Shown here: in pieces, positions 1 through 33,778 of the stretch
How positions within the stretch are numbered: position 1 is the first letter of the stretch
Layout: the number at the start of each line of letters is the position of its first letter
Origin: a virus
Lineage: Duplodnaviria; Heunggongvirae; Uroviricota; Caudoviricetes
IMG/VR virus record: IMGVR_UViG_2531839450_000016
Span: 1 to 33,778 of that record
Direction: 5' to 3' (one strand)
Length of the DNA stretch: 33,778 bases
Notes under the pieces: model-generated
What the model saw: only the letters and a program-made list of their open reading frames with translations
Databases searched by the model: none
What the model was told of the DNA's origin: nothing
Made by a program: the position numbers and the translations under genes

Positions 1-112
1 AACTGAAGTTGCCCTGAAAATGAAATTTTTTTGCACAACCGCAGAACTTTTCCGCAGGGCATCAGTCTTAATTAGTGCCACTGCTTTTCTTTGATGTCCC
101 CATTTTGTGGAG

Positions 113-155
113 CCCATCAACCCCGCCATTTCGGTTCAAGGTTGATGGGTTTTTT
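113..155 (+). terminator. Rho-independent terminator-like hairpin in flanking (probably host) DNA
   Basis: Perfect 10-bp stem CCCATCAACC (113-122) / GGTTGATGGG (140-149) followed directly by TTTTTT (150-155) on the + strand; lies outside the prophage core repeat. Confidence 0.5.
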
Positions 156-213
156 GTTGCCTGAAATTTAAGCTGTTTAAAATCATGATGTTAGAAGCAC
201 TGTTTTTTAACGA

Positions 214-235
214 TGGCGACAAAATGGCGGCAGCG
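214..235. repeat. Prophage attachment-site core copy (left end), direct repeat of 33739-33760
   Basis: TGGCGACAAAATGGCGGCAGCG matches TGGCGACAAAGTGGCGGCAGCG at 33739-33760 (21/22); sits immediately outside the ogr stop codon, where a P2-family att site is expected. Confidence 0.6.
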
Positions 236-454
236 TCAAAGAGAGAGCGCCACCTGTCCTGATTTCATTGGATGCGGCTGAACCGGATTTGACTCTTTTG
301 GCGTTGCAATCGAACGAACAAAAGTTTCATGGGTAACAAAAGTATGGCTGCAGTTAATGTTCTGGCACTGGTTGTAACGCTCTTTGGTCAATGAAGATAC
401 CTGAAAACTGCTGCGAGTATGGGCGGCACTTCCACACAGTGGGCAAATCATCAT
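236..454 (-). CDS. ogr: Ogr-type zinc-finger late transcription activator
   Basis: ORF-track translation from internal ATG: MMICPLCGSAAH...YNQCQNINCSHTF, the Cys4 pattern of P2 Ogr / P4 Delta; about 72 aa; GGAGAA ribosome-binding site upstream of the ATGATG at 449-454. Confidence 0.85.
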   Translation of the reverse strand: MMICPLCGSAAHTRSSFQVSSLTKERYNQCQNINCSHTFVTHETFVRSIATPKESNPVQPHPMKSGQVALSL

Positions 455-544
455 TTTTCGAGTTCTCCCCATTTTTGCTAAATTCACAATAATGATACCG
501 CATTATTCCATTTTGCAAACTTAAAAGTTCTCCATTGCGAAGAA

Positions 545-1645
545 TCATTCCATTTCGAAATCATCAATCCTCACTTCAAGCTCCAGACTGGTCGTAAAAC
601 CGTTATCCGGGCTGACGGTATGCGTCAGAGTCGTAATGGTCCATTCCGCATCATCTATCGGCTGTTTAAAACCACTGACCTTCACAGGCATTTCCGTGTA
701 GAGATCTGCCCGCCCTTCTGCCAGTTGTAGCGAAAATGACGCAACGCCGCGTTGCAGGCGTTCCCACTGCATTTTCGCCGCTCGTTCGGCGTTGCTCCGG
801 TTGGCATAAGTGCGATTAAGTACCAGCACGTTTTCATCCGTACCCACCAGGTAATCGCCCTGCTTCGCTTCTGGCTCTTTCTTCTGCTTCTTAGTTCTGC
901 GCTTACGCTTCACCGTGGTGCTTTCTTTCTTCGCAGGTTCGCGGGTATGCAACCAGCTGGCAATTACGCCCGTGTAGGCTCCGCGATCTGCCAGGGTAAA
1001 TCGGTGACTGTCGCCGTCCTTGCGTGTGATAGTGATCACTGGCAGAGGTTTACCAGTGGCGCTTTTGCCCTGCCCCTGCCGGATGAATAACAGATTGCCA
1101 TTTTTCACCGACGCGATGGCACCGTACTGTCGCGCCAGCCGCATCAGAAAACTGCCGTCACTCTCATTAGTCTGGTCTATATGCTCCACGGGCTTATCCG
1201 ACAGGTCTTTACCCAGTGCCATCTTCAGCTTGTGCCGCGCGGCTATTTCCTTCACCACTTCCCCGACGGTGGTCTTATGCCACGATTTTTCACGGCGGGT
1301 ATTCAGCGTTTCCCGAAAATCAGCACTTCGCGCCCGGATAGTCAGGCGGTCCGGTGCGCCAGTGTGTTCAATCTCGTCCACCGTGAATGTCCCTTTCGGG
1401 AAAAGCGGCTGCCCCTTCCAGCCCAGCGCCAGCGTAATGACCGCACCACGGCGCGGCAGCACGATTTTTCCGTCGGCGTCGTCCAGCTCCAGATCAAGCT
1501 GGTCCGCGTCAAAGCCCCGATTGTCCGTCAACGTCAGACTCATCAGACGGTTATCCAGCACAGTAGTGATATCCCTGCCCTCAATACTGATGCTGAATGC
1601 GGGAGTTTTGTTGCCTTTGTTAAGCAGTTCAGAGCTGAAATTCAC
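545..1645 (-). CDS. D: Late control / tail protein gpD
   Basis: 366-aa ORF between ogr and U on the same strand; size and position match P2 gene D. Confidence 0.85.
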   Translation of the reverse strand: MNFSSELLNKGNKTPAFSISIEGRDITTVLDNRLMSLTLTDNRGFDADQLDLELDDADGKIVLPRRGAVITLALGWKGQPLFPKGTFTVDEIEHTGAPDRLTIRARSADFRETLNTRREKSWHKTTVGEVVKEIAARHKLKMALGKDLSDKPVEHIDQTNESDGSFLMRLARQYGAIASVKNGNLLFIRQGQGKSATGKPLPVITITRKDGDSHRFTLADRGAYTGVIASWLHTREPAKKESTTVKRKRRTKKQKKEPEAKQGDYLVGTDENVLVLNRTYANRSNAERAAKMQWERLQRGVASFSLQLAEGRADLYTEMPVKVSGFKQPIDDAEWTITTLTHTVSPDNGFTTSLELEVRIDDFEME

Positions 1646-2127
1646 GACAGCAGCCCTCCCACCGTTTTACTGATATCACTTAAGGCAGATGTTGCCGTGT
1701 CCTGCAGATTATTCAGTTGCGTACTGAGATCACCGAACATATCGGACAGGGATTCATCCACCCGTTTGAGCGACAGGGTGAACTCAATCCGGCGCGGCAT
1801 ACCGTCGCGGAAAAACTCCGTTTTAGTCTGATTCAGTCCCTCAATCACATACATGCCGTAAATCGTGCCGCTGCCTTCAATCAGGGGCCATGCTTTTCCC
1901 TGTTCTGCCATCTGCTCCAGAGCCAGCAACGACAGCCTGCCGCCCGTTACCTCCGGCATAAGAACACCAGAAAGCGTCAGCATGTCGTTGTCCGGTCCCA
2001 GAAACTGCGTTGACGGGCGTCGGTTTACCCGGCTGTTTGCCGCATGTCGCCAGCTGCGTTGATACTGCAGCTCCTGATACGGCACGGTGCGCAGCATAAA
2101 CACGTACAATCCCAGCACCATCATCAT
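1642..2127 (-). CDS. U: Tail protein gpU
   Basis: 161-aa ORF, 4-nt overlap with D, downstream of the tape measure gene; P2 synteny. Confidence 0.8.
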   Translation of the reverse strand: MMMVLGLYVFMLRTVPYQELQYQRSWRHAANSRVNRRPSTQFLGPDNDMLTLSGVLMPEVTGGRLSLLALEQMAEQGKAWPLIEGSGTIYGMYVIEGLNQTKTEFFRDGMPRRIEFTLSLKRVDESLSDMFGDLSTQLNNLQDTATSALSDISKTVGGLLS

Positions 2128-5100
2128 GCGTCGTATCCCCCCTGATCGCTGTAGTTACTCCTGGCTTTTGCCTTCAGCCTGCGTTCACGTTCATCAAGCT
2201 GGCGGGCCACCTCCCACGCAATATCCTGCGCACTTTGTCCTGGCTGCGTCTGGATGATGATCTGCGTCGGTGCCTCAATCCTGTAAACAGGCGGCACAGT
2301 GGCTGCGCGACTCACAATTGCTTCTCCACCTTTCGCGGGAAGTGCCAAAGGGTGCAACGGTGGAAGCTCTGCTGGCGCGGCAGCAACGCCCATCATTCCG
2401 GCAACAACGGCAGCCAGTGCAGCTGTATTTCTCCGGCTGGTCACATTTGCCGGGCCGTTAACAATTTCCGGCCCGTTTTCACCGACGATGCCAAACTGCC
2501 CGCGCGGGATATAGCCGCCGCTGTCATACATCCCCGCAAAGCCATATCCCCATGACGGAAAACCACCCGATGGCATCATCACTTTACCGTCTGTATTCAC
2601 CGTCGCAGGTTGCTGACGCGTCACACTTTCCGGTAGTTTCGCCTTTGCGGCCTCTTTACTGACAACGCCGAGTTTCTCCAGCAACCAGGAAACGCCGGAT
2701 TTCAGGGAGTCCAGCGGATGCATGACCATATTCAGCCCTTCCGCCAGTGCCTCCCCGAATCGCCGCCCCATTGCCGCTGCACTCTGCAGTTCGGCAGAGG
2801 TCGACTTAACGGGCGTCAGCAGATCAGTAAACCAGCCCCACAACGCCTGTACTTTGTCGCCAATCCACTGGAACACGGGCTTAAGCGGTTCGAATGCTGC
2901 ACTGACGGGACCTGCCGCGGCTTTGAATCCTTCCACCACGCCACCAAGAAATGCGGTGATGGGCTGCCAGTATTTCCAGACAACCAGCGCCACGCCCGCC
3001 AGTGCAGTAACCACAAGAGCTATCGGACTGAGCAGAGCACCTAACAGACCAGATACGGCATACAGGGCAACGCGCAGCATCGCCAGTGGACCAGATGCCA
3101 GTACTCGCAGCACCGTGCCTGCGGCGGCCAGTCCACCGCGCAGTACCGCCAGAGGATTCATAAACATCACAGCAACAGCACGTAAACCGGATAATCCAGA
3201 CCGCAAAAGTGCAACCGGCGCACCTGCTACAGTTTTCAGGACATTTCCCGTCAGTGATGCCGTGCGGCGCAAAGACGACAACGGCGCAGTAAGTAAACCT
3301 GCGGCGTTGCCCGATGAAGCAAGCCCGCGTCGCAGCAGTGCCAGTGGTGCGCCAGCCAGCCAGGACAACGCGCTGCTGGTTCGAGTTACTGCTGCCGTAA
3401 CGGAAGGTAACGTTTTGATACCCAGCACAGAGAACCCCAGACGGATGACTGCCAGCGGCCCCAGCACTGCAGCTAACACCACCGCTAAGGTGCCGAGGCC
3501 CACGGTAACCGCAGCCACAACAGCCGCCGCTTTCATCAGTGTGCCCGTCAGTTCCGGGTTAGCTTCCACCCAGCGACGCAACGCCCCCGTGACGCTTTTC
3601 ACCGTGTACAGAATATCCATCAGCGGCTGGCGCAGCGTTTCGCCCAGGCTGCTGAAGGTGTTCTGCGCTCCGGTTTTGACCAGCAACCACTGAGCAGAAA
3701 GTGAGTCCTTGTTGATGTCGGATTCTTTCTGCATGGAACCGAGCGCATCATTGCCCGCTGTCAGCTTTAACTGGCGCTGCAGTTCCGGCAGGTTGTTTGC
3801 CAGTTTCGCCGCATCATCGCCAAACTCTTTACCAAACAACATGGTCATGGCAGACAGACGCTTGTCCTGCGGCAGTGCGTTCACCTTCTCCAGCACGCGC
3901 TGGATGGTTCCCATCGCATCCTTCGTCATTTGCTTTTCAATCAATTCAGGATTGAGTTTCAGCAGATTCATCCCTTCAAAGAAACTCTTGCTTTGCATGG
4001 TGGCAATGGACAATTCACGCACCATCGCGTTTGCTGCACTGGCTGCAACCTCCGGCGCAGCGCCCAGTGTCAGAAAGGTGGAACCCAGTGCCGCCGCTTT
4101 ACGATAATCCAGACGGTCAGCCACACCGCCCAGACGTTGCATCACATCAATGATGTCCGCCCCTTTCGACATGGCGTTATCATCCAGATAGTTCAGCGCA
4201 TCGCCGAGCTGTTCAATATTGCGGGTAGGTATTTTGTAGAGCTGGGCGATTTTCCCCAGACTTTCTGACAGTTCATCCGCTGGCAGCTCAAAGGCTGTTG
4301 CCGCCTTTGCTGCCGTACTGGCGAAGGCCAGCAGGTCACGTTTCTGGTCTTCCCAGCTGTCGTCAGGGTTTGCGACGTTCATGCGCGCACCACCTTCAAC
4401 CAGTGCAGCGAAGTCCACCGCACCGTTTTCCATCGGCAACTGTTCGCTGGCAGCCTTGATGGCATCCTGCATTTCATAAAAACGTGCAGTACGGTTTCCA
4501 TTATCGTCACGCAGACCATTGACCTGCTTTGCCACACCTTTCATGGCATCTTCCATGCTGGTATAGCTTTTTACTGCCGCCATCACTGGCGTCCCCATTG
4601 CCAGCCCTGCAGCCGTGGTAGTGGCTCCGGCTCCTGCAATACGATCGCGCACCTCCAGCGAACGGGCATAACTGGCACGCGCCGCATTCATCCTGCGCTG
4701 AGCTTCACCCAGTCGCTTCAGCCGCGCCTCCTGTTTCGACAATTCCTGGTTATAACGTGATGTTTCACGGGCTAAACGGGCAGTTGCTCCCGCATCATCT
4801 TTCGCAGAAATTCCCGCCCGGTACAGTTCTGCACGCACAAGCGCCGTTTGCTTCTGCAAATATTTTTGTTGTTCTTCCAGGCGTTGGACTGCCAGCGTTT
4901 GCCGACCTAAAGCCACAAGGTGCCGTTGTGATGGTTGTTCCATCGCCTCCAGCTCAGAGCTAAGCAAATTAGCCTTCTGTCTGGCATAGTTCAGCCTGTC
5001 GCCTAACTTCTTGTTATCGGCCTGCAGCTTGCGAAATTTTTCCAGGCTGTTACCCGCCTGATTGAGTTGCTTTAATGCGTCACGGGAGTTTCTGATTGCG

Positions 5101-5201
5101 CCAGCCAGCTCTTTCGAACTGGCCTGTGCAGCACGGAATGGGCGGGTGAGTTTGTCAACCGCATTAAGAATGACCTGCAGCCGCAGGTTATTATTACTCA
5201 T
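2124..5201 (-). CDS. T: Tail tape measure protein gpT
   Basis: 1025-aa ORF with coiled-coil N-terminus, Ala/Gly-rich hydrophobic central repeats and a C-terminal region; position between E/E' and U. Confidence 0.9.
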   Translation of the reverse strand: MSNNNLRLQVILNAVDKLTRPFRAAQASSKELAGAIRNSRDALKQLNQAGNSLEKFRKLQADNKKLGDRLNYARQKANLLSSELEAMEQPSQRHLVALGRQTLAVQRLEEQQKYLQKQTALVRAELYRAGISAKDDAGATARLARETSRYNQELSKQEARLKRLGEAQRRMNAARASYARSLEVRDRIAGAGATTTAAGLAMGTPVMAAVKSYTSMEDAMKGVAKQVNGLRDDNGNRTARFYEMQDAIKAASEQLPMENGAVDFAALVEGGARMNVANPDDSWEDQKRDLLAFASTAAKAATAFELPADELSESLGKIAQLYKIPTRNIEQLGDALNYLDDNAMSKGADIIDVMQRLGGVADRLDYRKAAALGSTFLTLGAAPEVAASAANAMVRELSIATMQSKSFFEGMNLLKLNPELIEKQMTKDAMGTIQRVLEKVNALPQDKRLSAMTMLFGKEFGDDAAKLANNLPELQRQLKLTAGNDALGSMQKESDINKDSLSAQWLLVKTGAQNTFSSLGETLRQPLMDILYTVKSVTGALRRWVEANPELTGTLMKAAAVVAAVTVGLGTLAVVLAAVLGPLAVIRLGFSVLGIKTLPSVTAAVTRTSSALSWLAGAPLALLRRGLASSGNAAGLLTAPLSSLRRTASLTGNVLKTVAGAPVALLRSGLSGLRAVAVMFMNPLAVLRGGLAAAGTVLRVLASGPLAMLRVALYAVSGLLGALLSPIALVVTALAGVALVVWKYWQPITAFLGGVVEGFKAAAGPVSAAFEPLKPVFQWIGDKVQALWGWFTDLLTPVKSTSAELQSAAAMGRRFGEALAEGLNMVMHPLDSLKSGVSWLLEKLGVVSKEAAKAKLPESVTRQQPATVNTDGKVMMPSGGFPSWGYGFAGMYDSGGYIPRGQFGIVGENGPEIVNGPANVTSRRNTAALAAVVAGMMGVAAAPAELPPLHPLALPAKGGEAIVSRAATVPPVYRIEAPTQIIIQTQPGQSAQDIAWEVARQLDERERRLKAKARSNYSDQGGYDA

Positions 5202-5630
5202 CGTTGGCCCCGCTTCTCTGAATCGCTTTATACCGCCATTCCAGCACTTCGGTCAGCGGCATAACGTCAGTAACGGATGGCGGCCAGTGAAAAATGGTGG
5301 CGATATCTGCCACCAGATCGTCAACCGTCAGGCTGTCGGTAAACCGGCAAGCACCGACTTCTTCAACAAAAAAGTGACAACCTCAACCGACATGGCAGTG
5401 AGATCTGCCGGGTCAATCTCTGCAATTTCCTGTGCAGTCAGTACCGGACTGGAGATGCGGGGGATCACGGTCATCATCGCGTTCACATCCATATCCATAA
5501 TGGCCTGCAGGCGTGTACCGCGCAGCGCACCGGACTGCGGTTTACGCAGCACAATTTCGGTAATTTCTGTTTTACCGCGCTTGATAGGGGTATCCAGTTG
5601 AATGGTCTTTTCAGTCTGCTTATCGCTCAT
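5194..5630 (-). CDS. gpE+E' tail assembly chaperone made by programmed -1 frameshift
   Basis: The -1 frame after the slippery site T TTT TTG (minus strand, 5367-5373) stays open for about 59 codons (FFVEEVGACRFTDSLTVDDLVADIATIFHWPPS...GANDE) and stops at 5194-5196, overlapping the T start codon; this is the conserved chaperone arrangement upstream of tape measure genes. Confidence 0.6.
5328..5630 (-). CDS. E: Tail assembly chaperone gpE
   Basis: 100-aa ORF directly upstream of the tape measure gene; ends in ...VTFLLKKSVLAGLPTA with a T-TTT-TTG slippery heptamer near the 3' end. Confidence 0.85.
   Translation of the reverse strand: MSDKQTEKTIQLDTPIKRGKTEITEIVLRKPQSGALRGTRLQAIMDMDVNAMMTVIPRISSPVLTAQEIAEIDPADLTAMSVEVVTFLLKKSVLAGLPTA
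5367..5373 (-). other. Slippery heptamer T-TTT-TTG for the E/E' -1 ribosomal frameshift
   Basis: Read directly from the minus strand within codons Thr-Phe-Leu of E. Confidence 0.6.
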
Positions 5631-5684
5631 TTTGTTGTCCTGTAAATTGGGTTCTGGCGCGGTATCCCGCGCCGTTCAGATAGA

Positions 5685-6200
5685 TCAGAGGCCGAGGGCG
5701 TTGCGGTGCGCTTCCATCAGGTCTACACCGTCCACAATTTCCACCATGTTGATAAGGTCCACTTCATAGAGCACCTCACCATTGATGGTCAGCTTCGCGT
5801 AGCTGTTGGTACTGGTCACTTTGGTGGTGTTGCTTTCGCCCGTCTTCCACTCGCCGGAATCCACTTCTTTGTGACGTCCACGCACCACAAGCTCCACAGC
5901 CTGCACTTCCCCGGTATCGTCACGCTGGATAGAGCCGGTAAAGCGCAGCTGGATGCCATCCACCGTGGCTTTGCCCATCTGCTTAAACAGCAGCAGTTCA
6001 GTACCACCAATGGAAAATTCTGTATCCAGTGCACTGTCATCCAGTCCCAGATCCACATCCACCACCCCCGGCATTCCGCCACCGCGATACTTCTCATATT
6101 TGCGGGTGAATTTCGGCAGCGTCAGCGACTCAACGATCCCCTGCCAGTTGTTCCCGTCGTTAAACAGGTTCAGGTGTTTTAATTTGCGTGGTAAAGCCAT
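5685..6200 (-). CDS. FII: Tail tube protein gpFII
   Basis: 171-aa ORF immediately downstream of the sheath gene; P2 synteny and size. Confidence 0.9.
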   Translation of the reverse strand: MALPRKLKHLNLFNDGNNWQGIVESLTLPKFTRKYEKYRGGGMPGVVDVDLGLDDSALDTEFSIGGTELLLFKQMGKATVDGIQLRFTGSIQRDDTGEVQAVELVVRGRHKEVDSGEWKTGESNTTKVTSTNSYAKLTINGEVLYEVDLINMVEIVDGVDLMEAHRNALGL

Positions 6201-6209
6201 GTTGTCCCC

Positions 6210-7382
6210 TTACGCGCTGACCTGGCTGGCAAAATTCACCAGGTACTGATCGGTGATGCGCTGGCGCAGCATCAGATTTTCAAGTGGCGGCACTGGCGTG
6301 TAGTCATAGTCGATGGTGAGTTTTCCGGCTTTCAGCGTGTCTTTGTCGTTCACCGACTCATCCAGCCAGCAATCACCACCAATGAGATAGCCTTGACTGA
6401 CCAGGCTGCGCATTTTGGCGCGGATACCTTCGATAATGTCGCGGGCCAGCGACGGGTTAAGCGGTTTATCCACCGCCCACATGTGTGCTTCTGCCATCGT
6501 GTCCATCAGCACCTGCGCCGTGCGGGTGTAGTTTTCGAAGGCAAAGAGCGGGTCATCACTCAGGCAGCGGGAACCCCAGAAGCGGAAACCGTCTTTACGC
6601 ACAAGTGTGGTGACGTCGTTCTGGTTCAGCAGACCTGCATCGGTTGCCGGGTCCTGCAGATCCCAGAACACATCTGCAGAAATTCCGGTGACACCGTTCA
6701 CGCCCACGTTGGACAGGCTTTTGTGCCATCCGGTCTGCTCGTCAATTTTGGCGCGCAGACCAAGCGCACGGGCGGTGGCATATGCCGTTGCTTCGGCATT
6801 CAGCACCGTGTCCCAGCCAGTAAAGTCAGGCCAGATCAGCATCCCTTCGCGCTGGCTGAAGTTTTCACGGTAAGTGATCGCCTCCTGTACCGTCTTGCAG
6901 CCATACGCTGACAGGTAAGCAAATCCACGCAGGCTTTGCGCCACGCTCAGCAACTCAGTAGCTACCGCCTTGGTGTCGTGGCCTGGCACGCCGAGAATGC
7001 GCGGTTTAACGCCGAGCTGAGCCTGTGCAGATAACAGGGCTTTCATACCTGTTTTTTTACCTTCAGCAGTCACTGCGCCGATGATATTGGTCGTGGTTTC
7101 GTCTTCCGTTTCACCCTGCGGCACACGCACAACAACGGTCACGGGTTTTGCCTGGTCAGCGATGGCATCCAGCGAACGAGCCAGCGTGCCTGACTCACCC
7201 GCTTTACCGCTGGCAGTCAGCACATCAGTGATCAGCACGGGTTTATTAAGAGGAAACATTTTTGCATCGGCATCATCGCCCGTGCAGACCATACCCACGA
7301 TGGCGGTGCTCACCGTGGTAATGGATCGGGTGCCTTCGTTGACTTCAACAACGCGCACCCCGTGGTGGTAATCCTGAGCCAT
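6210..7382 (-). CDS. FI: Contractile tail sheath protein gpFI
   Basis: 390-aa ORF, first gene of the FI-FII-E-T-U-D operon; P2 synteny and size. Confidence 0.9.
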
Positions 7383-7458
7383 AGTGGCGAACCTCCTGAT
7401 TGGATTAGGCTTCGCCCTATGTTGAAGTGATTGTGCCTGACAAACAGCTAAGCGCAGT

Positions 7459-7476
7459 TGTATCGTTATTCATACA
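7459..7476. promoter_or_regulatory. Candidate Ogr-binding dyad (TGT-N12-ACA) of the late promoter for the FI operon
   Basis: TGTatcgttattcatACA about 85 bp upstream of the FI start codon; P2/186 late promoters carry a TGT-N12-ACA element near -55. Confidence 0.45.
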
Positions 7477-7524
7477 AAATGACGGTATTTGTCTGCTTGC
7501 AGGGATAATCAACATAATGCTGAT

Positions 7525-8097
7525 TCAGGGGGATTCATTGCTCTTATTTGCCGGAAATTTTCTATAAATTGTGGAAACACCCACATCAAAAATCAGTGCA
7601 ATACGCTGTCTTGATTCTCCGGCCTCGAGTAAACGTCCAATCTGTGCCCACTGTTCGGTGGTCAACTTAGGACGGCGTCCACCTACTCTGCCTTTAGCAC
7701 GAGCTGCAGCCAGCCCCGCCCTGGTACGTTCAACTATCAGTTCGCGTTCCATTTCAGCCAGGGCCCCCATGACATGAAAAAAGAAACGGCCCATTGGGGT
7801 GCTGGTATCAATACTGTCAGTCAGGCTTCGGAAATTCACGCCACGCTGGCGCAGCTCTTCTATCAGCGTAACGAGATGCCGCATACTGCGCCCCAACCTG
7901 TCCAGCTTCCAGACAACCAGAGTGTCACCTGCCGATAATGTCCTGAGCAGTTTTTTCAGTCCCGGTCTGTCGGACTTAGTGCCACTGATTTTGTCCTCAA
8001 AAATCCGCTCACATCCCGCGCAGTTCAGTGCATTACGTTGCAAATCGGTGTTCTGGTCATTTGTTGACACGCGTACATAGCCAATAAGCATGATCAA
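7525..8097 (-). CDS. Serine DNA invertase (Hin/Gin/Cin/Pin family)
   Basis: 190-aa ORF with the resolvase/invertase catalytic N-terminus (GYVRVSTNDQ...) and C-terminal HTH (SRQRIALIFDVGVSTIYR); lies beside a segment bounded by inverted gix/cix-like sites. Confidence 0.9.
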   Translation of the reverse strand: MIMLIGYVRVSTNDQNTDLQRNALNCAGCERIFEDKISGTKSDRPGLKKLLRTLSAGDTLVVWKLDRLGRSMRHLVTLIEELRQRGVNFRSLTDSIDTSTPMGRFFFHVMGALAEMERELIVERTRAGLAAARAKGRVGGRRPKLTTEQWAQIGRLLEAGESRQRIALIFDVGVSTIYRKFPANKSNESP

Positions 8098-8146
8098 TCC
8101 CCTGAATAAAAACCGGGGATGATGCCAGTTAGCTGTTACCTCTGCA

Positions 8147-8172
8147 TTTTCTTAAACGTTGGTTTGGGAGAA
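8147..8172. repeat. Invertase crossover site 1 (cix/gix-like 26-mer)
   Basis: TTTTCTTAAACGTTGGTTTGGGAGAA; its reverse complement shares the 14-nt TTCTCCCAAACCAA with the site at 9677-9702; fits the TTnTnnnAAACC-nn-GGTTTnnnAnAA pattern of Din-family sites. Confidence 0.7.
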
Positions 8173-8526
8173 GCGGCAAAACGAAATGTGGGTAACGAGC
8201 AAAACCAAATTCCGGATATGGCGGCGTTTGCCAGTTCACTTTCATCAACGGGTTTTCAAAAACTCCCTTCAGGTCTGATTATTCAGTGGGGTATAGTCAG
8301 TGGAGCATCAAACTATACGGTGACTTACCCGGTAACATTCCCAAATCGTTCACTTGCGCTGTTGGCTGTACCACATACAACGTCGGTGGCGGGTATATCT
8401 GCAATGGGCATAGCGAACTGTTCTGATATCAGCAAATCACAGTTCTATATAATTGTTGGCGGTATATCTCAGGGAGAAATTGTCAAATATGAAAGGTCCT
8501 GTTTTTGGGTAGCAATCGGTGTATAG
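8161..8526 (+). CDS. Silent alternative tail-fibre C-terminal cassette (would fuse to H after inversion)
   Basis: Open frame begins at the crossover site with GLGE, the same junction residues as in H (..AYLGLGELS..); shares LIIQWG with the expressed H C-terminus; has no constant N-terminal part in this orientation. Confidence 0.6.
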   Translation, partial: GLGEAAKRNVGNEQNQIPDMAAFASSLSSTGFQKLPSGLIIQWGIVSGASNYTVTYPVTFPNRSLALLAVPHTTSVAGISAMGIANCSDISKSQFYIIVGGISQGEIVKYERSCFWVAIGV

Positions 8527-8534
8527 GTATATCT

Positions 8535-8930
8535 ATGATTTATTTCTCAAAATCGACTAATGGTTTTTTCTTCGATGGTATAAACAGTGACATGCCTGCT
8601 GACATTGTTGAGATATGTACAGACTTATACAATGAATTAATTGCCGGACAGCAGGAAGGGGGTAAATTAATTACGTCAGATGAAAATGGTTTACCGGTAC
8701 TAAAATCCCCGGCGATTGATTATGTCGCACGTGCGGAAAATCAGCGAATGCAGTTACTTGCTCATGCCGATAATGTCACAGCTGACTGGCGAGTGGAATT
8801 AATGCTTGGTGATATTAGCAGTACAGATAAAGAAAAACTATCCGCCTGGATGGACTACAAAAAAGAAGTAAAAGCCGTCGACACTTCGACGGCTCCTGAG
8901 ATTAGCTGGCCTGAGTTACCGGAGGTGTAG
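8535..8930 (+). CDS. Alternative tail-fibre assembly chaperone
   Basis: ORF starting MIYFSKSTNGFFFDG..., ending ...VDTSTAPEISWPELPEV, the typical C-terminus of tail-fibre assembly proteins; follows the silent cassette. Confidence 0.7.
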   Translation: MIYFSKSTNGFFFDGINSDMPADIVEICTDLYNELIAGQQEGGKLITSDENGLPVLKSPAIDYVARAENQRMQLLAHADNVTADWRVELMLGDISSTDKEKLSAWMDYKKEVKAVDTSTAPEISWPELPEV

Positions 8931-9339
8931 GCCATTCAATATCTGGAGCACTGGAGGTATCCACCAGTTCCAGTGCGTCCAGGTAATCCAGCCACAAATT
9001 ATATAGTGCCAGTTCCTCACCTTTCAGACGACCAATAGCTGCTTTGCCAGGCCATTGCTTACTGTTCATGTATTCGTTGGCCTGATTAAGCAATAATTGC
9101 CTTTCTGTTTCTGCCTGTTGAATAAGTTCTTCATGTGATGGTGGAGGTATTAGTGCCCATGTGGGTAATCCATTTTTTCCTGCAACACGAATTTTGTCAT
9201 CTGGGGGCGTATTGATTGCAAATTCATTATAAACATCATCACTGACAGCCAGAGCATCATCTGGCCATGAATTTGCATTAATGTAATCATCCTTAAGCGC
9301 AGGATTCACAAAAATGTTTAAAGATGGACTATAAAACAT
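8902..9339 (-). CDS. Tail-fibre assembly chaperone (expressed orientation)
   Basis: 145-aa ORF immediately downstream of H, ending ...LVDTSSAPDIEWPTPPV. Confidence 0.8.
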   Translation of the reverse strand: MFYSPSLNIFVNPALKDDYINANSWPDDALAVSDDVYNEFAINTPPDDKIRVAGKNGLPTWALIPPPSHEELIQQAETERQLLLNQANEYMNSKQWPGKAAIGRLKGEELALYNLWLDYLDALELVDTSSAPDIEWPTPPVTQAS

Positions 9340-9340
9340 A

Positions 9341-10738
9341 TTACACCCCTATAGCGATATAACGACCTAATACAGCGTTTGCAGCAGTCGCTATGCTTGA
9401 AAAACCGCGGAACTGATTTGATGTAATTGCAGAAGCCGACAGGATTCCTGCGCCTGAAGGTGTATGCCCCACATGACTAACTATCATTCCATAACATGCT
9501 GACGGAAAGGCAAAAGGAAAATCATTAAGATATCCGGCATCTTCACCACCAGACCCACCAAATCTCGCCTGCCCCCACTGAATAATCAGTGTTCTCCGGG
9601 AACCTGAAATAATTAACGGAATCGTTACATACCCATTCAGACCAATGACACCCGATGCAGTGCCAGCCAGAGATAATTCTCCCAAACCAAGGTATGCGAG
9701 AAGACCAGCTACATCCTTTCCACTCAAATTAGTCAGCGTATTGTCCAGCGGTTGTTTACCTGCTAGCGCATTAAGCATTGTCGTGGCAAAGTTCGGGTCA
9801 TTCCCCAGCGCCGCCGCCAGTTCGTTCAATGTATCCAGTGCCGCAGGTGCAGAACCCACCATTCCTGCAATCGCCGATTTCACAAAAGCCGTAGTGGCAA
9901 TCTGTGTATTGTTGACCGACTGTGCCGCAGTAGGTGCTGTTGGCGTTCCGGTAAGTGCCGGACTCGACAGCGGCGCTTTCAGTGCCAGCGCATTATTAAT
10001 AGTGGTACTGAATTTCGGGTCATTGTTAATGGCTGCGGCAATTTCTTTCAGCGTGTCCAGCGTGGCTGGCGCACCATTAATCAGGGTCGTCAGTGCCGCC
10101 TGAACAAACGCGGTCGTAGCAAGTTGCGTGGTATTATTCCCCACCGCTGGCGTTGGCGCTTTGGGGGTTCCGGTAAATGTCGGGCTGGCTTTTGGCGCGT
10201 ACTGTGAATGTGGGTCCTGTGCAGCAAGATGTTTTGCCATCAGGTCAACCACGTACACCTTCAGCTCCAGTACCTTGTCATCCACATACTTGCGGGTTGC
10301 CAGCACTACGGCAGGGTCGATTTTCAGGGTGATATTGTCCGTGCTGCTGGTAATCAGCACCATGCGCACGGTCTGGGTACGCCCGCTGCCTTCAGCCAGT
10401 TGCGGCTTATAGCTTTCCGGGCAGTTGCCCACGGCAATCAATGCCCCGGACTCATCAAACAGACCCACTTCACGTATCCACCAACCGCCCTCGTTTTCAG
10501 GGATCACCTGTTCAGCAATAATCTGGCTGCTGTTCTGCGGGTCGATATAGAGCATATTCAGCGCAGCCCGGCGTTTCTCATTTACTAATGCTGTCTGCTT
10601 TGCGTCCGGCGTTGGCAATGTTCCGCCGCCATCGCCGACCGCCATATGGGTAATTTTTAAAGGCACACCGAGCGCGGCGGCGCTGGCAAGTTTCGCCGCG
10701 CCAATATCCGTTAGCAGGGTATAAAATTTTGTGCTCAT
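9341..10738 (-). CDS. H: Tail fibre protein gpH (constant part 9703-10738, variable C-terminus 9341-9676 inside the invertible segment)
   Basis: 465-aa ORF between I and the assembly chaperone with repeated Ala/Thr-rich fibre motifs (e.g. TQLATTAFV and TQIATTAFV); crossover site embedded in the coding sequence. Confidence 0.85.
   Translation of the reverse strand: MSTKFYTLLTDIGAAKLASAAALGVPLKITHMAVGDGGGTLPTPDAKQTALVNEKRRAALNMLYIDPQNSSQIIAEQVIPENEGGWWIREVGLFDESGALIAVGNCPESYKPQLAEGSGRTQTVRMVLITSSTDNITLKIDPAVVLATRKYVDDKVLELKVYVVDLMAKHLAAQDPHSQYAPKASPTFTGTPKAPTPAVGNNTTQLATTAFVQAALTTLINGAPATLDTLKEIAAAINNDPKFSTTINNALALKAPLSSPALTGTPTAPTAAQSVNNTQIATTAFVKSAIAGMVGSAPAALDTLNELAAALGNDPNFATTMLNALAGKQPLDNTLTNLSGKDVAGLLAYLGLGELSLAGTASGVIGLNGYVTIPLIISGSRRTLIIQWGQARFGGSGGEDAGYLNDFPFAFPSACYGMIVSHVGHTPSGAGILSASAITSNQFRGFSSIATAANAVLGRYIAIGV
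9677..9702. repeat. Invertase crossover site 2 (cix/gix-like 26-mer) inside H
   Basis: TTCTCCCAAACCAAGGTATGCGAGAA, an inverted partner of 8147-8172. Confidence 0.7.
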
Positions 10739-11340
10739 GGATTCACTCTCATTGTGTCAATAACATGGACCGCCCCGCCTTCATGCGCGGTGCCACCGGA
10801 AATAATTGTTTCGTTGATATACGGATAGATCGTGATTTCTTCGCCAAGATAGCTGGCGGCTCCCACCCAATGCGGGCCGCTGGTCTGCAGATTGATGGAC
10901 ATGCCGATCATGTGACGGCTACATGGTTTGGCATCGCTTATCAGTCGCTCAAGTTCCAGATAGGTATCTTCAGTGATGCCCTGATCCTGCACGCCGATAT
11001 CCAGGCGAAACGTGCCTGGTGTTTCTCCGGTCTGCCACCACTCAATAATGCGGATCAGAAAGCCGAACGGCTCCACCACCCGCCGCACGGCACTGGTGGT
11101 TCCTTTATGCTGATGAATATAAAAAGCATCCTTCACCACCTGGCGTTTGACACTTTCCGTCCAGTCCTCGTCCCAGCGATCCACAGAGAACGCCCAGGCG
11201 AGATAAGGCAGGAAACTGACCGGACAGGTCGTTGGATTCCACAAGTCACGCAGCGGCACCTGCAAATCAGAAATTCCGCTGCAGGTTTGCGCCAGTCGGC
11301 GCTCCAGTGAAGTTGAACCCGGTGGCAGCAGACTATTCAT
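10735..11340 (-). CDS. I: Baseplate assembly protein gpI
   Basis: 201-aa ORF with the conserved ...LWNPTTCP...LPYLAWAFSVDRWDE... block that I recall from P2 gpI; synteny. Confidence 0.85.
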   Translation of the reverse strand: MNSLLPPGSTSLERRLAQTCSGISDLQVPLRDLWNPTTCPVSFLPYLAWAFSVDRWDEDWTESVKRQVVKDAFYIHQHKGTTSAVRRVVEPFGFLIRIIEWWQTGETPGTFRLDIGVQDQGITEDTYLELERLISDAKPCSRHMIGMSINLQTSGPHWVGAASYLGEEITIYPYINETIISGGTAHEGGAVHVIDTMRVNP

Positions 11341-12241
11341 CCGTTCCTCCGTTGGTTACGCTCCACTGCGTACATGATGCCGCCTGTGTTTTGTTCAGGA
11401 CCACATCCGCCAGCGGCGAAGCCAGCTCCACACGCTGCACACCCTCAACATGCAGGGCGGCAAAGATGGCGCTACGGCGAATATCCCGGCCAAGACGCGT
11501 CTGACTGGCGATGTACTTCTGCAGACTGGCTTTTGCCGCTGCCATTACCGGCTCTGCTTCCGGTCCCGGATAGAGAAAAATGGTGGCTTCCACGCGGTAC
11601 GGGATGATTTCTGCGCTGCGAACCGTCAGACGGTCAGCCACCGGGCGGACGTTCTCACTGTTCAGAGCTTTTTCCACCACGTCCAGCAGGTCTTTTTCTG
11701 CTGTTCCGTCGCCTTCGCGGCTCAGGACAGTCAGCACCACCTCTGCAGGTGCCGGACTGGTTGCACTGGCATCCGCCACCCGACCGTCGGCGCTTCGGGC
11801 ATGAAATTCATAAGCGGCAGTTGGCCCCGCAACTGAAAGCCCTTCAAAGGCTGCAGGCACACGCAGGCGTAACGCTTCATCACTTTCCATCACAGCTGCA
11901 ACGGGCGGCACAGCGTCATTATCAGCAGGCGTCACCGTCAGGCGTTTCACGTTGTAGTTGGCAGCGAGCTGGTCAAGATCGCTGCCCATCGCGTAAGCCA
12001 CCATCACAGCCTGCGCGGCTTCGTTAATGCGCTGGCGCAGAAGCAACTCACGGTAAGCGTTCTCCTGCAGCAATTTGGTGACGGGTTCAGATTCCAGTTC
12101 CAGCGTGCGGATCACTGCTTCCTGCTCATCTTTCGGATGAAGCGCCACAAATTCGGCCTTGCGTTCGGCAAGCAGCGTCTCAAAGTCCGGCACATCCACA
12201 ATCTGCGGCGCAGGCAACTGCGAAAGGTCAATCACTGCCAT
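11333..12241 (-). CDS. J: Baseplate assembly protein gpJ
   Basis: Large ORF between W and I; likely start at the internal Met (MAVIDLSQLPAP), giving about 302 aa as in P2 J. Confidence 0.85.
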   Translation of the reverse strand: MAVIDLSQLPAPQIVDVPDFETLLAERKAEFVALHPKDEQEAVIRTLELESEPVTKLLQENAYRELLLRQRINEAAQAVMVAYAMGSDLDQLAANYNVKRLTVTPADNDAVPPVAAVMESDEALRLRVPAAFEGLSVAGPTAAYEFHARSADGRVADASATSPAPAEVVLTVLSREGDGTAEKDLLDVVEKALNSENVRPVADRLTVRSAEIIPYRVEATIFLYPGPEAEPVMAAAKASLQKYIASQTRLGRDIRRSAIFAALHVEGVQRVELASPLADVVLNKTQAASCTQWSVTNGGTDE

Positions 12242-12587
12242 TCTCTGCTCCTGTTGATACGGAAAGGGAAACAGGCACACCGTTATTACGCCGCCCGGCC
12301 AGGTCCACCACCATAGAACCGTCAAAGTTGCTGTTGATGGTGATGGAATCCAGCGTCAGCCGTGGCTCCCAGCGACTCAGCGCCACATACACTGCCGACA
12401 TGACCTGCAGGCGTAATGCCGGATTTTGTGGCTGGTCTATCAGTGCCGACAGCAGGGAACCATATTCCCGACGGGCAATGCGGCTACCCTGTGGCGTCAG
12501 CAGAATGTCCCGCACCGACTGGCGCAGATGGTCAATATCAGTAATGGCTTTGCCGCTGGTATTGTTCATCCCGCTATAAAGCGTCAT
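12228..12587 (-). CDS. W: Baseplate protein gpW (gp25-like)
   Basis: 119-aa ORF between V and J; P2 synteny and size. Confidence 0.8.
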   Translation of the reverse strand: MTLYSGMNNTSGKAITDIDHLRQSVRDILLTPQGSRIARREYGSLLSALIDQPQNPALRLQVMSAVYVALSRWEPRLTLDSITINSNFDGSMVVDLAGRRNNGVPVSLSVSTGAENGSD

Positions 12588-13162
12588 ACCGGTCCTCCGG
12601 TTGTGTCGCCGCCTTTCAGGACGCCAGTATGCTGATGCGCATCAACCACGATCCCCCTGGAACTCATTGCACCGCCGCCCTGGGTAACGCCACCATTGAT
12701 CACCACTTCGCTGTTAATACGCGTGCGGTCAGCCTCCAGCACAAACTCACTGGTTTTCATGGTGATGTTGTCAGCGGCCTCAATGACCATTGATTTGATG
12801 CCCCTGACATACCAGCGCCCGGTGGCGGGTTCGTATTCAAACCAGCCGCCGTCAGGATGTTCTGTCACGCAGGCGTCTGCCGACGTCGACGGTGGCGCGA
12901 ACTGATTCGAATAGACAGCGGGCAGCGCAAAGGCGGTTTCCAGATTTCCGCCCAGACTCAGCAGCACCACCTGCTCACCTTCCGATGGTCGCCACCATGT
13001 CCGGGCATTCCCGGCACGCAGCGTCAGCCAGCTGATCCAGTTGGTTTCAAGCTCGCCCGTTTTCACCCGGCAAAGCCAGTTCTCCCGATCCACTTCGGTG
13101 ACTACACCAGTGCGGATCAGGTTGGTGATAAGGCGCATGATTTCGGTTAGTTGTGCGTTCAT
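12584..13162 (-). CDS. V: Baseplate spike protein gpV
   Basis: 192-aa ORF, first gene downstream of the late-promoter dyad; P2 synteny. Confidence 0.85.
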   Translation of the reverse strand: MNAQLTEIMRLITNLIRTGVVTEVDRENWLCRVKTGELETNWISWLTLRAGNARTWWRPSEGEQVVLLSLGGNLETAFALPAVYSNQFAPPSTSADACVTEHPDGGWFEYEPATGRWYVRGIKSMVIEAADNITMKTSEFVLEADRTRINSEVVINGGVTQGGGAMSSRGIVVDAHQHTGVLKGGDTTGGPV

Positions 13163-13205
13163 CTACTAAGGATGATGAATTATCGACTTCTACGGTAGAT
13201 CAGGT

Positions 13206-13231
13206 ACATTGTGCTATAAATGGCACAATGT
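13206..13231. promoter_or_regulatory. Candidate Ogr-binding dyad of the late promoter for the V-W-J-I-H operon
   Basis: Perfect palindrome ACATTGTGC-N8-GCACAATGT containing TGT-N12-ACA, about 56 bp upstream of the V start codon. Confidence 0.5.
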
Positions 13232-13254
13232 ATCTTCCAAGGATAAAATTTAAG

Positions 13255-13914
13255 ATGATGGTTCTTGACGAACAAAAATATAACGAAATATTGAAAACAA
13301 TGGAAAAACGAGCTAGCCGCTCTAAAATTACTACGCTCTTATTTTTATATATTTTATTAACTGCTGTACTCTGCATTCCTGCAACTTATATTTTTTATAA
13401 AGCAGAAAGTAATAAGCGTGACAATGCACTTGCCTCACTTAGATTGAGCTCTCAGCAAATAGAATCTGCTTTCGAAAAGTTCACCATCATGCAACAGTTA
13501 ACTGATAAACTTGCACAAGCATCAGAAAACCTCAACGCTTCAAAAAATTCAAATCCGATAATCAAAAAAAATGAATCAGGTATTAATTCAACATACCTAA
13601 ATACTAAAAGCACCTTTGAAAAAGCCATTGAAACCGCGGCACCTTATTTACTAATCTTATCTGGGATATTATTCACTGGATATATACTTCGGTTATTTAT
13701 TGTGTTCATTAAATACAACATGCAAATGAGCAACGACTATGACAACCAGAGAATTGCATTCTTACTATCGCAAGGTGATACTGATGAGTTCGGCAAAATC
13801 ATTCAAACATTACGTGAACACAATGTAAGTTTCGAAAAAACCCCCAATCTACTTCAAGAAAAAATCATCATAGAATTAATGAGTCTTTTACGCTCATCCA
13901 AAAATAAGAGCTAA
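13255..13914 (+). CDS. AT-rich accessory (moron) gene encoding a two-transmembrane-helix protein of unknown function
   Basis: ORF on the strand opposite to the flanking late genes; AAGGA ribosome-binding site before the ATG at 13255; hydrophobic segments ITTLLFLYILLTAVLCIPATYIFY and PYLLILSGILFTGYILRLFIVFI; strongly A/T-biased codon use. Confidence 0.6.
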   Translation: MMVLDEQKYNEILKTMEKRASRSKITTLLFLYILLTAVLCIPATYIFYKAESNKRDNALASLRLSSQQIESAFEKFTIMQQLTDKLAQASENLNASKNSNPIIKKNESGINSTYLNTKSTFEKAIETAAPYLLILSGILFTGYILRLFIVFIKYNMQMSNDYDNQRIAFLLSQGDTDEFGKIIQTLREHNVSFEKTPNLLQEKIIIELMSLLRSSKNKS

Positions 13915-14387
13915 CTTATAAGCCATCGAACTAGGATATTCCTAGTTCGAGTTTCTACTTCATCATTCCCCCCTAACAAACGACGCTCTGCATAACGGAC
14001 CTCTGGTCCTTTGCGGCTGACGCGATCACGCAGGCCGTAATGGTGAACGCGGGCAATGCGCTGTACCTTGCCTTCAAACTGCACGCTGGCAGAGTCGGCG
14101 CTGGCGGCAGTTTTCAGGTATTTTGTGGTGCGAAGCTTTGCAAACATCTGGCGTTTGATGCGTCCCTTTTTACTGCGTATTGTAACCCGTCGCGGTTCAT
14201 AACTGCTGCCATCAGGATTGCGCTGCATCCTGATGTTCTGCTGCTGTGTCCGGCGCAGTTCCTGCGCCAGCTGACGCATCATGCGGCTTCTTGCGGCTGG
14301 TTCCAGATTCGCCAGTAAGGCACTAAGCCAGTCGTCCACCTTCTGTAGTTCAGCCACGTTTAACCGTCCACATTTCTTCAGGTTCAT
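13911..14387 (-). CDS. S: Tail completion protein gpS
   Basis: 158-aa ORF downstream of R; P2 synteny. Confidence 0.8.
   Translation of the reverse strand: MNLKKCGRLNVAELQKVDDWLSALLANLEPAARSRMMRQLAQELRRTQQQNIRMQRNPDGSSYEPRRVTIRSKKGRIKRQMFAKLRTTKYLKTAASADSASVQFEGKVQRIARVHHYGLRDRVSRKGPEVRYAERRLLGGNDEVETRTRNILVRWLIS
13927..13949. terminator. Perfect 9-bp hairpin downstream of the moron gene, inside the 3' end of S
   Basis: CGAACTAGG-atatt-CCTAGTTCG read directly; not followed by a clear T-run, so function is uncertain. Confidence 0.35.
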
Positions 14388-14781
14388 CGGGTTCCGCTAC
14401 AGCTTCAACACTCGACACACTGCCGTCAGTGCTGACCAGCACACGCTCCGTCAGTTGCAGGTTAAGGCTGATATCACAGACATCGTTGCGCAGAATATCC
14501 ACCTCAAAGGTGAATAGTTTTTCCCGTAACGCCGGATTATTGATGGCATCAGGCTGGTTATCCCGCAGCCACAGCAAAACCGGGGCCATCAGCAGATTCT
14601 GGTCGCCGCTGAAATCCTCAATCACCACGTTCAGGGTGTAACGGTACTCCCACGACATGGAGCTGGCCCCCGTGGCAACCAGCGAACCGTTATCCACAAA
14701 CAGATGCAGTTTGTCCGGGTTATTGCGGACATAAGGCACCGCTTTATTGAGGGCGTGGCGCAGGGATTGTGGTTTGTTCAC
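14350..14781 (-). CDS. R: Tail completion protein gpR
   Basis: 143-aa ORF between the lysis cassette and S; P2 synteny. Confidence 0.8.
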   Translation of the reverse strand: MNKPQSLRHALNKAVPYVRNNPDKLHLFVDNGSLVATGASSMSWEYRYTLNVVIEDFSGDQNLLMAPVLLWLRDNQPDAINNPALREKLFTFEVDILRNDVCDISLNLQLTERVLVSTDGSVSSVEAVAEPDEPEEMWTVKRG

Positions 14782-15034
14782 TGTTTCGCTCCTGACACGT
14801 AATAATCATGTCCACTTTGTCTGCACAGACCGCCCAGGCGGCCTCCGTTTCATCCAGCAACGCGTTCAGATCACCGTTAGTGCGCGGCGTTGCCTGATCC
14901 AGCCGACACGGCGTCACTCGCGGACAACCACTGACGGTAAGCTGCACCTCCGGTGAGTGTCGGACGTTCCCGCAGCCGGATAATGTCAGCAGGCAAAGGA
15001 GTATCAGCCCAGCGGCGTAAATCCTCGTTCTCAC
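14744..15034 (-). CDS. lysC: Outer-membrane spanin lipoprotein (LysC/Rz1-like), embedded in an alternative frame of lysB
   Basis: Signal peptide with lipobox LTLSGC; ORF starts inside the LysB ORF in another frame and runs past its end. Confidence 0.7.
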   Translation of the reverse strand: MRTRIYAAGLILLCLLTLSGCGNVRHSPEVQLTVSGCPRVTPCRLDQATPRTNGDLNALLDETEAAWAVCADKVDMIITCQERNSEQTTIPAPRPQ

Positions 15035-15305
15035 GTTTCAGTTCCTCGATCCGGTGTTGTCGTTGTCTCAGCAGCGCGCTGGTCTGTTCTGCTTCGGCAT
15101 AGAGCCGCGCCTGCTCCCGGTTATTGGTTTCAGCCAGAATGGACAGACTGATCAGCTGGCTATTTTTCTTCGTTAGTTCGTGCGCTTTACTTTTCAGCGC
15201 CGCGCGCTGCGTTTCGATGGTGTGGCTGGCGCTGTTAAGCCGCCACGACTGCCAGCCCAGCGCAACGAGTGCCAGCGCCGCCACTACCGCCAGCGCACGC
15301 GTCAT
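14877..15305 (-). CDS. lysB: Inner-membrane spanin (LysB/Rz-like)
   Basis: N-terminal TM segment (ALAVVAALALVALGW) followed by a coiled-coil, charged region; immediately downstream of the endolysin gene. Confidence 0.75.
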   Translation of the reverse strand: MTRALAVVAALALVALGWQSWRLNSASHTIETQRAALKSKAHELTKKNSQLISLSILAETNNREQARLYAEAEQTSALLRQRQHRIEELKRENEDLRRWADTPLPADIIRLRERPTLTGGAAYRQWLSASDAVSAGSGNAAH

Positions 15306-15817
15306 AGTCCAGCTCCTTTAAGGCACCAGGCCATCTCCCGCGCACGGCGGTTATCCAGCCCCTGATTAAACACACCTTTCACATAAACCCAGCGCGGCAA
15401 CTGTCGGCACGCTTCTGCCCAGCGCCGCTGATTGAGTAATTTCACCAGTGTGGAACTGCAGGCATTGCCCGTTCCCACGTTGAAGGCAAACGACACCGTA
15501 GCGTCATATACCTTCTGCGGCGGCTGTTGCTTCACACACCTTTCCAGCGCCCGCTCCACACGCAGCACGTTGGAAATCAGCCCTTCTGCTGCCTGTCGTT
15601 CCGTGATTGTTTTGCCGGGAATGACGCCAGATGTATTACCAATGCCGTCGGTCCAGACACCCGCGCTGCACTGATACGGCTGCAGACGACAGCCTTCGTA
15701 ATCGGCAATCAGTTTCAGTCCCTCCACGGAGGTGTGAAGCTGCTGAAAACCCGGCAGCGTGGCAGCAATAGCCAGCACGGCCCCGACAAGGCAGCGTTTA
15801 ACGATTGATGGATTCAT
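15302..15817 (-). CDS. Endolysin, T4-lysozyme-like with N-terminal signal-anchor-release (SAR) segment
   Basis: 171-aa ORF; hydrophobic N-terminus CLVGAVLAIAATLPGF, then EGLKLIADYEGCRLQPYQCSAGVWTDGIGNT, which fits the E-x8-D/C-x5-T catalytic motif. Confidence 0.85.
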   Translation of the reverse strand: MNPSIVKRCLVGAVLAIAATLPGFQQLHTSVEGLKLIADYEGCRLQPYQCSAGVWTDGIGNTSGVIPGKTITERQAAEGLISNVLRVERALERCVKQQPPQKVYDATVSFAFNVGTGNACSSTLVKLLNQRRWAEACRQLPRWVYVKGVFNQGLDNRRAREMAWCLKGAGL

Positions 15818-16013
15818 AGTCCTCCCGCGAGATCTGCCCGTCGCGCAGAAGCTGGTAGGCTTTGTGTTTGTAGTACCAGTTGATAGCCAGCATCAGCACA
15901 CCAATCATCAGGCCGCCCAGCGTTGAGGCATCCTTGATGGACAAATCGCCCAGCCAGGCCAGCACAACGGCGATGCAGTACGTGATAAAGGCGCTGATTC
16001 GCTCAAGCGTCAT
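15798..16013 (-). CDS. Small two-TM holin (pinholin-like)
   Basis: 71-aa ORF immediately upstream of and overlapping the endolysin start; two hydrophobic helices and a charged C-terminus. Confidence 0.6.
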   Translation of the reverse strand: MTLERISAFITYCIAVVLAWLGDLSIKDASTLGGLMIGVLMLAINWYYKHKAYQLLRDGQISREDYESINR

Positions 16014-16016
16014 AAT

Positions 16017-16220
16017 TCAGTCCCATAGCTGGACGGTCTGCACGGTGGTGGTGGGCGGAATGTCCGGCAGCTCCACCGGCAGCCCGTGAGGTAAAAAGGG
16101 GCCATATTCGGCAAGCCCCGGATTTGCCTTCAGTACCTGCTCCGTGACCCCCTGCGTGCGCCCGTAATGACGCCAGCAAAGCGCGTCCACCGTGTCATAC
16201 TGATGCGCACGCACTTTCAT
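16017..16220 (-). CDS. X: Tail protein gpX
   Basis: 67-aa ORF between L and the holin; P2 synteny and size. Confidence 0.75.
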   Translation of the reverse strand: MKVRAHQYDTVDALCWRHYGRTQGVTEQVLKANPGLAEYGPFLPHGLPVELPDIPPTTTVQTVQLWD

Positions 16221-16747
16221 CAGATAAGCTCCACTGTGCAGTGCGGCGCATCCTGCACCCGGCTGATGGCCCAGCGGGCGTCACGCCACAAATCACCGCT
16301 GGATTCCGCCAGTTCCTCGCCTCGCTTCACACCGGATGCCGTGGCGTCATAGTCCTGGTATCGTTCGTTGAGCATGGCGCGTGCCCAGCAGTAAACTGCG
16401 TTGAAATAGTGCTGAATGCGCTCACTTTTGCCGTCCAGCTGTTCCGCCGGAACCTCAGCCAGCGACGCATACCCCAGCATCTGCTGACGTCTGCGAAACT
16501 CATACAGCTCTGCGTTGACCTCCGAAATTGCCGACAGCGCAACCTGCTTTAAACGCGGCTGCGTCACCGTGCCGTCAGTGCGCATGACACTGCGAAACTC
16601 CGACAGGTCCACATCAGGCCAGAACGGCGTATTTCTGATGATTTCCGCCTGTTCCGGTGCCTGTTCTGGCGCAACAAACTTCATGCTGCTTTCTCCTGAA
16701 ATAGAGGGCGGTGGACGGGGTTTTGATGTGGCAGTGCCTTTCGCCAC
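16220..16747 (-). CDS. L: Head completion/stabilisation protein gpL
   Basis: 175-aa ORF downstream of M; synteny; exact start uncertain (possibly the internal Met at MKFVAPEQ). Confidence 0.8.
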   Translation of the reverse strand: MAKGTATSKPRPPPSISGESSMKFVAPEQAPEQAEIIRNTPFWPDVDLSEFRSVMRTDGTVTQPRLKQVALSAISEVNAELYEFRRRQQMLGYASLAEVPAEQLDGKSERIQHYFNAVYCWARAMLNERYQDYDATASGVKRGEELAESSGDLWRDARWAISRVQDAPHCTVELI

Positions 16748-16779
16748 CCCGTGCCGCCCGTGCGCGGGGGCACGTTCTG

Positions 16780-17430
16780 TCAGCGGCTGTCATTGCGCAG
16801 TCTGCGCTCCAGCTGCTGTTTGTCTTTTTTCACGCCACAGCGGGGATCGAGCTGTAACGCATGGTTGAGATGATTAAGGGCGGAAGCCGGGTTGCTTTCA
16901 CTCAGGACAGCGCCAATCGCTTTATGCAGACGCGCCCGTGACTGGTCCGGCATATCCATACCGTCTGTCAGCTCCAGGGTCTGCAGCAACAGATCGGCAT
17001 CAAAGCCGGTGGCGGCAAGCATTGCGCTCTGGGCTGCATCTGCCATTTCCTCTGCCAGCACGGTCTGCACGTTGCGGTTACCTAACGGCATCACCCAGCC
17101 ATGACGCAGGGCGTGACGCCCGATCTCCAGCGCCCCGGCATAATCTCCGGCATCAATGCGCCACAGCATCACGTACATCAGCACGTCATCCTGCTGTGCG
17201 CCTCCGGCAGTCAGGACACCCTCTGCCCAGGCGGCGTACTTCGGCAGCAGTTCCACCTTAATCTCCGCTTTTTTGACCGTGGACTGAACGCCCTTGAGAC
17301 GGCGGCGGTCTTCCGCCAGTTGCAGCAGCATCAGGTCATAGCCCGACGCGTGGCGAACGCTGCCGCCCTCACGGGCGGCCTGTTCAGCCTGAACGCGCAG
17401 GCGATGCTGCCGTGCGGGACTCAGGCTCAT
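16780..17430 (-). CDS. M: Terminase endonuclease (small) subunit gpM
   Basis: 216-aa ORF downstream of the capsid gene; P2 synteny. Confidence 0.85.
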   Translation of the reverse strand: MSLSPARQHRLRVQAEQAAREGGSVRHASGYDLMLLQLAEDRRRLKGVQSTVKKAEIKVELLPKYAAWAEGVLTAGGAQQDDVLMYVMLWRIDAGDYAGALEIGRHALRHGWVMPLGNRNVQTVLAEEMADAAQSAMLAATGFDADLLLQTLELTDGMDMPDQSRARLHKAIGAVLSESNPASALNHLNHALQLDPRCGVKKDKQQLERRLRNDSR

Positions 17431-17433
17431 GGG

Positions 17434-18492
17434 TTACGCTCCGGCTTCTGCTGCTGCGGCGCTGAAGTCGCCAATCTGGATGTTTTCCACCAGTGCGGCG
17501 CAGCGGTAGTCCTCAACCACATAGGCTTCGTTAACGGATTCAAAGTTTTCAATCCGGTCACGTTTCGGGTTGTCGATAACTGAGCGGCGGCGGGTGTCTT
17601 CCTGCCAGTAGATGGACAGGTTATCCAGACGGGTGATCAGCAGTGCATTCGGCGGGAAGAACGGCGCACGCACGGCCTGCAGGCCACCCATGCGTTTCTG
17701 ACTGATGATCATATCGGCAGCCAGTTTTTCACTGTTTTCCTGCTCTTTGTTGACCAGCGGGAAATACTTGTCAGACAGCAGTTCACGACCGCAAATCACC
17801 ACCAGATCGTCATCGTCCTGGTAGACCACGTCGATAAGCTCATTGACGGCATCCATCACCACGGCGTCCAGGTTGGCATATTCGCCACCTTTCCCGACTT
17901 TCACCGCACCCGGTGTGGTTTCACCGCCCGTGGTGGTGCTACCCATGACGTGATCCGGTGCATCTTCACGGATTTTCTGCAGCCAGCCTTTGTTCACATC
18001 CTGCAGCAGCGGGTTTTCGCTACGGTTGGAGGTTTTCGCACGCTTCACGCCGTTAAAGCCGATCATGATGCGGTCCAGTGCCTGACGTTTCACGATGGCG
18101 TCACGGATACGCACCTGAAAATCCTGAAACTTCGCCCACAGGTCCAGCTTCGCGTAGGTCAGCACCGTGTCAAAGTTGGTCTGCTCGCATTTATATTCCA
18201 CATCGACCATCAGCGTCGGATCGACAGGTTCACGCTCTTTCGCGGTGGTATCAGTGGTTCCGGCAATGGTGCTGCCAACTCCCAACCCCAGCAGCTGACC
18301 GGACTGCTCAGTCACTGGCGTGACGTTAATCAGCGTCAGGAAAGCGGCGGACTGCTGGATCTGGTCTTCCAATGTCTGCTGCACGGACGGCTCTACGGTG
18401 AACTTGCTGGACAGTTCTTCAACTGCCACACCGTTCAGACGCGCCAGCTGCTGCAGGTAAGCGTTAAAAGCAAAGCGGGTATTCTTCTTCAT
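17434..18492 (-). CDS. N: Major capsid protein gpN
   Basis: 352-aa ORF; P2 synteny and size. Confidence 0.9.
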   Translation of the reverse strand: MKKNTRFAFNAYLQQLARLNGVAVEELSSKFTVEPSVQQTLEDQIQQSAAFLTLINVTPVTEQSGQLLGLGVGSTIAGTTDTTAKEREPVDPTLMVDVEYKCEQTNFDTVLTYAKLDLWAKFQDFQVRIRDAIVKRQALDRIMIGFNGVKRAKTSNRSENPLLQDVNKGWLQKIREDAPDHVMGSTTTGGETTPGAVKVGKGGEYANLDAVVMDAVNELIDVVYQDDDDLVVICGRELLSDKYFPLVNKEQENSEKLAADMIISQKRMGGLQAVRAPFFPPNALLITRLDNLSIYWQEDTRRRSVIDNPKRDRIENFESVNEAYVVEDYRCAALVENIQIGDFSAAAAEAGA

Positions 18493-18508
18493 CGGGTTTT
18501 GTGCTCCA

Positions 18509-19342
18509 TCAGCAATTGGTCAGAGTGTCAGCGGGGGCGTTACCGCCTGTTGCACGCTGGCGGTAGTCCTGGCGGCTGTCTTCATGACTCAGCTTATTCA
18601 CCAGTTCGTTAAAGGCGGTCTGCTGTGCCTGCAGGGCAGTCTCCAGCTCAGACAGACGTTCTTCCTGCTCAGACAGGGATTTTTCGGTGCGTGCGCTCAG
18701 GTTCTGCTGCTCAGTGGCGACCAGCTCCACGGCCTTATGCACATCAGAGAACCGGGCGTCATCGGACTGCTCTTTTTTGGTGAACAGCGCCGTGACACGG
18801 GTAAACAGGGACGGCTTGTCCTCCTGGATTTCTTCCAGTTCGATCACCGTTTCCTCTGCGGCGGTAAAGAGATTGGCGGGATTCTGCTTGCGGTTTGCCA
18901 GCGGGTTATGGGCTGCACTGGCGCTGAATGTCAGCATTTCCGTACCCAGACTGGCGGGATCATCAGTGGCAGCCAGGCCGACCAGGTAGGCTTTGCCCGT
19001 ATCAGCAAACTTCGGGCTGACTTCCATAGAGGTGAATAATTTCTGGCCTTTTTTCACCAGCTCCACCAGGGACTCCGTTGGCTCAACGTCGGCATACAGC
19101 GCCATCTTGCCTGCCAGCGGACCTTCCGTGATTTCTTCAGCAAACAGCGCCGTCACCTTGCCGTAGCGGTTAAAGGTGCTGTCCGGCAGATAAGACTTGA
19201 TGTGCTCAAGGTTAATCAGCGCGGTATACACCGCCGGGTTGTAGCTGGCTGCCATCTGTTCCAGCCATTCACGCTGGATTTCGCGTCCGTCGGTGGTGGC
19301 ACCTTCCACCCCGATGCGAAAACGCTTTGCTTTCACTGTCAT
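18509..19342 (-). CDS. O: Capsid scaffolding protein gpO
   Basis: 277-aa ORF with a coiled-coil C-terminal half; first gene of the O-N-M-L operon, divergent from P. Confidence 0.9.
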   Translation of the reverse strand: MTVKAKRFRIGVEGATTDGREIQREWLEQMAASYNPAVYTALINLEHIKSYLPDSTFNRYGKVTALFAEEITEGPLAGKMALYADVEPTESLVELVKKGQKLFTSMEVSPKFADTGKAYLVGLAATDDPASLGTEMLTFSASAAHNPLANRKQNPANLFTAAEETVIELEEIQEDKPSLFTRVTALFTKKEQSDDARFSDVHKAVELVATEQQNLSARTEKSLSEQEERLSELETALQAQQTAFNELVNKLSHEDSRQDYRQRATGGNAPADTLTNC

Positions 19343-19420
19343 GAGCCGTGCTCCGTTAGAAAAAACTTACTGGAGCCTTATGGTTGCGGTGATGGGGGCA
19401 GTGAAACAATGCGCGGTATT

Positions 19421-19438
19421 TGTACCGACAACCACACA
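19421..19438. promoter_or_regulatory. Candidate Ogr-binding dyad (TGT-N12-ACA) in the divergent P/O late promoter region
   Basis: TGTaccgacaaccacACA, about 55 bp upstream of the P start codon and about 88 bp upstream of the O start codon. Confidence 0.45.
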
Positions 19439-19484
19439 AACCGCAGGCGGGGAAAGCCGTCATTCAAGGCTGTAGGTTTGTGCC

Positions 19485-21251
19485 ATGAACACCACACTGA
19501 CACCCGCAGATCTCGATCCCCGTCGGCAGGCCATGCTGCTGTACTTTCAGGGATACCGCGTCGCCCGCATTGCTGAAATGCTGGGCGAGAAAGTTGCAAC
19601 CGTTCACAGCTGGAAAAAACGCGACAAGTGGGGTGACTATGGGCCGCTGGATCAGATGCAGCTCACCACCGCCGCACGCTACTGCCAGCTCATTATGAAG
19701 GAGCACAAAGAAGGGAAAGATTTCAAAGAAATTGACCTGCTGGCACGCCAGTCTGAGCGCCACGCGCGGATCGGCAAGTTTAACAATGGCGGCAACGAAG
19801 CCGACTTAAACCCTAACGTTGCCAACCGCAACAAAGGCCCACGTCGTCAGCCGGAAAAGAATGTTTTCACCGATGAACAGATTGAGAAACTGGAAGAAAT
19901 CTTCCATTCCTCTATGTTCAACTACCAGCGTCACTGGTGGGAAGCCGGAAAAACCAACCGCATCCGCAACCTGCTGAAGTCACGCCAGATCGGCGCGACC
20001 TTTTACTTTGCCCGTGAAGCCCTGATTGACGCCCTGCTGACCGGGCGTAACCAGATTTTCCTTTCTGCCAGCAAGGCTCAGGCCCACGTCTTTAAACAGT
20101 ACATCATCGACTTTGCCAAAGAAGTGGAGGTGGAGCTGAAAGGCGATCCGATGGTGCTTCCTAACGGGGCCACGCTTTACTTCCTCGGCACCAATGCCCG
20201 CACGGCCCAGAGTTACCACGGCAACCTGTATCTGGATGAATATTTCTGGATACCGAAATTCCAGGAGCTGCGTAAAGTGGCTTCCGGTATGGCTATTCAC
20301 AAAAAATGGCGACAAACCTATTTTTCCACGCCATCCAGTCTGACACACAGTGCTTATCCGTTCTGGTCCGGTGCGCTGTTCAACCGTGGGCGCAACAAAG
20401 CCGATAAGGTGGACATCGACCTGTCCCACAGCAATCTGGCCCCCGGCCTGCTGTGCGCAGACGGGCAATACCGCCAGATAGTCACCGTGGAAGATGCGGT
20501 GCGCGGCGGCTGTAACCTGTTCGACCTTGACCAGTTGCGCATGGAGTACAGCCCGGACGAATACCAGAACCTGCTGATGTGCGAGTTTGTGGACGATCTC
20601 GCGTCCGTGTTCCCGCTCAGCGAGCTGCAGGCAGGCATGGTGGACAGCTGGGAAGTCTGGACCGACTTTCATGCACTGGCCCTGCGCCCGTTTGGCTGGC
20701 GCGAAGTGTGGATCGGTTATGACCCGGCAAAAGGTACGCAGAACGGCGACAGTGCCGGATGCGTGGTGGTGGCGCCGCCAGCCGTGCCGGGTGGTAAGTT
20801 CCGCATTCTTGAGCGTCACCAGTGGCGCGGGATGGACTTCCGCGCCCAGGCTGACGCCATCAAAAAACTGACCGAACAGTATAACGTGACCTATATCGGC
20901 ATCGACTCGACCGGCGTCGGTCACGGGGTTTACGAGAACGTGAAAGCGTTTTTTCCTGCCGTCAGGGAGTTTGTCTACAACCCCAACGTTAAAAACGCCC
21001 TGGTACTCAAGGCCTACGACATTATCAGCCACCGCCGTCTGGAGTTTGACGCCGGGCACACCGACATTGCGCAGTCATTTATGGCAATCCGTCGCGCTAC
21101 CACTGCCAGTGGCAACCGCCCGACCTATGAAGCCAGCCGCAGCGAAGAAGCCAGCCATGCCGATCTGGCCTGGGCAACAATGCACGCACTGTTTAACGAA
21201 CCGCTGCAGGGCGAGTCCGCCAATACCAGCAATATTGTGGAGATTTTTTGA
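19485..21251 (+). CDS. P: Terminase ATPase (large) subunit gpP
   Basis: 588-aa ORF, divergent from O and followed by Q with a 4-nt overlap; P2 synteny and size. Confidence 0.9.
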   Translation: MNTTLTPADLDPRRQAMLLYFQGYRVARIAEMLGEKVATVHSWKKRDKWGDYGPLDQMQLTTAARYCQLIMKEHKEGKDFKEIDLLARQSERHARIGKFNNGGNEADLNPNVANRNKGPRRQPEKNVFTDEQIEKLEEIFHSSMFNYQRHWWEAGKTNRIRNLLKSRQIGATFYFAREALIDALLTGRNQIFLSASKAQAHVFKQYIIDFAKEVEVELKGDPMVLPNGATLYFLGTNARTAQSYHGNLYLDEYFWIPKFQELRKVASGMAIHKKWRQTYFSTPSSLTHSAYPFWSGALFNRGRNKADKVDIDLSHSNLAPGLLCADGQYRQIVTVEDAVRGGCNLFDLDQLRMEYSPDEYQNLLMCEFVDDLASVFPLSELQAGMVDSWEVWTDFHALALRPFGWREVWIGYDPAKGTQNGDSAGCVVVAPPAVPGGKFRILERHQWRGMDFRAQADAIKKLTEQYNVTYIGIDSTGVGHGVYENVKAFFPAVREFVYNPNVKNALVLKAYDIISHRRLEFDAGHTDIAQSFMAIRRATTASGNRPTYEASRSEEASHADLAWATMHALFNEPLQGESANTSNIVEIF

Positions 21252-22276
21252 TGGGAAAGAGTAAGAAGAACCGCGCTGCGTCGACGAAACAGATCCAGCA
21301 TAAAAGCCAGACTTCAGCCGAAGCATTCAGCTTCGGTGATCCCGTTCCTGTTCTGGACCGCCGCGAACTGCTGGACTATGTGGAATGCGTACAGATGGAT
21401 CGTTGGTATGAGCCGCCTGTGAGTTTCGACGGACTGGCGCGAACCTTCCGCGCCGCCGTGCATCACAGCTCACCGATTGCAGTGAAGTGCAACATTCTGA
21501 CCAGCACCTACATCCCTCACCCGCTGCTCAGCCAGCAGGCTTTTTCGCGTTTTGTGCAGGACTATCTGGTTTTTGGTAACGCCTACCTGGAGAAACGCAC
21601 GAACCGCTTCGGTGAAGTTATCGCCCTTGAGCCTGCACTGGCAAAATACACCCGCCGCGGGTTAGACCTGGATACCTACTGGTTTGTGCAATACGGTATG
21701 ACAACCCAGCCGTATCAGTTCACGAAAGGCAGCATTTTTCATCTGATGGAACCGGACATTAACCAGGAGATCTACGGCCTGCCCGGTTATCTTTCTGCCA
21801 TTCCGTCAGCTCTGCTCAACGAGTCCGCCACGCTGTTCCGCCGCAAGTATTACATTAACGGCAGTCATGCAGGATTCATCATGTACATGACCGATGCTGC
21901 GCAGAACCAGGAGGATGTGAACAACCTCCGCAATGCGATGAAAAGCGCCAAAGGTCCTGGTAACTTCCGTAACCTGTTTATGTACTCGCCTAACGGTAAA
22001 AAGGACGGGCTTCAGATTATCCCGTTGTCAGAAGTGGCGGCGAAGGATGAGTTCCTGAATATCAAGAACGTGAGCCGGGACGACATGATGGCGGCGCATC
22101 GCGTGCCGCCTCAGATGATGGGGATTATGCCGAATAATGTCGGGGGATTTGGGGATGTGGAGAAGGCCGCAAATGTATTTGTGCGTAATGAGTTAATTCC
22201 GCTTCAAAGAATTATACAAGGATTTAACGGATTTATTGGTGACGACATCATAAACTTCGAAAAATATAAATTATAG
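21248..22276 (+). CDS. Q: Portal protein gpQ
   Basis: 342-aa ORF downstream of P; P2 synteny and size. Confidence 0.9.
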   Translation: MMGKSKKNRAASTKQIQHKSQTSAEAFSFGDPVPVLDRRELLDYVECVQMDRWYEPPVSFDGLARTFRAAVHHSSPIAVKCNILTSTYIPHPLLSQQAFSRFVQDYLVFGNAYLEKRTNRFGEVIALEPALAKYTRRGLDLDTYWFVQYGMTTQPYQFTKGSIFHLMEPDINQEIYGLPGYLSAIPSALLNESATLFRRKYYINGSHAGFIMYMTDAAQNQEDVNNLRNAMKSAKGPGNFRNLFMYSPNGKKDGLQIIPLSEVAAKDEFLNIKNVSRDDMMAAHRVPPQMMGIMPNNVGGFGDVEKAANVFVRNELIPLQRIIQGFNGFIGDDIINFEKYKL

Positions 22277-22280
22277 AAAA

Positions 22281-22300
22281 TAGGCCTGTAATCAGGCCTA
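22281..22300. terminator. Hairpin between the convergent Q gene and the SIR2-like gene (possible bidirectional terminator)
   Basis: TAGGCCTG-taat-CAGGCCTA, located 5 nt after the Q stop and 6 nt before the SIR2-like stop. Confidence 0.45.
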
Positions 22301-22305
22301 GTATA

Positions 22306-23385
22306 CTAACATTGTTTACATAAATCAGAAAAACTACCACCGAAATAATACAGTGCAGATTTATCATTTAGTTCTTTAAAAACTTCACACGCACGCTGGT
22401 GTATCTCAATAGCACTAGATTTATTTCGCCCAATAATAACAGTCTCTTTTTCAGTACTATCGCCATCCAGAAAAGTCTTCAAAAGAAAATTAATAATAAA
22501 GTCTTCCTTTGGGAAAGAATAACCTATAAAGATCAACAGATCTGCTTGTCTCAACTGGGTAGAGGATTTCACAAAAGCTGTCTTAAAGTATTTATCCCCA
22601 TAGTCTTGTTCATTTGAAGGCAAGATAATATTTGGAACAACTTTTGCGTTTAATAATGAATCATAATCTATTTTAAAACCATCCCTTGCAGCAACAACCT
22701 CAAATCCTCCATTAAGCTTATACAAACCTATACCTTTAGGCTGAGGACACACTAATATATTATTATGATGCACAGGAAAACCCCGATTAACTGAACGTTC
22801 AGGGAATGCATGATGTAGCACTTTATCAATAACTATATCGTAGTTTGTTGTGACTACATCCAGTGCTGAAGCTTCCTGTAAACTCTTAAAGAAAGAAATA
22901 ATATTCCTTTTATTCTGCCCAAATTTTGCAGTTTGACTTAGCTTTAAATCATTTGCCGGTATTTTTTTTGCAAACTTATTTTTTACATATAGTTTTACTT
23001 GTGCCTCAAACAACTCAAGCGTATGCCTATCAAGATACGACGGCAATAAACTTGGATATCGCTTATAAACATCCAATGCATATTTAAAACTCTTGAAAAC
23101 ATTAGCTTTGTCATCTAAACCTGCATTAGCATCCGCCCATTTAAATTTAAGACTGTCGAACAAAGAAAAAAAACCATACTCATCAATATTTTCTAATGCT
23201 TCGTCTTCAGAGATGGAAAAGACTTCATTACTCAATGGGTATTTGTCATCCCAGGCTTTAGAAAATCCTGCTCCGAGAAAAACACATACTCTTCGCTCTC
23301 TTATTTTTGATTTCAATGTGGCGAAGGATGTAATTTCTAAATTATTAGGTGTCAAAATATCACCATCATAAGCAAAGCTAGTCAT
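22306..23385 (-). CDS. SIR2-like domain protein (putative NAD-dependent effector), second gene of an accessory cassette
   Basis: 359-aa ORF carrying, in order, VCVFLGAGFSKAW, VVTTNYD, YKLNGG and LLIFIGYSFPKED, which match the motif order of SIR2-like defence domains as I recall them; strongly AT-rich; starts 13 nt after the ATPase stop. Confidence 0.6.
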   Translation of the reverse strand: MTSFAYDGDILTPNNLEITSFATLKSKIRERRVCVFLGAGFSKAWDDKYPLSNEVFSISEDEALENIDEYGFFSLFDSLKFKWADANAGLDDKANVFKSFKYALDVYKRYPSLLPSYLDRHTLELFEAQVKLYVKNKFAKKIPANDLKLSQTAKFGQNKRNIISFFKSLQEASALDVVTTNYDIVIDKVLHHAFPERSVNRGFPVHHNNILVCPQPKGIGLYKLNGGFEVVAARDGFKIDYDSLLNAKVVPNIILPSNEQDYGDKYFKTAFVKSSTQLRQADLLIFIGYSFPKEDFIINFLLKTFLDGDSTEKETVIIGRNKSSAIEIHQRACEVFKELNDKSALYYFGGSFSDLCKQC

Positions 23386-23398
23386 GTTTTTCTCACGC

Positions 23399-24628
23399 TT
23401 AGTTTTTTATATCAAGAAAAGCTGGAACTAATCCAAATTCGCCACGTAAATATTTGGCAGACACTTTAGCATCTTTCCTTACAGAAAATACCGTAGCATT
23501 AGTTATTATCGACGCTTTAGATGAATCCTTGACTATAATATTAAGCTCATCTCTTCTAAACACATCATCTAATAAAGGAATATTATGTGTAGACATAATA
23601 AACTGCACACCATTTTTACGGCAGGTTTTATCAAATATTTTTTTGATTAGTGCACTTGCCAAAGAATAGTGAATAGATGAATCTATTTCATCCACATAAA
23701 GTGTAAAATCATATTCACTAGCCCAAATCAATATTGCTAAAAATGTTAAAACATTTAGTGTGCCTTGGGAAAAAAATTCATCCCTACGGTCAGGGCCTAT
23801 TCTAGTAAAATCACCATCATCATTTTTTATGAGATAAACAAATTTATACTCATTATCTTCGCCAAATCTTACAAATTCAACTTTATCTATATGCAGCGGC
23901 GACTGAATAACCATTTCATTATAGGTATTTAAAATTCTTTGACCACTCTCATTTAATTTTTCATTTCCTTCCTCACCTGATAACTGGCGCTTAAGTTGTC
24001 CTTCAACAAATTTAAGACTTGGATTTTTGAATTTTTCAGAGTAATAAGGCAATTGTTTTAATGCCCAGCGTTGGGTTTCAACAAGAGCATCAATTTCTAA
24101 AGATTTTGCAAAAGTTACAACAGCTCCACTTTCTCTTAAGACAGGATTAATCAACGACTCGTATTTTTTTAAGTCGGGCTTTTTGAAAACCAACCCATTT
24201 TCATTGCGAATAAAAATACATTGTTCCCTTGCATTTTTTCTTATCGGTCTAATGTATAAATACTCATCTACAATAACTTCATTTAAAACTGACACACCAT
24301 AACGGACGAAGTTTTTTTGCTCTTCATCAATCAGTATCGCTTCATAGGAAGTAGGTTTGTTACGACATTCCTTATTTAGAAGGAAAGGCATATGCAATTT
24401 GTGTAATGTGTCACTATGAATTGAATTTGCAAATTCAGTAATAGCATTTATTAATTGTGTTTTACCAACACCATTTCCGCCTATTAATGCGGCAAATCTG
24501 TTTACTCTTAAACCATTCGCTAATGTCACGATATGTTCAGGATGCTCATCCCCAATTGAGGAAGCAAAACTAAGAACCTGTCTTTCGCGAAAGCTCTTGT
24601 AATTTTCTAAACTGAATGCAACTAGCAT
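23399..24628 (-). CDS. ABC-type (AAA_15/AAA_21-like) ATPase, first gene of an accessory cassette
   Basis: 409-aa ORF; N-terminal MLVAFSLENYKSF followed by Walker A GGNGVGKT at about residue 50; C-terminal LYVDEIDSSIH (Walker B/D-loop) and STHN (H-loop-like); GAGGA ribosome-binding site 6 nt before the ATG; AT-rich. Confidence 0.7.
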   Translation of the reverse strand: MLVAFSLENYKSFRERQVLSFASSIGDEHPEHIVTLANGLRVNRFAALIGGNGVGKTQLINAITEFANSIHSDTLHKLHMPFLLNKECRNKPTSYEAILIDEEQKNFVRYGVSVLNEVIVDEYLYIRPIRKNAREQCIFIRNENGLVFKKPDLKKYESLINPVLRESGAVVTFAKSLEIDALVETQRWALKQLPYYSEKFKNPSLKFVEGQLKRQLSGEEGNEKLNESGQRILNTYNEMVIQSPLHIDKVEFVRFGEDNEYKFVYLIKNDDGDFTRIGPDRRDEFFSQGTLNVLTFLAILIWASEYDFTLYVDEIDSSIHYSLASALIKKIFDKTCRKNGVQFIMSTHNIPLLDDVFRRDELNIIVKDSSKASIITNATVFSVRKDAKVSAKYLRGEFGLVPAFLDIKN

Positions 24629-24748
24629 CTGAAGTCCTCATTTTTGCGTAAAAAACGCATTTTTGACTATTTCGGTAATGTAATCCAGTGCTAACGCAAA
24701 AGCAACTTAACATTTTATGTTATATTATTAATTATGTATCCGCGCGCG

Positions 24749-24767
24749 CTCGTATCCCCGCCACGCC
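24749..24767 (-). other. Candidate cos site (19-nt cohesive end)
   Basis: Minus-strand GGCGTGGCGGGGATACGAG followed by CGCGCGC resembles the P2 cohesive end as I recall it (GGCGAGGCGGGGAAAGCAC then TGCGCGC); located in the Q-to-A interval where cos is expected. Confidence 0.5.
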
Positions 24768-24816
24768 TGCCCGCTTTATGTAGTGGTTTTCATGCACCTG
24801 CATGATCTACGCAAAA

Positions 24817-24836
24817 GCCCGCCAGAACTGGCGGGC
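24817..24836 (-). terminator. Rho-independent terminator downstream of the lipoprotein gene
   Basis: Stem GCCCGCCA / TGGCGGGC (8 bp, 4-nt loop) followed by TTTT on the minus strand. Confidence 0.45.
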
Positions 24837-24940
24837 CTTAACACAAAAGATCCTCAAACGATCATGCGATCTCATGCAGCATAGACATGCGCGTTTATGC
24901 AGAATGTGCAAAATCGTAACATACTCAGCAAGCGTGAAAC

Positions 24941-25618
24941 CTAGAACGTGACAGCCTTGTCAAAGCCAGAAATAATTGTATAGGAAATAGACGAGTTATC
25001 AGCCTTGTTCACTTTGAACTTGGCACCTTTGTAAGCGATAACATCACTTCCCTTAGAATCTACAGAAAAATCTGTTGTAAACGCTGCACGAGCCATATCG
25101 TTTGCAAACTCACGATAGGTAAACTTCATTACACCGTCTGCATTTCCATTGTATTCGATAGTCTTAACCAATGAGTTACTCACTCGACACAGCCCATCAG
25201 GAACACGCTTGATAGAAATTTCTGAGGCTGTATAAGAAGTGCCGTTTGGTGGTGATATCTCATTTTTTGCAGCATCGTAACTTACATAATCAACATAGGT
25301 GCCGATTTGTCCATAGATATTTTTTAGCGCAACAGCTTGAGGATTATGATGATTGCGGTAAATTCCATTCCCTTCGCTGCAATATGTACCTGCAGAGATA
25401 GAAGATAGCGCACCATTAGCCGCACCAAGCTCTAGTACGTCCGTTTTATATCCAGTAGCAGATGTTATGATGGGGTCGCCCATGTAGGCTGTAGCACTTT
25501 GCCCAATAGCAGGCTTCACCACTTCAATAGCTGTGATATTTCGGTTAGAAGCATGAGGCACGCAACCAGTTAGGATTACAGCAAGAGATATAGGTAACGC
25601 AATATGGTTAATTTTCAT
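24941..25618 (-). CDS. Lipoprotein of unknown function (accessory gene next to cos)
   Basis: Likely start at the internal Met MKINHIALPISLAVILTGC (signal peptide with lipobox LTGC); AT-rich; occupies the position of tin/old in P2. Confidence 0.6.
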   Translation of the reverse strand: MKINHIALPISLAVILTGCVPHASNRNITAIEVVKPAIGQSATAYMGDPIITSATGYKTDVLELGAANGALSSISAGTYCSEGNGIYRNHHNPQAVALKNIYGQIGTYVDYVSYDAAKNEISPPNGTSYTASEISIKRVPDGLCRVSNSLVKTIEYNGNADGVMKFTYREFANDMARAAFTTDFSVDSKGSDVIAYKGAKFKVNKADNSSISYTIISGFDKAVTF

Positions 25619-25731
25619 TTTTAGCCTATTATTCTTTTCTTGACAAAAAACGAGGCGATATCTGATTGACATCACCTCTCACTCATATGTAACCCTTTTT
25701 AAGTATTAAAAACAAGCATCTATTGACAAAA

Positions 25732-25965
25732 TCAATGCAGCCAGCTGTCGTCTTCCCACACCTTCTGCATAATTTTCATCACTTGTTTTCTTTCTTCATC
25801 CAGTTGCAGTCCGGTCAGTTCCACACCGTTAGAGCTACCTTTACGGATACGAATTACCGTTTTGGGATATAGGGGGCGCAGATTGCGGTAAAGCTCGGAT
25901 TCAAGGGCGTCCAGGGTAGACTGGCTAATCTTCTGCTCTTTATCGATCATTATTTCAATGCGCAT
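25732..25965 (-). CDS. DinI-family protein
   Basis: From the internal Met: MRIEIMIDKEQKISQSTLDALESELYRNL...KIMQKVWEDDSWLH, which resembles E. coli DinI (MRIEVTIAK...ALAGEL...ETWESADDW); strong GAGGTGA ribosome-binding site. Confidence 0.8.
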   Translation of the reverse strand: MRIEIMIDKEQKISQSTLDALESELYRNLRPLYPKTVIRIRKGSSNGVELTGLQLDEERKQVMKIMQKVWEDDSWLH

Positions 25966-25975
25966 AAAAGTCACC

Positions 25976-26164
25976 TCAACTGATGACATCCATTGAGCGG
26001 TTGTATTCGTGGGTTCTGATTTTTGCCATGAGTTCATCTGTCAGTTCAGAAACCCACTGCAGGGCCAGCCCCTTCTCTTCATCACTACACTCACTAGCCG
26101 CTACAAGCTTAAGAAAAAAATCAATGCGCTGGAGCTTCAAAGACTCCAAAAAATAGTCCTGCAT
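25976..26164 (-). CDS. Small hypothetical protein (62 aa) upstream of the DinI-like gene
   Basis: ORF from MQDYFLESLK... with an AGGAGG ribosome-binding site; immediately downstream of a LexA-box-like sequence. Confidence 0.5.
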   Translation of the reverse strand: MQDYFLESLKLQRIDFFLKLVAASECSDEEKGLALQWVSELTDELMAKIRTHEYNRSMDVIS

Positions 26165-26207
26165 TTTTCCTCCTATGACACCACAAGCAATACTGTATAC
26201 ATAACCA

Positions 26208-26223
26208 CTGTTTATATTTACAG
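26208..26223. promoter_or_regulatory. LexA (SOS) box
   Basis: CTGT-ttatattt-ACAG (CTGT-N8-ACAG, AT-rich spacer) inside cactgtttatatttacagta, about 45 bp upstream of the small ORF / DinI-like pair. Confidence 0.55.
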
Positions 26224-26317
26224 TATATAATAACCTTACTGATGTAAAACGTTTTTTTACGTTCATCAGCATGATATGCCTGGTATTATTAAGAGCACGA
26301 ATTGTTAACCCGCGTAA

Positions 26318-28732
26318 TTAATACAGGTTCCGCCACTTATCATCTTCCTGCAAACGCTGGTTCCGATAGAAGATACGCAGGCCTGCTCCTGACGGAATAC
26401 TGCCTCCGCGAAGGAGTAAATCGACCTCTTTCTCGCTGCCATCAAATCCTCTGGACTTCAGCTCATACACGAGCTGCAGTCGCTGATGGTCTGTAATTCG
26501 CTGTTTGTAGTCTTTACGCCGTTTCGGTTTCACCAGGCGTAACCTTGCTGCCAGTTCCCGGCACTCTTTTTTGCTCATACTGTGCAGGTAATCGTGCAAC
26601 TCCTTGTCATCCATGCGGGTAATATCCGTTCTGGTGTCCCCATCAGCTGATTTATCTTTCTCCTGTTGGTTCAAATTTTCAGCAAGGGGACAGTTATTGC
26701 CACGAGTCCAAGGGGCGCAAGCGCCCTGGTCGGCTACCGCCTCCTGAACGTCAACGGCCTTACGAACCATTTTCCACTTCACTGCATGAGTGCAGATCTT
26801 GCCCTCTGAAATGGGTGACCAGATGCCATAAATACGAATACCGTGATCGCCATAGGCGGTCGGCTCTTCGTTGATTTCATAAGCGGTTCTGATGAGGTGA
26901 TATTTACGGGGAACCAGTACGCCGCCCTGCTTCATGATGTAGGAGGCAAAACAACCAGCATCAGCAGCAGCCAGGATGGCATCAAGGCGCGGGTTATCCA
27001 GTACCGGCGCACCTGCTTTTTTGTCCCCCTGTTGCCTTGCCGCCTGACCAGCCAGCAATCGCAGTTCACGGTAAGCCTGACGCCCCGGAATGCCAAAGAA
27101 GCGGAATTGCTGAACACGATGCAGAGACGCCCAGGCATTAACGTATTCAGCGTTATCACGCAGGGATTTACCCGTTTCCTTGCTGATCTCACCAGCCAGA
27201 CCACGCCCGTCAATGTTCTTACTGATGTATTTCGCGATGTAGCTTGTTGGCGTACCTTTGCGCGGGTTTATCAGCTCAGACTTAAAGCGTGGTCCCGTGT
27301 TATTACCCAGCTCCTCGCGGTCTTCACGAATGGCAAACTTACGCAACAAAGCAGTAATGGCTCGGCGATCTTTTTTGCGCATAAAACACAACAGGTGCCA
27401 GTGAACTGTACCGTCATGATGCGGCTCAGCCACCCGCACGCCATACCAGCGCAATCCGGCTTTGTGCATCGCTTTACGAAATGCAGCAAACATGCCGACC
27501 AGATAATCACTGCTTTGTCTTACCGTCGCGTTTGTCCAGGTCGGGTTTGGTCTGCCGTTATTTAGCGTGGAATGGAAACGTGACGGACAGGTGATGGTGT
27601 AGAAAACGGCGCAGTCACCGCGCATTTCCGCGATAAGCTCCAGACCTTTAACACAGGCCATCATCTCATTGCGGCGATGCGCAGGGTTGCTGCTGCTGGC
27701 GTTTACCACATCCTCCATGTCCAGCGTGTCGCCGTCTTCGTTCACCAGTTCATGAGAACGGAAAAACTCCAGCGACTTACGGCGCTGCTCACGTTTATGC
27801 AACACGGCTTCATAGCTGACATAGGGAGATACTTTTTTGCTGACAAGGCAGACAGCACGCAACTGCTCTTCCCGCCATTCGCAACGCATCTTCCATAATT
27901 TCCGATACCACCAGTCGGCGCATAACATACGCGCCAGCGAACCCGGAATGAGTTCATAAGGCACGGGTTTACGGCGGTTTCTTTTCCGACGGAGTTGCTC
28001 AAACGCAGGCGGGATAACATCCAGACGCAGGGTTTCCGCTGCCACCTTTTCCCATGTCTTGCGGATTTCTTCTGGCGTAACATCATCGGTGGCATACAAA
28101 TCGCCACAAGCTGTATCAAGGCACATGCTCATATGCGCAGCTACCAAGGTGGACAGGCGTTTCACCTGATCCTGACTCATTTCAGGCAGGATCAGCAGGC
28201 CGTCCAGCCCTTCATGGCTTGCCATAAAGCGAAAAGAAGTGGATAGCTGACTGTCGCGTACATGCTCCAGTCGTTCCAAGCATGGCTTAATCGTCTCACG
28301 CAAATAGCGGGAATAAGCCTTTGGCCTGCCCAGGCTGCTGAAGTATTTAATACGTTGCATCAGCGGCTTGCTGATATGGGAAGGCTGGGCGTTGACGTCC
28401 GCCAGAATGGCCATGTCTGGATTAAAACGCTGCTGCTCATGCGCCAGCTTTGCCCGGCTAATTAGCTTATCCTGCTCCATTTCGCGTTGGACAGGATCAC
28501 GGGATTCATTAAAGAAATAACGCTCCCAGACCTGATCACTCAGTGCCTCGCGGCGTAGTTGTTCCTGCTCGTTATCGGCAGCGTACAGAGTGATCAGGTT
28601 TGAAAGCGCAGAAACCGGCGCAACTTCCGCCGGGTCCAGATAAGGGTTAATGGCCTTTTTCGGGCTGTTCCATGAGAATGCTGCGGCGACCTCGTTAAAG
28701 CCGCTGCAGTTGTTCATATCAGCATGGCTCAT
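26318..28732 (-). CDS. A: Replication initiation endonuclease gpA (rolling-circle initiator)
   Basis: Large ORF with a His-rich motif ([14 protein letters not shown]) consistent with a rolling-circle Rep metal site; probable start ATG at 28730-28732, overlapping the Dam stop (ATGA). Confidence 0.9.
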
Positions 28733-29586
28733 GCACGCACTCCGTACACGACGGAACAATCCACGCCACGCGAAGGATCAAATCCTACCCAGCAGCGCGG
28801 CCCGGAAACAGCGATGATTTCTGTTGCTGATTTACTCTCACCAGCTGCTACGCCGATGCTGCGTTTTACCTTGATATAGTGGTGAGTAAAATTGCGATAC
28901 AGCGAACGGATCAGGGATGTGTCACTGTTAGAAACAATGACCGGATGTCCTTCTGATGACCGATGTTCAAGAACGGATGCCAGGTGATACTGGTCATCTT
29001 CAGTAAAGCCGTCAGCGTGATAGCCGGAAAACGTACCGTCATAAGGCGGATCGCAATACACCACATCCCCCGCCTTCAACATCGCCAGCGTTTCATCAAA
29101 GCTGGCGCAGATAAACGTTGCTCGCTGGGCTTTTTCTGCAAAAGCGCGAATTTCTTTTTCAGGGAAATACGGATTTTTATAATTACCGTAGGGAATGTTG
29201 AAATGCCCGCTCTTGTTATAGCGACATAACCCACGGTAACCGTGACGATTGAGATACAGGAAATATACCGCTTTCATGAAATCAGTAATTTCAGTTGAGT
29301 AATTAAACTCCTGCCTTATGTTGTAATAAGCCACCTCCCTGTTTGCGATCTCAAATAAAACTTTGGCGCGAGATATAAACAATTCACAATCAGCGGCAAC
29401 CTTTTTATAGAGGTTGATTAAATCAGGATTAATATCCGCAACCAGATAGCAGGGATAATCCGTCTCCATCATCACAGCACAGGAACCCGCGAAAGGTTCA
29501 ACTAGTCGCGGACCAGCAGGAAGATGTTTTTTCAGTTCGGACATTACGGCGGTTTTATTTCCCGCCCATTTCAGGATGGTGCTCAT
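28729..29586 (-). CDS. dam: DNA adenine methyltransferase (Dam family)
   Basis: From the internal Met: [11 protein letters not shown]... (the N-terminal motif typical of Dam) and DPPY catalytic motif (VYCDPPYDG); start ATG overlaps the stop of the TraR-like frame (ATGA). Confidence 0.85.
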
Positions 29587-29808
29587 ACAGCACCTCCGTT
29601 GTAATGTTTGCCTTTCAGCTCTGCGATTTCCTGACAGGTAATGCAAAGCTGCACCCGGAATGGCACGGCGGCGTGCTGGCGGAATTGGCGCTTCACACTC
29701 AACGCAAAGCACGCGGGACACGCCCGGCGTTTTGGCACGGGCAGCACGGATATGGCGCTGGCGTTCTTCTTCAACGCGCTGCTGTACGAGATCCATTGCA
29801 TCAGCCAT
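29583..29808 (-). CDS. TraR/DksA-like C4 zinc-finger protein, apparently frameshifted in this sequence
   Basis: The N-terminal half in one frame (..LCVECEAPIPPARRRAIPG) and the C-terminal half in the +1 frame (..QLCITCQEIAELKGKHY..) together match the TraR pattern C-x2-C-x17-C-x2-C; the frames switch near 29650-29660 at a CCC/GG run. Confidence 0.5.
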
Positions 29809-30041
29809 TAGTGGATCTCCTGCGCTTCGTTCTGGATTGCTTCAGCAGTCACACGCAGCAGTTCTGCCGCTTCCACGTGGTTTAGCTGACGGGATGAGAT
29901 ATGACACGCCAGGCTATCAAGGCGAGCTGCCATTGCTTCAGCCCTTGCCCGGCGTTCTTCCAGACGAGCCTCTGTCAGTAAAATATTAAGCCCTGCGTCA
30001 TCCGGTCCGGTTTTAGTCGTGAGGGTTTCAATATTACGCAT
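29808..30041 (-). CDS. Hypothetical protein (77 aa from the ATG at 30039-30041)
   Basis: ORF with a CAGGAGA ribosome-binding site; stop overlaps the TraR-like start (TAATG). Confidence 0.5.
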   Translation of the reverse strand: MRNIETLTTKTGPDDAGLNILLTEARLEERRARAEAMAARLDSLACHISSRQLNHVEAAELLRVTAEAIQNEAQEIH

Positions 30042-30108
30042 AATCAATTCTCCTGAATTTAGATAAAGGGATGCCCGGCGGGTTTACGCCATTAATTTCA
30101 TTAGTTGG

Positions 30109-30450
30109 TTAATTCGGCATGGTTAGCCGTCTGGGAAATAAGCTCACCACTGCACGAAAATGATTCATTGCTTTAATCAGCTCCCGCTTTTCGTCAGTGG
30201 TCAGCTCATTAATGCTGATGCTATGACGTTCAGCTGGAATTTTTGCCATAAAGAATATGGCAGCCAGTGCCCGTTTATTTTGTTCATTATTGATATCCCG
30301 TGGATCACGCATATCTTTAATAAACCGCTCAAGCTCTGACTCAATATTCAGGCCAAAAACTTTCGCCCTTAGCTCCGCAATGTGATTAAGTCCATTCAGG
30401 CGTTCACCGGGGCTTAATGGAACAGTCGCCGCAGCGCCATTAATTGCCAT
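30109..30450 (-). CDS. Hypothetical protein (113 aa)
   Basis: ORF in the early operon between B and A; no recognisable motif. Confidence 0.5.
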   Translation of the reverse strand: MAINGAAATVPLSPGERLNGLNHIAELRAKVFGLNIESELERFIKDMRDPRDINNEQNKRALAAIFFMAKIPAERHSISINELTTDEKRELIKAMNHFRAVVSLFPRRLTMPN

Positions 30451-30472
30451 AATTCATATCCCCAAAACGCAA

Positions 30473-30697
30473 CTATCGTTGTTTGTTATTACGGTAACGT
30501 TCAAGAGGAGATACATTTTTTCGTATCGTCTCTTTAACCTGCTCTCCCCGTAAAAACGTCCCATCTTTTAGCGTGAAAAAGTAACTGCCATCGCCCGACA
30601 ACGACGGATAACAACAGAGCAAATCATCTTCAGGTACTGAATAACTCTCCCCTCTGTAACGAAACTGATAAACCACTTCACTTTCCGCTGCATACAT
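30473..30697 (-). CDS. Hypothetical protein (74 aa)
   Basis: ORF with a GGAGA ribosome-binding site; overlaps the 3' part of the ORF at 30568-30864 in a different frame. Confidence 0.4.
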   Translation of the reverse strand: MYAAESEVVYQFRYRGESYSVPEDDLLCCYPSLSGDGSYFFTLKDGTFLRGEQVKETIRKNVSPLERYRNNKQR

Positions 30698-30864
30698 TTT
30701 GACTTTCTCCGTTTCCTCGTGGTCAATTCAGACAGCAATTCATCTTGTGAATGACATGGATGCCAGCGTTTTCCATCCTCACCCATGATCCAGCCGTGAC
30801 CGTAGTGCATTGCCGGGCTTTGCTTTACCAGCAGCGATGCAAATGATGGTTCTTTCGTCAGCAT
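30568..30864 (-). CDS. Hypothetical protein immediately downstream of B (reading frame uncertain toward the 3' end)
   Basis: ATG at 30862-30864, 8 nt after the B stop, with a GAGG ribosome-binding site; the C-terminal third is Cys/Arg-rich and overlaps the 74-aa ORF, so the true end is unclear. Confidence 0.35.
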   Translation of the reverse strand: MLTKEPSFASLLVKQSPAMHYGHGWIMGEDGKRWHPCHSQDELLSELTTRKRRKSKCMQRKVKWFISFVTEGRVIQYLKMICSVVIRRCRAMAVTFSR

Positions 30865-30871
30865 AAGTACC

Positions 30872-31387
30872 TCACAGCAAACCAAATGAAGCACCGAGGC
30901 CAGTCACGGTATCAACTGCACTCGCCATCGCAGGGTTAGCCTGTAAACGGGCCTGCAATGAAACAGCAGCCAACGCCATCAGTCGTGTTACAGAGTTAAT
31001 GCTGCTGATAGCATCACGACGGCCTGCACTGGTTTTTACATCGCCAGATGCCGCACCTGCAGCAACACGCCCGATCTCTGCGGTTGCACTCATGACGTAA
31101 TGTGGCAGTTTCTCTTTTGCCACCTCATTAATCGGTACACATGGCAGGCAGTGAATCTGAGCCAGAAAACCATCTACTAGCGTTGAATCTTCAGTCAGAT
31201 CGGTAAGCAACCAGATTTCTGGTGCGGTTAATAAATGAGGTTGAGCTGGGTTCAGCTTGTTCCGCAGAATCTGCACATTCATGCCTGCACGTTCTGCCAG
31301 TTGCACCAGGTTGTGGCGCAGTGCGAATGCACGACAGGCTTCATCAAAATGTGGATGTTTGGAAACTTGGTAATCAAACATAGTCAA
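30872..31387 (-). CDS. B: Replication protein gpB
   Basis: 171-aa ORF downstream of the apl/cox-like gene in the early operon; P2/186 synteny. Confidence 0.75.
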
Positions 31388-31413
31388 TGCCTCTGATGTA
31401 TTTCAGAATCGAA

Positions 31414-31635
31414 CTAATTAAGGTTTAGATTGCATTCTGAAAGCGCATCAACGGTCATGGCTGCTATGTTGATCATCACTTTTTCGCGTTTTTTATCTTT
31501 GCGCAAACGGTGACGGATAAGGCGTCCATCAGCCAACATGTCATTGATAGTATCGATGGACAGCCCTGTCAGCTCGCTATAGCGTTCAATAGTCACATGA
31601 GGCGTGGTAAGAGTGATTGAAATGTTAGGTCTCAT
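31414..31635 (-). CDS. Apl/Cox-like excisionase and early-promoter regulator (small HTH protein)
   Basis: 73-aa first gene of the early operon, divergent from cI; HTH-like segment YSELTGLSIDTINDMLADGRL. Confidence 0.6.
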   Translation of the reverse strand: MRPNISITLTTPHVTIERYSELTGLSIDTINDMLADGRLIRHRLRKDKKREKVMINIAAMTVDALSECNLNLN

Positions 31636-31760
31636 GATGCAACATTCCTCGTTTAATGATGATTAATCAGGACGAATACGGATCGTTTGTATTTTGTGAA
31701 CACCATAAACATACGATCGCACAGTGAAATCGTCAAGACAAAAGTTCACTTGGAGTGACC

Positions 31761-32330
31761 ATGAATTTGGAGAAAGGCGGACGAGGCGCTATAGAGCGCA
31801 TGGTAGAAGCTTATGGATTCAAGACTCGACAGGCGTTGTGCGATCATTTAGGAATCTCTAAAAGTACACTCGCCACACGCTACATGCGTGACTCATTCCC
31901 AGCAGAATGGGTAATCCAGTGCGCCCTTGAAACAGGCACTTCGCTTAATTGGCTCACAACCGGGCATGGTTCAAAGCAAACTTCAGGTAATACAAATACT
32001 ATGGAAGTTGCTAAATATGTATTATCTGATGGGGCTTTGTGTGAAGACGGTTTTTATATTTTCGATAGAGAATTTCTACCGTCGGCATTCAAGAATCTTT
32101 TTGTAATCACAGATAATAATTCTGAATTTATTTGTGATAAGGAATTTGATGATATACGTGATGGTAAATGGGTAATAAGTATTGATGGCGAAATAACGAT
32201 CCGTGACATTACTCGTTTACCCGGTGGAAGAATCTTCGTCGAGGGTGGAAACAGAGCCTTCGAATGTAAGATAGAAGACATTGAAATAATTGGTAAAATT
32301 ATAAGTTTAACAGTCAAGTATGTTAAATAG
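31761..32330 (+). CDS. cI: 186-type CI immunity repressor
   Basis: About 189 aa from the ATG at 31761 (GGAG ribosome-binding site); N-terminal ...EAYGF...HLGISKSTLATRY...CALETG..L.WL.TG resembles phage 186 CI as I recall it; divergent from the apl-like gene. Confidence 0.75.
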   Translation: MNLEKGGRGAIERMVEAYGFKTRQALCDHLGISKSTLATRYMRDSFPAEWVIQCALETGTSLNWLTTGHGSKQTSGNTNTMEVAKYVLSDGALCEDGFYIFDREFLPSAFKNLFVITDNNSEFICDKEFDDIRDGKWVISIDGEITIRDITRLPGGRIFVEGGNRAFECKIEDIEIIGKIISLTVKYVK

Positions 32331-32345
32331 TACCGGGAGGAAACT

Positions 32346-32537
32346 ATGCTTGGTAAGGTATTTTTTGTGGTTTTATCATGTTCTTTGTTATTAAACCCAC
32401 TAACTACCTATGCTAGAAATTATCCCTGCTCAGGGAAAAAGGGAGGTGTTTCTCACTGTACCTCAGATGGCAAATTCGTTTGCAATGATGGAACTATTAG
32501 TAAATCCAAAAAAATCTGTACTAAAAACTCACGATAA
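32346..32537 (+). CDS. Small secreted Cys-rich basic peptide (accessory gene between cI and int)
   Basis: 63-aa ORF with a strong GGGAGG ribosome-binding site; signal peptide [23 protein letters not shown]; mature part of about 40 aa has four Cys and many Lys; AT-rich. Confidence 0.55.
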
Positions 32538-32725
32538 CTTTTGCTTTTATATCTGCGTCTAAAATAAAAATGAGCCGCAGGTTAACCGCAAAAGTTACAT
32601 GCTCACATAGCAAAAAGAATAGCCAACTTCATTATGGCTTCAGTGAGATGTATGGTCGTAGGATTTCATACATTGACACTGGTTATACATACAGTAAAAA
32701 TGCTCTCTACTGGAGGGCATTTTTT

Positions 32726-33778
32726 ATGGCAGTACGAAAACTCACCACAGGGAAATGGCTTTGCGAATGTTACCCCGCCGGACGAAGTGGGCGTCGTGTG
32801 CGTAAACAATTCGCCACCAAAGGCGAAGCTCTGGCTTTTGAGCGTCACACTATGGAAGAAACCGAATCAAAGCCATGGCTGGGCGAATCAGTGGATCGTC
32901 GAACCCTGAAAGACGTGGTTGAGCTATGGTTCAAACTACATGGTAAATCTCTGACTGCTGGGCAGCATGTCTATGACAAATTGCTGCTGATGGTTGGCGC
33001 TCTGGGCAATCCTCTTGCAACCGATCTCACCTCTAAAATGTTTGCCCACTATCGAGATAAACGCCTGACAGGCGAGATCTACTTCAGCGAGAAATGGAAG
33101 AAAGGAGCAAGCCCGGTCACCATTAACCTGGAGCAAAGCTATCTAAGTAGTGTTTTTAGCGAACTATCCCGTCTGGGCGAATGGTCGTATCCGAACCCAC
33201 TGGAGAACATGCGAAAATTCACCATCGCAGAAAAAGAGATGGCATGGCTTACCCATGAGCAGATTGTTGAATTACTGGCTGATTGCAAACGTCAGGACCC
33301 AATTCTAGCACTGGTAGTTAAGATATGCTTAAGCACAGGCGCACGCTGGCGAGAAGCCGTAAATCTTACTCGTTCACAGGTGACCAAATACCGAATTACC
33401 TTTGTAAGAACGAAGGGGAAGAAAAACAGAAGTATCCCTATCAGTAAAGAGCTTTACGAAGAGATCATGGCGCTTGATGGATTCAATTTCTTCACAGACT
33501 GCTATTTTCAATTTTTATCCGTGATGGAAAAAACGTCTATCGTGCTCCCTCGCGGTCAACTCACACACGTTCTGCGCCATACGTTTGCGGCGCACTTCAT
33601 GATGTCGGGTGGAAACATTCTGGCCTTACAAAAAATTCTCGGACACCACGATATAAAAATGACTATGCGTTACGCACATCTGGCACCGGATCATCTGGAA
33701 ACGGCGCTCCGTTTCAATCCTCTGGCAACGCTGCCAAGTGGCGACAAAGTGGCGGCAGCGGTTGGCATTACCCCGTAA
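32726..33778 (+). CDS. int: Tyrosine integrase (P2/186 family)
   Basis: From the internal Met MAVRKLTTGKW...; C-terminal catalytic region ...THVLRHTFAAHFMMSGGNILALQKILGHHDIKMTMRYAHLAP (Arg-His-x-x-Arg ... Tyr); the 3' end contains the att core repeat. Confidence 0.9.
   Translation: MAVRKLTTGKWLCECYPAGRSGRRVRKQFATKGEALAFERHTMEETESKPWLGESVDRRTLKDVVELWFKLHGKSLTAGQHVYDKLLLMVGALGNPLATDLTSKMFAHYRDKRLTGEIYFSEKWKKGASPVTINLEQSYLSSVFSELSRLGEWSYPNPLENMRKFTIAEKEMAWLTHEQIVELLADCKRQDPILALVVKICLSTGARWREAVNLTRSQVTKYRITFVRTKGKKNRSIPISKELYEEIMALDGFNFFTDCYFQFLSVMEKTSIVLPRGQLTHVLRHTFAAHFMMSGGNILALQKILGHHDIKMTMRYAHLAPDHLETALRFNPLATLPSGDKVAAAVGITP
33739..33760. repeat. Prophage attachment-site core copy (right end), direct repeat of 214-235
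   Basis: TGGCGACAAAGTGGCGGCAGCG inside the last codons of int. Confidence 0.6.

Follow-up and report, generated by a model that had tools for sequence, protein, structure and literature searches.

Terminal 22-bp repeats of a 186-like prophage at rybB are probably integrase arm-type sites rather than the att core

The window (the whole stretch of DNA analysed, 33,778 nt) most probably, at a probability of about 0.9, holds an apparently intact 186-like prophage of the P2 family (Peduoviridae), ca. 33.7 kb in length, which would be inserted in an E. coli chromosome at the 3′ end of rybB, between rybB and rcdA, and whose terminal 22-bp repeats would be arm-type sites of its integrase (Int). The positions of the core and of the junctions, the phage origin of both 22-mers, their agreement with the arm consensus and with P2/186 geometry, and the type of Int are established here. 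The rybB integration site of such prophages has already been published (ΦECO1 type; Rybb*W/B/Cr; defence hotspot #29), and the element itself is ordinary. The main value of the analysis is a correction, as a significant direct repeat bracketing a prophage need not be the att core. The arm sites of integrases that bind both arm and core are direct repeats as well, divided between attL and attR after integration, and where a prophage call trimmed at gene boundaries has lost the real attR, arm sites can be the sole terminal repeat left. Taking the 22-mer as the boundary displaces the left junction by ca. 45–70 bp and the right one by ca. 100 bp, and gives incorrect predictions of attB and of the PCR junctions. 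The features at the two ends of the window are as follows.

1–144, plus strand: host DNA, beginning at the base that immediately follows the ybjL stop codon and including the promoter region and 5′ portion of rybB
80–158, plus strand: intact sRNA gene rybB (Rfam RF00110, 105.3 bits; gathering score 40)
145–170, plus strand: attL core ATGGGTTTTTTGTTGCCTGAAATTTA, in which the final 14 nt of rybB (the 3′ half of its terminator stem and the T-run) are followed by 12 bp
171–213, unstranded: 43-bp phage spacer from the core to the ogr-side arm, missing from empty sites but continuous with the int-side arm in KP12 and L081, both of which are attP forms
214–235, minus strand: putative ogr-side arm with two 11-bp-phased arm-type units, TGCCGCCATTT at 222–232 and TGTCGCCAtcg at 211–221 (the left repeat of the earlier note)
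32726–33778, plus strand: int, a 186-type tyrosine integrase gene whose stop is the last codon of the window
33736–33760, minus strand: putative int-side arm with two 11-bp-phased arm-type units, TGCCGCCACTT at 33747–33757 and TGTCGCCACTT at 33736–33746 (the right repeat of the earlier note)

The repeat itself is exactly as the earlier note described it, with TGGCGACAAAATGGCGGCAGCG at 214–235 and TGGCGACAAAGTGGCGGCAGCG at 33739–33760, two plus-strand copies with 21 of 22 positions in common. The pair is not due to chance (no match in any of 100 dinucleotide-preserving shuffles). The left copy adjoins the ogr stop (ogr: 236–454, minus strand), and int does read into the right copy, which forms codons 338–345 of its 350 codons. 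An att core is expected once in the unoccupied host site (attB) and once in the phage form (attP). The 26-mer at 145–170 occurs in this way: attB and attP have one copy each, and each prophage junction has a copy with host DNA on its outer side and phage DNA on its inner side. In UTI89, S88, APEC O1 and others, the empty site rybB–core–rcdA is uninterrupted and matches the core-based attB at 100% identity over 380 nt; this attB was covered to at least 80% in 4,227 genomes, and the 26-mer occurs a single time in empty B2-type sites. The predicted attP was found, 100% covered at 97.7% identity, in the interior of the Klebsiella phage KP12 record, and K. pneumoniae phage 4LV2017 has attL and attR annotated on the same rybB 3′-end sequence, with the 22-mers inside.

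Of the two junctions, only attL is in the window, which was cut at the int stop and so ends ca. 74 bp short of the attR core. Since its own genome is absent from the complete-genome collection, in which the best E. coli assembly matched the window at 85% coverage and 95.6% identity, attR was read from close relatives with ends identical to those of the window. In the lysogen NZ_CP053079.1, an identical 26-mer follows the int-side arm and directly precedes the rcdA stop. Hybrid junctions in ATCC 8739, L053 and L054 limit the crossover to the first 14 bp of the core; in ATCC 8739, attR has the host allele ATCTAAAATTTA after these 14 bp, and attL has the phage allele. In the alignment of int-side junctions, divergence begins after ...CATAAATGG(G). 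Strand exchange probably takes place within 145–158 (ATGGGTTTTTTGTT).

The earlier note had assigned positions 1–213 to the host. This was correct for 1–144, which are 100% identical to E. coli chromosomes with or without the prophage, the ybjL stop standing immediately before position 1 in the K-12 and lysogen annotations. It was incorrect for 171–213, which are phage DNA because the true attL core is at 145–170. The terminator hairpin that it reported at 113–155 is real and is the terminator of rybB. The rybB match covers RF00110 model positions 1–79 of 79 and is not truncated, in agreement with the K-12 annotation, and the gene is left intact by integration because the attP core copies its last 14 nt. 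A tRNA or tmRNA as the integration target was rejected, neither being present in the window. Within the spacer, a one-mismatch match to the IHF consensus (AATCATGATGTTA, 181–193) was read by eye and is weak evidence of a site; both P2 and 186 carry IHF footprints in the corresponding place. An Apl/Cox role was considered for two AACTTATTGTTTT repeats lying between the end of int and the core and was dismissed as unsupported speculation, as the motif does not recur in the cI–apl switch region and the Apl-position protein bears only a weak similarity to 186 Apl.

Each 22-mer is a pair of 11-bp-phased TGGCGRCA (CGCCA-type) units. Arm sites of the 186 type have the consensus tgccGCCActt and flank the core, with at least two direct repeats per side (PMC3448106), and the 186 record gives the consensus YAYCGCCAYTY with 3 + 2 arm sites, labelled 'predicted', and an int-side arm reading TGGCGATAAAGTGGCGGTAGAAATGGCG. 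The unit at 222–232 agrees with tgccGCCActt at 10 of 11 positions and has one mismatch to YAYCGCCAYTY, and the two int-side units agree with tgccGCCActt at 11/11 and 10/11. The unit at 211–221 retains only the CGCCA core (8/11 by eye), its last 3 nt deviating from the consensus. Three of the four units thereby match the 186-type arm consensus with 0–1 mismatch, and no other such match lies in the 1.1-kb attP region. The pattern TGYCGCCAYTT occurs five times in the window against 0.17 expected, with three of the five inside the 22-mers. The layout of 2 + 2 units at 11-bp spacing, which in attP lie 43 bp (ogr side) and 92 bp (int side) from the core, agrees with the P2 and 186 annotations. Two isolated arm-consensus matches in coding DNA (6282 and 20304) count against the arm-site reading. 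A possible degenerate third int-side unit (TTGGCA) was seen at 33762–33767.

Conservation of the putative arms was read from a shallow comparison set, most relatives being at least 97% identical. The KP12 ogr-side arm has substitutions in the spacer and tail and keeps both TGGCGRCA octamers; in L083 the arm has diverged, yet TGGCGACA is kept exactly 43 nt from the core. Of 80 IMG/VR loci that carry int, 78 have the right 22-mer in this position irrespective of the DNA beyond it, but conservation of this copy alone is not diagnostic because it is also under coding constraint. The Int relatives in these 80 loci are all at least 98% identical and most loci are cut at the int stop, only the few that extend past int being useful for footprinting.

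By its sequence, the cognate Int has an N-terminal arm-binding domain of the matching 186 type. It is 56% identical to 186 Int and 35% identical to P2 Int, all catalytic residues (R207, K230, H281, R284, H307 and Y316) are conserved, and the alignment of its N-terminal domain is free of gaps. The three residues proposed to discriminate between arm sites (PMC3448106) are W11/E14/Y16, identical to 186, whereas P2 has Y/D/R. These likenesses suggest that Int binds the 22-mers. The units would be recognised by the N-terminal domain of a heterobivalent tyrosine integrase, which would bridge arm and core sites into a recombination complex. Integration would then place one arm in attL (214–235) and the other in attR (33736–33760), and the 22-mers would seem to bracket the prophage because of this separation.

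The interval between the repeats is filled by a P2-type gene set, which bears out the view of the earlier note that this is an apparently complete P2-family prophage. Its main components are given below.

236–454, minus strand: ogr, late-gene activator with an Ogr/Delta zinc finger (Pfam PF04606 (Ogr_Delta), 6.7e-22; PGAP annotation of the identical gene in L002)
545–22276, both strands: P2-type late region, with D, U, T, E/E′, FII, FI, an invertase module, G, H, I, J, W, V, S, R, lysC/lysB, K, Y, X, L, M, N and O on the minus strand and P and Q on the plus strand
24749–24767, minus strand: candidate cos site GGCGTGGCGGGGATACGAG, its first 13 nt identical to the annotated 186 cos GGCGTGGCGGGGAAAGCAT
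25732–32537, both strands: early/regulatory region, with a DinI-like gene, replication gene A, a Dam methylase gene, small early ORFs, cII, the apl/cox-position gene, cI and a small ORF (from the L002 annotation)
31414–31635, minus strand: apl/cox-position gene, with weak similarity to 186 Apl (E = 1e-4)
31755–32330, plus strand: 186-type cI (Pfam Phage_CI_repr and Phage_CI_C)

The lengths of late-region ORFs nearly all equal those of the PGAP genes of lysogen L002, with H and G differing by 9 and 3 nt, respectively, and the head and lysis genes have ca. 96% nucleotide identity to 4LV2017 (Peduoviridae). The Dam methylase belongs to Pfam MethyltransfD12. A cos search with a P2 19-mer and the exact 186 19-mer gave no match at three or fewer mismatches; the candidate at 24749–24767 was found with a shortened pattern, and 18 of its 19 positions are kept at the equivalent place in 4LV2017.

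The explanation put forward in the earlier note, that the 22-mer is an att core duplicated by integration and that the prophage spans 214–33760 with host DNA at 1–213, is close to untenable. The repeat is statistically significant and stands at both ends of a P2-like gene set, and positions 1–144 are indeed host DNA; against this, unoccupied E. coli (K-12, UTI89 and ca. 4,200 others) have rybB joined directly to rcdA without a 22-mer. The earlier note had itself proposed seeking the repeat at the unoccupied locus of strains lacking the prophage and had named its absence there as refuting; the search found no copy at that locus, and in K-12 none lies within 3 kb even at three mismatches. An attB built with the 22-mer as its core (window 1–235 plus 33761–33778) had no end-to-end match among the best-ranked matches listed, all of which end at position 235 and belong to lysogens. 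Furthermore, a core should be single in the phage form, whereas KP12 and the IMG/VR contig L081 each carry two 22-mers on one molecule, 161 bp apart, on either side of the 26-bp core; phage DNA also makes up 171–213 and the 92 bp that follow the right copy, and the annotated relative 4LV2017 has its att at the rybB 3′ end. The positional rule invoked earlier, by which att lies just outside ogr and in the last int codons, points elsewhere too, as that place in the P2 record holds Int arm sites and not the core. As phage DNA flanking attP, the two copies might still serve a protein other than Int (e.g., an Apl/Cox-like excisionase, Ogr or CI), or might be a functionless duplication kept on the right only by int coding constraint. 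Apl/Cox and IHF also bind repeated attP sites in 186 and P2, and the right copy does lie within coding sequence. However, the sequence matches the Int arm consensus specifically, rather than the Apl/Cox/IHF regions, whose annotated positions are between arm and core. The non-coding left copy retains both octamers while the spacer varies, the otherwise diverged arm of L083 retains one unit at the same distance, and the N-terminal residues of Int are of the matching 186 type. We consider this alternative very improbable and favour Int arm-type sites.

A defective remnant rather than a complete prophage is unlikely, although several observations would fit it: the attR core is outside the window, the cos site is only predicted, a fused TraR–Dam ORF suggests at least one indel, and the lysA-like gene of L002 is absent here. 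The absence of attR from the window is nevertheless explained by the cut at a gene boundary, common to most IMG/VR calls, and phage 186 also has no annotated lysA-type gene. Every essential P2-type ORF that was checked has an open frame, in nearly every case with the same length as its annotated counterpart in relatives, and Int has its full catalytic set. For the prophage as a whole, the gene set and int are intact and the cos-like site has been conserved; attL is present, with attR outside the window.

The attP of the window prophage resembles that of 186 in its class of CGCCA-core units, their direct orientation and their ca. 11-bp phasing, and in its layout (B/ogr, arm, (IHF), core, accessory sites, arm, int); in both phages the terminator of the lysogenic operon adjoins the core. 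In contrast, the 186 core is in the 3′ end of a tRNA-Ile gene (ileY) and not of rybB, 186 has 3 + 2 arm sites against 2 + 2 clear units here, and its int-side arm lies beyond orf69, whereas that of the window prophage is inside the int reading frame. In this last respect P2 is closer. Its attP (P arm, IHF, core, Cox boxes, P′ arm) has a P′ arm of two 11-bp-phased repeats in the last int codons and a P arm on the ogr side (P2 record), at arm-to-core distances of 35 + 86 bp compared with 43 + 92 bp here, and it too targets an sRNA gene at the 3′ end, in its case cyaR. However, P2 has arm units of the tgTGGaCa type and a C/Cox switch instead of CI/Apl/CII. Two further roles are both quite improbable: the int-side arm repeats might act as a cis Int autoregulatory element (in int DNA or at the mRNA 3′ end), and, separately, lysogens might show altered expression of RybB or RcdA owing to the prophage, through a RybB terminator rebuilt with phage sequence and an int terminator replacing the sequence downstream of rcdA.

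P2-like prophages integrating at rybB have been reported as ΦECO1/2/3 and ΦSEN1 (PMC3448106), Rybb*W/B/Cr (PMC3032704), the Felsduovirus-type hotspot #29 (PMC10121019) and Kpn38RybB (PMC4048246). These and 4LV2017, whose int has at least 97% nucleotide identity to that of the window, share its integration site, int, attP arms and gene order, as well as variable defence cargo beside the portal gene. The cargo itself differs, being an AbiLi-like ATPase and a SIR2-like protein in the window and retrons, RES/KAP NTPase and others elsewhere, and tail-fibre and lysis modules show minor differences. The same rybB–ogr junction was found in ca. 1,110 of 5,426 complete E. coli genomes, and the window prophage is one more instance of a common, catalogued rybB-integrating P2/186-like prophage with variable defence-gene cargo.

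The 22-bp direct repeat is real, yet it marks predicted integrase arm sites rather than the ends of the prophage. Both 22-mers were found where the earlier note had placed them (214–235 and 33739–33760), with an A/G difference at position 11 as the sole mismatch, and none of 100 dinucleotide-preserving shuffles gave any match like this pair. The right copy lies within the final codons of int, as had been noticed, and the hairpin at 113–155 was also confirmed, being the RybB terminator. No tRNA or tmRNA gene was found in the window. The attachment region comprises the following features.

80–158, full-length rybB sRNA gene (Rfam RF00110, 105.3 bits)
145–170, copy 1 of the repeat ATGGGTTTTTTGTTGCCTGAAATTTA
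214–235, left 22-mer, adjoining the ogr stop codon
236–454, minus strand, ogr (Pfam Ogr_Delta)
32726–33778, int, tyrosine integrase of 350 codons, its stop codon being the final triplet of the window
74 bp past the int stop in lysogen NZ_CP053079.1, directly ahead of the rcdA stop, copy 2 of ATGGGTTTTTTGTTGCCTGAAATTTA

The earlier note took the 22-mer as the att core, 214–33760 as the prophage and 1–213 as host DNA. This assignment failed: the K-12 locus has no copy, and Klebsiella phage KP12 and an independent IMG/VR contig (L081) carry both copies around another core. The K-12 interval from the rybB 3′ end to the stop codon of rcdA, which is convergent with it, is just 19 bp long, and no 22-mer was found within 3 kb even when up to 3 mismatches were tolerated. 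An unoccupied locus lacking the repeat was the very outcome that the earlier note had named as contrary to its proposal. An empty site constructed with the 22-mer as core had no end-to-end match among the best-ranked rows; the listed matches all ended at position 235 and all came from lysogens.

A comparison of K-12, the window and NZ_CP053079.1 revealed a different repeat, ATGGGTTTTTTGTTGCCTGAAATTTA. The first 700 bp and last 100 bp of the window, the parts compared, were identical in this lysogen, in which rcdA is intact ca. 105 bp past the int stop. The predicted attB (window 1–170 fused to the rcdA flank, 380 nt) was 100% identical over all 380 nt in UTI89, S88, APEC O1, ATCC 11775 and many more strains. 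At least 80% of it was covered in 4,227 of 5,426 complete genomes, whereas approximately 1,110 genomes had the window-type rybB–ogr junction instead. The predicted attP (int 3′ end, 22-mer, 92 bp, 26-mer core, 43 bp, 22-mer, ogr) was contiguous and internal in KP12 (OM835953.1; coverage 100%, identity 97.7%), and it was contiguous in L081 as well. Because both predictions were found, both 22-mers are phage DNA flanking the true core. Excision would thus give an attP of the order ...TGGCGACAAAGTGGCGGCAGCGGTTGGCATTACCCCGTAA-(74 bp)-ATGGGTTTTTTGTTGCCTGAAATTTA-AGCTGTTTAAAATC...TGGCGACAAAATGGCGGCAGCG-TCAAAG..., containing both 22-mers, and would restore an empty site, rybB-ATGGGTTTTTTGTT...-TCTACTACC (rcdA stop), containing neither. 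Likewise, Klebsiella phage 4LV2017 (Peduoviridae), which is ca. 96%–97% identical to the window in int, head and lysis genes, has attL/attR annotated on ATGGGTTTTTTGTTGCCTG, located at the 3′ end of Klebsiella rybB, with both 22-mers inside the phage.

The prophage proper would extend from ca. 159–171 to ca. 100 bp past the window (ca. 33.7 kb in total). Both window ends are exact gene boundaries: base 1 directly follows the ybjL stop codon, and base 33778 completes that of int. Given that most IMG/VR calls of the rybB prophage also end at the int stop, the missing attR is a trimming artefact and not a sign of decay. The arm repeat was probably mistaken for a terminal repeat because trimming had removed attR.

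Each 22-mer consists of two units with 11-bp spacing, TGGCGACA-AAR-TGGCGGCA-GCG, which read on the other strand as TGCCGCCAYTT and TGTCGCCA.... Three units match the 186-type consensus tgccGCCActt at 11/11, 10/11 and 10/11 positions, the fourth (211–221) retains the CGCCA core alone, and the 1.1-kb attP region contained no further match to the arm unit. Across all of the window, there were five occurrences of the degenerate unit against 0.17 expected, three of them inside the 22-mers. In the non-coding left 22-mer of KP12, substitutions were confined to the spacer and tail. The int-side 22-mer was present in 78 of 80 int-bearing IMG/VR loci, irrespective of the DNA that follows, and in the diverged arm of locus L083, TGGCGACA is still exactly 43 nt from the core. 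The window Int shares 56% identity with 186 Int and 35% with P2 Int, retains R, K, H, R, H and Y at the catalytic positions and is of the 186 type (W11/E14/Y16) at the three residues that have been proposed as discriminators between types of arm site. From these sequence features, we infer that Int binds the 22-mer units.

Locus L083 (2630–2760) has the same int and int-side arm and, past the core, a different arm, possibly reflecting a tandem or different element. In L067 and L015, from ca. 2630, the sequence that follows ATGG is unrelated, although it contains a T-rich motif of similar kind; these loci may represent secondary sites or insertions in other hosts.

The arm arrangement of the window resembles that of the reference phages. 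In 186, the int-side arm reads TGGCGATAAAGTGGCGGTAGA... and the B/ogr-side arm TGGCGATAGAATGGCGGTGG. In the curated P2 record, the Int P′ arm (24470–24496) lies within the int 3′ end (CDS ends 24462) and the P arm on the ogr side, with the core, IHF and Cox sites between them; the core-to-arm distances are 35 and 86 bp in P2 versus 43 and 92 bp in the window. Past the window end (NZ_CP053079.1 locus, 37413–37447), the stretch from the int stop to the core contains CTAACTTATTGTTTT twice, as direct repeats 20 bp apart. The corresponding position is occupied by IHF and Apl sites in 186 and by Cox boxes in P2; no copy of CTAACTTATTGTTTT was found in the cI–apl switch region. Neither the element nor its attachment site is new. 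Integration of P2-like prophages at rybB has been published for Rybb*W, Rybb*B and Rybb*Cr of E. coli W, B and Crooks (PMC3032704), for Kpn38RybB of Klebsiella (PMC4048246), and for ΦECO1/2/3 and ΦSEN1 (PMC3448106).

The attB of E. coli is polymorphic (window 145–170 versus 1466–1491 of the K-12 locus and 1489–1514 of the ATCC 8739 locus). All 26 bp are identical to the phage core in B2-type strains (UTI89, S88 and others), whereas contiguous identity covers only the first 14 bp in the K-12 and ATCC 8739 types.

Over its right half, the K-12-type attB (ATGGGTTTTTTGTT-ATCTAAAACTTA) does not match the phage core. The prophage of ATCC 8739 is ΦECO2 (Nilsson and Haggård-Ljungquist 2011). The phage allele is present in its attL, with positions 1–235 100% identical to the window, and a host allele, ATGGGTTTTTTGTT-ATCTAAAATTTA, in its attR. 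Since such hybrid junctions, also found in two IMG/VR loci (L053 and L054), place the crossover within the shared 14 bp, strand exchange would fall in 145–158, the final 14 nt of rybB. At the other sites of L067 and L015, the sequence departs directly after ATGG, which suggests exchange toward the left of this segment. The phage int terminator hairpin reads as CCCGTTTA-ca-TAAATGGG plus a T-run, and its 3′ half and T-run are common to the RybB terminator. Judging from this shared half, both rybB and int would keep a terminator after recombination.

The P2-type ORFs checked, which cover structure, lysis, replication and the switch, were all open, and nearly all had the lengths of their PGAP-annotated counterparts in the related lysogen. 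The repressor belongs to the 186 CI type. The remaining features are as follows.

7525–8097, minus strand, serine invertase (Pfam Resolvase 2e-53, HTH_7)
8119–8526, opposite to the expressed H/G, alternative fibre C-terminus (Gp53-like_C)
8147–8172 and 9677–9702, 26-bp Mu/Gin-like inverted crossover pair, 81% complementary
8505–8930, opposite to the expressed H/G, tail-fibre assembly gene
13153–13914, plus strand, opposite to the tail genes, ORF between V and S (sub-threshold DUF3112 match)
22306–23385, minus strand, SIR2-like protein (Pfam SIR2_2 1.3e-8)
23399–24628, minus strand, AbiLi-like ABC/AAA_21 ATPase (PADLOC AbiLi 2e-51)
24749–24767, cos-like site, first 13 nt as in 186 cos
24941–25675, minus strand, 244-aa ORF with a lipoprotein-like N-terminus (…LTGC…), on the cassette-distal side of cos
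28729–29808, minus strand, 359-aa ORF with a TraR/DksA zinc finger (residues 33–54) and a Dam-type methylase (81–318)

The cos-like site has a counterpart at the equivalent relative place in 4LV2017, with 18 of 19 positions conserved. The invertible tail-fibre module spans 7525–9702; the 186 record has just a ‘Mu-like inversion crossover site’ annotated in the fibre gene. A two-gene accessory cassette (22306–24628, minus strand), flanked by cos and the portal gene Q, occupies a known P2-family cargo hotspot and is a candidate for an anti-phage system; relatives carry retrons, RES/KAP NTPase, SEFIR, DUF262 or other genes at this position. The 244-aa ORF had no match in Pfam or PADLOC. The ORF at 13153–13914, which corresponds to a gene with a DUF6216 annotation in the related lysogen, looks like a moron. 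TraR/DksA and Dam are two overlapping genes (228 and 858 nt) in the related lysogen, and an indel fusing the frames likely produced the single ORF of the window.

Follow-up and report, generated by a model that had tools for sequence, protein, structure and literature searches.

A probable two-state tail-fibre switch of the Mu G-segment/Fels-2 fin type in a Fels-2-like prophage of Escherichia coli

Why does a P2-related prophage carry a DNA invertase gene next to two opposed sets of tail-fibre ends and chaperones, and is this locus still able to switch? The question is raised by a stretch of viral DNA of 33,778 nucleotides (hereafter, the window), which represents a prophage that is complete and apparently functional, with the full set of P2 structural genes. 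The gene order is T, E, FII, FI, the invertase module, G, H, I, J, W and V. The ORFs of the window are collinear with those of Fels-2 and of the annotated D9 prophage, the latter being 99.8% identical to the window. The closest phage record is Cartapus, which has been described as close to Fels-2 (PMC9928086). The module lies between FI and G/H, the position at which P2 carries Z/fun, as a first-pass annotation made from the sequence alone had proposed; invertases at this P2 hotspot have already been noted in print. Our reading, to which we assign a probability of about 0.9, is that the locus is an invertase-driven, two-state tail-fibre switch of the Mu G-segment or Fels-2 fin type in a Fels-2-like (P2-related) E. 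coli prophage.

Invertase gene and recombination sites

The invertase gene (7525–8091, minus strand) encodes a serine invertase of 188 residues that is homologous to Gin, Cin and Fin. The first-pass annotation had located this gene correctly, but had extended it to a TTG at 8097; translation likely begins at the ATG at 8091 (MLIGYVRVS), in agreement with Gin and with the way RefSeq annotates the D9 prophage. The protein matches the Pfam families Resolvase (2.3e-53, residues 5–137) and, at its C-terminus, HTH_7 (1.5e-15, residues 140–183), as well as the phrog_125 DNA invertase (8.8e-101). In NCBIfam, the invertase had matches below cutoff only, and the fibre and chaperone proteins had no match. 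Ser9 is found within YVRVSTNDQ, the stretch MLIGYVRVSTNDQ aligns residue for residue with Gin, and the Gin structure (PDB 3uj3) is matched by residues 1–184 with an E-value of 8e-93. Identity is 79.1% to P1 Cin and 74.6% to Mu Gin, and the Cartapus invertase is 100% identical over 186 of the 188 residues. The wild-type residues H106 and M114 are present. At the level of sequence, these data support the assignment of the protein to the Din family.

The switch could nevertheless be a fossil, in which the invertase or the sites are inactive and the orientation is frozen, with the differences between genomes being ancient or derived from recombination between prophages. Consistent with this possibility, a simple consensus scan recognized no sigma-70-like promoter for the invertase, promoter-like matches in the region being as frequent as in shuffled sequence. 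However, the invertase ORF is intact and retains all motifs of the catalytic domain.

Two 26-bp sites flank the module. The invertase-proximal site (8147–8172; TTTTCTTAAACG-TT-GGTTTGGGAGAA, with the crossover dinucleotide at 8159–8160) lies upstream of the invertase gene, 55 bp from its start, compared to 54 bp in Mu and Fels-2. The H-proximal site (9677–9702; TTCTCCCAAACC-AA-GGTATGCGAGAA, crossover dinucleotide at 9689–9690) encodes, on the coding strand, the peptide LAYLGLGE of H. A repeat finder recovered the two, at the positions first described, as inverted arms of 26 nt that are 81% complementary and share a perfect inverted core of 14 bp (TTGGTTTGGGAGAA at 8159–8172 versus TTCTCCCAAACCAA at 9677–9690). 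Both have a 12-2-12 layout, with imperfect half-sites of 12 bp and the same asymmetric core, which reads TT or AA depending on the strand. This layout aligns with that of Mu gixL and gixR, a comparison suggested in the first pass, and with the Fels-2 sites. When the whole 33.8-kb window was searched with the gix/hix-type pattern TTCTCNNAAACCNNGGTTTNNGAGAA, allowing up to 3 mismatches, the two sites were the only matches (0.01 expected), and none of 100 shuffled sequences reached two. These results support the identification of both as gix/hix-type sites in inverted orientation. The limited complementarity of the arms and their imperfect outer half-sites might be taken as signs of decay, as expected of a fossil; however, imperfect outer half-sites are also seen in Mu and are normal for gix/hix.

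The segment had previously been given as 1556 bp, which holds if both sites are counted; the DNA that would be exchanged, from crossover to crossover (8160–9689), amounts to 1530 bp. A third or cryptic site, as in a shufflon-like system, was ruled out, since only two sites were detected in the window even at a looser score threshold. Thus, the window differs from multiple-inversion systems with at least three sites, such as Min of p15B and the three-repeat P2-like locus of EPEC.

Rare inversion through RecA can occur with no more than a pair of inverted repeats. The segment contains a second perfect inverted repeat, of 17 nt (8275–8291 and 9573–9589), which encodes LIIQWG in both tips and would favor an explanation in which host RecA inverts the segment by homologous recombination between repeats and the invertase is incidental. 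We consider this explanation extremely unlikely. The perfect repeat at the sites is only 14 bp long, too short for efficient RecA recombination, while the natural breakpoints (see below) fall in the gix-type sites, away from the longer repeat. The 12-2-12 Din layout and the Mu-like spacing from a Gin homologue also argue for the invertase. The 17-nt repeat was itself considered as a recombination site or a mosaic joint and rejected, as it is un-Din-like and the natural breakpoints are at the 26-bp sites. Homology to relatives likewise ends elsewhere than at this repeat: at the 26-bp sites and, within the chaperone gene, at positions 9084 and 9195 of the window.

A candidate Fis enhancer is located within the invertase gene (8002–8073, minus strand), in a stretch corresponding to gene nucleotides 19–90 and homologous to the enhancer of P1, which the P1 record places at nucleotides 19–90 of cin. 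This stretch is 72–83% identical to cin, gin and fin, and 15-mers of the form G-N13-C at nucleotides 22–36 and 71–85 are common to the window, Mu and Fels-2. Identity at third codon positions shows a suggestive rise, to 0.61 in nucleotides 1–60 of the gene compared to ∼0.4 elsewhere. Synonymous conservation in nucleotides 19–90, counted as identical codons, was not significantly higher than in the rest of the gene (10/19 versus 46/112, 8/22 versus 43/104 and 12/23 versus 44/122). Synapsis, and hence inversion, may depend on Fis and this putative enhancer.

Two fibre ends, each with a chaperone

In the current orientation, the H gene (9341–10738, minus strand) encodes a protein with a Phage_tail_fib N-terminus and a Gp53-like_C domain. 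The constant N-terminal part (9690–10738, minus strand; ∼350 aa) lies outside the segment and matches Phage_tail_fib (3.1e-65) and phrog_327 (6.9e-165). The expressed variable C-terminus, Hv (9341–9689, minus strand), comprises ∼116 aa counted from LGLGE and matches PF21882 (3.1e-11, H residues 384–464). The alternative C-terminus, Hv' (8158–8526, plus strand; ∼122 aa from LGLGE), matches the same Gp53-like_C family (PF21882, 2.1e-15). Each end has its own assembly chaperone. The G-like chaperone of the expressed set (8902–9339, minus strand; 145 aa) matches Caudo_TAP (3e-33) and phrog_188 (1.6e-58), as does the partner of Hv' (8535–8930, plus strand; 131 aa; 9e-24 and 2.4e-40). The presence of Gp53-like_C in both ends and of Caudo_TAP in both small ORFs agrees with the two opposed sets of C-terminus and chaperone recognized in the first-pass annotation. 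The two chaperone genes are convergent, their 3' ends overlap by 29 bp, and their products are 27% identical. A terminator-like hairpin, identified by consensus match only (8870–8897, minus strand; a 12-pair stem followed by a T-run), lies directly downstream of the expressed chaperone gene and within the 3' end of the opposed one.

The site itself codes for LGLGE, with which both C-termini begin. Because the sites are inside coding sequence (peptide YLGLGE), each orientation gives an in-frame fusion of H. When the segment was flipped in silico at the central TT/AA, the constant part of H was joined in frame to Hv', reading through AYLGLGEAAKRN to the terminal WVAIGV. Across the junction, the native sequence translates as AYLGLGE-LSLAG and the flipped one as AYLGLGE-AAKRN, both ending in IGV and a stop codon, so that the GLGE start earlier noted for both ends is borne out by translation.

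The proposed mechanism is that the invertase binds the two inverted sites, cleaves at the central TT/AA and exchanges strands, which would invert the 1530 bp between the crossovers. Each orientation would then link the constant part of H to one of two unrelated, ∼115-aa gp53-like tips and place the gene for the cognate chaperone immediately behind it in the late tail operon. A lysogen population would release virions with either tip, and the tips most likely recognize different receptors or hosts. Hv and Hv' share only 35% identity over 65 residues, a level compatible with different receptors, and a difference in host range between the two orientations appears probable. Solved structures gave weak matches only for the fibre tips (4mtm, E = 1e-4; 9d93, on shaft repeats), with no clue to a receptor. 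For the close relative Cartapus, no indicator strain was found (PMC9928086).

The unlinked cassette is probably silent. A mechanically called ORF that covers Hv' (8119–8526) takes its ATG from outside the segment, and Hv' is in frame with H only after inversion. By consensus scan, neither the plus-strand cassette nor this ORF has a sigma-70-like promoter directed into it, the number of promoter-like matches being no higher than in shuffled sequence. RefSeq annotates the ORF as a gene in relatives.

The existence of an ORF with its own ATG in the silent cassette, annotated as a gene in related genomes, is one of the points in favor of a different role for the module, namely that it serves mainly in host defence in the lysogen, one orientation yielding a fibre-tip product through which receptors would be closed to other phages. 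A precedent for such defence, published in 2025, is the P segment of e14 with PinQ and StfE2 (PMC12529663). The e14 element was compared by its published repeat only; this repeat, AAACCTTGGTTTGGGAGAA, agrees with the sites of the window in the inner half-site and the TT core. However, the ORF at 8119 is without a predicted promoter, and in a complete, apparently functional prophage a function on the phage side explains enough. We therefore regard a mainly defensive role as very unlikely. It is also very unlikely that the module has a second activity besides switching its own fibre, either through the invertase acting in trans on other resident Din sites or through the product of 8119–8526 acting as a free receptor-binding tip that keeps competing phages from adsorbing, a recombinase-controlled exclusion like that reported for PinQ and StfE2. 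The trans action is proposed by analogy, on account of the half-site and core shared with the e14 repeat.

Inversion in natural genomes

Comparison of public genome sequences shows indirectly, in relatives, that the segment inverts in nature. Strains N17 and N24 share 9402 bp of identical sequence, the one difference being that the 1481 bp between the sites stand as an exact reverse complement. In Combat13F7, the chromosome and an extra record of 45 kb, both from one assembly, hold the same prophage in opposite orientations. The flipped sequence is matched by strain CFSAN064036 over 100% of its length in a single piece. Of the complete E. coli genomes with the Hv' cassette, 61 have it silent and 35 have it joined to H. 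The constant part of H is unchanged between flipped and unflipped relatives. The breakpoints in the N17/N24 and Combat13F7 pairs fall in the gix-type sites. The first-pass annotation had named the finding of a single orientation, together with an inactive or unrelated invertase, as evidence against a switch; instead, both orientations are present in public genomes, including near-isogenic strains and a single assembly.

These observations also bear on whether the locus is a fossil. The N17/N24 and Combat13F7 records differ by a clean inversion alone, which points to very recent events, and the left site of the window matches in full that of the EPEC locus seen to flip in culture (see below). 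Considering also the intact invertase, a frozen, inactive locus seems hardly likely. By analogy with its near-identical relatives, the two-state switch of this prophage is itself probably active.

The switch has consequences for annotation. Pipelines treat the silent cassette as a gene in its own right and assign two different H proteins to one prophage, and assemblies of mixed populations can yield spurious extra replicons, as in Combat13F7. Prediction of host range for P2-like prophages, and the engineering of tailocins, must include both tips.

Comparison with known systems

The first-pass annotation had likened the module to both the Mu G segment and the P1 C segment. The topology is the same as in Mu: constant part, site, variable end, chaperone, the alternative chaperone, the alternative variable end, site, and an invertase transcribed away from the segment. 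The 26-bp sites of Mu have the half-site consensus of the window, but they encode NLGLQE and their core dinucleotide is TC/GA rather than TT/AA. The G segment is also larger (3 kb, with variable ends of ∼330 aa, versus 1.5 kb and ∼115 aa in the window), and Mu is unrelated to the window phage. The C segment of P1/P7 resembles the window in having alternative C-termini of S, each with its own chaperone, and in P1 the enhancer is annotated within the 5' end of cin. The likeness to P1 does not extend to the arrangement of the invertase, as cin points towards the segment with its 3' end abutting cixL, whereas in the window, as in Mu, the site is upstream of the invertase gene. The P segment of e14 (Pin, E. 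coli K-12) likewise has alternative fibre C-termini, but e14 is a defective lambdoid element and its fibre genes are in the context of another family.

A closer counterpart is the P2-like locus of EPEC E2348/69 (NC_011601.1, 2977580–2979467), which contains, as in the window, a fibre end, a chaperone, the opposed chaperone, a gp53-like end, the invertase and FI. Its invertase-proximal site is identical to that of the window in 26 of 26 positions, its distal site is identical in the inner half and the core, and its invertase is 80% identical. The EPEC element is a remnant in which H is truncated beside an integrase fragment, and the cassettes are 73–79% identical to those of the window over parts only. 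Phase variation of the EPEC prophage has been measured by sequencing in culture, with 93±4% in the forward orientation (PMC4272514).

The fin module of Fels-2 (Salmonella Typhimurium LT2, STM2702–STM2706; Peduoviridae, Felsduovirus) belongs to the same phage lineage as the window. Its genes are ordered as in the window (FI, invertase, alternative C-terminus of H, the two chaperones, H, I, J, W and V), and the layout of the sites and the YLGLGE peptide that they encode are likewise shared. The crossover dinucleotide is TC/GA in Fels-2 and TT/AA in the window, a synonymous change of a leucine codon (CTC versus CTT). Window and Fels-2 carry variable cassettes of unrelated sequence, those of the window being shorter, and the Fels-2 segment is longer (∼2.7 kb versus ∼1.5 kb). 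The Fels-2 fibre gene is inverted by fin, and inversion between strains has been reported (PMC7953296). As a discovery, the module of the window carries little weight: Fels-2, Cartapus and many E. coli prophages have it in their annotation, and measurements of its flipping already exist. It is a known module, for P2-like phages too, as represented by Fels-2 fin and by the P2-like prophage of EPEC, in which flipping has been shown.

Recombination sites and the invertase

All elements of the invertase-controlled host-range switch proposed in the first-pass annotation, between FI and the tail-fibre gene H, are present where it had placed them, as judged from the ORFs, domains and repeats of the window. 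The repeat finder returned inverted arms of 26 nt, 81% complementary and with the perfect 14-bp core already noted, at 8147–8172 (left, invertase-proximal site) and 9677–9702 (right, H-proximal site). A gix/hix-type pattern with at most 3 mismatches has only two matches in the whole 33.8-kb window, and these are the two sites; 0.01 matches were expected, and two were reached by no shuffle. The left site reads TTTTCTTAAACG-TT-GGTTTGGGAGAA and the right site TTCTCCCAAACC-AA-GGTATGCGAGAA. Both align with gix, sharing the 12-2-12 layout of Mu gixL and gixR, the sequences of which were taken from the Mu record at the annotated G-segment boundaries. Inversion by serine invertases requires an asymmetric core dinucleotide that matches between both sites. 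The central dinucleotide is asymmetric here, and reads the same in the two sites after one of them is reverse-complemented. Read on the coding strand, the site next to H specifies the peptide LAYLGLGE, which includes the GLGE previously noticed at the junction. The site is thus a dual-use sequence, a recombination site within a conserved fibre motif.

The ORF at 7525–8097 (minus strand) does encode a serine recombinase, but translation more likely begins at the ATG at position 8091, so that the protein opens with MLIGYVRVS like Gin. A domain search of this ORF identified a Resolvase catalytic domain (2.3e-53) and HTH_7 (1.5e-15). The sequence of the Gin crystal structure (3uj3) matches residues 1–184 with E = 8e-93, identities to P1 Cin and Mu Gin are 79.1% and 74.6%, respectively, and the invertase of Cartapus, a phage of E. 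coli LF82, is 100% identical across 186 of the 188 residues. Ser9 is kept. Position 114 is the wild-type Met, as in Mu's own gin, versus Val in the crystallised protein; M114V is presumably a Fis-independent change. This homology, together with Met114, makes regulation by Fis and an enhancer plausible. The enhancer is annotated at nt 19–90 of cin in the P1 record, and the homologous stretch (8002–8073, minus strand) is 72–83% identical to cin, gin and fin. In the comparison with these three genes, third-position identity is highest at nt 1–60 of the invertase gene (0.61 versus about 0.4), and counts of identical codons among conserved residues show no significant rise in the enhancer-homologous stretch. 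A simple scan, uninformative in this region, gave no sigma-70-like promoter for the invertase gene. By what is established for Gin, Hin and Cin, the invertase would cleave at the 2-bp core, strand exchange would proceed in a Fis/enhancer invertasome, and expression would be limited to the cassette joined to the late tail operon.

Alternative fibre tips and inversion in relatives

The sites enclose or cut through four coding units, which form the two opposed sets of tip and chaperone described earlier, with Gp53-like_C and Caudo_TAP domains on each strand. H (9341–10738, minus strand) combines a Phage_tail_fib N-terminus with Gp53-like_C, and its C-terminal 116 aa fall within the segment, as does a Caudo_TAP chaperone gene (8902–9339, minus strand). 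The plus strand carries the second Gp53-like_C tip, in frame at 8158–8526, and the second Caudo_TAP chaperone (8535–8930). The tips share only 35% identity over 65 residues, and the chaperones 27%. The G+C content of the segment (0.42–0.43) is lower than that of the flanking tail genes (0.53–0.58).

When the window was flipped in silico at its two core dinucleotides, the reading frame of H continued through the cassette of the plus strand (...AYLGLGEAAKRN...WVAIGV*), and the second chaperone gene came to lie immediately after the new H end. Native and flipped versions of the 3.4-kb stretch were both searched against complete E. coli genomes. At a coverage of at least 80%, the native version was found in 29 genomes (best in strains D9 and D4, 99.8%) and the flipped version in 12, including a 100% match in a single piece in strain CFSAN064036. 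Over 9402 bp, strains N17 and N24 differ only in one 1481-bp block, which is an exact reverse complement and is bounded by the sites. In Combat13F7, the chromosome and an extra 45-kb "plasmid" record share the prophage (99.8%), with the segment in opposite orientation between the same two sites. Junction-specific queries of 301 nt against complete genomes found the silent cassette of the window beside the invertase gene in 61 genomes and fused to the constant part of H in 35.

Sequence and comparison together show that the invertase belongs to the Din family, that both sites are proper ones, that the alternative fusions are in frame and the chaperones matched, and that clean inversions have recently occurred in relatives. 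Such inversions, site-bounded and very recent, contradict the notion of the switch as a frozen fossil, which we regard as very unlikely, and equally contradict RecA-mediated inversion, which is less probable still. A host-side defence role is described for PinQ/StfE2 of e14 (PMC12529663), and the module might by analogy act likewise, although we give this little credence. By analogy with Mu and P1, the two tips would confer different host ranges. Since both orientations were found in genomes and the invertase, by its Gin match, is of the Din family, a single fixed orientation with a non-Din invertase is not the situation here. The switch is real, and the first-pass interpretation of it is correct.

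Several further features of the segment were observed. A perfect 17-nt inverted repeat (8275–8291 and 9573–9589) occupies equivalent positions in both tips and encodes LIIQWG with identical codons, in tips otherwise only about 35% identical. It has no likeness to Din sites, and no breakpoint falls there in the relatives compared. Within the chaperone gene at 8902–9339, homology to N17 and Combat13F7, in which the expressed tip is a different one, breaks at about 9084 and 9195, so that similarity to the window ends inside this gene; the C-terminal 60–100 aa are common to the relatives, while the N-terminal part is exchanged along with the fibre tip. The extra Combat13F7 record (pCombat13F7-1, NZ_CP019246.1, 45 kb), deposited as a circular plasmid, repeats the P2-like prophage of the chromosome (NZ_CP019245.1) across the 15.4 kb compared, at 99.8%, with the fibre segment flipped and genes frameshifted. 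Rather than a true plasmid, this record is probably a by-product of assembly from a phage population that was excised or of mixed orientation.

Other genes of the prophage

Baseplate gene V (12584–13162) and an S-like tail-completion gene (13911–14387) are separated by an inserted ORF of 253 aa on the opposite strand (13153–13914, plus strand; G+C 0.335). The D9 prophage, 99.8% identical across the 3.4 kb of invertase and fibre genes that were compared, lacks this ORF, and in CFSAN064036 another gene takes its place; the position may mark one more hotspot for cargo genes in these phages. The ORF matches phrog_2611 (unknown function) and, weakly and below threshold, DUF3112; PADLOC returned no match for it. 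Immediately downstream of the portal gene, at the P2 old/tin hotspot, is a gene pair of low G+C (22306–24628, minus strand; 0.32–0.34). It encodes a 409-aa AbiLi-like/AAA_21 ATPase (PADLOC AbiLi, 2.2e-51) and a 359-aa SIR2-like protein (SIR2_2, 1.3e-8), and is a candidate anti-phage defence pair. A mechanically called ORF of 359 aa (28729–29808, minus strand) joins a TraR/DksA zinc-finger match (residues 33–54) to a Dam-type D12 methyltransferase domain (residues 81–318). The two parts are annotated as overlapping genes in D9, and the ORF could be a real fusion or a mere upstream extension.

Comparison with known systems

The window represents an entire prophage of the Fels-2-like, P2-related kind; its left end corresponds to the base that follows ybjL in strain D9. 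The gene order is ogr, D, U, T, E, FII, FI, the invertase module, G, H, I, J, W, V and onwards; the module, lying between FI and G/H, is therefore at the P2 Z/fun position to which it had been assigned. The Fels-2 reference genome has the same order (FI, invertase STM2702, an alternative H end, two G-like chaperones and H), and its segment is inverted between LT2 and LT7, which was attributed to fin (PMC7953296). In EPEC E2348/69, Goldberg et al. sequenced cultures grown from single colonies and measured both orientations side by side in P2-like prophages (PMC4272514). The simple P2 locus of that strain (NC_011601.1, 2977580–2979467) likewise has the module next to FI, with an invertase-proximal site identical to our left site (26/26) and an invertase 80% identical to that of the window. 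Cartapus is described as P2-related and close to Fels-2 (PMC9928086), and a 2024 preprint reports that a DNA invertase and inversion of adjacent genes are often found in the Z/fun hotspot. The invertible fibre module is thus an ordinary, already described trait of Fels-2-like, P2-related prophages.

Of the Mu G and P1 C architectures with which the module had been equated, the arrangement is that of Mu: the site lies at the start side of the invertase gene, which is transcribed outward from the segment, and the spacing from its start to the nearer site is 55 bp, compared with 54 bp in Mu and Fels-2. In P1 and P7, by contrast, it is the 3' end of cin that adjoins cixL. The peptide encoded by the site is LTYLGLGE in Fels-2 and IQNLGLQE in Mu. 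The published e14 repeat has the TT core of the window, whereas the core of Mu and Fels-2 is TC, a synonymous change of the Leu codon (CTC versus CTT).

Follow-up and report, generated by a model that had tools for sequence, protein, structure and literature searches.

Genomic Organization of the Cassette Locus

The window (i.e., the whole stretch of 33,778 nucleotides analysed here) carries a cassette of two minus-strand genes, the ATPase gene first and the SIR2 gene second, inserted between the portal gene Q and the cos region of a P2-like prophage (Table 1). The original prediction had described two tightly linked minus-strand genes with a 13-nt gap in DNA far richer in AT than the phage core, and both the ORF positions and the base composition bear this out: over 22200-24600 the GC fraction is 0.32-0.35, whereas the phage core on the left side has 0.52-0.63 and gpA on the right side 0.51-0.54. 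Judging from the sequence, the two genes have an operon-like layout, and at seven related loci the junction varies between an 8-nt overlap and a 20-nt gap. The ATPase gene is preceded by a putative ribosome binding site (GAGGA, 24639-24635, 6 nt 5' of the ATG), and the palindrome TGCGTAAAAAACGCA is situated in the leader just upstream of it (24645-24659). A sequence scan of the minus strand from the ATG of gene 1 to cos found no consensus sigma-70 promoter. At the other end of the cassette, 5 nt past the SIR2 stop, the predicted hairpin was also located; its 8-bp stem (22300-22281, minus strand) is followed by TTTTCT. The cassette is not made up of chance ORFs, as judged from the Pfam gathering scores that both proteins pass and from the conserved families of homologues to which they belong.

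TABLE 1. Sequence features of the cassette and of the slot that it occupies.
Feature	Position	Strand	Basis
Gene 1: 409-aa AbiLi/RloA-type ABC ATPase	23399..24628	-	ORF list, Pfam, PADLOC, Foldseek
Gene 2: 359-aa SIR2_2-family protein	22306..23385	-	ORF list, Pfam, PADLOC, structure model
Intergenic spacer, 13 nt, GCGTGAGAAAAAC; weak GAGA Shine-Dalgarno-like element	23386..23398	-	Sequence
Terminator-like hairpin TAGGCCTGATTACAGGCCTA then TTTTCTATAA; abuts Q end	22271..22300	-	Sequence scan
AT-rich cassette leader	24629..24739	-	Sequence scan and flank alignment
Portal gene Q, left flank of the slot	21248..22276	+	Phage_portal 9e-16; stop at 22276
P2-type conserved cos region, right flank of the slot	24740..24786	not assigned	Alignment to phage Cartapus
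ATPase motifs of gene 1	Walker A G50/N52/G55/K56; ABC signature S287-x-G289-T290; Walker B D313-E314; H320; H-loop H348

The slot is flanked by portal, cos and gpA, and its cargo varies among related phages. The close relative phage Cartapus is 96.5% identical up to ~22220, beyond which the slot content differs, with a DUF4145 gene in the same slot instead of the cassette. Since the homology to Cartapus stops near 22220 and the cos-side edge lies at ~24739/24740, the variable segment is delimited to ~22221 to 24739. The predicted cos-like site was found as GGCGTGGCGGGGATACGAG (24767-24749, minus strand), within 58 nt that align to the cos end annotated in Cartapus with a single mismatch. Thus, the cassette is a cargo of the Q-cos/gpA hotspot of a P2-like prophage. 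Experiments have documented the P2 slot as a hotspot of defence, enriched in validated defence genes (Rousset 2022; Vassallo 2022), and these studies uphold the claim that this position is a hotspot for defence cargo in P2-like prophages.

The cassette is rare. It is present in one of 5426 complete E. coli genomes (strain E9); of the 1257 E. coli records that the query matched, those listed cover the cos flank only, except for E9. Likewise, the 43 phage records matching the query cover only the cos flank, and the cassette occurs in 0 of 50,697 phage records. The plasmid search did not find it either, returning three distant solo homologues only.

The ABC ATPase

Gene 1 encodes an ABC ATPase of the Rad50/SMC-head type, more specifically AbiLi/RloA-type, on which motifs, Pfam and fold agree. 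Its sequence matches AAA_21 (52.6 bits, cut-off 27; 9e-14) and AAA_15 (39.2 bits, cut-off 32.1; 9e-10). PADLOC assigns residues 1-406 to AbiLi (PDLC02335, 2.2e-51), with additional matches to AriA (5e-16) and PDC-M12A. The motifs that had suggested an ABC/SMC-type ATPase are in place (Walker A GGNGVGKT, 49-56; LYVDEIDSSIH, 310-320; STHN, 346-349), and Pfam and Foldseek corroborate the class. Residues G50/N52/G55/K56, S287/G289/T290, D313/E314 and H348 are unchanged in 57 sequences, and R358/D360 and FSVRKDAK are further conserved elements toward the C-terminus. The structure model (pLDDT 86.8) retrieves PtuA (2e-12), Rad50, SMC heads and OLD by Foldseek, with E-values of 1e-12 to 1e-9, and shows a small helical insert (~151-285) where a coiled coil would be.

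The nearest ATPases outside the SIR2-paired family are 22-30% identical over the full length, each of them with RloB directly downstream; one of these outgroup pairs scores 2e-96 against AbiLi and 2.9e-25 against AbiLii in PADLOC. The Vibrio orthologue of the ATPase scores 1.7e-49 against AbiLi. RloB-paired and SIR2-paired ATPases separate in 100/100 neighbour-joining bootstraps, and the middle insert, presumably the surface facing the partner, is the most divergent part between both groups (10% identity, vs. 30-34% for the lobes). As far as sequences can tell, this pattern is consistent with an effector swap from Toprim/RloB to SIR2.

The SIR2 Protein and Its Altered Catalytic Motif

Gene 2 belongs to the SIR2_2 sirtuin-fold family. 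It matches SIR2_2 with 35.5 bits (cut-off 24.5; 1.3e-8), so that all three Pfam profiles proposed for checking the cassette (SIR2_2, AAA_15 and AAA_21) lie above their cut-offs, and PADLOC retrieves Aga_SIR2 (1.9e-9). The model is confident (pLDDT 91.6, pTM 0.89), and its nearest Foldseek match is the Sir2 subunit of SIR2-HerA (E 4e-13 to 1e-11, TM 0.5-0.6), with sirtuins and ThsA also retrieved; the predicted SIR2 fold is thereby confirmed. The original prediction relied on four blocks, i.e., GAGFS (Rossmann, 38-42), TTNYD (179-183), KLNGG (223-227) and IGYSF (287-291). Three of them hold, with G38/A39/G40 and T180/N181/Y182/D183 invariant in the alignment of SIR2 homologues, and the NAD-pocket residues G38/A39/G40/S42, T180/N181/D183 and Y289 kept. 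KLNGG is not the canonical block, which reads K-L-H-G-S; since it was taken as canonical, the absence of the catalytic His was missed.

In fact, the protein carries K223-L-N225-G-G227-F-E229 in place of the canonical K-L-H-G-S-x-N, and Q260 in place of Lys. In a profile alignment with three solved Sir2 chains, the His of KIHGS/KLHGS falls on N225, and the His at the catalytic position is replaced by Asn in 97/97 full-length members of the clade. The changes S227G, N229E and K260Q are equally fixed, at positions where the nearest H-type relatives show 96-100% conservation. As the His, Ser, Asn and Lys changes are fixed together, a functional shift is indicated rather than decay. Sirtuins with K-[LI]-N-G-G form a discrete clade of ~55 clusters at 50% identity among 1.84 billion representatives. 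Besides the family described here, there is a larger N-type sister group (25-32% identity, ~55 species) with no ATPase, for which clustering of the neighbours at ~55 loci revealed no conserved neighbour; thus, the SIR2 protein would have no intrinsic need of the ATPase.

Defence sirtuins with NADase activity use an Asn/His catalytic dyad (N133/H171 in DSR2, N226/H287 in SaSir2, N142/H186 in SPARSA). The His is essential for this activity, and the His-to-Ala mutants of DSR2, SaSir2 (SIR2-HerA) and SPARSA are dead. In gene 2 the Asn of the dyad is present (N181), and the His is N225. The proposal of NAD processing therefore stands as to the NAD-binding motifs, and is weakened as to the NADase step: NAD+ depletion is plausible, not assured, because the catalytic His is Asn though the binding motifs are kept. 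From sirtuin enzymology, nicotinamide cleavage is possible without the catalytic His, and hydrolysis of NAD+ by an Asn/Glu pocket is therefore still conceivable.

Relatives of the Pair and Their Mobile Context

At every locus encoding a SIR2 homologue of at least 33% identity, the ATPase gene immediately precedes it in the same orientation; these loci comprise the window, E. coli E9, Klebsiella, Pantoea, Serratia, Providencia and two Vibrio lineages. Furthermore, at least 13 SIR2/ATPase cluster pairs have longest contigs of equal size. The pairing is thus conserved down to 33-39% SIR2 identity. In three genera, P2-like prophages carry the pair in the gpA-portal slot; elsewhere it lies beside a P4-like primase and AbiEii at one locus (a P4-like element), in an integrase island with Vsr/Dcm/DUF4928/HNH, and after Zot in filamentous vibriophages (the Vibrio pairs). 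At the loci examined it is always carried by mobile elements. The intact ORFs, together with catalytic and ligand-binding motifs that are invariant over 28-39% identity, argue for purifying selection on the pair.

Proposed Function and Alternative Explanations

Taking together the domain identities, the operon layout, the conservation of the pair and its mobile carriage, we favour the reading of the cassette as a cargo defence operon of a P2-like prophage, built like AbiL/RloAB and PARIS, in which the Toprim/RloB effector has been swapped for a SIR2_2 protein; we hold this reading to be probably right. Its separate parts differ in strength. An anti-phage function, protecting the lysogen from other phages, is likely, and is the part we would most readily accept. 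The assignment of the sensor role to the ATPase and the effector role to the SIR2 protein stands slightly above even chances. NAD+ depletion as the killing chemistry is a tentative proposal, somewhat below even chances, which we rate lower owing to the Asn in place of the catalytic His.

Mechanistically, the ATPase, with all its ATP-binding and hydrolysis motifs kept, may restrain the SIR2 protein or assemble with it; a phage cue would alter the state of the ATPase-SIR2 pair, and the SIR2 protein would then consume NAD+, or carry out a transfer from NAD+, leading to arrest of the infected cell. Several observations are unfavourable to the preferred reading, namely the change of His to Asn, the lack of a system-level match, the failure to find a promoter, the solo SIR2 sister group and the rarity of the cassette.

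The best-surviving alternative keeps the defence function and changes the chemistry: the SIR2 protein would not be an NAD+ hydrolase, and its H225N, S227G, N229E, K260Q pocket would do other NAD-dependent chemistry (e.g., modifying a phage or host target by ADP-ribosylation, or producing a nucleotide compound), or bind NAD+/ADPR as a regulatory ligand only, the toxicity coming from elsewhere. The uniform His-to-Asn replacement in the 97 full-length N-type sequences with its three linked fixed changes, the retained NAD-binding motifs and the need of three characterised defence sirtuins for the His all speak for it, but the closest solved structures are NADases and nicotinamide can be cleaved without the His; we regard it as unlikely. 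A bolder version, to which we give marginally less credit still, would take the K-[LI]-N-G-G sirtuins as a family with a rebuilt pocket and a chemistry unlike NAD+ hydrolysis (target ADP-ribosylation or a nucleotide product), captured by an AbiL-type ATPase in Enterobacterales and Vibrio to give defence with a new effector mechanism.

Alternatively, the cassette could be a toxin-antitoxin or addiction module (SIR2 toxin, ATPase antitoxin) mainly stabilising the prophage or element. PARIS, its best-understood architectural relative, is formally a type II TA pair, and carriage exclusively by mobile elements would suit such a role; nevertheless, PARIS is both, so this reading is compatible with defence, and the slot occupied is the one enriched in validated defence genes. 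No data point separates the addiction module from the best explanation, and we consider it improbable. That the pair serves no conflict at all, being devoted to the phage's own biology (packaging or replication near cos, host metabolic reprogramming) or inert acquired DNA, is very improbable: the cassette does adjoin cos, is very rare and has no detected promoter, but close phage relatives lacking it or holding unrelated genes in the slot show that the phage can do without it, the pair recurs in unrelated elements (filamentous phages, integrase islands), and its intact ORFs and invariant motifs point to purifying selection.

Significance

The cassette thus probably serves defence, as a variant of the AbiL/PARIS architecture in which the effector has been exchanged. 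If it protects, sirtuins would become a further effector class for the AAA_15/21 ABC-ATPase phage sensors (Old, Gabija, PARIS, AbiL, Septu, MADS), and the cassette would be a clear natural case of an exchanged effector, for which the two-gene AbiL systems stand ready as a comparison. The pair is small and tractable (409 + 359 aa) for studying how an ABC ATPase gates a sirtuin, and suits the question of whether a His-less sirtuin pocket can destroy NAD+. Its carriage by P2-like phages, P4-like elements and filamentous vibriophages also bears on the trade of immunity genes among temperate elements. The practical stakes are modest, given how rare the system is and that the general principle had been established before.

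Comparison With Known Systems

From the sequence, the original prediction could not tell whether the cassette corresponds to a named system; PADLOC, NCBIfam and PHROGs give matches at the component level only, and the literature search agrees, with no named or tested system pairing an ABC ATPase with SIR2, and no Asn-type defence sirtuin described. The exact protein pair is present in Rousset 2022 (Table S5A), only as the domain string ‘AAA_21 + SIR2_2’. Membership in AbiL, PARIS, SIR2-HerA and Septu was rejected, since their partners AbiLii, AriB, HerA and PtuB are all absent. Two further candidates were discarded: PD-T7-2, a divergent Sir2/HerA system (Vassallo 2022), has no model among the PADLOC matches of either protein, and the SIR2 gene cloned and tested by Rousset (pFR88) encodes another sirtuin, outside the present family, whose motif is GSGLT.

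AbiL/RloAB is alike in that AbiLi is the best PADLOC match of the ATPase, with ~400 aa in both, and in the tightly coupled order of ATPase followed by effector. It differs in the second gene, which codes for Toprim-like AbiLii/RloB there and for SIR2_2 in the cassette; gene 2 has no match to AbiLii, RloB or DUF4276 in PADLOC and Pfam, whereas the real partner of a related ATPase gives AbiLii at 2.9e-25. The RloB-paired ATPases themselves are only 22-30% identical to gene 1, with an unrelated middle insert. PARIS shares an AAA_15/21 ABC ATPase with a separate effector, a location in P2/P4 hotspots and a partial AriA match (5e-16), and its ATPase is a sensor/antitoxin that releases the effector, which makes PARIS the model for the mechanism proposed here. 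However, AriB is a DUF4435/Toprim protein, of which Pfam and PADLOC find no counterpart in the cassette, and its tRNA cleavage differs from the NAD-linked chemistry proposed for the cassette. AriA is not in the top 50 structural matches of the ATPase (Foldseek).

SIR2-HerA (Nezha), whose NADase is activated by its ATPase, is also a two-gene ATPase and Sir2 system, and its Sir2 subunits (8yhx, 8sub, 8uae, 8wld) are the closest to gene 2 (E 4e-13 to 1e-10), with a sequence profile match as well. There the partner is a HerA/FtsK-type hexamer, whereas the cassette has an ABC ATPase with no HerA/DUF87 match; besides, the order in the cassette is ATPase then SIR2, H287 of SaSir2 is Asn, and the identity is ~15%. 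Septu and the retron-associated PtuAB likewise combine an ABC ATPase with an effector, and structurally the ATPase matches PtuA best (8eea, 2e-12), with a weak match by sequence, but the TM-scores are only 0.4-0.5 and the Septu effector is an HNH nuclease. ThsA, DSR1/DSR2, Avs5 and the Sir2-APAZ of SPARSA have the SIR2_2-type fold without a zinc module, with GAGxS and TTNYD-type motifs, yet the Asn/His dyad is kept in all of them. These single-protein defence sirtuins have fused sensing domains (SLOG, HEAT-like, STAND, APAZ/pAgo), whereas the cassette has a separate ABC ATPase. Finally, P2 old (class 1 OLD) occupies the same P2-like hotspot with an ABC head of the same broad family (6p74 match), although it is one polypeptide with a fused Toprim nuclease and the cassette contains no Toprim. 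The association of AAA_15/21-type ABC ATPases with varied effectors is an established theme (Burman 2024).

The prophage and its variable slot

A P2-like (Peduoviridae) prophage makes up the window. The sequenced phage nearest to it is Escherichia phage Cartapus, with 96.5% identity over positions 549-22220, and the neighbouring genes score as portal, terminase, DinI, Dam, gpA and integrase. The Cartapus record opens with 58 nt, annotated there as a P2-type cos, that align with one mismatch to window positions 24786-24729 (minus strand). Since identity on the left ends at 22220 and similarity on the cos side at ~24739, a variable segment of ~22221-24739 is delimited. It holds the ATPase-SIR2 cassette, whose two ORFs (Table) lie where the original prediction placed them, with all the motifs quoted there found in the same order and positions. 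GC content is 0.32-0.35 over 22200-24600; the structural genes on the left have 0.52-0.63, and gpA on the right has 0.51-0.54. In Cartapus the slot contains a single DUF4145 gene (locus L080, 162-860), a further uncharacterised candidate cargo for the same cos-portal hotspot.

The search of 5426 complete E. coli genomes gave 1257 records matching the query; among the matches listed, all except strain E9 cover the cos flank only, and the cassette is shared only by E9 (poultry, 99.7% identity), where its genes are annotated merely as "AAA family ATPase" and "SIR2 family protein". The gpQ-gpA interval has been documented by experiment as a hotspot for defence (Rousset 2022, PMC9122126; Vassallo 2022, PMC9519451), and new ATPase-effector combinations are what a specialist would expect there.

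Features of the cassette and of neighbouring genes
Feature	Positions	Strand	Details
Gene 2, SIR2 protein	22306-23385	minus	ORF, 359 aa
Gene 1, ABC ATPase	23399-24628	minus	ORF, 409 aa
Intergenic spacer, gene 1/gene 2			13 nt, GCGTGAGAAAAAC
Terminator-like hairpin, then TTTTCT	22300-22281	minus	5 nt past SIR2 stop; abuts end of portal gene Q
Palindrome TGCGTAAAAAACGCA	24645-24659		directly upstream of ATPase RBS
ORF on other side of cos	24941-25675	minus	244 aa; phrog_1353 (2e-101), unknown function
DinI-like ORF and overlapping phrog_698 ORF	25732-26272	minus	101 aa as listed; 98 aa
TraR/DksA zinc-finger and Dam-type ORF	28729-29808	minus	single ORF, 359 aa; TraR/DksA at residues 33-54, complete MethyltransfD12 at residues 81-318

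A Shine-Dalgarno GAGGA lies 6 nt upstream of the ATPase ATG, and the promoter scan found no consensus minus-strand promoter upstream of this codon. Read on the plus strand, the palindrome has the score of a terminator-like hairpin, with TTTTTG after it; on the minus strand it falls in the 5' leader of the operon, where it might act in regulation or as an operator.

Beyond cos, the 244-aa ORF has no Pfam match, and its N-terminus resembles a lipoprotein signal (…LAVILTGC); E9 has a DUF8087 gene in its place, so this hotspot has a second position at which the cargo varies. The TraR/DksA and Dam-type domains are encoded by two separate genes with a 4-nt overlap in E9 and in the Pantoea prophage, so the single ORF of the window may be an in-frame fusion or reflect a frameshift or assembly difference. 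The DinI domain begins at residue 38 of its listed ORF; this gene and the phrog_698 ORF probably start further downstream, in line with how E9 is annotated (234 nt for the DinI-like gene, 189 nt for the hypothetical one).

The ABC ATPase

Gene 1 matches AAA_21 (9e-14) and AAA_15 (9e-10) in Pfam, both exceeding the gathering scores, and in PADLOC AbiLi (2.2e-51), followed by PDC-M12A, AriA, PDC-M07A, ATPase-Toprim_I-B and HEC-01A; NCBIfam gave no match above cut-off. Invariant among 57 aligned homologues are G50, N52, G55 and K56 of Walker A, S287, G289 and T290 of the ABC signature, D313 and E314 of Walker B, H320, and the H-loop H348. The AlphaFold model (pLDDT 86.8) has structural matches in PtuA (Septu and retron systems), Rad50, SMC heads and Thermus OLD, with E-values of 1e-12 to 1e-9 and modest TM-scores of 0.4-0.5. 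Rad50 and SMC carry a coiled coil where this protein carries a short helical insert (~151-285). Judged by motifs and model, gene 1 encodes an ABC ATPase that looks catalytically competent.

A sirtuin with an altered pocket

The SIR2 fold, on which the original prediction hinged, is present. Gene 2 matches Pfam SIR2_2 (1.3e-8, residues 177-323) and, in PADLOC, generic sirtuin models only (Aga_SIR2 1.9e-9, SIR2 2.5e-8); its structure model, for which 60 homologues were used, has high confidence (pLDDT 91.6, pTM 0.89). In the PDB this model best matches Sir2 subunits from SIR2-HerA complexes (8yhx, 8sub, 8uae, 8wld; E 4e-13 to 1e-10, TM 0.5-0.6), followed by canonical sirtuins and ThsA.

The active site, as read from alignments, is non-canonical. 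The family profile aligns L-Y-K-L-N-G-G-F-E-V to LYKIHGSINW, LWKLHGSINW and LYKLHGSLTW of three solved Sir2 chains, equating N181 with SaSir2 N226 and N225 with SaSir2 H287. DSR2 (H171) and SPARSA (H186) depend on the corresponding His, and human FAM118B keeps it (H206). Among 1.84 billion representative proteins, 10,723 SIR2_2-like relatives were found, only 74 of them at E <=1e-30. K-[LIVM]-N-G-G occurs in all but one of the top-ranked relatives with a readable motif (53 matches, a few N-G-S included), and K-[LI]-H-G-S in all 51 matches of the next tier. Comparison of full-length sequences (97 N-type, with Asn, versus 53 H-type, with His) revealed a coordinated switch, H225N, S227G, N229E, K260Q and W271F, at positions each 96-100% conserved among the H-type. 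W45, Y110, P111, D119, R201 and Y266 are N-type-specific; G38, A39, G40, S42, T180, N181, D183, G288, Y289 and D295 of the NAD pocket are common to both, Y289 aligning with SaSir2 Y352, which touches the nicotinamide ribose. These changes look like functional re-wiring under selection rather than decay. The proposed SIR2 NADase effector thus retains its fold and NAD-pocket residues, but the usual His is replaced by N225, which leaves its chemistry partly in doubt.

A conserved pair on mobile elements

SIR2 homologues sharing at least 33% identity come from Enterobacterales and Vibrionaceae/Alteromonadales, and at every inspected locus the ATPase lies immediately upstream on the same strand (E. 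coli E9, Klebsiella sp. R390, Pantoea stewartii, Serratia marcescens, Providencia rettgeri, V. parahaemolyticus and a Vibrio harveyi-group lineage); the two genes overlap by up to 8 nt or lie up to 20 nt apart. For at least 13 SIR2/ATPase cluster pairs, the longest contigs are identical in size across the two homologue tables. The pair is a conserved unit.

The inspected contexts are mobile elements throughout. In Escherichia, Klebsiella and Pantoea the pair occupies the same gpA-portal slot of P2-like prophages; in Providencia it adjoins a P4-type primase and an AbiEii toxin, and in Serratia it lies within an integrase/Ogr island, where its neighbours are Vsr, a cytosine methylase, DUF4928 and HNH_2. 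In Vibrio it is directly 3' of Zot in filamentous (Inovirus-like) prophages (4781-7086 in L002-L004, 5731-8107 in L084/L085), which also carry Rep_trans, DUF1293 and, in one lineage, a secretin. With P2-like, P4-type, integrase-island and filamentous carriers, the anticipated enrichment in phage and defence contexts is borne out. For the filamentous phages of V. parahaemolyticus and the V. harveyi group, the pair is a candidate defence cargo.

Origin of the pair

ATPase identity is 48-94% inside the family and 22-30%, over full length, to the next relatives, which in the three examined (P0111, P0121, P0138) are all followed by a Pfam RloB protein; one RloB-paired example scores in PADLOC as AbiLi (2e-96) plus AbiLii (2.9e-25). 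In a neighbour-joining tree, RloB-paired and SIR2-paired ATPases split in 100/100 bootstraps, with the Vibrio ATPase on the branch connecting them; this unrooted, distance-based tree is compatible with a single effector replacement. Between the two groups, the N-lobes share 30% identity, the C-lobes 34% and the middle inserts only 10%, as would be expected if the insert were a partner-specific surface.

A wider N-type sister group (25-32% identity, ~380-400 aa, K-[LI]-N-G-G; L018-L072, L005, L009) spans ~55 species of Bacteroidota, Burkholderiales, Alphaproteobacteria, Chloroflexota and others, and its loci show no ATPase homologue and no conserved neighbour. The H-type relatives inspected are solo too, one of them in a Mu-like phage. 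The simplest history would be that an AbiL-type ATPase captured a stand-alone N-type sirtuin, replacing RloB. Among the solo N-type sirtuins, one in Vibrio crassostreae has a DUF4238 protein two genes away, a domain validated as anti-phage (Rousset 2022, PMC9122126), and another, on a metagenome contig, follows a 1088-aa KAP NTPase.

Proposed mechanism

In the best supported reading, the cassette is an anti-phage module whose ATPase would sense infection and gate the sirtuin. The template is PARIS, in which the ATPase AriA controls the effector AriB: AriA sequesters AriB, which is set free in response to a phage protein such as Ocr. In SIR2-HerA, a Sir2 NADase can be switched on by its ATPase partner. 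Anti-phage defence is the probable role of the cassette, and the division into ATPase sensor and sirtuin effector is, on balance, plausible. NAD+ depletion is proposed more tentatively, because the catalytic His is missing. Sirtuin nicotinamide cleavage depends less on this His than the later deacylation steps do; by general sirtuin enzymology, the Asn/Glu pocket may therefore still be capable of NAD+ hydrolysis. Non-hydrolytic NAD chemistry or ligand sensing by the altered pocket seems unlikely; a primarily addictive toxin-antitoxin module is very improbable, and a non-conflict function of the pair more so.

Comparison with known systems

Membership of AbiL, PARIS, SIR2-HerA and Septu is ruled out for the cassette, since by Pfam and PADLOC it is missing the second component that defines each. 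The exact proteins are listed for the P2 hotspot, with the arrangement "AAA_21 + SIR2_2" (WP_000959164 + WP_097511163; WP_000959164 + WP_000200278), in Table S5A of Rousset 2022 (PMC9122126), without curation, name or test; the SIR2 gene cloned in that study (pFR88) is a different sirtuin. Full-text literature searches (Krishnan 2020 outside their scope) returned no description of an AAA_15/21 ATPase + SIR2 system or of an Asn-type defence sirtuin. The architecture and the effector-swapping principle are established already; the ATPase-SIR2 partnership and the re-wired sirtuin pocket are undescribed in the literature searched. Of the abortive-infection module originally envisaged, architecture and context stand, while its function is a matter of likelihood and its NADase chemistry is partly doubtful. 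A clade with a fixed His-to-Asn change, captured by an AbiL-type ATPase, still merits attention.

Follow-up and report, generated by a model that had tools for sequence, protein, structure and literature searches.

The window analysed here comprises positions 1–33778 of IMG/VR virus record IMGVR_UViG_2531839450_000016 (33,778 nucleotides). The host element is a P2-like prophage, and a two-gene cassette occupies its cos-proximal site between gpA (26318–28759) and the portal gene gpQ (21248–22276). The first gene of the operon (23399–24628, minus strand) encodes a 409-aa ABC-type ATPase, the presumed sensor or gate. It lies 13 nt upstream of a gene for a 359-aa SIR2_2 protein (22306–23385, minus strand), the presumed effector, which is convergent with the portal gene. 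A GAGGA ribosome-binding site is predicted from the sequence at 24635–24639 (minus strand), 6 nt before the ATPase ATG. At the other end of the cassette a terminator-like hairpin (22281–22300, minus strand), with an 8-bp stem containing 5 G-C pairs and a T-run, directly follows the SIR2 stop codon within the 29-nt gap that separates the SIR2 and portal genes.

A stretch conserved in the P2 family (24723–24800) forms the upstream boundary of the cassette. It alone gave sequence matches in 1257 E. coli records and in Fels-2, RE2010 and Klebsiella P2-like phages, with 93–100% identity. Since cos is placed between gpA and gpQ in P2-family phages (PMC9122126), we infer that this stretch is the cos region. 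The gene order gpA, putative cos region, cassette and portal is that of P2-hotspot cargo, and this cos-proximal site between gpA and gpQ has been validated as a hotspot for defence genes (PMC9122126). GC content falls to 0.33–0.37 in the cassette, and this allele was present in 1/5426 complete E. coli genomes. The pair occupied the gpA/portal site in 6/6 P2-like IMG/VR contigs. In these contigs the pair has diverged to 51–56% identity, while portal and terminase remain at 78–99%. The cassette turns over in the hotspot while the phage backbone stays constant.

The ATPase matches AAA_21 (9e-14) and AAA_15 (9e-10) in Pfam, and AbiLi (2e-51) and AriA (5e-16) in PADLOC. Matches to NCBIfam were all below threshold and a single-sequence phmmer search of the PDB found nothing, but a profile of the ATPase matched PtuA, retron ATPases, SMC and OLD in the PDB. 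The ATPase alignment revealed invariant residues in Walker A (G50, N52, G55 and K56), the signature motif (S287, G289 and T290) and Walker B (D313 and E314), together with an invariant H348. No nuclease or other effector domain was recognizable in the ATPase with Pfam or PADLOC.

The ATPase and SIR2 pair is also kept in Vibrio and Klebsiella. Three relatives of the ATPase, with ~25–35% identity, each have an RloB gene directly after them, and restriction-modification genes lie beside such a pair. SIR2-linked ATPases from Vibrio and Enterobacterales score 165–194 bits among themselves compared with 79–117 bits to the RloB-linked proteins. Since RloB nucleases accompany the ATPase's more distant relatives, sequence comparison indicates that the effector has been swapped, an RloB nuclease in one group and SIR2 in the other. 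A preliminary description of the SIR2 gene mentioned neither the ABC ATPase partner nor the prophage hotspot, and it did not address whether the unusual residue described below defines a clade.

Asparagine at the catalytic histidine position

The 359-aa ORF scored 35.5 bits against Pfam SIR2_2 (PF13289; cutoff 24.5), and its fold is the helically capped Rossmann fold expected of the SIR2 superfamily. It matched no NCBIfam family. A single-sequence phmmer search of the PDB found no match, and structure matches required a profile. The AF2 model is confident and its nearest folds are the SIR2 subunits of SIR2-HerA. Both superfamily motifs, the GAGxS loop and the Asn of (T/S)TNYD, are present. The Rossmann pyrophosphate-binding motif GAGFS spans residues 38–42 (23260–23274, minus strand), of which G38, A39 and G40 are invariant. 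TTNYD spans residues 179–183 (22837–22851, minus strand) and contains the conserved catalytic Asn, N181, and a ribose ligand, T180. Translation thus agrees with the preliminary description, which had noted that these two flanking motifs are kept.

The preliminary description had also proposed that LYKLNGGFE carries Asn where the catalytic His is expected. The residue in question is N225 (codon 22711–22713, minus strand), within KLNGGFE at residues 223–229 (22699–22719, minus strand). Its position was determined with a family profile aligned to the solved SIR2 structures 8yhx, 8w9l, 8j4u and 6lhx. The profile segment LyKlnGGfev falls on LYKIHGSINW of SaSir2 (8yhx), LWKLHGSINW of 8w9l, LYKLHGSLTW of 8j4u and VYKMHGDVEH of ThsA (6lhx). 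Counting residues along the alignment, N225 corresponds to ThsA H152 and SaSir2 H287, and N181 corresponds to ThsA N112 and SaSir2 N226. These four are the published catalytic residues of the two enzymes (PMC11514289). The proposal was therefore correct: the His of the K-x-H-G motif of SIR2 NADase defence effectors (ThsA, DSR2, the SIR2 proteins of SIR2-HerA and SPARSA, and Avs5) is absent and N225 stands in its place.

Misalignment, which the same description had allowed for, is excluded because N225 aligns exactly with the His of four solved enzymes, both GAGFS and TTNYD are present, and conservation singles out no other His. The protein contains six His (residues 121, 191, 192, 206, 207 and 329), with a maximum conservation of 28%. 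Those in VLHHAF and FPVHHNN, suggested earlier as alternative catalytic residues, are only 5–24% conserved in the clade. They were rejected for that role because no alignment column exceeds 28% His.

The remainder of the NAD pocket is retained. In SaSir2 the nicotinamide ribose is held by H287, T225, E152 and Y352, and the pyrophosphate by S55 (PMC11514289). The equivalents of the last four ligands are present as T180, E127, Y289 and S42, respectively. T180, Y289 and S42 are conserved both in the clade to which the protein belongs and in its His-containing sister clade, as is N181, which is 100% conserved in both.

The Asn-type clade

Asn occupies position 225 in 58/58 close family members, at 47 genome loci and in 102 full-length representatives. 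This is far beyond chance and is not a private mutation. The Asn-type proteins share the signature R201-N225-G227-E229-Q260-F271, where the sister His-type clade reads Y-H-S-N-K-W. The full R-N-G-E-Q-F signature is present in 93 of ~101 Asn-type sequences. Position 225 is Asn in 100% of the Asn-type clade and His in 100% of the sister clade, position 227 is Gly in 100% and Ser in 97%, and position 229 is Glu in 97% and Asn in 99%, respectively. N181, D183, K223, N225, G226, Q260, Y262 and Y266 are each 100% conserved in the Asn-type clade. R201 (22783–22785, minus strand) is a near-invariant Arg specific to the clade, at a position mostly occupied by Tyr in the sister clade. G227 and E229, both in KLNGGFE, are also specific to the clade. 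PSNEQDY spans residues 256–262 (22600–22620, minus strand) and contains the clade-invariant Y262 and Q260 (codon 22606–22608, minus strand), the latter standing where His-type proteins have the conserved Lys of P-[ST]-x-x-K.

A neighbor-joining tree was built with capped distances, leaving out the six signature columns. All 102/102 Asn-type proteins formed a single clade with zero His-type proteins inside it. The clade extends through Gamma-, Alpha- and Betaproteobacteria, Bacteroidota, Chloroflexota, Cyanobacteria, Nitrospira, Planctomycetota and others. The six residues take two states, one in each clade, so their co-variation amounts to a single evolutionary event and not to several independent ones. 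The dN/dS ratio of the SIR2 gene is ~0.04–0.05 against copies that are 84–86% identical. The gene is under strong purifying selection.

At the 47 loci most Asn-type genes are single-domain and stand-alone, without a common neighbour, and no universal partner gene was found. The 208–224-aa genes upstream of the SIR2 gene at a few loci share no common family at the BLAST level. The only domain recognized in the longer Asn-type proteins was SIR2_2. Some neighbours of the stand-alone genes are defence-like (NACHT, KAP NTPase, UvrD and DUF4238) and others are housekeeping genes (AcrB, CoA-transferase), one of them for a Pat-like protein acetyltransferase. Because the defence-island association of stand-alone members is mixed, it was not used as evidence. 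As these proteins are mostly single-domain and have no conserved partner, they must act by themselves.

Function of the SIR2 protein and its cassette

Since the Asn and its five companion residues have become fixed throughout a large and old clade of bacterial proteins, the SIR2 enzyme is probably rewired rather than broken. We propose, with moderate confidence, that the SIR2 protein is a functional enzyme with a rewired active site and the effector of a two-gene, ATPase-gated anti-phage cassette carried by the prophage, and that it consumes NAD+ with altered chemistry and brings about abortive infection. Enzymatic activity, a role in defence, ATPase gating and the parts assigned to E229, Q260 and R201 are predictions from the comparisons described here.

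The ABC ATPase, which is of the AAA_15/21 type of AbiL, RloAB and PARIS, would serve as the sensor or gate. In PARIS the AAA15/21 ATPase sequesters and then releases its effector, and this ATPase pairs with varied effectors (PMC11464382). By analogy with PARIS, the ATPase may keep SIR2 in check and license it on a phage cue that is coupled to ATP binding or hydrolysis. SIR2 would then attack the nicotinamide-ribose bond of NAD+ and the infection would be aborted. In the predicted active site the N225 amide replaces the general-base His, with E229 in place of Asn, Q260 in place of Lys, R201 in place of Tyr, G227 in place of Ser and F271 in place of Trp. N225 probably just hydrogen bonds the ribose 2'/3'-OH, much as Gln137 does in SirTM. 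Two outcomes may be envisaged. NAD+ may be hydrolysed with a different catalytic residue, for which E229 is a candidate, or ADP-ribose may be transferred to a target. Base-catalysed deacylation is unlikely because the His is replaced by the amide of N225 and the rest of the site is changed too.

A change of His has killed activity or defence in every SIR2 NADase tested, namely DSR2 (H171), SaSir2 (H287; PMC11514289) and FAM118B (H206), so Asn at 225 could mean that NAD+ cleavage has been lost. The protein would then be a pseudoenzyme that binds NAD+ or ADPR as a sensor, scaffold or regulator, with toxicity supplied by the ATPase or another partner. In line with this, one member of the His-type clade, P0123, has the signature Y-N-S-N-K-W, suggesting that H-to-N can arise as simple loss, and one viral copy of the gene (L091) has a premature stop. 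However, conservation at the level of a catalytic site across many phyla with dN/dS of ~0.05 and a coordinated change of six residues are unlike decay. Furthermore, the mostly stand-alone members have no conserved partner to regulate, and the ATPase has no recognizable domain from which toxicity would come. We consider loss of catalysis unlikely.

Of the readings put forward in the preliminary description, we infer that altered chemistry is to be favoured over a non-catalytic or regulatory fold because six residues are co-fixed, the NAD and ribose residues are kept, selection is purifying and members stand alone.

Asn may instead be a tolerated conservative replacement in an ordinary NADase that converts NAD+ to ADPR and nicotinamide as do ThsA, DSR2 and SIR2-HerA. 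This overlaps the hydrolysis branch of the rewired-enzyme proposal and differs only in giving the remodelled site no significance. The kept NAD-binding residues and the nearest folds, which belong to NADase SIR2 subunits, agree with it, as does the label given to a homologous pair in a published catalogue of the P2 hotspot ('Likely a NADase'). Against it, every member of the sister clade has the His, and no NADase tested can do without it. Because Asn comes with five further fixed changes that include a charge swap (Lys to Gln, Asn to Glu and Tyr to Arg), the pattern suggests a changed catalytic arrangement and not a neutral substitution. An ordinary NADase is, in our estimate, about as doubtful as a pseudoenzyme.

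That the pair has no role in defence, being a prophage accessory or addiction module of toxin-antitoxin type or a metabolic or regulatory sirtuin-like protein in the hotspot by chance, would fit the ~1/4 of P2 hotspot loci whose cargo is unrelated to defence (partition systems, for example) and other loci that carry toxins (PMC9122126), as well as the housekeeping neighbours of some stand-alone genes, including the Pat-like one, but is improbable given an ATPase from the AAA_15/21 group, which is characteristic of AbiL, PARIS, Septu and retron effectors, ATPase relatives paired with RloB nucleases beside restriction-modification genes, a fold nearest to anti-phage SIR2 subunits, and turnover of the cassette in a validated defence hotspot within a constant phage backbone.

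Relation to known systems and significance

The homologous pair is already known as candidate #147 of Rousset et al. 2022, 'SIR2_2 | AAA_15/AAA_21/SMC_N', with 14 occurrences (PMC9122126, Table S5B). It was catalogued there outside the systems tested, and its missing His was unremarked. Candidate #147 has the same two-gene architecture, cos-proximal gpA-gpQ location and a homologous ATPase. Because its SIR2 protein carries LYKLNGGFEV, TTNYD, GAGFSKAWD and PSNDQNY, it is a homologue within the Asn-type clade. By eye it is a different allele, clearly diverged from the prophage proteins. Beyond this entry, a search of the literature found no described His-less defence SIR2 or ABC-ATPase plus SIR2 system, and it found no NADase or phage-resistance assays of the Asn-type clade.

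The SIR2 subunits of SIR2-HerA (Nezha), PsSIR2 (8w9l), SaSir2 (8yhx) and EcSIR2 (8j4u/8su9), all have the catalytic His, which is essential in SaSir2 (H287). They have Lys in P-[ST]-x-x-K where the prophage protein has Q260, and at the position of E229 they have Asn (8yhx and 8w9l) or Thr (8j4u). Their partner is the hexameric HerA (DUF87) ATPase, whereas that of the prophage protein is an ABC ATPase. Since the neighbour matches AAA_21/AAA_15 with no DUF87 match and no HerA, membership in SIR2-HerA is not supported. The P2 hotspot catalogue likewise keeps 'SIR2_2 + DUF87' as a separate system (PMC9122126).

AbiL (AbiLi and AbiLii), RloAB and PARIS (AriA and AriB) combine an ABC ATPase with a Toprim or RloB nuclease. 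The prophage ATPase resembles theirs in its AAA_15/21 matches, intact Walker A and B motifs, signature and H-loop, and in being the first of two genes. The second gene, however, encodes SIR2_2 and not an RloB, DUF4435 or Toprim nuclease. SIR2 is missing from the partners that the PARIS phylogeny lists for AAA15/21 ATPases (PMC11464382).

ThsA of Thoeris and DSR2 are likewise SIR2_2-type anti-phage effectors with the Asn of TTNYD and a K-x-H-G motif. They retain the required His (H171 in DSR2) where the prophage protein has Asn, and both carry a sensor domain in the same chain (SLOG or a long C-terminal domain), whereas the prophage protein consists of the SIR2 domain by itself and the ATPase is encoded by another gene. 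In Lamassu-Sir2, LmuB is an SMC-like protein with a long coiled coil, and LmuA joins a Sir2 effector domain to a C-terminal LmuA domain. The best PADLOC matches of the 409-aa ATPase were AbiLi, PDC-M12A and AriA, with no Lmu model among the 25 matches listed, and these matches give no support for assigning the cassette to Lamassu-Sir2.

A precedent for a sirtuin without His is SirTM (SpySirTM, 5a3a), in which Gln137 contacts the ribose 3'-OH and acts together with R192, a conserved Arg, and the conserved Asn is kept (PMC4518038). SirTM is an active ADP-ribosyltransferase and not a deacylase (PMC4518038). The prophage protein is similar in having an amide, N225, and the clade-specific R201. It does not belong to class M, which has Gln for His with the partner Arg and an operon with a macrodomain, GcvH-L and LplA2. 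More tentatively than the proposal above, the Asn-type clade, marked by its six-residue signature, may be a new SIR2 catalytic class in which Glu229 and Arg201 replace the His and which goes beyond plain NAD+ hydrolysis, transferring ADP-ribose to protein or nucleic acid or making another NAD product. If true, this would be a new effector chemistry for phage defence gated by an ABC ATPase, and ADP-ribosylating sirtuins without the His would have arisen a second time, independently of SirTM.

If gating resembles that of PARIS, the cassette would also mean that ABC ATPases of the AbiL/PARIS type are able to control effectors other than nucleases. The anti-phage SIR2 effectors studied so far, Thoeris ThsA, DSR2, SIR2-HerA, SPARSA and Avs5, are all described as Asn/His NADases, and a His-to-Ala mutant routinely serves as the inactive control. 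In the Asn-type clade that His and five companions are replaced under strong selection across many phyla. Either SIR2 enzymes may cleave NAD+ without the His, which would bear on the NADase mechanism, or the clade may use NAD+ in another way such as ADP-ribosylation, which would alter the annotation of SIR2 matches in defence islands.

An asparagine at the catalytic histidine position

The window comprises most of a P2-like prophage whose G+C content falls from about 0.55 to 0.33–0.37 between 22 and 25 kb. The SIR2 ORF (22306–23385, − strand; 359 amino acids) is flanked there by portal gene Q (21248–22276, + strand) and an ATPase gene (23399–24628, − strand; 409 amino acids). Its product is a SIR2-fold protein of the SIR2_2 family. 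It scored 35.5 bits against Pfam SIR2_2 (threshold 24.5 bits), and the AlphaFold model built from an alignment of 61 homologues was confident (pLDDT 91.8). Foldseek found its closest structures among the SIR2 subunits of SIR2-HerA systems, with E values as low as 3e-13.

The preliminary description had reported asparagine in place of the expected catalytic histidine, with the flanking motifs kept, and had allowed for misalignment. Translation placed GAGFS at residues 38–42, TTNYD at 179–183 and KLNGGFE at 223–229, so the flanking motifs are indeed intact. Equivalent positions were determined by aligning the family profile to PDB sequences. TTNYD was matched to TTNYD, and 'LyKlnGGfev' was aligned with LYKIHGSINW of SaSir2 (8yhx), LWKLHGSINW of PsSIR2 (8w9l) and LYKLHGSLTW of EcSIR2 (8j4u), all SIR2-HerA subunits, and with VYKMHGDVEH of the Thoeris effector ThsA (6lhx). 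The catalytic pairs counted off the printed alignments are N112/H152 in ThsA and N226/H287 in SaSir2, the latter being the known dyad (PMC11514289). N225 occupies the histidine position, and misalignment is excluded. A different catalytic histidine, for which VLHHAF and FPVHHNN had been proposed, is ruled out by low conservation: His191, 192, 206 and 207 are only 5–24% conserved in the Asn-type clade, and no alignment column there exceeds 28% histidine. The protein therefore lacks the histidine that defines Asn/His NADases of the ThsA, DSR2 and SIR2-HerA kind.

In SaSir2 the nicotinamide ribose is held by the H287 NE atom, T225, E152 and Y352, pyrophosphate is bound by S55, and mutation of H287 abolishes NAD+ hydrolysis (PMC11514289). 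The window protein has equivalents of T225, E152, Y352 and S55 in T180, E127, Y289 and S42. The NAD pocket of Asn-type SIR2 is intact, its catalytic-site residues are remodelled and conserved, and selection on the gene is strong.

The Asn-type clade

K-[LI]-N-G-G was present in 58/58 close homologues with identities as low as 26%, a count that leaves out three distant outliers (P0064–66) carrying K-L-H-G-S. Scanning one genome per species yielded 47 Asn-type loci, distributed over Gamma-, Alpha- and Betaproteobacteria, Bacteroidota, Chloroflexota, Cyanobacteria, Nitrospira, Planctomycetota, KSB1 and Desulfobacterota. The His-type motif K-L-H-G-S-x-N-W was found at 31 further loci, with which one locus bearing tyrosine at the catalytic position was grouped. 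In an exhaustive search of 50%-identity representatives all top matches were Asn-type, and His-type proteins began lower.

Six positions proved to switch jointly when 101 full-length Asn-type sequences were compared with 68 of the His type. His-type proteins have H225 (100%), S227 (97%), N229 (99%), K260 (96%), W271 (97%) and Y201 (59%), whereas Asn-type proteins have N225 (100%), G227 (100%), E229 (97%), Q260 (100%), F271 (96%) and R201 (99%). W45, Y262 and Y266 are fixed in the Asn type only; N181, D183, K223, G226, P256, G288 and D295 do not vary in either. When a neighbour-joining tree was computed without the six signature columns, 102/102 Asn-type proteins fell into a single clade that contained no His-type members. 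The asparagine is a character of a monophyletic SIR2 clade spanning many phyla, not a mutation, and in that clade six residues in and near the catalytic site have changed in concert. Against relatives 84–86% identical, dN/dS of the window SIR2 gene was about 0.04–0.05, with dS near saturation.

P0123 (Y-N-S-N-K-W; LKINGSLNWL), which clusters among His-type proteins with a lone H-to-N change, illustrates how simple loss would look. P0113 is an Asn-type protein that retains serine at 227 (IKLNGSFEIL). Both could be useful as natural controls, or as intermediate states from which to order the six substitutions. One Asn-type copy on a P2-like IMG/VR contig (L091:5001–6065) reaches a stop after only 125 codons despite a tblastn alignment of 355 residues, owing to either a nonsense mutation or an error in the assembly.

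The ATPase partner and the prophage hotspot

Thirteen nucleotides separate the end of the ATPase gene, which has a GAGGA ribosome-binding site, from the start of the SIR2 gene, and a terminator-like hairpin lies just past the SIR2 stop codon. The ATPase, an ABC-type AAA_21/AAA_15 protein, gave its best PADLOC score with AbiLi (2e-51), ahead of PDC-M12A and AriA. Among PDB entries its profile matched PtuA, retron ATPases, SMC and OLD, and the residues of its Walker A, signature, Walker B and H-loop motifs show no variation in the ATPase alignment. The pair is also present in Klebsiella and in Vibrio, where there is a 4-nt overlap between the genes. Across Enterobacterales, matches to the ATPase and to SIR2 agree in the length of their longest contigs, which suggests that the two genes lie on the same contigs. 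In 3/3 more distant relatives checked (about 25–35% identity) an RloB gene follows the ATPase, the AbiL/RloAB arrangement, and one adjoins an MmeI-type restriction enzyme. SIR2-linked ATPases of Vibrio and Enterobacterales score 165–194 bits against each other and 79–117 bits against RloB-linked ones. This greater closeness fits a single recruitment event with subsequent co-evolution.

Most Asn-type members stand alone. Outside the gammaproteobacterial branch with the ATPase, gene contexts are mixed, with no common neighbour and no fused domain. A stand-alone gene in Vibrio crassostreae (L002:7277–9619) precedes an unannotated gene (about 361 aa) and a DUF4238 gene, from a family with validated anti-T7 defence (PMC9122126). 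A single Pat-like acetyltransferase (CoA-binding + ATP-grasp_5 + GNAT; L045:2082–4961, − strand) lies two genes upstream of another, on the opposite strand, which may be coincidence. His-type sister genes are modular, with two recurrent upstream partners of about 675–820 aa and about 225–237 aa (L050, L059, L061, L067; L058, L068, L078, L081). The partner abuts or overlaps the SIR2 start; the smaller family is adjacent in 3/4 loci, and in L058 its homologue is downstream.

Sequence upstream of the cassette is shared with Fels-2, RE2010, many P2-like phages and E. coli prophages at 93–100% identity. Because cos of P2-family phages lies between gpA and gpQ (PMC9122126), we take this stretch to be the cos region. 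The pair occupies the same gpA/portal site in 6/6 P2-like IMG/VR contigs, where identity is 51–56% for the ATPase, 56–63% for SIR2 and 78–99% for portal and terminase. This cassette allele occurs in 1/5426 complete E. coli genomes, that of strain E9, annotated 'AAA family ATPase' and 'SIR2 family protein'. Across cos the window has a 244-aa ORF (24941–25675, − strand) with a lipoprotein-like N-terminus (..LTGCVPH), lying between a DinI-like gene and cos, followed by a strong GC-rich hairpin (about 24812–24838), and without a match in Pfam, PADLOC or NCBIfam. E9 carries other cargo here, a DUF8087 gene; therefore the two cos sides vary independently.

Elsewhere in the prophage, a Hin/Cin-type serine invertase (7525–8097, − strand; Resolvase + HTH_7, 2e-53) adjoins oppositely oriented tail-fibre C-terminal cassettes (8119–8526 and 8505–8930, + strand) and lies near a tail-fibre assembly gene (8902–9339, − strand). 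The GC content of this region (7525–9339) drops to 0.44, and its layout resembles that of an invertible host-range switch. A 253-aa ORF (13153–13914, + strand) with only a sub-threshold DUF3112 match occupies a GC trough (0.38), on the other strand from the flanking late genes; a second variable site for cargo may lie here. The gene just upstream of gpA in the direction of transcription (28729–29808, − strand) encodes a D12-class (Dam-like) adenine methyltransferase (8e-74) with an N-terminal TraR/DksA-type zinc-finger segment.

Predicted function of the cassette

The cassette is already catalogued as P2-hotspot system #147, 'SIR2_2 | AAA_15/AAA_21/SMC_N', which is counted 14 times there and described as 'Likely a NADase' (Rousset et al. 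2022, Table S5B; PMC9122126). LYKLNGGFEV is present in the #147 sequence. The system was not among the eight additional ones tested in that study, and the asparagine is not mentioned (PMC9122126). Beyond Table S5B, searches of the literature outside subscription journals turned up neither a His-less defence SIR2 nor an ABC-ATPase + SIR2 system. SIR2-HerA has a HerA partner, whereas the window SIR2 does not. The ATPase is of the AbiL/PARIS class, but the effector is not the nuclease of that class.

In the window, Asn-type SIR2 is the predicted effector of a cassette that pairs it with an ABC ATPase and occupies a defence hotspot of the prophage. From the intact pocket, the remodelled and conserved site, selection, stand-alone members, operon linkage and the validated hotspot, we infer an ATPase-gated effector that consumes NAD+. 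In PARIS, AriA sequesters AriB, which is released by a phage trigger together with ATPase activity, and this ATPase type pairs with varied effectors (PMC11464382). On that model, the sensor-type ABC ATPase would gate SIR2. The active site may be rewired as in SirTM, which the protein resembles by analogy only. In SirTM the histidine is replaced by glutamine (Gln137), which binds the 3'-OH of the ribose and is in contact with a conserved arginine; this enzyme is a robust ADP-ribosyltransferase without deacylase activity (PMC4518038). N225 with the clade-specific R201, and the replacement of Asn by Glu and of Lys by Gln, fit such rewiring, and E229 is a candidate substitute catalytic residue.

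On a rough split, hydrolysis of NAD+ has close to an even chance, and transfer of ADP-ribose or formation of another product is appreciably less probable. A catalytically dead protein is unlikely. The main evidence against an active enzyme comes from mutants of this histidine, which lose activity or defence in DSR2 and SaSir2 and, in FAM118B, lose FAM118A/B NAD processing. The finding reaches beyond a one-gene curiosity to a whole SIR2 clade across many phyla.

What the first reader, a model, noticed from the sequence alone, without database searches (positions are those of the whole stretch)
24941..25618. Lipoprotein gene in the tin/old position next to cos
A minus-strand ORF with an N-terminal signal peptide and lipobox (ILTGC) and no recognisable enzymatic motif occupies the interval between cos and the DinI-like genes, where P2 carries tin/old. 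It is AT-rich and followed by its own terminator hairpin (24817-24836). Prophage lipoproteins in accessory loci are frequently superinfection-exclusion factors.
Basis: partly seen in the sequence, partly recalled or inferred. Interest (0 to 1): 0.5.

Follow-up and report, generated by a model that had tools for sequence, protein, structure and literature searches.

The report
Orphan prophage lipoprotein beside cos
A real, well-conserved gene for an outer-membrane-anchored lipoprotein of unknown function (the Fels-2 STM2726 protein) sits as a swappable cargo cassette next to the packaging site of a P2-like prophage. Its relatives occurred only on phages and other mobile elements in every locus examined, so a role in blocking rival phages is plausible but untested.

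Summary
Window 24941-25618 (-) encodes a 225-aa protein with a canonical lipoprotein signal peptide (lipobox LTGC, Cys19). It lies between a DinI/TumB-like gene and cos (24750-24767), has 41.7% GC against about 53-54% for the backbone, and is under strong purifying selection (dN/dS 0.07-0.09).

All 15 independent contexts examined are mobile elements, often near defence genes and never with a conserved partner. The gene is a discrete cassette (24891-25733), present in 50 of about 1280 E. coli genomes that carry the flanking backbone.

One correction: the hairpin at 24817-24836 is cos-proximal backbone, not the gene's own terminator.

There is no homology to Cor, Llp, Bor, TraT or Tin beyond the signal peptide. 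The sequence does not track the phage's tail-fibre tip.

Best reading (about 0.4): a stand-alone, envelope-level exclusion or defence factor aimed at other phages. This rests on context only.

The parts
24941..25618 (-). Lipoprotein CDS, 225 aa; Fels-2 STM2726 orthologue; member of PHROG 1353
   Evidence: dN/dS 0.07-0.09.
25562..25618 (-). Signal peptide (residues 1-18) plus the lipid-modified Cys19; lipobox LTGC; +2 residue is Val
   Evidence: G18 and C19 invariant in 21 homologues; no Asp at +2 in 229 family members.
24891..25733 (-). Swappable cassette: the gene plus 115 bp upstream and 50 bp downstream. In E. coli E9 it is replaced by an unrelated DUF8087 gene on the other strand.
   Evidence: blastn breakpoints; E9 annotation; DUF8087 translation.
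25652..25678 (-). 11-bp hairpin followed by GUUUUUUG, between the DinI-like stop and the lipoprotein ATG. Terminator-like or attenuator-like; lies inside the cassette.
   Evidence: Retained with one-sided changes in Fels-2 and in the 85%-identity clade; absent in the 80% clade.
25702..25729 (-). Weak sigma-70-like match TTGTCA-16-AATACT (9 of 12) at the upstream edge of the cassette. Consensus match only.
   Evidence: Only partly conserved.
24817..24836 (-). GC-rich hairpin plus U-run downstream of the gene. Part of the conserved cos-proximal backbone.
24750..24767 (-). cos core (cohesive-end sequence) of the P2-like prophage
   Evidence: cos lies 174-177 bp beyond the CDS end in the window and in nearly all of the 57 IMG/VR copies that are at least 80% identical.
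25732..25965 (-). DinI/TumB-like gene immediately upstream, same strand
   Evidence: Pfam DinI E 6.6e-23; phrog_189; Fels-2 annotation.
25976..26164 (-). 62-aa ORF (phrog_698), first gene of the small operon upstream
26208..26223 (.). LexA-box-like palindrome TACTGTAAATATAAACAGTG upstream of the 62-aa ORF. Suggests SOS control of the transcript that runs toward the lipoprotein gene.
   Evidence: It is the only zero-mismatch CTGT-N8-ACAG in the window; sequence. The analogy to phage 186 p95/tum is from my own knowledge.
22306..24628 (-). Separate cargo cassette on the other side of cos: an AAA_21/AbiLi-like ATPase plus a SIR2 protein. Context, not part of the lipoprotein unit.

Best explanation
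The gene is a stand-alone accessory ('moron') cassette of a Fels-2-type P2-like prophage.

Inferred from sequence rules: the product is exported by Sec, lipid-modified at Cys19 by Lgt/LspA/Lnt, and sorted by Lol to the outer membrane because it has no Asp at +2. A linker of about 10 residues then tethers a compact all-beta domain of about 22 kDa. Two cysteines (C80 and C144) are conserved in the close clade, which suggests a disulfide.

Proposed function (inferred only): it needs no partner protein and acts at the envelope on a component conserved across Enterobacteriaceae. The effect would be to stop other phages, not the carrier phage's own type, at adsorption or at DNA passage through the outer membrane and periplasm. 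That would benefit whichever mobile element carries it.

Expression in this phage (inferred): the gene sits downstream of a probably LexA-controlled small operon (62-aa ORF plus DinI/TumB-like gene), behind a hairpin. Expression would then be low in the lysogen and higher on SOS induction.
For: Lipoprotein features are present and conserved. The gene is real and constrained.

Accessory status:
- It is in 50 of 5426 complete E. coli genomes, whereas the flanking DinI/gpA block is in 1281.
- It is exchanged precisely for an unrelated cassette in E. coli E9.
- It lies in the published P2 defence hotspot.

The family is carried on mobile elements in all 15 independent contexts examined:
- The P2-like DinI-cos slot, with four different cargoes across cos (this window; Fels-2; E. 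coli NCTC11121 and HS; Klebsiella 4LV2017). 57 of 80 IMG/VR loci show the same slot.
- Lambdoid prophages.
- Siphophage tail modules next to the tape-measure gene in Acinetobacter, Moraxella and Providencia.
- Plasmids of 95-128 kb that are most likely phage-plasmids, by my own inference.
- Integrative islands, a mobilisable element and an ICE.

Recognisable defence genes lie nearby in many of these: OLD nuclease, AbiC, Shedu SduA, reverse transcriptases and AbiL-like/SIR2.

No partner gene is conserved.

The lipoprotein stays 95-96% identical while the tail-fibre tips differ between the window, Fels-2 and a Klebsiella phage. This favours a conserved target that is not the phage's own receptor.
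Against: There is no functional evidence at all. There is no homology or fold similarity to any known exclusion or defence protein.

Cargo regions of mobile elements also carry many non-defence genes, so the association is weak.

The gene is co-directional with the early/SOS operon and sits behind a terminator-like hairpin. No convincing promoter of its own was found. That is not the classic picture of a gene expressed constitutively in the lysogen.

P2-like phages adsorb to LPS (my own knowledge), which a periplasm-facing lipoprotein could hardly mask.

I could not decide whether the domain faces the periplasm, faces the surface, or is embedded in the membrane.
Confidence: 0.4

Rival explanations
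1. It is a lysogenic-conversion factor that changes a host envelope property unrelated to phages, such as resistance to serum, antimicrobial peptides or detergents, adhesion, or biofilm formation, in the way lambda Bor or plasmid TraT do.
For: It is a predicted outer-membrane lipoprotein carried as cargo on prophages, plasmids, an ICE and a mobilisable element. It is a stand-alone gene with no partner. Copies 95-96% identical are widespread in the clinically relevant genera Salmonella, Klebsiella and E. coli.
Against: There is no homology to Bor or TraT beyond the signal peptide. The family also occurs in Geobacter, Idiomarina, a Planctomycetes MAG and other environmental bacteria, where host-specific virulence traits make little sense. 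A generic envelope-fitness role is not excluded.
Confidence: 0.22
2. It serves the carrier phage's own lytic cycle. It would be made after SOS induction and would inactivate or mask a receptor or entry route, so that the induced cell is not superinfected and progeny are not lost on cell debris. This is T5 Llp-like logic.
For: The gene is on the same strand as, and downstream of, an operon preceded by a LexA-box-like site. The predicted operon STM2726-STM2727-STM2728 appears among operons called differentially expressed in mutagen-treated Salmonella, although that call needed only one gene of the three to change (PMC2225428). In siphophages the homologue sits inside the tail module.
Against: Homologues also occur on elements with no virion genes: integrative islands, a mobilisable element and an ICE. 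The sequence does not co-vary with the tail-fibre tip. The window phage also has an invertible alternative fibre tip. A terminator-like hairpin separates the gene from the SOS operon. Only about 4% of related E. coli prophages carry it.
Confidence: 0.13
3. It is an orphan periplasmic immunity protein against an interbacterial toxin, such as a T6SS or CDI effector or a bacteriocin that acts in the periplasm, carried by mobile elements as acquired protection.
For: Periplasmic or outer-membrane location. A small beta-rich domain with no enzymatic motif. Island and mobile-element cargo. One island also carries a Tlde1-domain gene about 7 kb away.
Against: No cognate toxin gene lies next to it in any of the contexts examined. 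The strongest association is with temperate phages, not with T6SS or CDI loci.
Confidence: 0.08
4. It is a structural, morphogenetic or lysis component (for example spanin-like) of the phage.
For: It is phage-borne, and in some siphophages it sits within the tail gene block.
Against: It is absent from about 96% of related E. coli prophages. It can be replaced by an unrelated cytoplasmic protein. It is present on non-phage elements. It has a lipoprotein signal, no C-terminal membrane anchor, and lies outside the lysis cassette. The P2-type LysB/LysC spanin genes are annotated elsewhere in the related Fels-2 genome.
Confidence: 0.02

Closest known systems
Fels-2 STM2726 (YP_001718750) and its orthologues in Salmonella RE2010, Klebsiella P2-like phages and E. 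coli HS / ATCC 8739 prophages; PHROG 1353
   Same: 95-96% protein identity and the same slot between the DinI/TumB-like gene and cos. All 42 sampled family members match phrog_1353.
   Different: Nothing of substance differs. All are annotated as hypothetical, and no function has been published that I could find. The cargo on the other side of cos differs in every lineage.
Cor (phi80/N15/HK022) and Llp (T5), outer-membrane lipoproteins that block FhuA
   Same: Phage-encoded, lipobox-bearing and single-gene. In siphophages the family also sits among tail genes.
   Different: Only the 19-20-residue signal peptide aligns. The mature part here is 206 aa, against about 58-62 aa in Cor and Llp. In this phage the gene is not linked to the receptor-binding protein gene and does not co-vary with it. 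No target is known.
Lambda Bor and plasmid TraT, outer-membrane lipoproteins for serum resistance and surface exclusion
   Same: Lipoprotein cargo of mobile elements. TraT is similar in size.
   Different: No homology: with Bor only the signal peptide aligns, and the TraT comparison gives probability 9%. There are no Pfam Lambda_Bor or TraT hits.
P2 tin and old, the cargo of the same locus in phage P2
   Same: They occupy the same genomic interval, between the replication gene A and cos. They are non-essential accessory cargo of the defence hotspot.
   Different: Tin and Old have no lipoprotein signal and act inside the cell (my own knowledge). They are transcribed from the cos side on the opposite strand. 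Tin is unrelated in sequence. Old was not compared directly; the lipoprotein has no Pfam domain.

Membership tests
Bacterial lipoproteins (Lgt/LspA substrates) | N-terminal signal peptide with a positively charged n-region and a hydrophobic h-region | tested here: met
   MK-INHIALPISLAVIL. Kyte-Doolittle mean is 2.75 over residues 6-16.
Bacterial lipoproteins (Lgt/LspA substrates) | Lipobox [LVI][ASTVI][GAS]C, with the Cys conserved among homologues | tested here: met
   LTGC with Cys19. G18 and C19 are invariant in 21 homologues. 229 of 265 family members have a lipobox.
Bacterial lipoproteins (Lgt/LspA substrates) | Outer-membrane sorting (no Lol-avoidance Asp at +2) | tested here: met
   +2 is Val. 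None of 229 family members has Asp at +2. This is a rule-based prediction only.
Bacterial lipoproteins (Lgt/LspA substrates) | Actual acylation, globomycin sensitivity and membrane localisation | not testable with these tools
   Needs palmitate labelling, globomycin treatment and membrane fractionation.
PHROG 1353 (phage protein family of unknown function) | Full-length match to the family HMM | tested here: met
   E 1.7e-101, residues 1-223 against profile positions 1-230 of 230. All 42 diverse relatives match the same PHROG.
Cargo of the P2-like cos-proximal defence hotspot (Rousset et al. 2022) | Located between replication gene gpA and portal gene gpQ, next to cos | tested here: met
   gpA 26318-28759, the gene 24941-25618, cos 24750-24767, Q 21248-22276. 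Hotspot definition from PMC9122126.
Cargo of the P2-like cos-proximal defence hotspot (Rousset et al. 2022) | Variable presence among otherwise related phages | tested here: met
   50 genomes carry the gene against 1281 with the flanking block. Cassette swap with exact breakpoints 24891 and 25733.
Cargo of the P2-like cos-proximal defence hotspot (Rousset et al. 2022) | Confers resistance to phage infection | not testable with these tools
   No PADLOC model matches. Needs plaque assays.
Cor / Llp receptor-blocking lipoproteins | Sequence homology of the mature protein | tested here: not met
   hhalign aligns only the 19-20-residue signal peptide.
Cor / Llp receptor-blocking lipoproteins | Genetic linkage to, or co-variation with, the phage's own receptor-binding protein | tested here: not met
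   The gene is about 14 kb from the tail-fibre gene. The fibre tips differ while the lipoprotein stays 95-96% identical.
Cor / Llp receptor-blocking lipoproteins | Binds and inactivates FhuA | not testable with these tools
   Needs adsorption or ferrichrome-uptake assays, or pull-downs.
Lambda Bor / TraT | Homology to Pfam Lambda_Bor or TraT | tested here: not met
   No Pfam hit at E up to 1. hhalign: Bor aligns over the signal peptide only; TraT gives probability 9%.
P2 Tin | Sequence homology | tested here: not met
   hhalign probability 0.3%.
Any solved or catalogued fold | Structural similarity of the AlphaFold2 model (pLDDT 80.8) to PDB or BFVD entries | tested here: not met

The most novel reading that the evidence does not exclude
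PHROG 1353 is an unrecognised and very widespread family of outer-membrane-tethered beta proteins, with at least 2400 clusters at 50% identity from Enterobacterales to Acinetobacter, Vibrio and Geobacter. It has no detectable structural relative. In this reading it forms a new class of single-gene, envelope-level anti-phage or anti-MGE exclusion modules that move between phages, plasmids, ICEs and islands. In Fels-2-type phages it would be coupled to the SOS/Tum induction module.
Probability: 0.3. Interest if true: 0.6.

Novelty: new variant of a known kind. Interest (0 to 1): 0.38.

Why it matters
Most systematic work on phage defence has catalogued cytoplasmic systems. Envelope-level exclusion proteins are few and come from a handful of families (Cor/Llp, TraT, SieA, Imm/Sp, Ltp).

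This family is carried by thousands of prophages, plasmids and islands, including common prophages of Salmonella, Klebsiella pneumoniae and E. coli. If it blocks phage entry, it would affect host-range prediction and phage therapy in those species. It would also add a new fold to the exclusion repertoire.

The test is cheap: one 678-bp gene with no partner. If the gene turns out to have no phage phenotype, it is still a clean example of a conserved moron of unknown purpose.

Tried and rejected
- Annotation libraries: Pfam, NCBIfam and PADLOC scans of the protein and of 42 relatives gave nothing consistent. The only NCBIfam line was a polysaccharide lyase at E 0.049, far below its cut-off.
- Genome collection: the GTDB genome scan with the family alignments failed or found nothing.
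- Neighbour paralogues: I checked whether neighbours were paralogues or partners. They are unrelated small lipoproteins or membrane proteins.
- phi80 gp23: this 224-aa protein next to cor is unrelated.
- Longer family members: proteins of 314-381 aa are either mis-called starts or carry an internal insertion, not informative domain fusions.
- C-terminal Phe: I considered whether it marks an integral beta-barrel signal or a DegS-activating tail. It is conserved only in the Enterobacterales subclade, 42 of 265 members, so I dropped the idea.
- Own promoter: none found close to the ATG. The TTGTCA-18-AAAAAT match ends inside the start codon and was rejected. The 25702-25729 match is weak.
- Literature: searches by locus tag, accession, PHROG id and topic found no characterisation.

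Full report
**1. What is there**

The minus strand of window 24941-25675 carries an open reading frame. The conserved start is the ATG at 25618. It has an AGG six bases upstream, and every homologue begins at the equivalent Met. The product is 225 aa, beginning MKINHIALPISLAVILTGC.

It has the three parts of a lipoprotein signal peptide:
- a charged n-region (Lys2);
- a hydrophobic core (Kyte-Doolittle mean 2.75 over residues 6-16);
- a lipobox, L-T-G-C, with Cys19.

G18 and C19 are invariant in an alignment of 21 homologues that are 35-85% identical. Of 265 full-length family members collected later, 229 have a lipobox in the first 45 residues. None has Asp at +2, the Lol-avoidance residue. 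A few members have an ordinary SPase-I signal instead. The domain therefore works outside the cytoplasm, and in this protein it is predicted to be tethered to the outer membrane. The mature protein is 206 aa, about 22 kDa, pI 7.0.

The gene is real and under selection. dN/dS is 0.087 against Fels-2 and 0.067 against a 96%-identical IMG/VR copy (L024), at dS of about 0.23.

**2. Where it is**

The window is a P2-like (Fels-2-type) prophage.
- Terminase P (19485-21251) and portal Q (21248-22276) read toward cos.
- The replication endonuclease gpA is at 26318-28759.
- Related E. coli, Salmonella and Klebsiella records annotate the same genes.
- The cos core GGCGTGGCGGGGATACGA is at 24750-24767 on the minus strand. 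It is the only match in the window and aligns with P2 cosR.

On the minus strand the order is: gpA, a 62-aa ORF (25976-26164, phrog_698), a DinI/TumB-like gene (25732-25965, Pfam DinI E 6.6e-23), the lipoprotein gene, and cos.

P2 carries tin and old in the same A-to-cos interval, but transcribed from the cos side on the other strand.

**3. A correction**

The hairpin at 24817-24836 exists: a GC-rich stem followed by UUUU. It is not the gene's own terminator.

blastn against E. coli E9 shows homology at 98.9% from 22000 to 24890. E9 has the same cos-Q cargo but lacks this gene. Homology breaks at 24891 and resumes at 25734. In between, E9 has an unrelated acidic 111-aa DUF8087 gene on the opposite strand.

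The lipoprotein unit is therefore a discrete cassette, 24891-25733, and the hairpin belongs to the conserved cos-proximal backbone (24742-24890).

Other phages share 24742-26500 and diverge to the left of cos. So cos is flanked by two independently exchangeable slots.

**4. Upstream region and expression**

The cassette brings 115 bp upstream of the ATG. This stretch contains two features:
- A weak promoter-like match, TTGTCA-16-AATACT, at 25702-25729.
- An 11-bp hairpin followed by GUUUUUUG, at 25652-25678. Fels-2 and an 85%-identity clade keep the hairpin, with one-sided (G-U/G-C) changes. An 80% clade lacks it.

Further upstream lies the window's only perfect CTGT-N8-ACAG palindrome, TACTGTAAATATAAACAGTG at 26208-26223. 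It sits in front of the 62-aa ORF and the DinI/TumB-like gene. From my own knowledge this resembles the LexA-controlled p95/tum module of phage 186.

A microarray paper lists STM2726-STM2727-STM2728 as a predicted operon called differentially expressed after a mutagen. The method needed only one of the three genes to change (PMC2225428), so this is weak evidence.

My inference is low expression in the lysogen and more on SOS induction. This is unverified. I found no convincing promoter of the gene's own.

**5. What family it belongs to**

The protein is 95.6% identical to Fels-2 STM2726, 95.1% to Salmonella phage RE2010, and 96.4% to 24 Klebsiella phage records. The same sequence occurs in E. 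coli isolates. All of these are annotated 'hypothetical protein' or 'lipoprotein'.

It matches PHROG 1353 (unknown function) over its full length at E 1.7e-101. All 42 diverse relatives that I sampled match the same PHROG and no Pfam family.

A profile search of 1.84 billion cluster representatives found 2467 relatives at E of 1e-3 or better and 1277 at 1e-10 or better. Named relatives come from Acinetobacter, Providencia, Kluyvera, Cronobacter, Vibrio, Idiomarina, Geobacter and a Planctomycetes MAG.

There is no PDB sequence relative.

**6. Genomic company**

Every one of the 15 independent contexts I inspected is a mobile element.

| Context | Notable neighbours |
|---|---|
| P2-like slot between DinI and cos: this window; Fels-2; E. 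coli NCTC11121 and HS; Klebsiella 4LV2017. Also 57 of 80 IMG/VR loci, nearly all with cos 174-177 bp beyond the CDS end. | Cargo across cos differs each time: AAA+SIR2, a 565-aa protein, a STAS-containing trio, a 463-aa protein, a reverse transcriptase pair |
| Citrobacter lambdoid prophage | OLD nuclease and terminase |
| Idiomarina lambdoid prophage | Between recT/exo and the repressor |
| Acinetobacter (two species), Moraxella and Providencia siphophages | Inside the tail module beside the tape-measure gene, among toxin-antitoxin and antirepressor morons |
| Non-mobilisable IncFIB plasmids of 95-128 kb in E. coli, Shigella, Citrobacter and Klebsiella, most likely phage-plasmids (my inference) | Between a DnaB-like helicase gene and an AAA ATPase gene |
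| Klebsiella island with serine recombinases | AbiC-like gene |
| Pantoea island | OLD nuclease and an nSTAND3 protein |
| Brenneria mobilisable element | MobA_MobL relaxase |
| Geobacter island, next to the integrase | Reverse transcriptase and PRTase |
| ICE in an uncultured gammaproteobacterium | Shedu (SduA) |

No neighbour recurs, so the protein works alone.

In complete E. coli genomes the gene is in 50 of 5426, while the flanking DinI/gpA block is in 1281. Rousset et al. define exactly this gpA-gpQ, cos-adjacent interval as a hotspot of anti-phage systems in P2-like phages (PMC9122126). Neither that paper nor a 2026 follow-up mentions a lipoprotein.

**7. Comparison with known exclusion lipoproteins**

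Profile comparison of the family with known proteins gave:

| Protein | Result |
|---|---|
| phi80 Cor | only the signal peptide aligns (20 columns) |
| T5 Llp | only the signal peptide aligns (19 columns) |
| Lambda Bor | only the signal peptide aligns (20 columns) |
| TraT | probability 9% |
| P2 Tin | probability 0.3% |
| phi80 gp23 | nothing |

It is therefore not a member of any of those families.

It also does not follow the Cor/Llp logic of masking the phage's own receptor. The tail-fibre receptor-binding tips differ between the window, Fels-2 and Klebsiella 4LV2017, while the lipoprotein stays 95-96% identical. In addition, the window phage has an invertase-switched alternative fibre tip.

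**8. Most likely mechanism**

Shown:
- it is a conserved, exported lipoprotein, predicted to sit in the outer membrane;
- it is a single-gene cassette;
- it is optional cargo in a defence hotspot;
- the family was on a mobile element in every context examined.

Inferred: it acts at the envelope on a component conserved among hosts, to keep out other phages at adsorption or DNA transit, to the benefit of whatever element carries it. I give this about 0.4.

Rivals:
- An envelope-fitness or lysogenic-conversion trait unrelated to phages (0.22).
- An Llp-like role in the carrier's own lytic cycle after SOS induction (0.13). The SOS-module position supports this. Presence on virion-less elements and the lack of co-variation with the fibre tip argue against it.
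- An orphan immunity protein against periplasm-acting toxins (0.08).
- A structural or lysis role (0.02), which the distribution effectively excludes.

The remainder is 'something else'.

**9. Novelty and verdict**

The gene itself is already in the databases as Fels-2 STM2726, and its family is catalogued as a PHROG of unknown function. The locus type (P2 hotspot) is also known.

What would be new is the function. If the protein is an exclusion factor, it would be a new, structurally unrelated variant of the known kind 'phage-borne lipoprotein exclusion factor', and it would be very widespread.

The finding is sound but ordinary in kind. Its interest lies in how large and how consistently MGE-borne the orphan family is, and in how cheaply it can be tested. 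Interest 0.38.

Noticed in passing
window 22306-24628 (-): A two-gene cassette with 33% GC lies between cos and the portal gene. It pairs a 409-aa AAA_21 ATPase, whose best PADLOC hit is AbiLi (E 2e-51), with a 359-aa SIR2-family protein. This looks like a defence system in which SIR2 takes the place of the usual AbiLii partner. The same pair is in E. coli E9, but none of the 80 IMG/VR loci carrying the lipoprotein has it.
   Followed up: partly
window 26208-26223, with 25976-26164 and 25732-25965 (-): A perfect LexA-box-like palindrome (TACTGTAAATATAAACAGTG) sits upstream of a 62-aa ORF (phrog_698) and a DinI/TumB-like gene. This looks like the SOS-controlled Tum antirepressor module of phage 186. 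The lipoprotein gene lies downstream on the same strand.
   Followed up: partly
window 25652-25678 (-): A terminator-like hairpin with a U-run sits only 33 nt upstream of the lipoprotein start codon, inside the cassette. It is kept with one-sided changes in an 85%-identity clade. Whether it is a terminator for the DinI operon or a leader attenuator is unresolved.
   Followed up: partly
window 7525-8930: A Cin/Gin-type DNA invertase (7525-8097, -) lies next to an alternative tail-fibre C-terminal segment (8119-8526, +) and a second tail-fibre assembly gene (8505-8930, +). This is an invertible host-range switch like those of Mu, P1 and Fels-2.
   Followed up: no
L001 (E. coli E9) 5692-6477: In the same slot between DinI and cos, E9 carries an acidic 111-aa DUF8087 protein on the opposite strand instead of the lipoprotein. 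So this small slot is itself a site of cassette exchange, separate from the cos-Q slot.
   Followed up: partly
protein database cluster holding the window protein: The 90%-identity cluster that contains the window, Fels-2 and Klebsiella proteins has a 308-aa branched-chain amino-acid transaminase as its representative. This looks like a clustering artefact. It explains why the first homology search listed no full-length relatives above 90% identity.
   Followed up: no
L015, L108, L107, L110, L106 (Acinetobacter, Providencia, Moraxella prophages): In siphophages of three genera the homologue lies inside the tail module, directly beside the tape-measure gene in Acinetobacter and Providencia. It sits within a block of morons (toxin-antitoxin pairs, Arc/AntA antirepressors). 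This is a recurrent insertion site that may deserve its own look.
   Followed up: partly

What the first reader, a model, noticed from the sequence alone, without database searches (positions are those of the whole stretch)
25732..26223. LexA box upstream of a small ORF plus DinI-like gene: candidate SOS-triggered antirepressor module
Seen in sequence: a CTGT-N8-ACAG element (26208-26223) sits about 45 bp upstream of a 62-aa ORF with a strong ribosome-binding site, followed by a DinI-family ORF, both downstream of gene A. Established knowledge: phage 186 is SOS-inducible through a LexA-repressed tum operon located after the replication gene, and as I recall Tum is related to DinI. The immunity repressor in this prophage is 186-type. 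Inference: this pair is a Tum-like antirepressor module that makes the prophage DNA-damage inducible.
Basis: partly seen in the sequence, partly recalled or inferred. Interest (0 to 1): 0.6.

Follow-up and report, generated by a model that had tools for sequence, protein, structure and literature searches.

The report
Known SOS-triggered prophage antirepressor operon
This is the DNA-damage switch of a Fels-2/186-type prophage, in which the host LexA repressor holds down a small antirepressor gene (tumA) and a DinI-like gene (tumB); an almost identical copy has already been tested genetically in E. coli HS, so the finding is correct but ordinary.

Summary

On the minus strand, just downstream of replication gene A, the window carries:
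- a 186-p95-like promoter (TTTACA-17 nt-TACTGT)
- a strong LexA box overlapping it (26206-26225)
- a 62-aa ORF (26164-25976)
- a 77-aa DinI-family ORF (25965-25732)
- a terminator-like hairpin

The 62-aa protein is a remote homologue of the N-terminal (non-DinI) half of coliphage 186 Tum (hhalign 95%, E 3e-8). The DinI ORF matches Tum residues 71-145 (41% identity). This is therefore the split tumA/tumB arrangement described for Fels-2 and PSP3.

The 62-aa protein is 61/62 identical to ECHS_RS04495, the "tum" gene of E. coli HS prophage DuoHS, and the CI repressor is 100% identical. Published work shows that deleting that gene, or making LexA non-cleavable, abolishes mitomycin C induction.

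In 40 species, every tumA homologue found has a LexA box upstream. About half also have tumB.

One side observation may be new: a conserved LexA box lies inside a promoter just upstream of int.

The parts
26243..26248 (-). -35 hexamer TTTACA of the tum promoter (equivalent to 186 p95)
   Evidence: Read from the sequence. It lies 17 nt upstream of TACTGT, the same layout as annotated 186 p95 (TTCACA-18 nt-TACTGT). TTTAC is invariant or nearly so across 23 species. The generic promoter scanner did not call it, because the -10 matches only 3 of 6.
26206..26225 (-). LexA box 1 (TACTGTAAATATAAACAGTG). Its left arm TACTGT (26225-26220) doubles as the -10 hexamer.
   Evidence: Weight-matrix score 23.2 bits and heterology index about 4.7 with a matrix I rebuilt; 0 of 200 shuffles reach this score. 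Consensus match with 3 mismatches, 0 of 100 shuffles. A box is present upstream of tumA in all 40 species loci. Both arms are invariant in alignment A8.
26191..26210 (-). LexA box 2 (CAGTGGTTATGTATACAGTA), overlapping box 1 by 5 bp (15-bp offset)
   Evidence: Score 16.3 bits, above the 95th percentile of shuffle maxima. Same geometry as the ColE1 cea double operator, and 31 of 38 positions identical to it; the ColE1 sequence was verified. A second box at +15 is present in 23 of 40 species loci. The TACAGT arm is at least 90% conserved. Window, DuoHS and Fels-2 differ here only at three spacer positions.
26169..26174 (-). Ribosome-binding site AGGAGG of tumA
   Evidence: Conserved as AGGAGG(G) in all aligned species.
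25976..26164 (-). tumA: 62-aa antirepressor, homologue of the N-terminal half of 186 Tum
   Evidence: phrog_698, E 3.6e-38; the N-terminal half of 186 Tum hits the same family at E 5.9e-6. hhalign of a broad family profile against 186 Tum: probability 95%, E 3.3e-8, residues 4-45 aligned to 4-45. 61/62 identical to DuoHS tum ECHS_RS04495 and to Fels-2 STM2728. AlphaFold2 model is a helical hairpin, pLDDT 91. The longer 98-aa ORF from ATG 26272 spans the operator and is an over-call.
25732..25965 (-). tumB: 77-aa DinI-family protein, homologue of 186 Tum residues 71-145 and of PSP3 TumB
   Evidence: PF06183, E 6.6e-23. 41% identity to 186 Tum 71-145, E 3e-24. Matches the solved DinI structure 1GHH, E 2.7e-6. 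Fels-2 annotates its homologue as similar to PSP3 TumB. Intact in 19 of 40 species loci, and a truncated remnant in 2.
25642..25678 (-). Terminator-like hairpin plus T-run after tumB (positional equivalent of 186 t95a)
   Evidence: 11-bp stem followed by GTTTTTTGTC. RNA fold z-score -2.9. 186 has a partial terminator, t95a, at the same position.
24941..25621 (-). Third gene: 226-aa predicted lipoprotein (Fels-2 STM2726 type). It occupies the place of 186 orf97 but is not homologous to it. It may be read through from the tum promoter.
   Evidence: phrog_1353, E 1.7e-101. No BLASTP similarity to 186 Orf97. The lipobox LTGC is read from the translation. STM2726-STM2727-STM2728 is listed as one differentially expressed operon after treatment with the mutagen MX (PMC2225428). 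Absent from the other 40 species loci.
31761..32330 (+). cI: 186-type immunity repressor, the presumed target of TumA
   Evidence: 33% identity to 186 CI. 100% identical to DuoHS CI. PF07022 + PF16452; the Peptidase_S24 hit is below its cutoff.
26318..28759 (-). Replication gene A, the upstream neighbour that fixes the position of the module
   Evidence: PF05840, E 2.8e-127. Annotated as P2 gpA-like in Fels-2. Gene-A similarity was found upstream of tumA in 36 of the 40 species loci.

Best explanation
This is the SOS operon of a Fels-2/186-type P2-family prophage.

In a lysogen, host LexA binds two overlapping boxes (26191-26225) that cover the -10 and the start region of a p95-like promoter, and keeps tumA-tumB silent. 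DNA damage activates RecA and LexA cleaves itself, so the promoter fires. The 62-aa TumA protein then binds the 186-type CI repressor and prevents it from holding the lytic promoter. Apl, CII and the replication genes are transcribed and the prophage enters lytic growth. TumB, the DinI-like protein, is an accessory that probably tunes RecA/SOS activity or the strength of induction.

- Shown here: the sequence features, the homologies, the conservation of the boxes, and the near-identity to DuoHS and Fels-2.
- Taken from the literature: that tum and cleavable LexA are required for induction (DuoHS), that 186 Tum binds CI, and that in PSP3 the upstream half carries the antirepressor activity.
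- Inferred: that TumA binds this CI directly, that two LexA dimers bind cooperatively, and what TumB does.
For: - LexA boxes: box 1 scores 23.2 bits and box 2 scores 16.3 bits; only one other site in the 33.8-kb window scores higher, and shuffles rarely reach 16.
- Promoter: the layout equals annotated 186 p95, with the LexA box starting at the -10 TACTGT.
- Conservation: all 40 tumA loci from different Enterobacterales species carry a LexA box of at least 15 bits, 40-97 nt upstream. The -35, both box arms and the RBS are conserved while the spacers vary.
- TumA homology to Tum residues 1-70: PHROG cross-hits and hhalign probability 95%, E 3.3e-8.
- TumB: DinI family, and 41% identical to Tum 71-145.
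- CI and CII: both are 186-type.
- Fels-2: 97% DNA identity, with the homologue annotated as TumB-like.
- DuoHS: TumA 61/62 identical and CI 100% identical. Δtum (ECHS_RS04495) and lexA(Ind-) both abolish mitomycin C-induced lysis (PMC12055606).
- Split tum: Fels-2 and PSP3 have tum split in two, with the antirepressor in the upstream half (PMC3121763).
- Expression: the Fels-2 tumB homologue STM2727 is induced up to 14.8-fold by a mutagen (PMC2225428).
- Genetics: every lexA-null survivor isolated in Salmonella had lost Fels-2 (PMC12626290 summarising Bunny 2002).
Against: - Nothing was measured on this exact sequence. LexA binding, the TumA-CI interaction and inducibility are all inferred from homologues.
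- TumA has no BLASTP-level similarity to 186 Tum or to PSP3 TumA. Homology shows only at profile level, and hhalign against the single PSP3 TumA sequence is weak (E 0.004).
- The -10 hexamer TACTGT is a poor consensus match, and the generic scanner did not call the promoter.
- The LexA matrix was rebuilt from 17 E. coli sites recalled from memory, so the heterology index values are approximate.
- The DuoHS deletion could in principle affect tumB through translational coupling.
Confidence: 0.93

Rival explanations
1. The DinI-like TumB is the effector that triggers induction, for example by acting on RecA or CI, and the 62-aa ORF is an accessory or leader peptide.
For: TumB is the only one of the two with a recognisable Pfam family. 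In 186, the DinI-like part belongs to the Tum polypeptide.
Against: - In DuoHS, deleting only the 62-aa ORF (start and stop codons fused) blocks induction.
- In PSP3 the upstream half is reported to carry the antirepressor activity.
- tumB is missing in 19 and degraded in 2 of the 40 species loci, yet these keep tumA and its LexA box.
- The annotation of truncated 186 Tum says it only 'modulates' induction.
Confidence: 0.03
2. The pair is an SOS-induced accessory ('moron') operon that serves the host's DNA-damage response, a DinI-like RecA modulator plus a small partner, and plays no part in the lysis-lysogeny switch.
For: Prophage dinI homologues belong to the Salmonella SOS regulon. The region next to cos is a cargo hotspot with variable genes.
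Against: - The position and promoter layout are those of the 186 SOS operon.
- TumA is homologous to the N-terminal half of 186 Tum.
- The tum deletion in DuoHS abolishes lysis while the host SOS reporter still fires.
Confidence: 0.03
3. The palindrome is a chance match, or the operator of a phage protein, and is not a LexA site.
For: The bare CTGT-N8-ACAG core is expected 0.42 times per window by chance.
Against: - The full 20-mer scores like bona fide E. coli SOS boxes.
- The arms are conserved and the spacers vary across 40 species.
- Box 2 in Fels-2 is identical to ColE1 box 2.
- The lexA(Ind-) allele blocks induction in DuoHS.
Confidence: 0.01

Closest known systems
tum (ECHS_RS04495) plus the DinI-like gene (ECHS_RS04500) of E. 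coli HS prophage DuoHS (PMC12055606)
   Same: TumA is 61/62 identical and CI is 100% identical. The promoter and double LexA operator are the same apart from three bases in the box-2 spacer and a few upstream bases. Gene order is the same: A, tumA, tumB. Δtum and lexA(Ind-) abolish mitomycin C induction.
   Different: The cargo between tumB and the portal gene differs. DuoHS has two hypothetical genes there; this window has a lipoprotein ORF, cos, and an AbiLi-like ATPase with a SIR2 protein.
Salmonella phage Fels-2 STM2728 / STM2726.1 (STM2727)
   Same: 97% DNA identity over the module. TumA is 61/62 identical. The double box is the same. tum is described as split in two by a stop codon. STM2727 is damage-induced.
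   Different: Fels-2 CI is only 41% identical to this CI (about 68% in the N-terminal domain, much less in the C-terminal domain). Fels-2 int is a different type (54% identity) and has no LexA box upstream.
Coliphage 186 SOS operon: p95, LexA box, tum, t95a, orf97
   Same: Location after gene A at the right end next to cos. The -10 TACTGT is the left arm of the LexA box. Tum combines an N-terminal half (the non-DinI part) with a DinI-like half. A partial terminator is followed by a third gene of about 240 aa. The CI/CII/Apl switch is of the same type.
   Different: In 186, Tum is one 146-aa polypeptide with internal starts; here it is two ORFs. 186 has a single LexA box. The N-terminal halves are related only at profile level. 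The third gene is not homologous to orf97.
Phage PSP3 tumA / tumB
   Same: The same split arrangement: a roughly 60-aa TumA and a 77-aa DinI-like TumB after gene A, behind a strong LexA box.
   Different: PSP3 TumA belongs to another subfamily (phrog_1993 rather than phrog_698). PSP3 has a single LexA box. Its CI is a 286-aa protein with a duplicated N-terminal domain.
Gifsy-1/2/3 dinI-gfoA/gftA operons of Salmonella
   Same: A LexA-repressed operon that pairs a DinI homologue with a small antirepressor acting on a repressor that does not cleave itself.
   Different: The gene order is reversed (dinI first). They are lambdoid phages, and the antirepressor and repressor families are unrelated.
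ColE1 colicin (cea) double SOS operator
   Same: Two LexA boxes offset by 15 bp and sharing CAGTG. 31 of 38 positions are identical to the window, and Fels-2 box 2 is identical to ColE1 box 2. In colicin genes this arrangement binds two LexA dimers and gives very tight repression (PMC2994835).
   Different: It controls a toxin gene on a plasmid and lies downstream of the -10. Here box 1 overlaps the -10.

Membership tests
186-type LexA-controlled Tum antirepressor operon | A LexA box overlaps the promoter of the operon | tested here: met
   Box 1 scores 23.2 bits and starts at the -10 TACTGT, as in annotated 186 p95. Conserved in all 40 species loci.
186-type LexA-controlled Tum antirepressor operon | Located downstream of replication gene A, at the cos-proximal right end of a P2/186-family genome | tested here: met
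   Gene A lies directly upstream. A cos-like GGCGTGGCGGGGA lies about 1 kb downstream. Gene-A similarity was found upstream of tumA in 36 of the 40 species loci.
186-type LexA-controlled Tum antirepressor operon | Protein homologous to the N-terminal (non-DinI) half of 186 Tum, which the literature treats as the antirepressor part | tested here: met
   hhalign probability 95%, E 3.3e-8, in register over residues 4-45. PHROG cross-hits. BLASTP alone finds nothing.
186-type LexA-controlled Tum antirepressor operon | A DinI-like moiety, fused or as a downstream ORF | tested here: met
   PF06183, E 6.6e-23. 41% identity to Tum 71-145.
186-type LexA-controlled Tum antirepressor operon | Cognate 186-type CI repressor that is not a LexA-like self-cleaving protein | tested here: met
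   PF07022 + PF16452, with Peptidase_S24 below its cutoff. 33% identity to 186 CI. The absence of self-cleavage itself was not tested.
186-type LexA-controlled Tum antirepressor operon | The antirepressor binds CI and releases it from its operator | not testable with these tools
   Known biochemically for 186 Tum (Shearwin 1998, as cited). Only genetic evidence exists for DuoHS.
186-type LexA-controlled Tum antirepressor operon | Prophage induction by DNA damage depends on tum and on cleavable LexA | not testable with these tools
   Shown for DuoHS, whose TumA is 61/62 identical and whose CI is identical. Not measured for this prophage.
DinI family (PF06183) | Sequence match above the Pfam gathering score | tested here: met
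   81.3 bits against a cutoff of 24.2. Matches DinI structure 1GHH. It is below the NCBIfam equivalog cutoff for chromosomal DinI (42.7 against 111), so it is a paralogue and not DinI proper.
DinI family (PF06183) | Binds RecA filaments and modulates their co-protease activity | not testable with these tools
   No assay was possible. The function is inferred from the family.
Colicin-type double overlapping SOS operator | Two LexA boxes offset by 15 bp and sharing 5 bp | tested here: met
   Boxes at 26206-26225 and 26191-26210. 31 of 38 positions identical to the ColE1 operator. The second box is present in 23 of 40 species loci.
Colicin-type double overlapping SOS operator | Cooperative binding of two LexA dimers, giving tight repression and late induction | not testable with these tools
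   Known for colicin operators (PMC2994835). Not measured here.

The most novel reading that the evidence does not exclude
This prophage lineage may wire two separate nodes directly to LexA, with different strengths.

- A colicin-type pair of overlapping boxes sits on the tumA promoter. 186 and PSP3 lack the second box. The pair should give very tight repression and late, high-threshold release.
- A single strong LexA box sits in the spacer of a near-consensus promoter just upstream of int (32673-32701). This would make integrase supply for excision SOS-inducible, independently of CI.

In addition, the same TumA (61/62 identical) serves two CI repressors that are only 41% identical overall but about 68% identical in the N-terminal domain. 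This hints that TumA may target the conserved N-terminal domain and could cross-induce heteroimmune relatives.
Probability: 0.35. Interest if true: 0.35.

Novelty: already known. Interest (0 to 1): 0.15.

Why it matters
The module explains why this prophage should be inducible by DNA-damaging agents. That bears on phage release, lysogen fitness and gene transfer in E. coli and its relatives. The mechanism has been textbook knowledge since work on 186, and it has been confirmed genetically in a near-identical prophage, so nothing new follows from the finding itself.

There are three practical by-products:
- Annotation: the TumA family is widespread in Enterobacterales, yet it is still labelled "hypothetical protein", and once "levan regulatory protein". 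It is also often over-called to 84-106 aa across its own operator, so annotation could be corrected.
- Operator: the tum operator in this lineage is a colicin-like double LexA site.
- int promoter: a conserved LexA box lies in a promoter just upstream of int and deserves a simple reporter test.

Tried and rejected
- BLASTP of the 62-aa ORF against 186 Tum and against PSP3 TumA found no alignment. Homology needed profiles.
- Pfam and NCBIfam gave nothing for the 62-aa ORF.
- A PDB sequence search with a TumA profile gave no hit.
- A Foldseek search of the AlphaFold2 helical-hairpin model against the PDB gave only generic coiled-coil or hairpin matches with E above 1, which is uninformative.
- An HMM search of 1.84 billion representative proteins with the TumA profile found 85 hits. 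Nearly all are small stand-alone proteins, and no 186-like fused Tum appeared. These distant members did let me build the profile that reaches 186 Tum.
- The generic sigma-70 scanner did not call the tum promoter. I assigned it by alignment to annotated 186 p95 and by conservation.
- Bunny et al. 2002, the primary Fels-2 tum paper, is not in the library. I used secondary accounts.
- A literature search for tumA/tumB/PSP3 returned only noise. A search for LexA-regulated prophage integrase promoters returned nothing relevant.
- An exact or near-exact P2 cos 19-mer is not present. A 186-like cos start, GGCGTGGCGGGGA, was found by eye.
- A scan of viral contigs with Int returned only loci with 98-100% identical int, which limits footprinting power.
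- I considered the 98-aa ORF from ATG 26272 and rejected it. It starts upstream of the promoter and runs through the operator, and the homologues with annotated starts are 62 aa.
- I tested whether the third gene is 186 orf97. It is not homologous.

Full report
**What is in the sequence**

Reading the minus strand from gene A (26318-28759; PF05840, E 2.8e-127), the features are as follows:

| Feature | Coordinates | Note |
|---|---|---|
| -35 hexamer | 26248-26243 | TTTACA, after an A-rich stretch |
| spacer | 17 nt | |
| -10 hexamer | 26225-26220 | TACTGT |
| box 1 | 26225-26206 | TACTGTAAATATAAACAGTG |
| box 2 | 26210-26191 | CAGTGGTTATGTATACAGTA |
| RBS | 26174-26169 | AGGAGG |
| 62-aa ORF | 26164-25976 | ATG start |
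| 77-aa ORF | 25965-25732 | 10 nt after the first ORF, behind GAGGTGA |
| hairpin | 25678-25652 | followed by GTTTTTTGTC |
| lipoprotein ORF | 25621-24941 | 226 aa |

On its own it is not significant: 0.42 are expected, and 37 of 100 shuffles have at least one. The full 20-mer is significant. It matches the LexA consensus with 3 mismatches, and no shuffle in 100 does so.

I built a symmetrised weight matrix from 17 E. coli SOS boxes. These were recalled from Lewis 1994 and Fernandez de Henestrosa 2000, so the values are approximate. The recalled ColE1 operator was not part of the matrix, but it matched the ColE1 plasmid exactly, which is an indirect check on my recall. With this matrix the window has exactly three outliers:
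- 32677-32696: 24.0 bits
- box 1: 23.2 bits, heterology index about 4.7
- box 2: 16.3 bits, heterology index about 9.4

The maxima of 200 shuffled windows had a median of 11.3 and a 95th percentile of 15.8.

**What it is**

The region is 97% identical to Salmonella phage Fels-2. There the two ORFs are STM2728 (hypothetical, 62 aa) and STM2726.1, annotated "DinI family protein, similar to TumB of PSP3".

The annotated genome of coliphage 186 shows the reference arrangement. After gene A come promoter p95, a LexA site that starts at the -10 hexamer, tum with several internal starts, partial terminator t95a, orf97, and the right end of the genome. The 186 sequence reads TTCACA-18 nt-TACTGTATGTTTATACAGTA. 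The window has the same design, with the left arm of the LexA box serving as the -10.

The 77-aa ORF is DinI family (PF06183, E 6.6e-23; DinI structure 1GHH). It aligns with 186 Tum residues 71-145 at 41% identity. It begins exactly where the annotated GTG-initiated truncated Tum begins.

The 62-aa ORF has no BLASTP similarity to Tum or to PSP3 TumA, and no Pfam or NCBIfam hit. Profile methods do connect them:
- It belongs to phrog_698 (E 3.6e-38). The N-terminal 70 residues of 186 Tum hit phrog_698 at E 5.9e-6, in register.
- Both proteins hit phrog_8554 (2.4e-8 and 3.4e-12) and the PSP3 TumA family phrog_1993 (0.0022 and 1.5e-23).
- An alignment of 33 diverse family members, drawn from a search of 1.84 billion representative proteins, matches 186 Tum at hhalign probability 95% and E 3.3e-8, residues 4-45 to 4-45.
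- The shared pattern is E-x3-L/I-x-R-I/V ... R-L-V/T ... C-x3-D-K/R-E-L/I-A-L/I-x-W/L-x2-E-L/I.

AlphaFold2 predicts a two-helix hairpin (pLDDT 91). Fold search gives nothing specific.

CI (31761-32330) has the 186 CI architecture (PF07022 + PF16452) and is 33% identical to 186 CI. CII is PF06892, the 186 CII family. A 186-like cos start, GGCGTGGCGGGGA, lies about 1 kb beyond tumB. The operon therefore sits at the right end of the phage chromosome, as in 186.

**Direct experimental precedent**

Lemire et al. [quoted passage not shown] They cite Bunny 2002 for this, which in turn cites a personal communication from Christie (PMC3121763).

The Phollow paper (PMC12055606) studied the P2-like prophage DuoHS of E. 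coli HS. An in-frame deletion of "tum", or a lexA(Ind-) allele, abolished mitomycin C-induced lysis and formation of viral foci, while the Δtum strain kept a normal host SOS reporter response. Its supplement gives the locus tag ECHS_RS04495. In the HS chromosome that tag is the 189-nt "hypothetical protein" between the replication endonuclease and a DinI-like gene. It is 61/62 identical to the window's ORF, and the HS CI is 100% identical to the window's CI. Within the two LexA boxes the operator differs at only three bases, all in the spacer of box 2.

In Salmonella, STM2727 is induced up to 14.8-fold by the mutagen MX, and STM2726-2728 behave as one operon (PMC2225428). Every lexA-null survivor isolated had lost Fels-2 (PMC12626290).

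**Comparative test**

A scan of one genome per species found 40 loci encoding a TumA relative (65-100% identity) in Escherichia, Citrobacter, Klebsiella, Enterobacter, Serratia, Pantoea, Erwinia, Tatumella and others.
- LexA box: every locus has one of at least 15 bits, 40-97 nt upstream of the start codon.
- Second box: 23 of 40 have a second box offset by 15 bp. These are mostly Enterobacteriaceae. The other 17 have one box; they are mostly Pantoea, Erwinia and Tatumella, with a few Enterobacteriaceae, and they resemble 186 and PSP3 in this respect.
- Footprint: in a 23-species alignment the -35, TACTGT, ACAGTGG, TACAGT and the RBS are conserved, while the promoter spacer, the box spacers and the 5' leader vary. 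This is a classic phylogenetic footprint.
- Gene A: similarity to gene A was found upstream of tumA in 36 of the 40 loci.
- tumB: intact in only 19 loci and a truncated remnant in 2. This fits TumA as the essential effector and TumB as an accessory.

**The double operator**

The 35-bp pair TACTGTAAATATAAACAGTGGTTATGTATACAGTA has the same geometry as the ColE1 cea operator, TGCTGTATATAAAACCAGTGGTTATATGTACAGTA. I confirmed that the ColE1 sequence lies just upstream of the colicin E1 start codon. Box 2 of Fels-2 is identical to ColE1 box 2. [quoted passage not shown] By inference, this lineage holds tumA more tightly than 186 does. I could not check whether Bunny 2002 already noted this.

**Mechanism**

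- Shown here: the features, the homologies and their conservation.
- From the literature: induction depends on LexA and on tum in a near-identical phage, and 186 Tum is an antirepressor that binds CI.
- Inferred: LexA occupies both boxes. After LexA cleavage, TumA is made and titrates CI. TumB modulates RecA or the strength of induction. Read-through of the hairpin may also express the lipoprotein gene.

**Rivals**

I considered three alternatives: TumB as the effector, a host-serving moron operon, and a non-LexA palindrome. All are contradicted by the DuoHS genetics, by the dispensability of tumB in relatives, and by the conservation pattern.

**Verdict**

The module is already known, so interest is low.

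The most novel material lies beside the finding:
- The double operator described above.
- A conserved LexA box inside a promoter-like sequence (TTGACA-N17-AAAAAT) 29 nt upstream of the int start codon. It is kept in all 81 related int loci examined, across 12 box variants (15.7-25.1 bits), even though the surrounding sequence differs. It is absent from Fels-2 and 186, and PSP3 shows only a weak 14-bit match in the gene upstream of int.
- TumA is 98% identical between this phage and Fels-2, yet their CI proteins are only 41% identical.

Noticed in passing
window 32673-32728 (+): The best LexA-matrix hit in the whole window (CACTGGTTATACATACAGTA, 32677-32696, 24.0 bits) lies in the spacer of a near-consensus promoter, TTGACA-N17-AAAAAT. 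It is 29 nt upstream of the int start (ATG 32726, RBS GGAGGG). A LexA box at this position is kept in all 81 related int loci examined (12 box variants, 15.7-25.1 bits), including E. coli HS DuoHS and phage ESSI2_ev129 (int 86% identical). It is absent from Fels-2 and 186; PSP3 shows only a weak 14-bit match in the gene upstream of int. This suggests an SOS-inducible integrase promoter. I found no paper describing it.
   Followed up: partly
window 26191-26225 (-); loci L005-L044: The tum operator is a colicin-type pair of overlapping LexA boxes (31 of 38 positions identical to the ColE1 cea operator). The second box is present in 23 of 40 species loci. It is absent from 186 and PSP3 and from most Pantoea, Erwinia and Tatumella relatives.
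   Followed up: yes
window 25976-26164 and 31761-32330, compared with Fels-2 (L001, L126): TumA is 61/62 identical between this prophage and Fels-2, but the CI repressors are only 41% identical. By my count from the alignment, identity is about 68% in the N-terminal HTH domain and about 25-30% in the C-terminal domain. One TumA type may therefore serve heteroimmune repressors, possibly through the conserved N-terminal domain.
   Followed up: partly
loci L005-L044, downstream of tumA: The DinI-like tumB is intact in only 19 of 40 species loci and is a truncated remnant in 2 (L019, L043). Where it is missing, tumA is followed directly by variable cargo. The LexA box plus tumA is the conserved core.
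   Followed up: partly
window 22306-24628 (-) and about 24750-24840: A 186-like cos start (GGCGTGGCGGGGA, about 24768-24756 on the minus strand) and a strong terminator hairpin (24838-24812) lie between the lipoprotein ORF and a two-gene cargo. The cargo is an AbiLi-like AAA_21 ATPase (23399-24628; PADLOC AbiLi, E 2e-51) and a SIR2_2 protein (22306-23385), placed between cos and the portal gene. It is probably an anti-phage defence pair in the P2 hotspot. This content differs in every relative examined.
   Followed up: partly
window 24941-25621 (-): The third gene of the operon region is a 226-aa predicted lipoprotein (lipobox LTGC; phrog_1353, unknown function; Fels-2 STM2726). It occupies the position of 186 orf97, which blocks 186 infection when expressed from a plasmid, but it is not homologous to orf97. 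It could be a superinfection-exclusion function.
   Followed up: partly
window 25976-26272 (-); proteins P0001-P0120: The TumA family is labelled 'hypothetical protein' in NCBI, and once 'levan regulatory protein' in UniRef and in some phage records. Many database entries are 84-106 aa because the gene call was extended to an upstream ATG (26272 here) that lies before the promoter and runs through the LexA boxes.
   Followed up: partly
window 32346-32537 (+): A 63-aa ORF with a signal-peptide-like N-terminus and several cysteines lies between cI and int. It has no Pfam hit and is also present in DuoHS. It looks like a small secreted moron, and its insertion may explain why int has its own promoter.
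   Followed up: no

Follow-up and report, generated by a model that had tools for sequence, protein, structure and literature searches.

Is the TraR/DksA-like zinc finger gene of this prophage split between two reading frames in the living strain or only in its deposited sequence? The window, i.e., the whole stretch of 33,778 nucleotides that was analyzed, is 100% identical to the GenBank draft ADUR01000036.1 over 6858 nt. The region containing the gene belongs to a P2/186-like (Peduoviridae) prophage of E. coli, in which it forms the distal portion of the early lytic operon. A preliminary description had offered a sequencing or assembly indel, a pseudogene, or a recoding event as explanations of the split. 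The first is favored by the intact gene in a read-based assembly, the Logan contig of run SRR040454; a pseudogene is possible, and recoding is unsupported.

Gene chain and overlapping codons

The genes and overlaps of the region are listed in Table 1. All coordinates of the preliminary description were confirmed on the minus strand of the window, including the positions of the three stop/start overlaps, and its identification of the four genes was backed by Pfam and NCBIfam profiles. The orf77 protein is 100% identical to a UC4224 prophage protein and is the counterpart of P2 Orf80, with 35% identity. The A protein was matched over its full length by tblastn. The methyltransferase matched TIGR00571 with 318 bits (cutoff, 114.85) at profile positions 1 to 266 of 267 and PF02086 with 250 bits; this near-full-length match above the cutoff, together with a DPPY catalytic motif, supports its prediction as a member of the Dam family.

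The overlap of the orf77 stop codon with the ATG of the TraR-like gene, as TAATG or TGATG, and the ATGA at the TraR/Dam junction were both present in 78 of 78 relatives sampled via the neighboring gene, and the ATGA at the Dam/A junction was present in most relatives sampled in this way, indicating that the overlaps are not due to chance. P2 has the same kind of gene overlaps, of 1 and 4 nt. Judging from these comparisons, the chain of overlapping genes is a standard conserved trait of P2-like early operons. With the TraR stop codon located on the Dam start codon, coupled translation would be possible. Translational coupling in the chain, as had been proposed, is plausible, and the TraR-like gene and Dam also have predicted Shine-Dalgarno sequences of their own.

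Table 1. Features of the early operon region, with positions in the window
Feature	Position	Strand	Description
orf77	29808..30041	-	DUF2732 protein, 77 aa; Pfam PF10809, 101 bits
orf77 stop codon (TAA)	29810-29808	-	one-base overlap with TraR ATG (TAATG; CATTA at 29806-29810 on plus strand)
Shine-Dalgarno of TraR-like gene	29817-29820		GGAG
TraR/DksA-like gene, 5' part	29653..29808	-	codons 1-52; N-terminal helix (D3xxD6xV8) and first CxxC
TraR/DksA-like gene, 3' part	29583..29654	-	+1 frame; second CxxC and C-terminal helix
Stop codon of +1 frame (TGA)	29583-29585	-	overlaps Dam ATG
TraR/Dam overlap (ATGA)	29583-29586	-	TraR-frame stop and Dam ATG; TCAT on plus strand
Shine-Dalgarno of Dam	29593-29597		GGAGG
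Dam	28729..29586	-	Dam-family N6-adenine DNA methyltransferase, 285 aa; TIGR00571, PF02086
Dam/A overlap (ATGA)	28729-28732	-	Dam stop and A ATG; TCAT on plus strand
A	26318..28732	-	replication endonuclease, 804 aa, P2 gpA family; PF05840, 424.7 bits
ORF as sequenced	28729..29808	-	359 aa; TraR 1-52, 22 out-of-frame residues, complete Dam

The TraR-like gene as deposited

In the deposited sequence, the frame opened by the ATG at 29808 reads MADAMDLV...CVECEAPIPPARRRAIPG, continues with out-of-frame residues, and contains no stop codon until the end of Dam. Both the split between two frames and the resulting fusion of the TraR N terminus to Dam had been predicted, and both were borne out, the fusion ORF being 359 aa long. 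A tblastn search with an intact relative placed residues 1 to 55 in frame -2 and residues 53 to 75 in frame -3, and the 3' part was 100% identical to residues 53 to 75 of the intact protein. The ATG frame encodes CVEC, the first CxxC, and the +1 frame encodes CITC, the second; CxxC-x17-CxxC is not on one polypeptide. As sequenced, the gene gave a partial match of 23.9 bits to PF01258, below the cutoff of 24.9, and 44 bits to TIGR02419, below the cutoff of 59.7. The fusion sequence has an exact entry in UniParc (UPI0002F9DAD9), and an exact look-up among the called genes of the assemblies index found none on record, leaving the UniParc entry as the only one.

Nature and position of the gap

Alignments showed that one GT/TG dinucleotide is absent at window positions 29652-29654 (minus strand), where relatives have GGGTGTGC and the window has GGGTGC. 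The site corresponds to positions 82949-82951 of ADUR01000036.1 (coordinate offset, +53297) and falls in the conserved Pro-Gly-Val codons between the two Cys pairs. E. coli AR_0017, Klebsiella phage 4LV2017, and Salmonella phage RE-2010 all have the two bases, and the E. coli and phage matches listed all span 273 nt, compared with 271 nt of the query. The frame switch had been mapped to a C/G homopolymer run, and it does adjoin a GGG run (29654-29656), but the actual change is the loss of a tandem dinucleotide, GT, from a short GTGTG repeat. A homopolymer indel of one base more or less, which had been named as the change that would restore the gene, was wrong in detail and was rejected, since the alignments show that two bases (GT) are absent.

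Early pyrosequencing classically erred in the length of homopolymers, and the loss of GT is not an error of this kind; the loss of a dinucleotide is a change that replication slippage can make in a living cell. Both observations count against an error of the deposit.

The intact gene and its homologues

With the two bases restored, as in the Logan contig or in E. coli AR_0017, which differs from the window in the TraR-like gene by these two bases alone, both profiles passed their cutoffs (PF01258, 43 bits versus 24.9; TIGR02419, 67.1 versus 59.7). Intact alleles from P2-like prophages of E. coli, Klebsiella, and Salmonella (WP_000752619.1; RE-2010 ADQ92384.1) share 95 to 100% nucleotide identity, have GGGTGTGC at the site, and encode 75 aa in a single frame. 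The intact protein matched TraR at about 2e-9 (structures 5W1S and 6N57) and YbiI at 4e-11 (2KGO). F-plasmid TraR and E. coli YbiI are homologues by sequence, and the ...ARR.A(I/F)PGV.LC..CQ... core spans the deletion site. TraR, with a complete DxxDxA motif, is plasmid borne; YbiI is a longer protein encoded on the chromosome. The N-terminal motif of the window protein, D3-A-M-D6-L-V8, retains both Asp residues of DxxDxA, with Val in place of Ala8.

The counterpart of the intact gene in P2 is Orf82, the TraR homologue of the Pe early operon, which follows the DUF2732 gene (Orf80) and precedes A. Orf82 shares 47% identity over 70 residues with the intact protein and has the same CxxC-x17-CxxC spacing. 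In P2, an extra gene, Orf81, is located between Orf80 and Orf82, and Orf83 occupies the place that Dam has after the TraR-like gene of the window; unlike Orf82, the gene in the window is interrupted, in its deposited form, by the 2-nt gap. Orf82 also lacks Ala8 of DxxDxA, yet it is active, binding to the DksA site of E. coli RNA polymerase and inhibiting rrnB P1 with an IC50 of 250 nM (PMC9239242). Judging from its homology to TraR and P2 Orf82, the intact gene would encode a normal small protein that binds in RNA polymerase's secondary channel, and this protein would need its N-terminal helix, C4 zinc knuckle, and C-terminal helix together.

Occurrence of the gap

The comparison with orthologous TraR-like genes of related prophages, which had been suggested as a check, gave a uniform result. 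Among 80 IMG/VR loci, picked via the neighboring DUF2732 gene, the 75-aa gene was intact in 78 and frameshifted in none. A BLAST search of the 61-nt junction against 5426 complete E. coli genomes matched 1039 genomes, none of which had the gap, and the best junction identity in these 1039 genomes was 96.8%, equivalent to the two gap columns. The deleted junction 24-mer had no exact match in GTDB representative genomes, IMG/VR, or JGI metagenomes; the intact 26-mer had at least 120 matches in IMG/VR. By these sequence comparisons, the TraR-like gene appears otherwise to be under clear purifying selection.

The rest of the prophage was also compared. A related prophage encodes 45 proteins, and the 42 others with a counterpart in the window matched it gap-free in one frame, nearly all at full length; TraR was the sole protein split between frames. 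The rest of the window contained no other indel, indicating that the deposit is not generally error prone, and this too counts against an error of the deposit at the TraR site. A generally error-prone assembly was rejected as a candidate because no other compared prophage gene was frameshifted.

Read-based assembly of SRR040454

Across 3835 nt, the alignment of the window with the Logan contig of SRR040454 was free of mismatches and contained one gap, of 2 nt, exactly at the TraR site; the contig encodes an intact 75-aa TraR (C35-x2-C38-x17-C56-x2-C59). The exact Dam protein of the window (EFZ70594.1) is on record in two contigs only, the deposit and this Logan contig, and the next-closest prophages, L139 and L140, show differences to the window at 29381 and 28379. 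The shared private alleles suggest that SRR040454 is apparently the same strain as the deposit. The A, T, and SIR2 proteins are common alleles and gave no further private link of SRR040454 to the strain, and a tail-fiber look-up for such a link returned the deposit alone. A literature search on ADUR00000000 found nothing.

Origin of the gap

The two-base gap is probably a consensus or assembly error of ADUR01000036.1. A read-based assembly of evidently the same strain contains the intact gene, making an error of the deposit the most likely origin. We infer that the gap lies in the deposit and not in the organism; at most, the gap is a variant that was not fixed in the culture. SRR040454 could be a sister isolate without a real mutation, which counts against an error of the deposit.

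Genuine frameshifts in the TraR-like gene exist and likewise count against such an error. In E. coli KTE90/91, the same gene (ELG43259.1, 64 aa) is frameshifted 3 nt away, again within the Pro-Gly-Val-Gln codons. This allele differs from that of the window in that a single nucleotide is deleted (C of GTGCAG), the synonymous background is another one (CCTGGAGTG), and the frameshift leads to an early stop rather than to a fusion with Dam. Its occurrence on four contigs indicates that it is probably a real mutation.

A genuine and very recent private null mutation, in which slippage in GTGTG removed one GT and left a pseudogene, is conceivable but rather unlikely. The deposited record does contain the gap, what was lost is one unit of a tandem dinucleotide, and these codons were independently frameshifted in the KTE strains. 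Overexpressed P2 Orf82 has been reported to halt cell growth and lambda Orf73 to slow it (PMC9239242), suggesting that the loss of TraR in a lysogen could be tolerated or even favored. Ribosomes starting at the TraR ATG of such a mutant would produce the 359-aa fusion, and native Dam could still start at its own Shine-Dalgarno sequence and ATG. The null product would lack the C-terminal helix as well as the second CxxC, and the zinc knuckle could therefore not form. The Logan contig, which has the same private alleles and an intact gene, speaks against the null mutation. In addition, the deletion was found in no other genome or contig searched, and the gene is intact in all 78 sampled relatives, with apparently clear purifying selection.

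If the GT deletion were real, the frameshift 3 nt away in KTE90/91 might mark the Pro-Gly-Val codons as a spot of recurrent inactivation, at which lysogens shed a growth-inhibiting RNA polymerase regulator, with the fusion of the TraR helix to Dam as a side product. We consider this a long shot.

It is scarcely credible that TraR(1-52)-linker-Dam was selected as a functional new protein, e.g., a methylase tethered to RNA polymerase via the TraR N-terminal helix. The ORF is open across the junction and the Dam part is intact, but a frame open over 22 codons is expected by chance with a probability of about 0.35 and is therefore unremarkable. The fusion is confined to one deposit, and an intact version is present in reads of the same lineage. 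Furthermore, binding of TraR to RNA polymerase requires its globular and C-terminal elements (PMC9239242).

Programmed ribosomal frameshifting (+1 or -2) at CCG GGU GCA, restoring TraR or setting a ratio of TraR to TraR-Dam, has virtually no probability and appears to be effectively refuted already by the comparative data: the two-frame layout occurs in none of the 1039 matched complete E. coli genomes and none of the 78 IMG/VR loci, and the codons of the site vary synonymously (CCG/CCA/CCT; GGT/GGA/GGG), indicating conservation as protein and not as a slippery sequence. Its sole support, that the wild-type protein would formally result from a -2 shift after GGU, is the automatic outcome of the removal of a single unit from a tandem repeat. 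Neither CCG-G nor GGU-G is a known slippery motif, and there is no notable RNA structure downstream, the 86 nt from the site folding at -25.9 kcal/mol (z = -1.0 versus shuffled sequences).

Implications

The main outcome is the flagging of a probable 2-nt error at ADUR01000036.1:82949-82951. This probable error strips a TraR/DksA-family gene from the annotation of the record and is the source of a spurious 359-aa TraR-Dam fusion in protein databases (UniParc UPI0002F9DAD9). The split gene carries little biological weight; a real deletion would amount to a null allele, in a single strain, of an accessory regulator encoded by the prophage.

Overlapping gene chain and the split TraR-like gene

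The window holds a complete P2/186-like prophage, from ogr through integrase. The overlapping start and stop codons reported in its minus-strand gene chain in the preliminary description were borne out when the sequence was read: CATTA corresponds to TAATG on the minus strand, where the stop of the 77-aa ORF overlaps the ATG of the TraR-like gene, and TCAT corresponds to ATGA at both other sites (see table). These overlaps are kept in essentially all relatives and have parallels in P2. Each gene of the chain also has its own Shine-Dalgarno sequence, and translational coupling, conventional for such operons, is plausible.

The reported division of the TraR-like gene between two frames, with an open frame into Dam, was likewise confirmed. 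Translation from the ATG at 29808 gives MADAMDLVQQRVEEERQRHIRAARAKTPGVSRVLCVECEAPIPPARRRAIPG, followed by 22 unrelated residues and then Dam. The second part of TraR, 23 residues, lies in the +1 frame and stops on the Dam ATG. As deposited, the TraR-like part scores below the family cut-offs (PF01258, 23.9 versus 24.9 bits; TIGR02419, 44 versus 59.7 bits). The TraR protein of a related E. coli prophage, that of strain UC4224, matched the window with residues 1 to 55 in frame -2 and residues 53 to 75 in frame -3. It was the sole split protein; each of the other UC4224 prophage proteins with a counterpart in the window gave an ungapped match in a single frame, which was full-length for nearly all of them.

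Features of the window discussed in the text
Feature	Position	Strand	Description
77-aa ORF		minus	DUF2732 protein; PF10809, 101 bits
77-aa ORF/TraR overlap	29806-29810	minus	TAATG
ORF as sequenced	28729-29808	minus	359 aa
Missing unit	29652-29654		One GT of a GTGTG repeat
Dam Shine-Dalgarno	29593-29597	minus	GGAGG
TraR/Dam overlap	29583-29586	minus	ATGA
Dam ORF		minus	Full-length Dam-family methyltransferase; TIGR00571, 318 bits; PF02086, 250 bits; DPPY motif present
Dam/A overlap	28729-28732	minus	ATGA
Gene downstream of Dam		minus	P2-type replication protein A; PF05840, 425 bits
TraR-Dam fusion entry	28732-29808	minus	359 aa; UPI0002F9DAD9
244-aa ORF	24941-25675	minus	Lipoprotein-like N terminus (...LTGC...)
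Cargo genes	22306-24628	minus	SIR2_2-domain protein, 359 aa; AAA_21 ATPase, 409 aa
Putative invertible segment	7528-9702		Host range, tail fibre
Inverted repeats	8147-8172, 9677-9702		26 nt, 81% complementary
Serine recombinase gene	7528-8091	minus	Adjoins tail-fibre genes

Nature of the gap

The region was aligned with E. coli AR_0017, Klebsiella phage 4LV2017 and Salmonella phage RE-2010. Exactly two bases are absent from the window, the three relatives having CCGGGTGTGCAG where the window has CCGGGTGCAG, and in AR_0017 the whole gene is identical except for these two bases. The gap falls in the codons for a conserved Pro-Gly-Val between both Cys pairs. The frame switch had been mapped to a C/G homopolymer; the gap does adjoin the GGG run, but a one-base homopolymer change is ruled out by the alignment, which shows loss of a GT dinucleotide.

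Distribution among relatives

All matches listed for a 271-nt query, in phage records and 1240 E. coli records, spanned 273 nt. A 61-nt query centred on the junction matched 1039 of 5426 complete E. coli genomes at no more than 96.8% identity, which equals two gap columns. GTDB species representatives, IMG/VR and JGI metagenome contigs contained no exact copy of the 24-mer of the deleted junction; in IMG/VR the intact 26-mer had at least 120 matches.

Eighty IMG/VR loci were selected through the neighbouring DUF2732 gene, so that the sample was unbiased towards TraR. An intact 75-aa gene, starting at the stop/ATG overlap and ending in ATGA on the Dam start, was found in 78 of them and a frameshifted TraR gene in none; the comparison with orthologues proposed earlier returned a single-frame gene. 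The codons at the site vary (CCG, CCA or CCT for Pro; GGT, GGA or GGG for Gly), indicating constraint on the protein and not on a slippery nucleotide sequence. The two remaining loci lack both TraR and Dam, and DUF2732 is followed directly by gene A. In six of the 80 loci the ORF at the Dam position has only 100 codons, and in a few it is truncated to other lengths; variation is therefore greater in the Dam slot than in that of TraR.

Origin of the gap

The exact Dam protein (EFZ70594.1/WP_001345666.1) is recorded on two contigs only. One is ADUR01000036.1 (assembly GCA_000188855.2), which matches the window at 100% identity across 6858 nt, indicating that the window derives from this draft (record coordinate = window coordinate + 53297). 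The draft has no annotated gene between DUF2732 and Dam. The other contig, 3835 nt long, belongs to the Logan assembly of run SRR040454; it has zero mismatches to the window and a single 2-nt gap, exactly at the TraR site, and encodes an intact 75-aa protein. The next-closest prophages, which share the A protein of the window, differ at 29381 and 28379, two positions at which the Logan contig has the bases of the window. Judged by these matches, SRR040454 would therefore come from the same strain as the deposit or an immediate sibling. Its reads support GGGTGTGC, and the intact allele really exists in this material because the ancestral sequence would not arise again through random errors in reads.

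The gap is most economically, and probably correctly, read as an error of consensus or assembly in the deposited sequence, or as a variant that was not fixed in the culture; the frameshift probably has no biological basis. Among the causes first suggested (indel, pseudogene, recoding), the intact Logan contig thus favours the indel.

A pseudogene arising by genuine private deletion in the strain is possible, but rather unlikely. SRR040454 is tied to the strain by sequence match and not by run metadata, and replication slippage can likewise remove a GT from a tandem repeat. Real frameshifts of this gene do exist: E. coli KTE90/91 has independently lost one nucleotide, the C of GTGCAG, 3 nt downstream from the position of the gap in the window (locus L126, 3001-3195, GCA_000352485.1), giving a truncated 64-aa product that stops 29 nt before Dam. 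Its presence on four contigs suggests a real mutation.

Restoration of TraR by ribosomal frameshifting is highly improbable: the two-frame layout occurs in no relative examined, the site has no nucleotide-level conservation, and folding of the 86 nt from the site is no stronger than in shuffled sequence (z = -1.0). That a -2 shift would, in formal terms, give back the wild-type protein is a simple consequence of losing one repeat unit.

Other features of the prophage

A two-gene cargo lies between portal gene Q and DinI/A. Against PADLOC, the AAA_21 ATPase matches AbiLi (2e-51) and the SIR2 protein gives weak matches to SIR2; the genes are likely an anti-phage defence pair in a variable spot of P2-like prophages. 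The UC4224 prophage has a DUF262 gene instead. The adjoining 244-aa ORF, called as 225 or 243 aa in related contigs, had no PADLOC match and no Pfam family on record in those contigs. At 7528-9702, where the serine recombinase gene lies, the inverted repeats flank the segment and resemble Cin/Gin crossover sites; it may be an invertible part of the tail fibre that governs host range.

Predicted role of the intact gene

The restored protein exceeds the family cut-offs (PF01258, 43 bits; TIGR02419, 67 bits) and matches structures of F-plasmid TraR (5W1S and 6N57; E about 2e-9) and E. coli YbiI (2KGO; E = 4e-11). P2 Orf82, its positional counterpart in the early operon of P2, is 47% identical to it. 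Like other phage TraR homologues, Orf82 binds RNA polymerase in the secondary channel, at the DksA site, and inhibits rRNA promoters independently of ppGpp (PMC9239242). For this, TraR relies on a C4 zinc globular domain together with two helices, one N-terminal and carrying a DxxDxA motif, the other C-terminal (PMC9239242). In the window protein the motif reads D3xxD6xV8; Ala8 is missing, as it is in Orf82. By this resemblance, the intact gene would encode an RNA polymerase binder of the TraR/P2 Orf82 type.

A product made without the two bases would have neither the C-terminal helix nor the second CxxC and would therefore not function. If the bases are truly absent, translation that starts at the TraR ATG would continue into Dam and yield a fusion. 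Dam has its own Shine-Dalgarno sequence and ATG. The fusion, which we consider spurious, is an active UniParc entry that clusters with Dam proteins; the gap is thus propagating into protein resources. The overlapping chain with its TraR-like gene is itself an ordinary feature.
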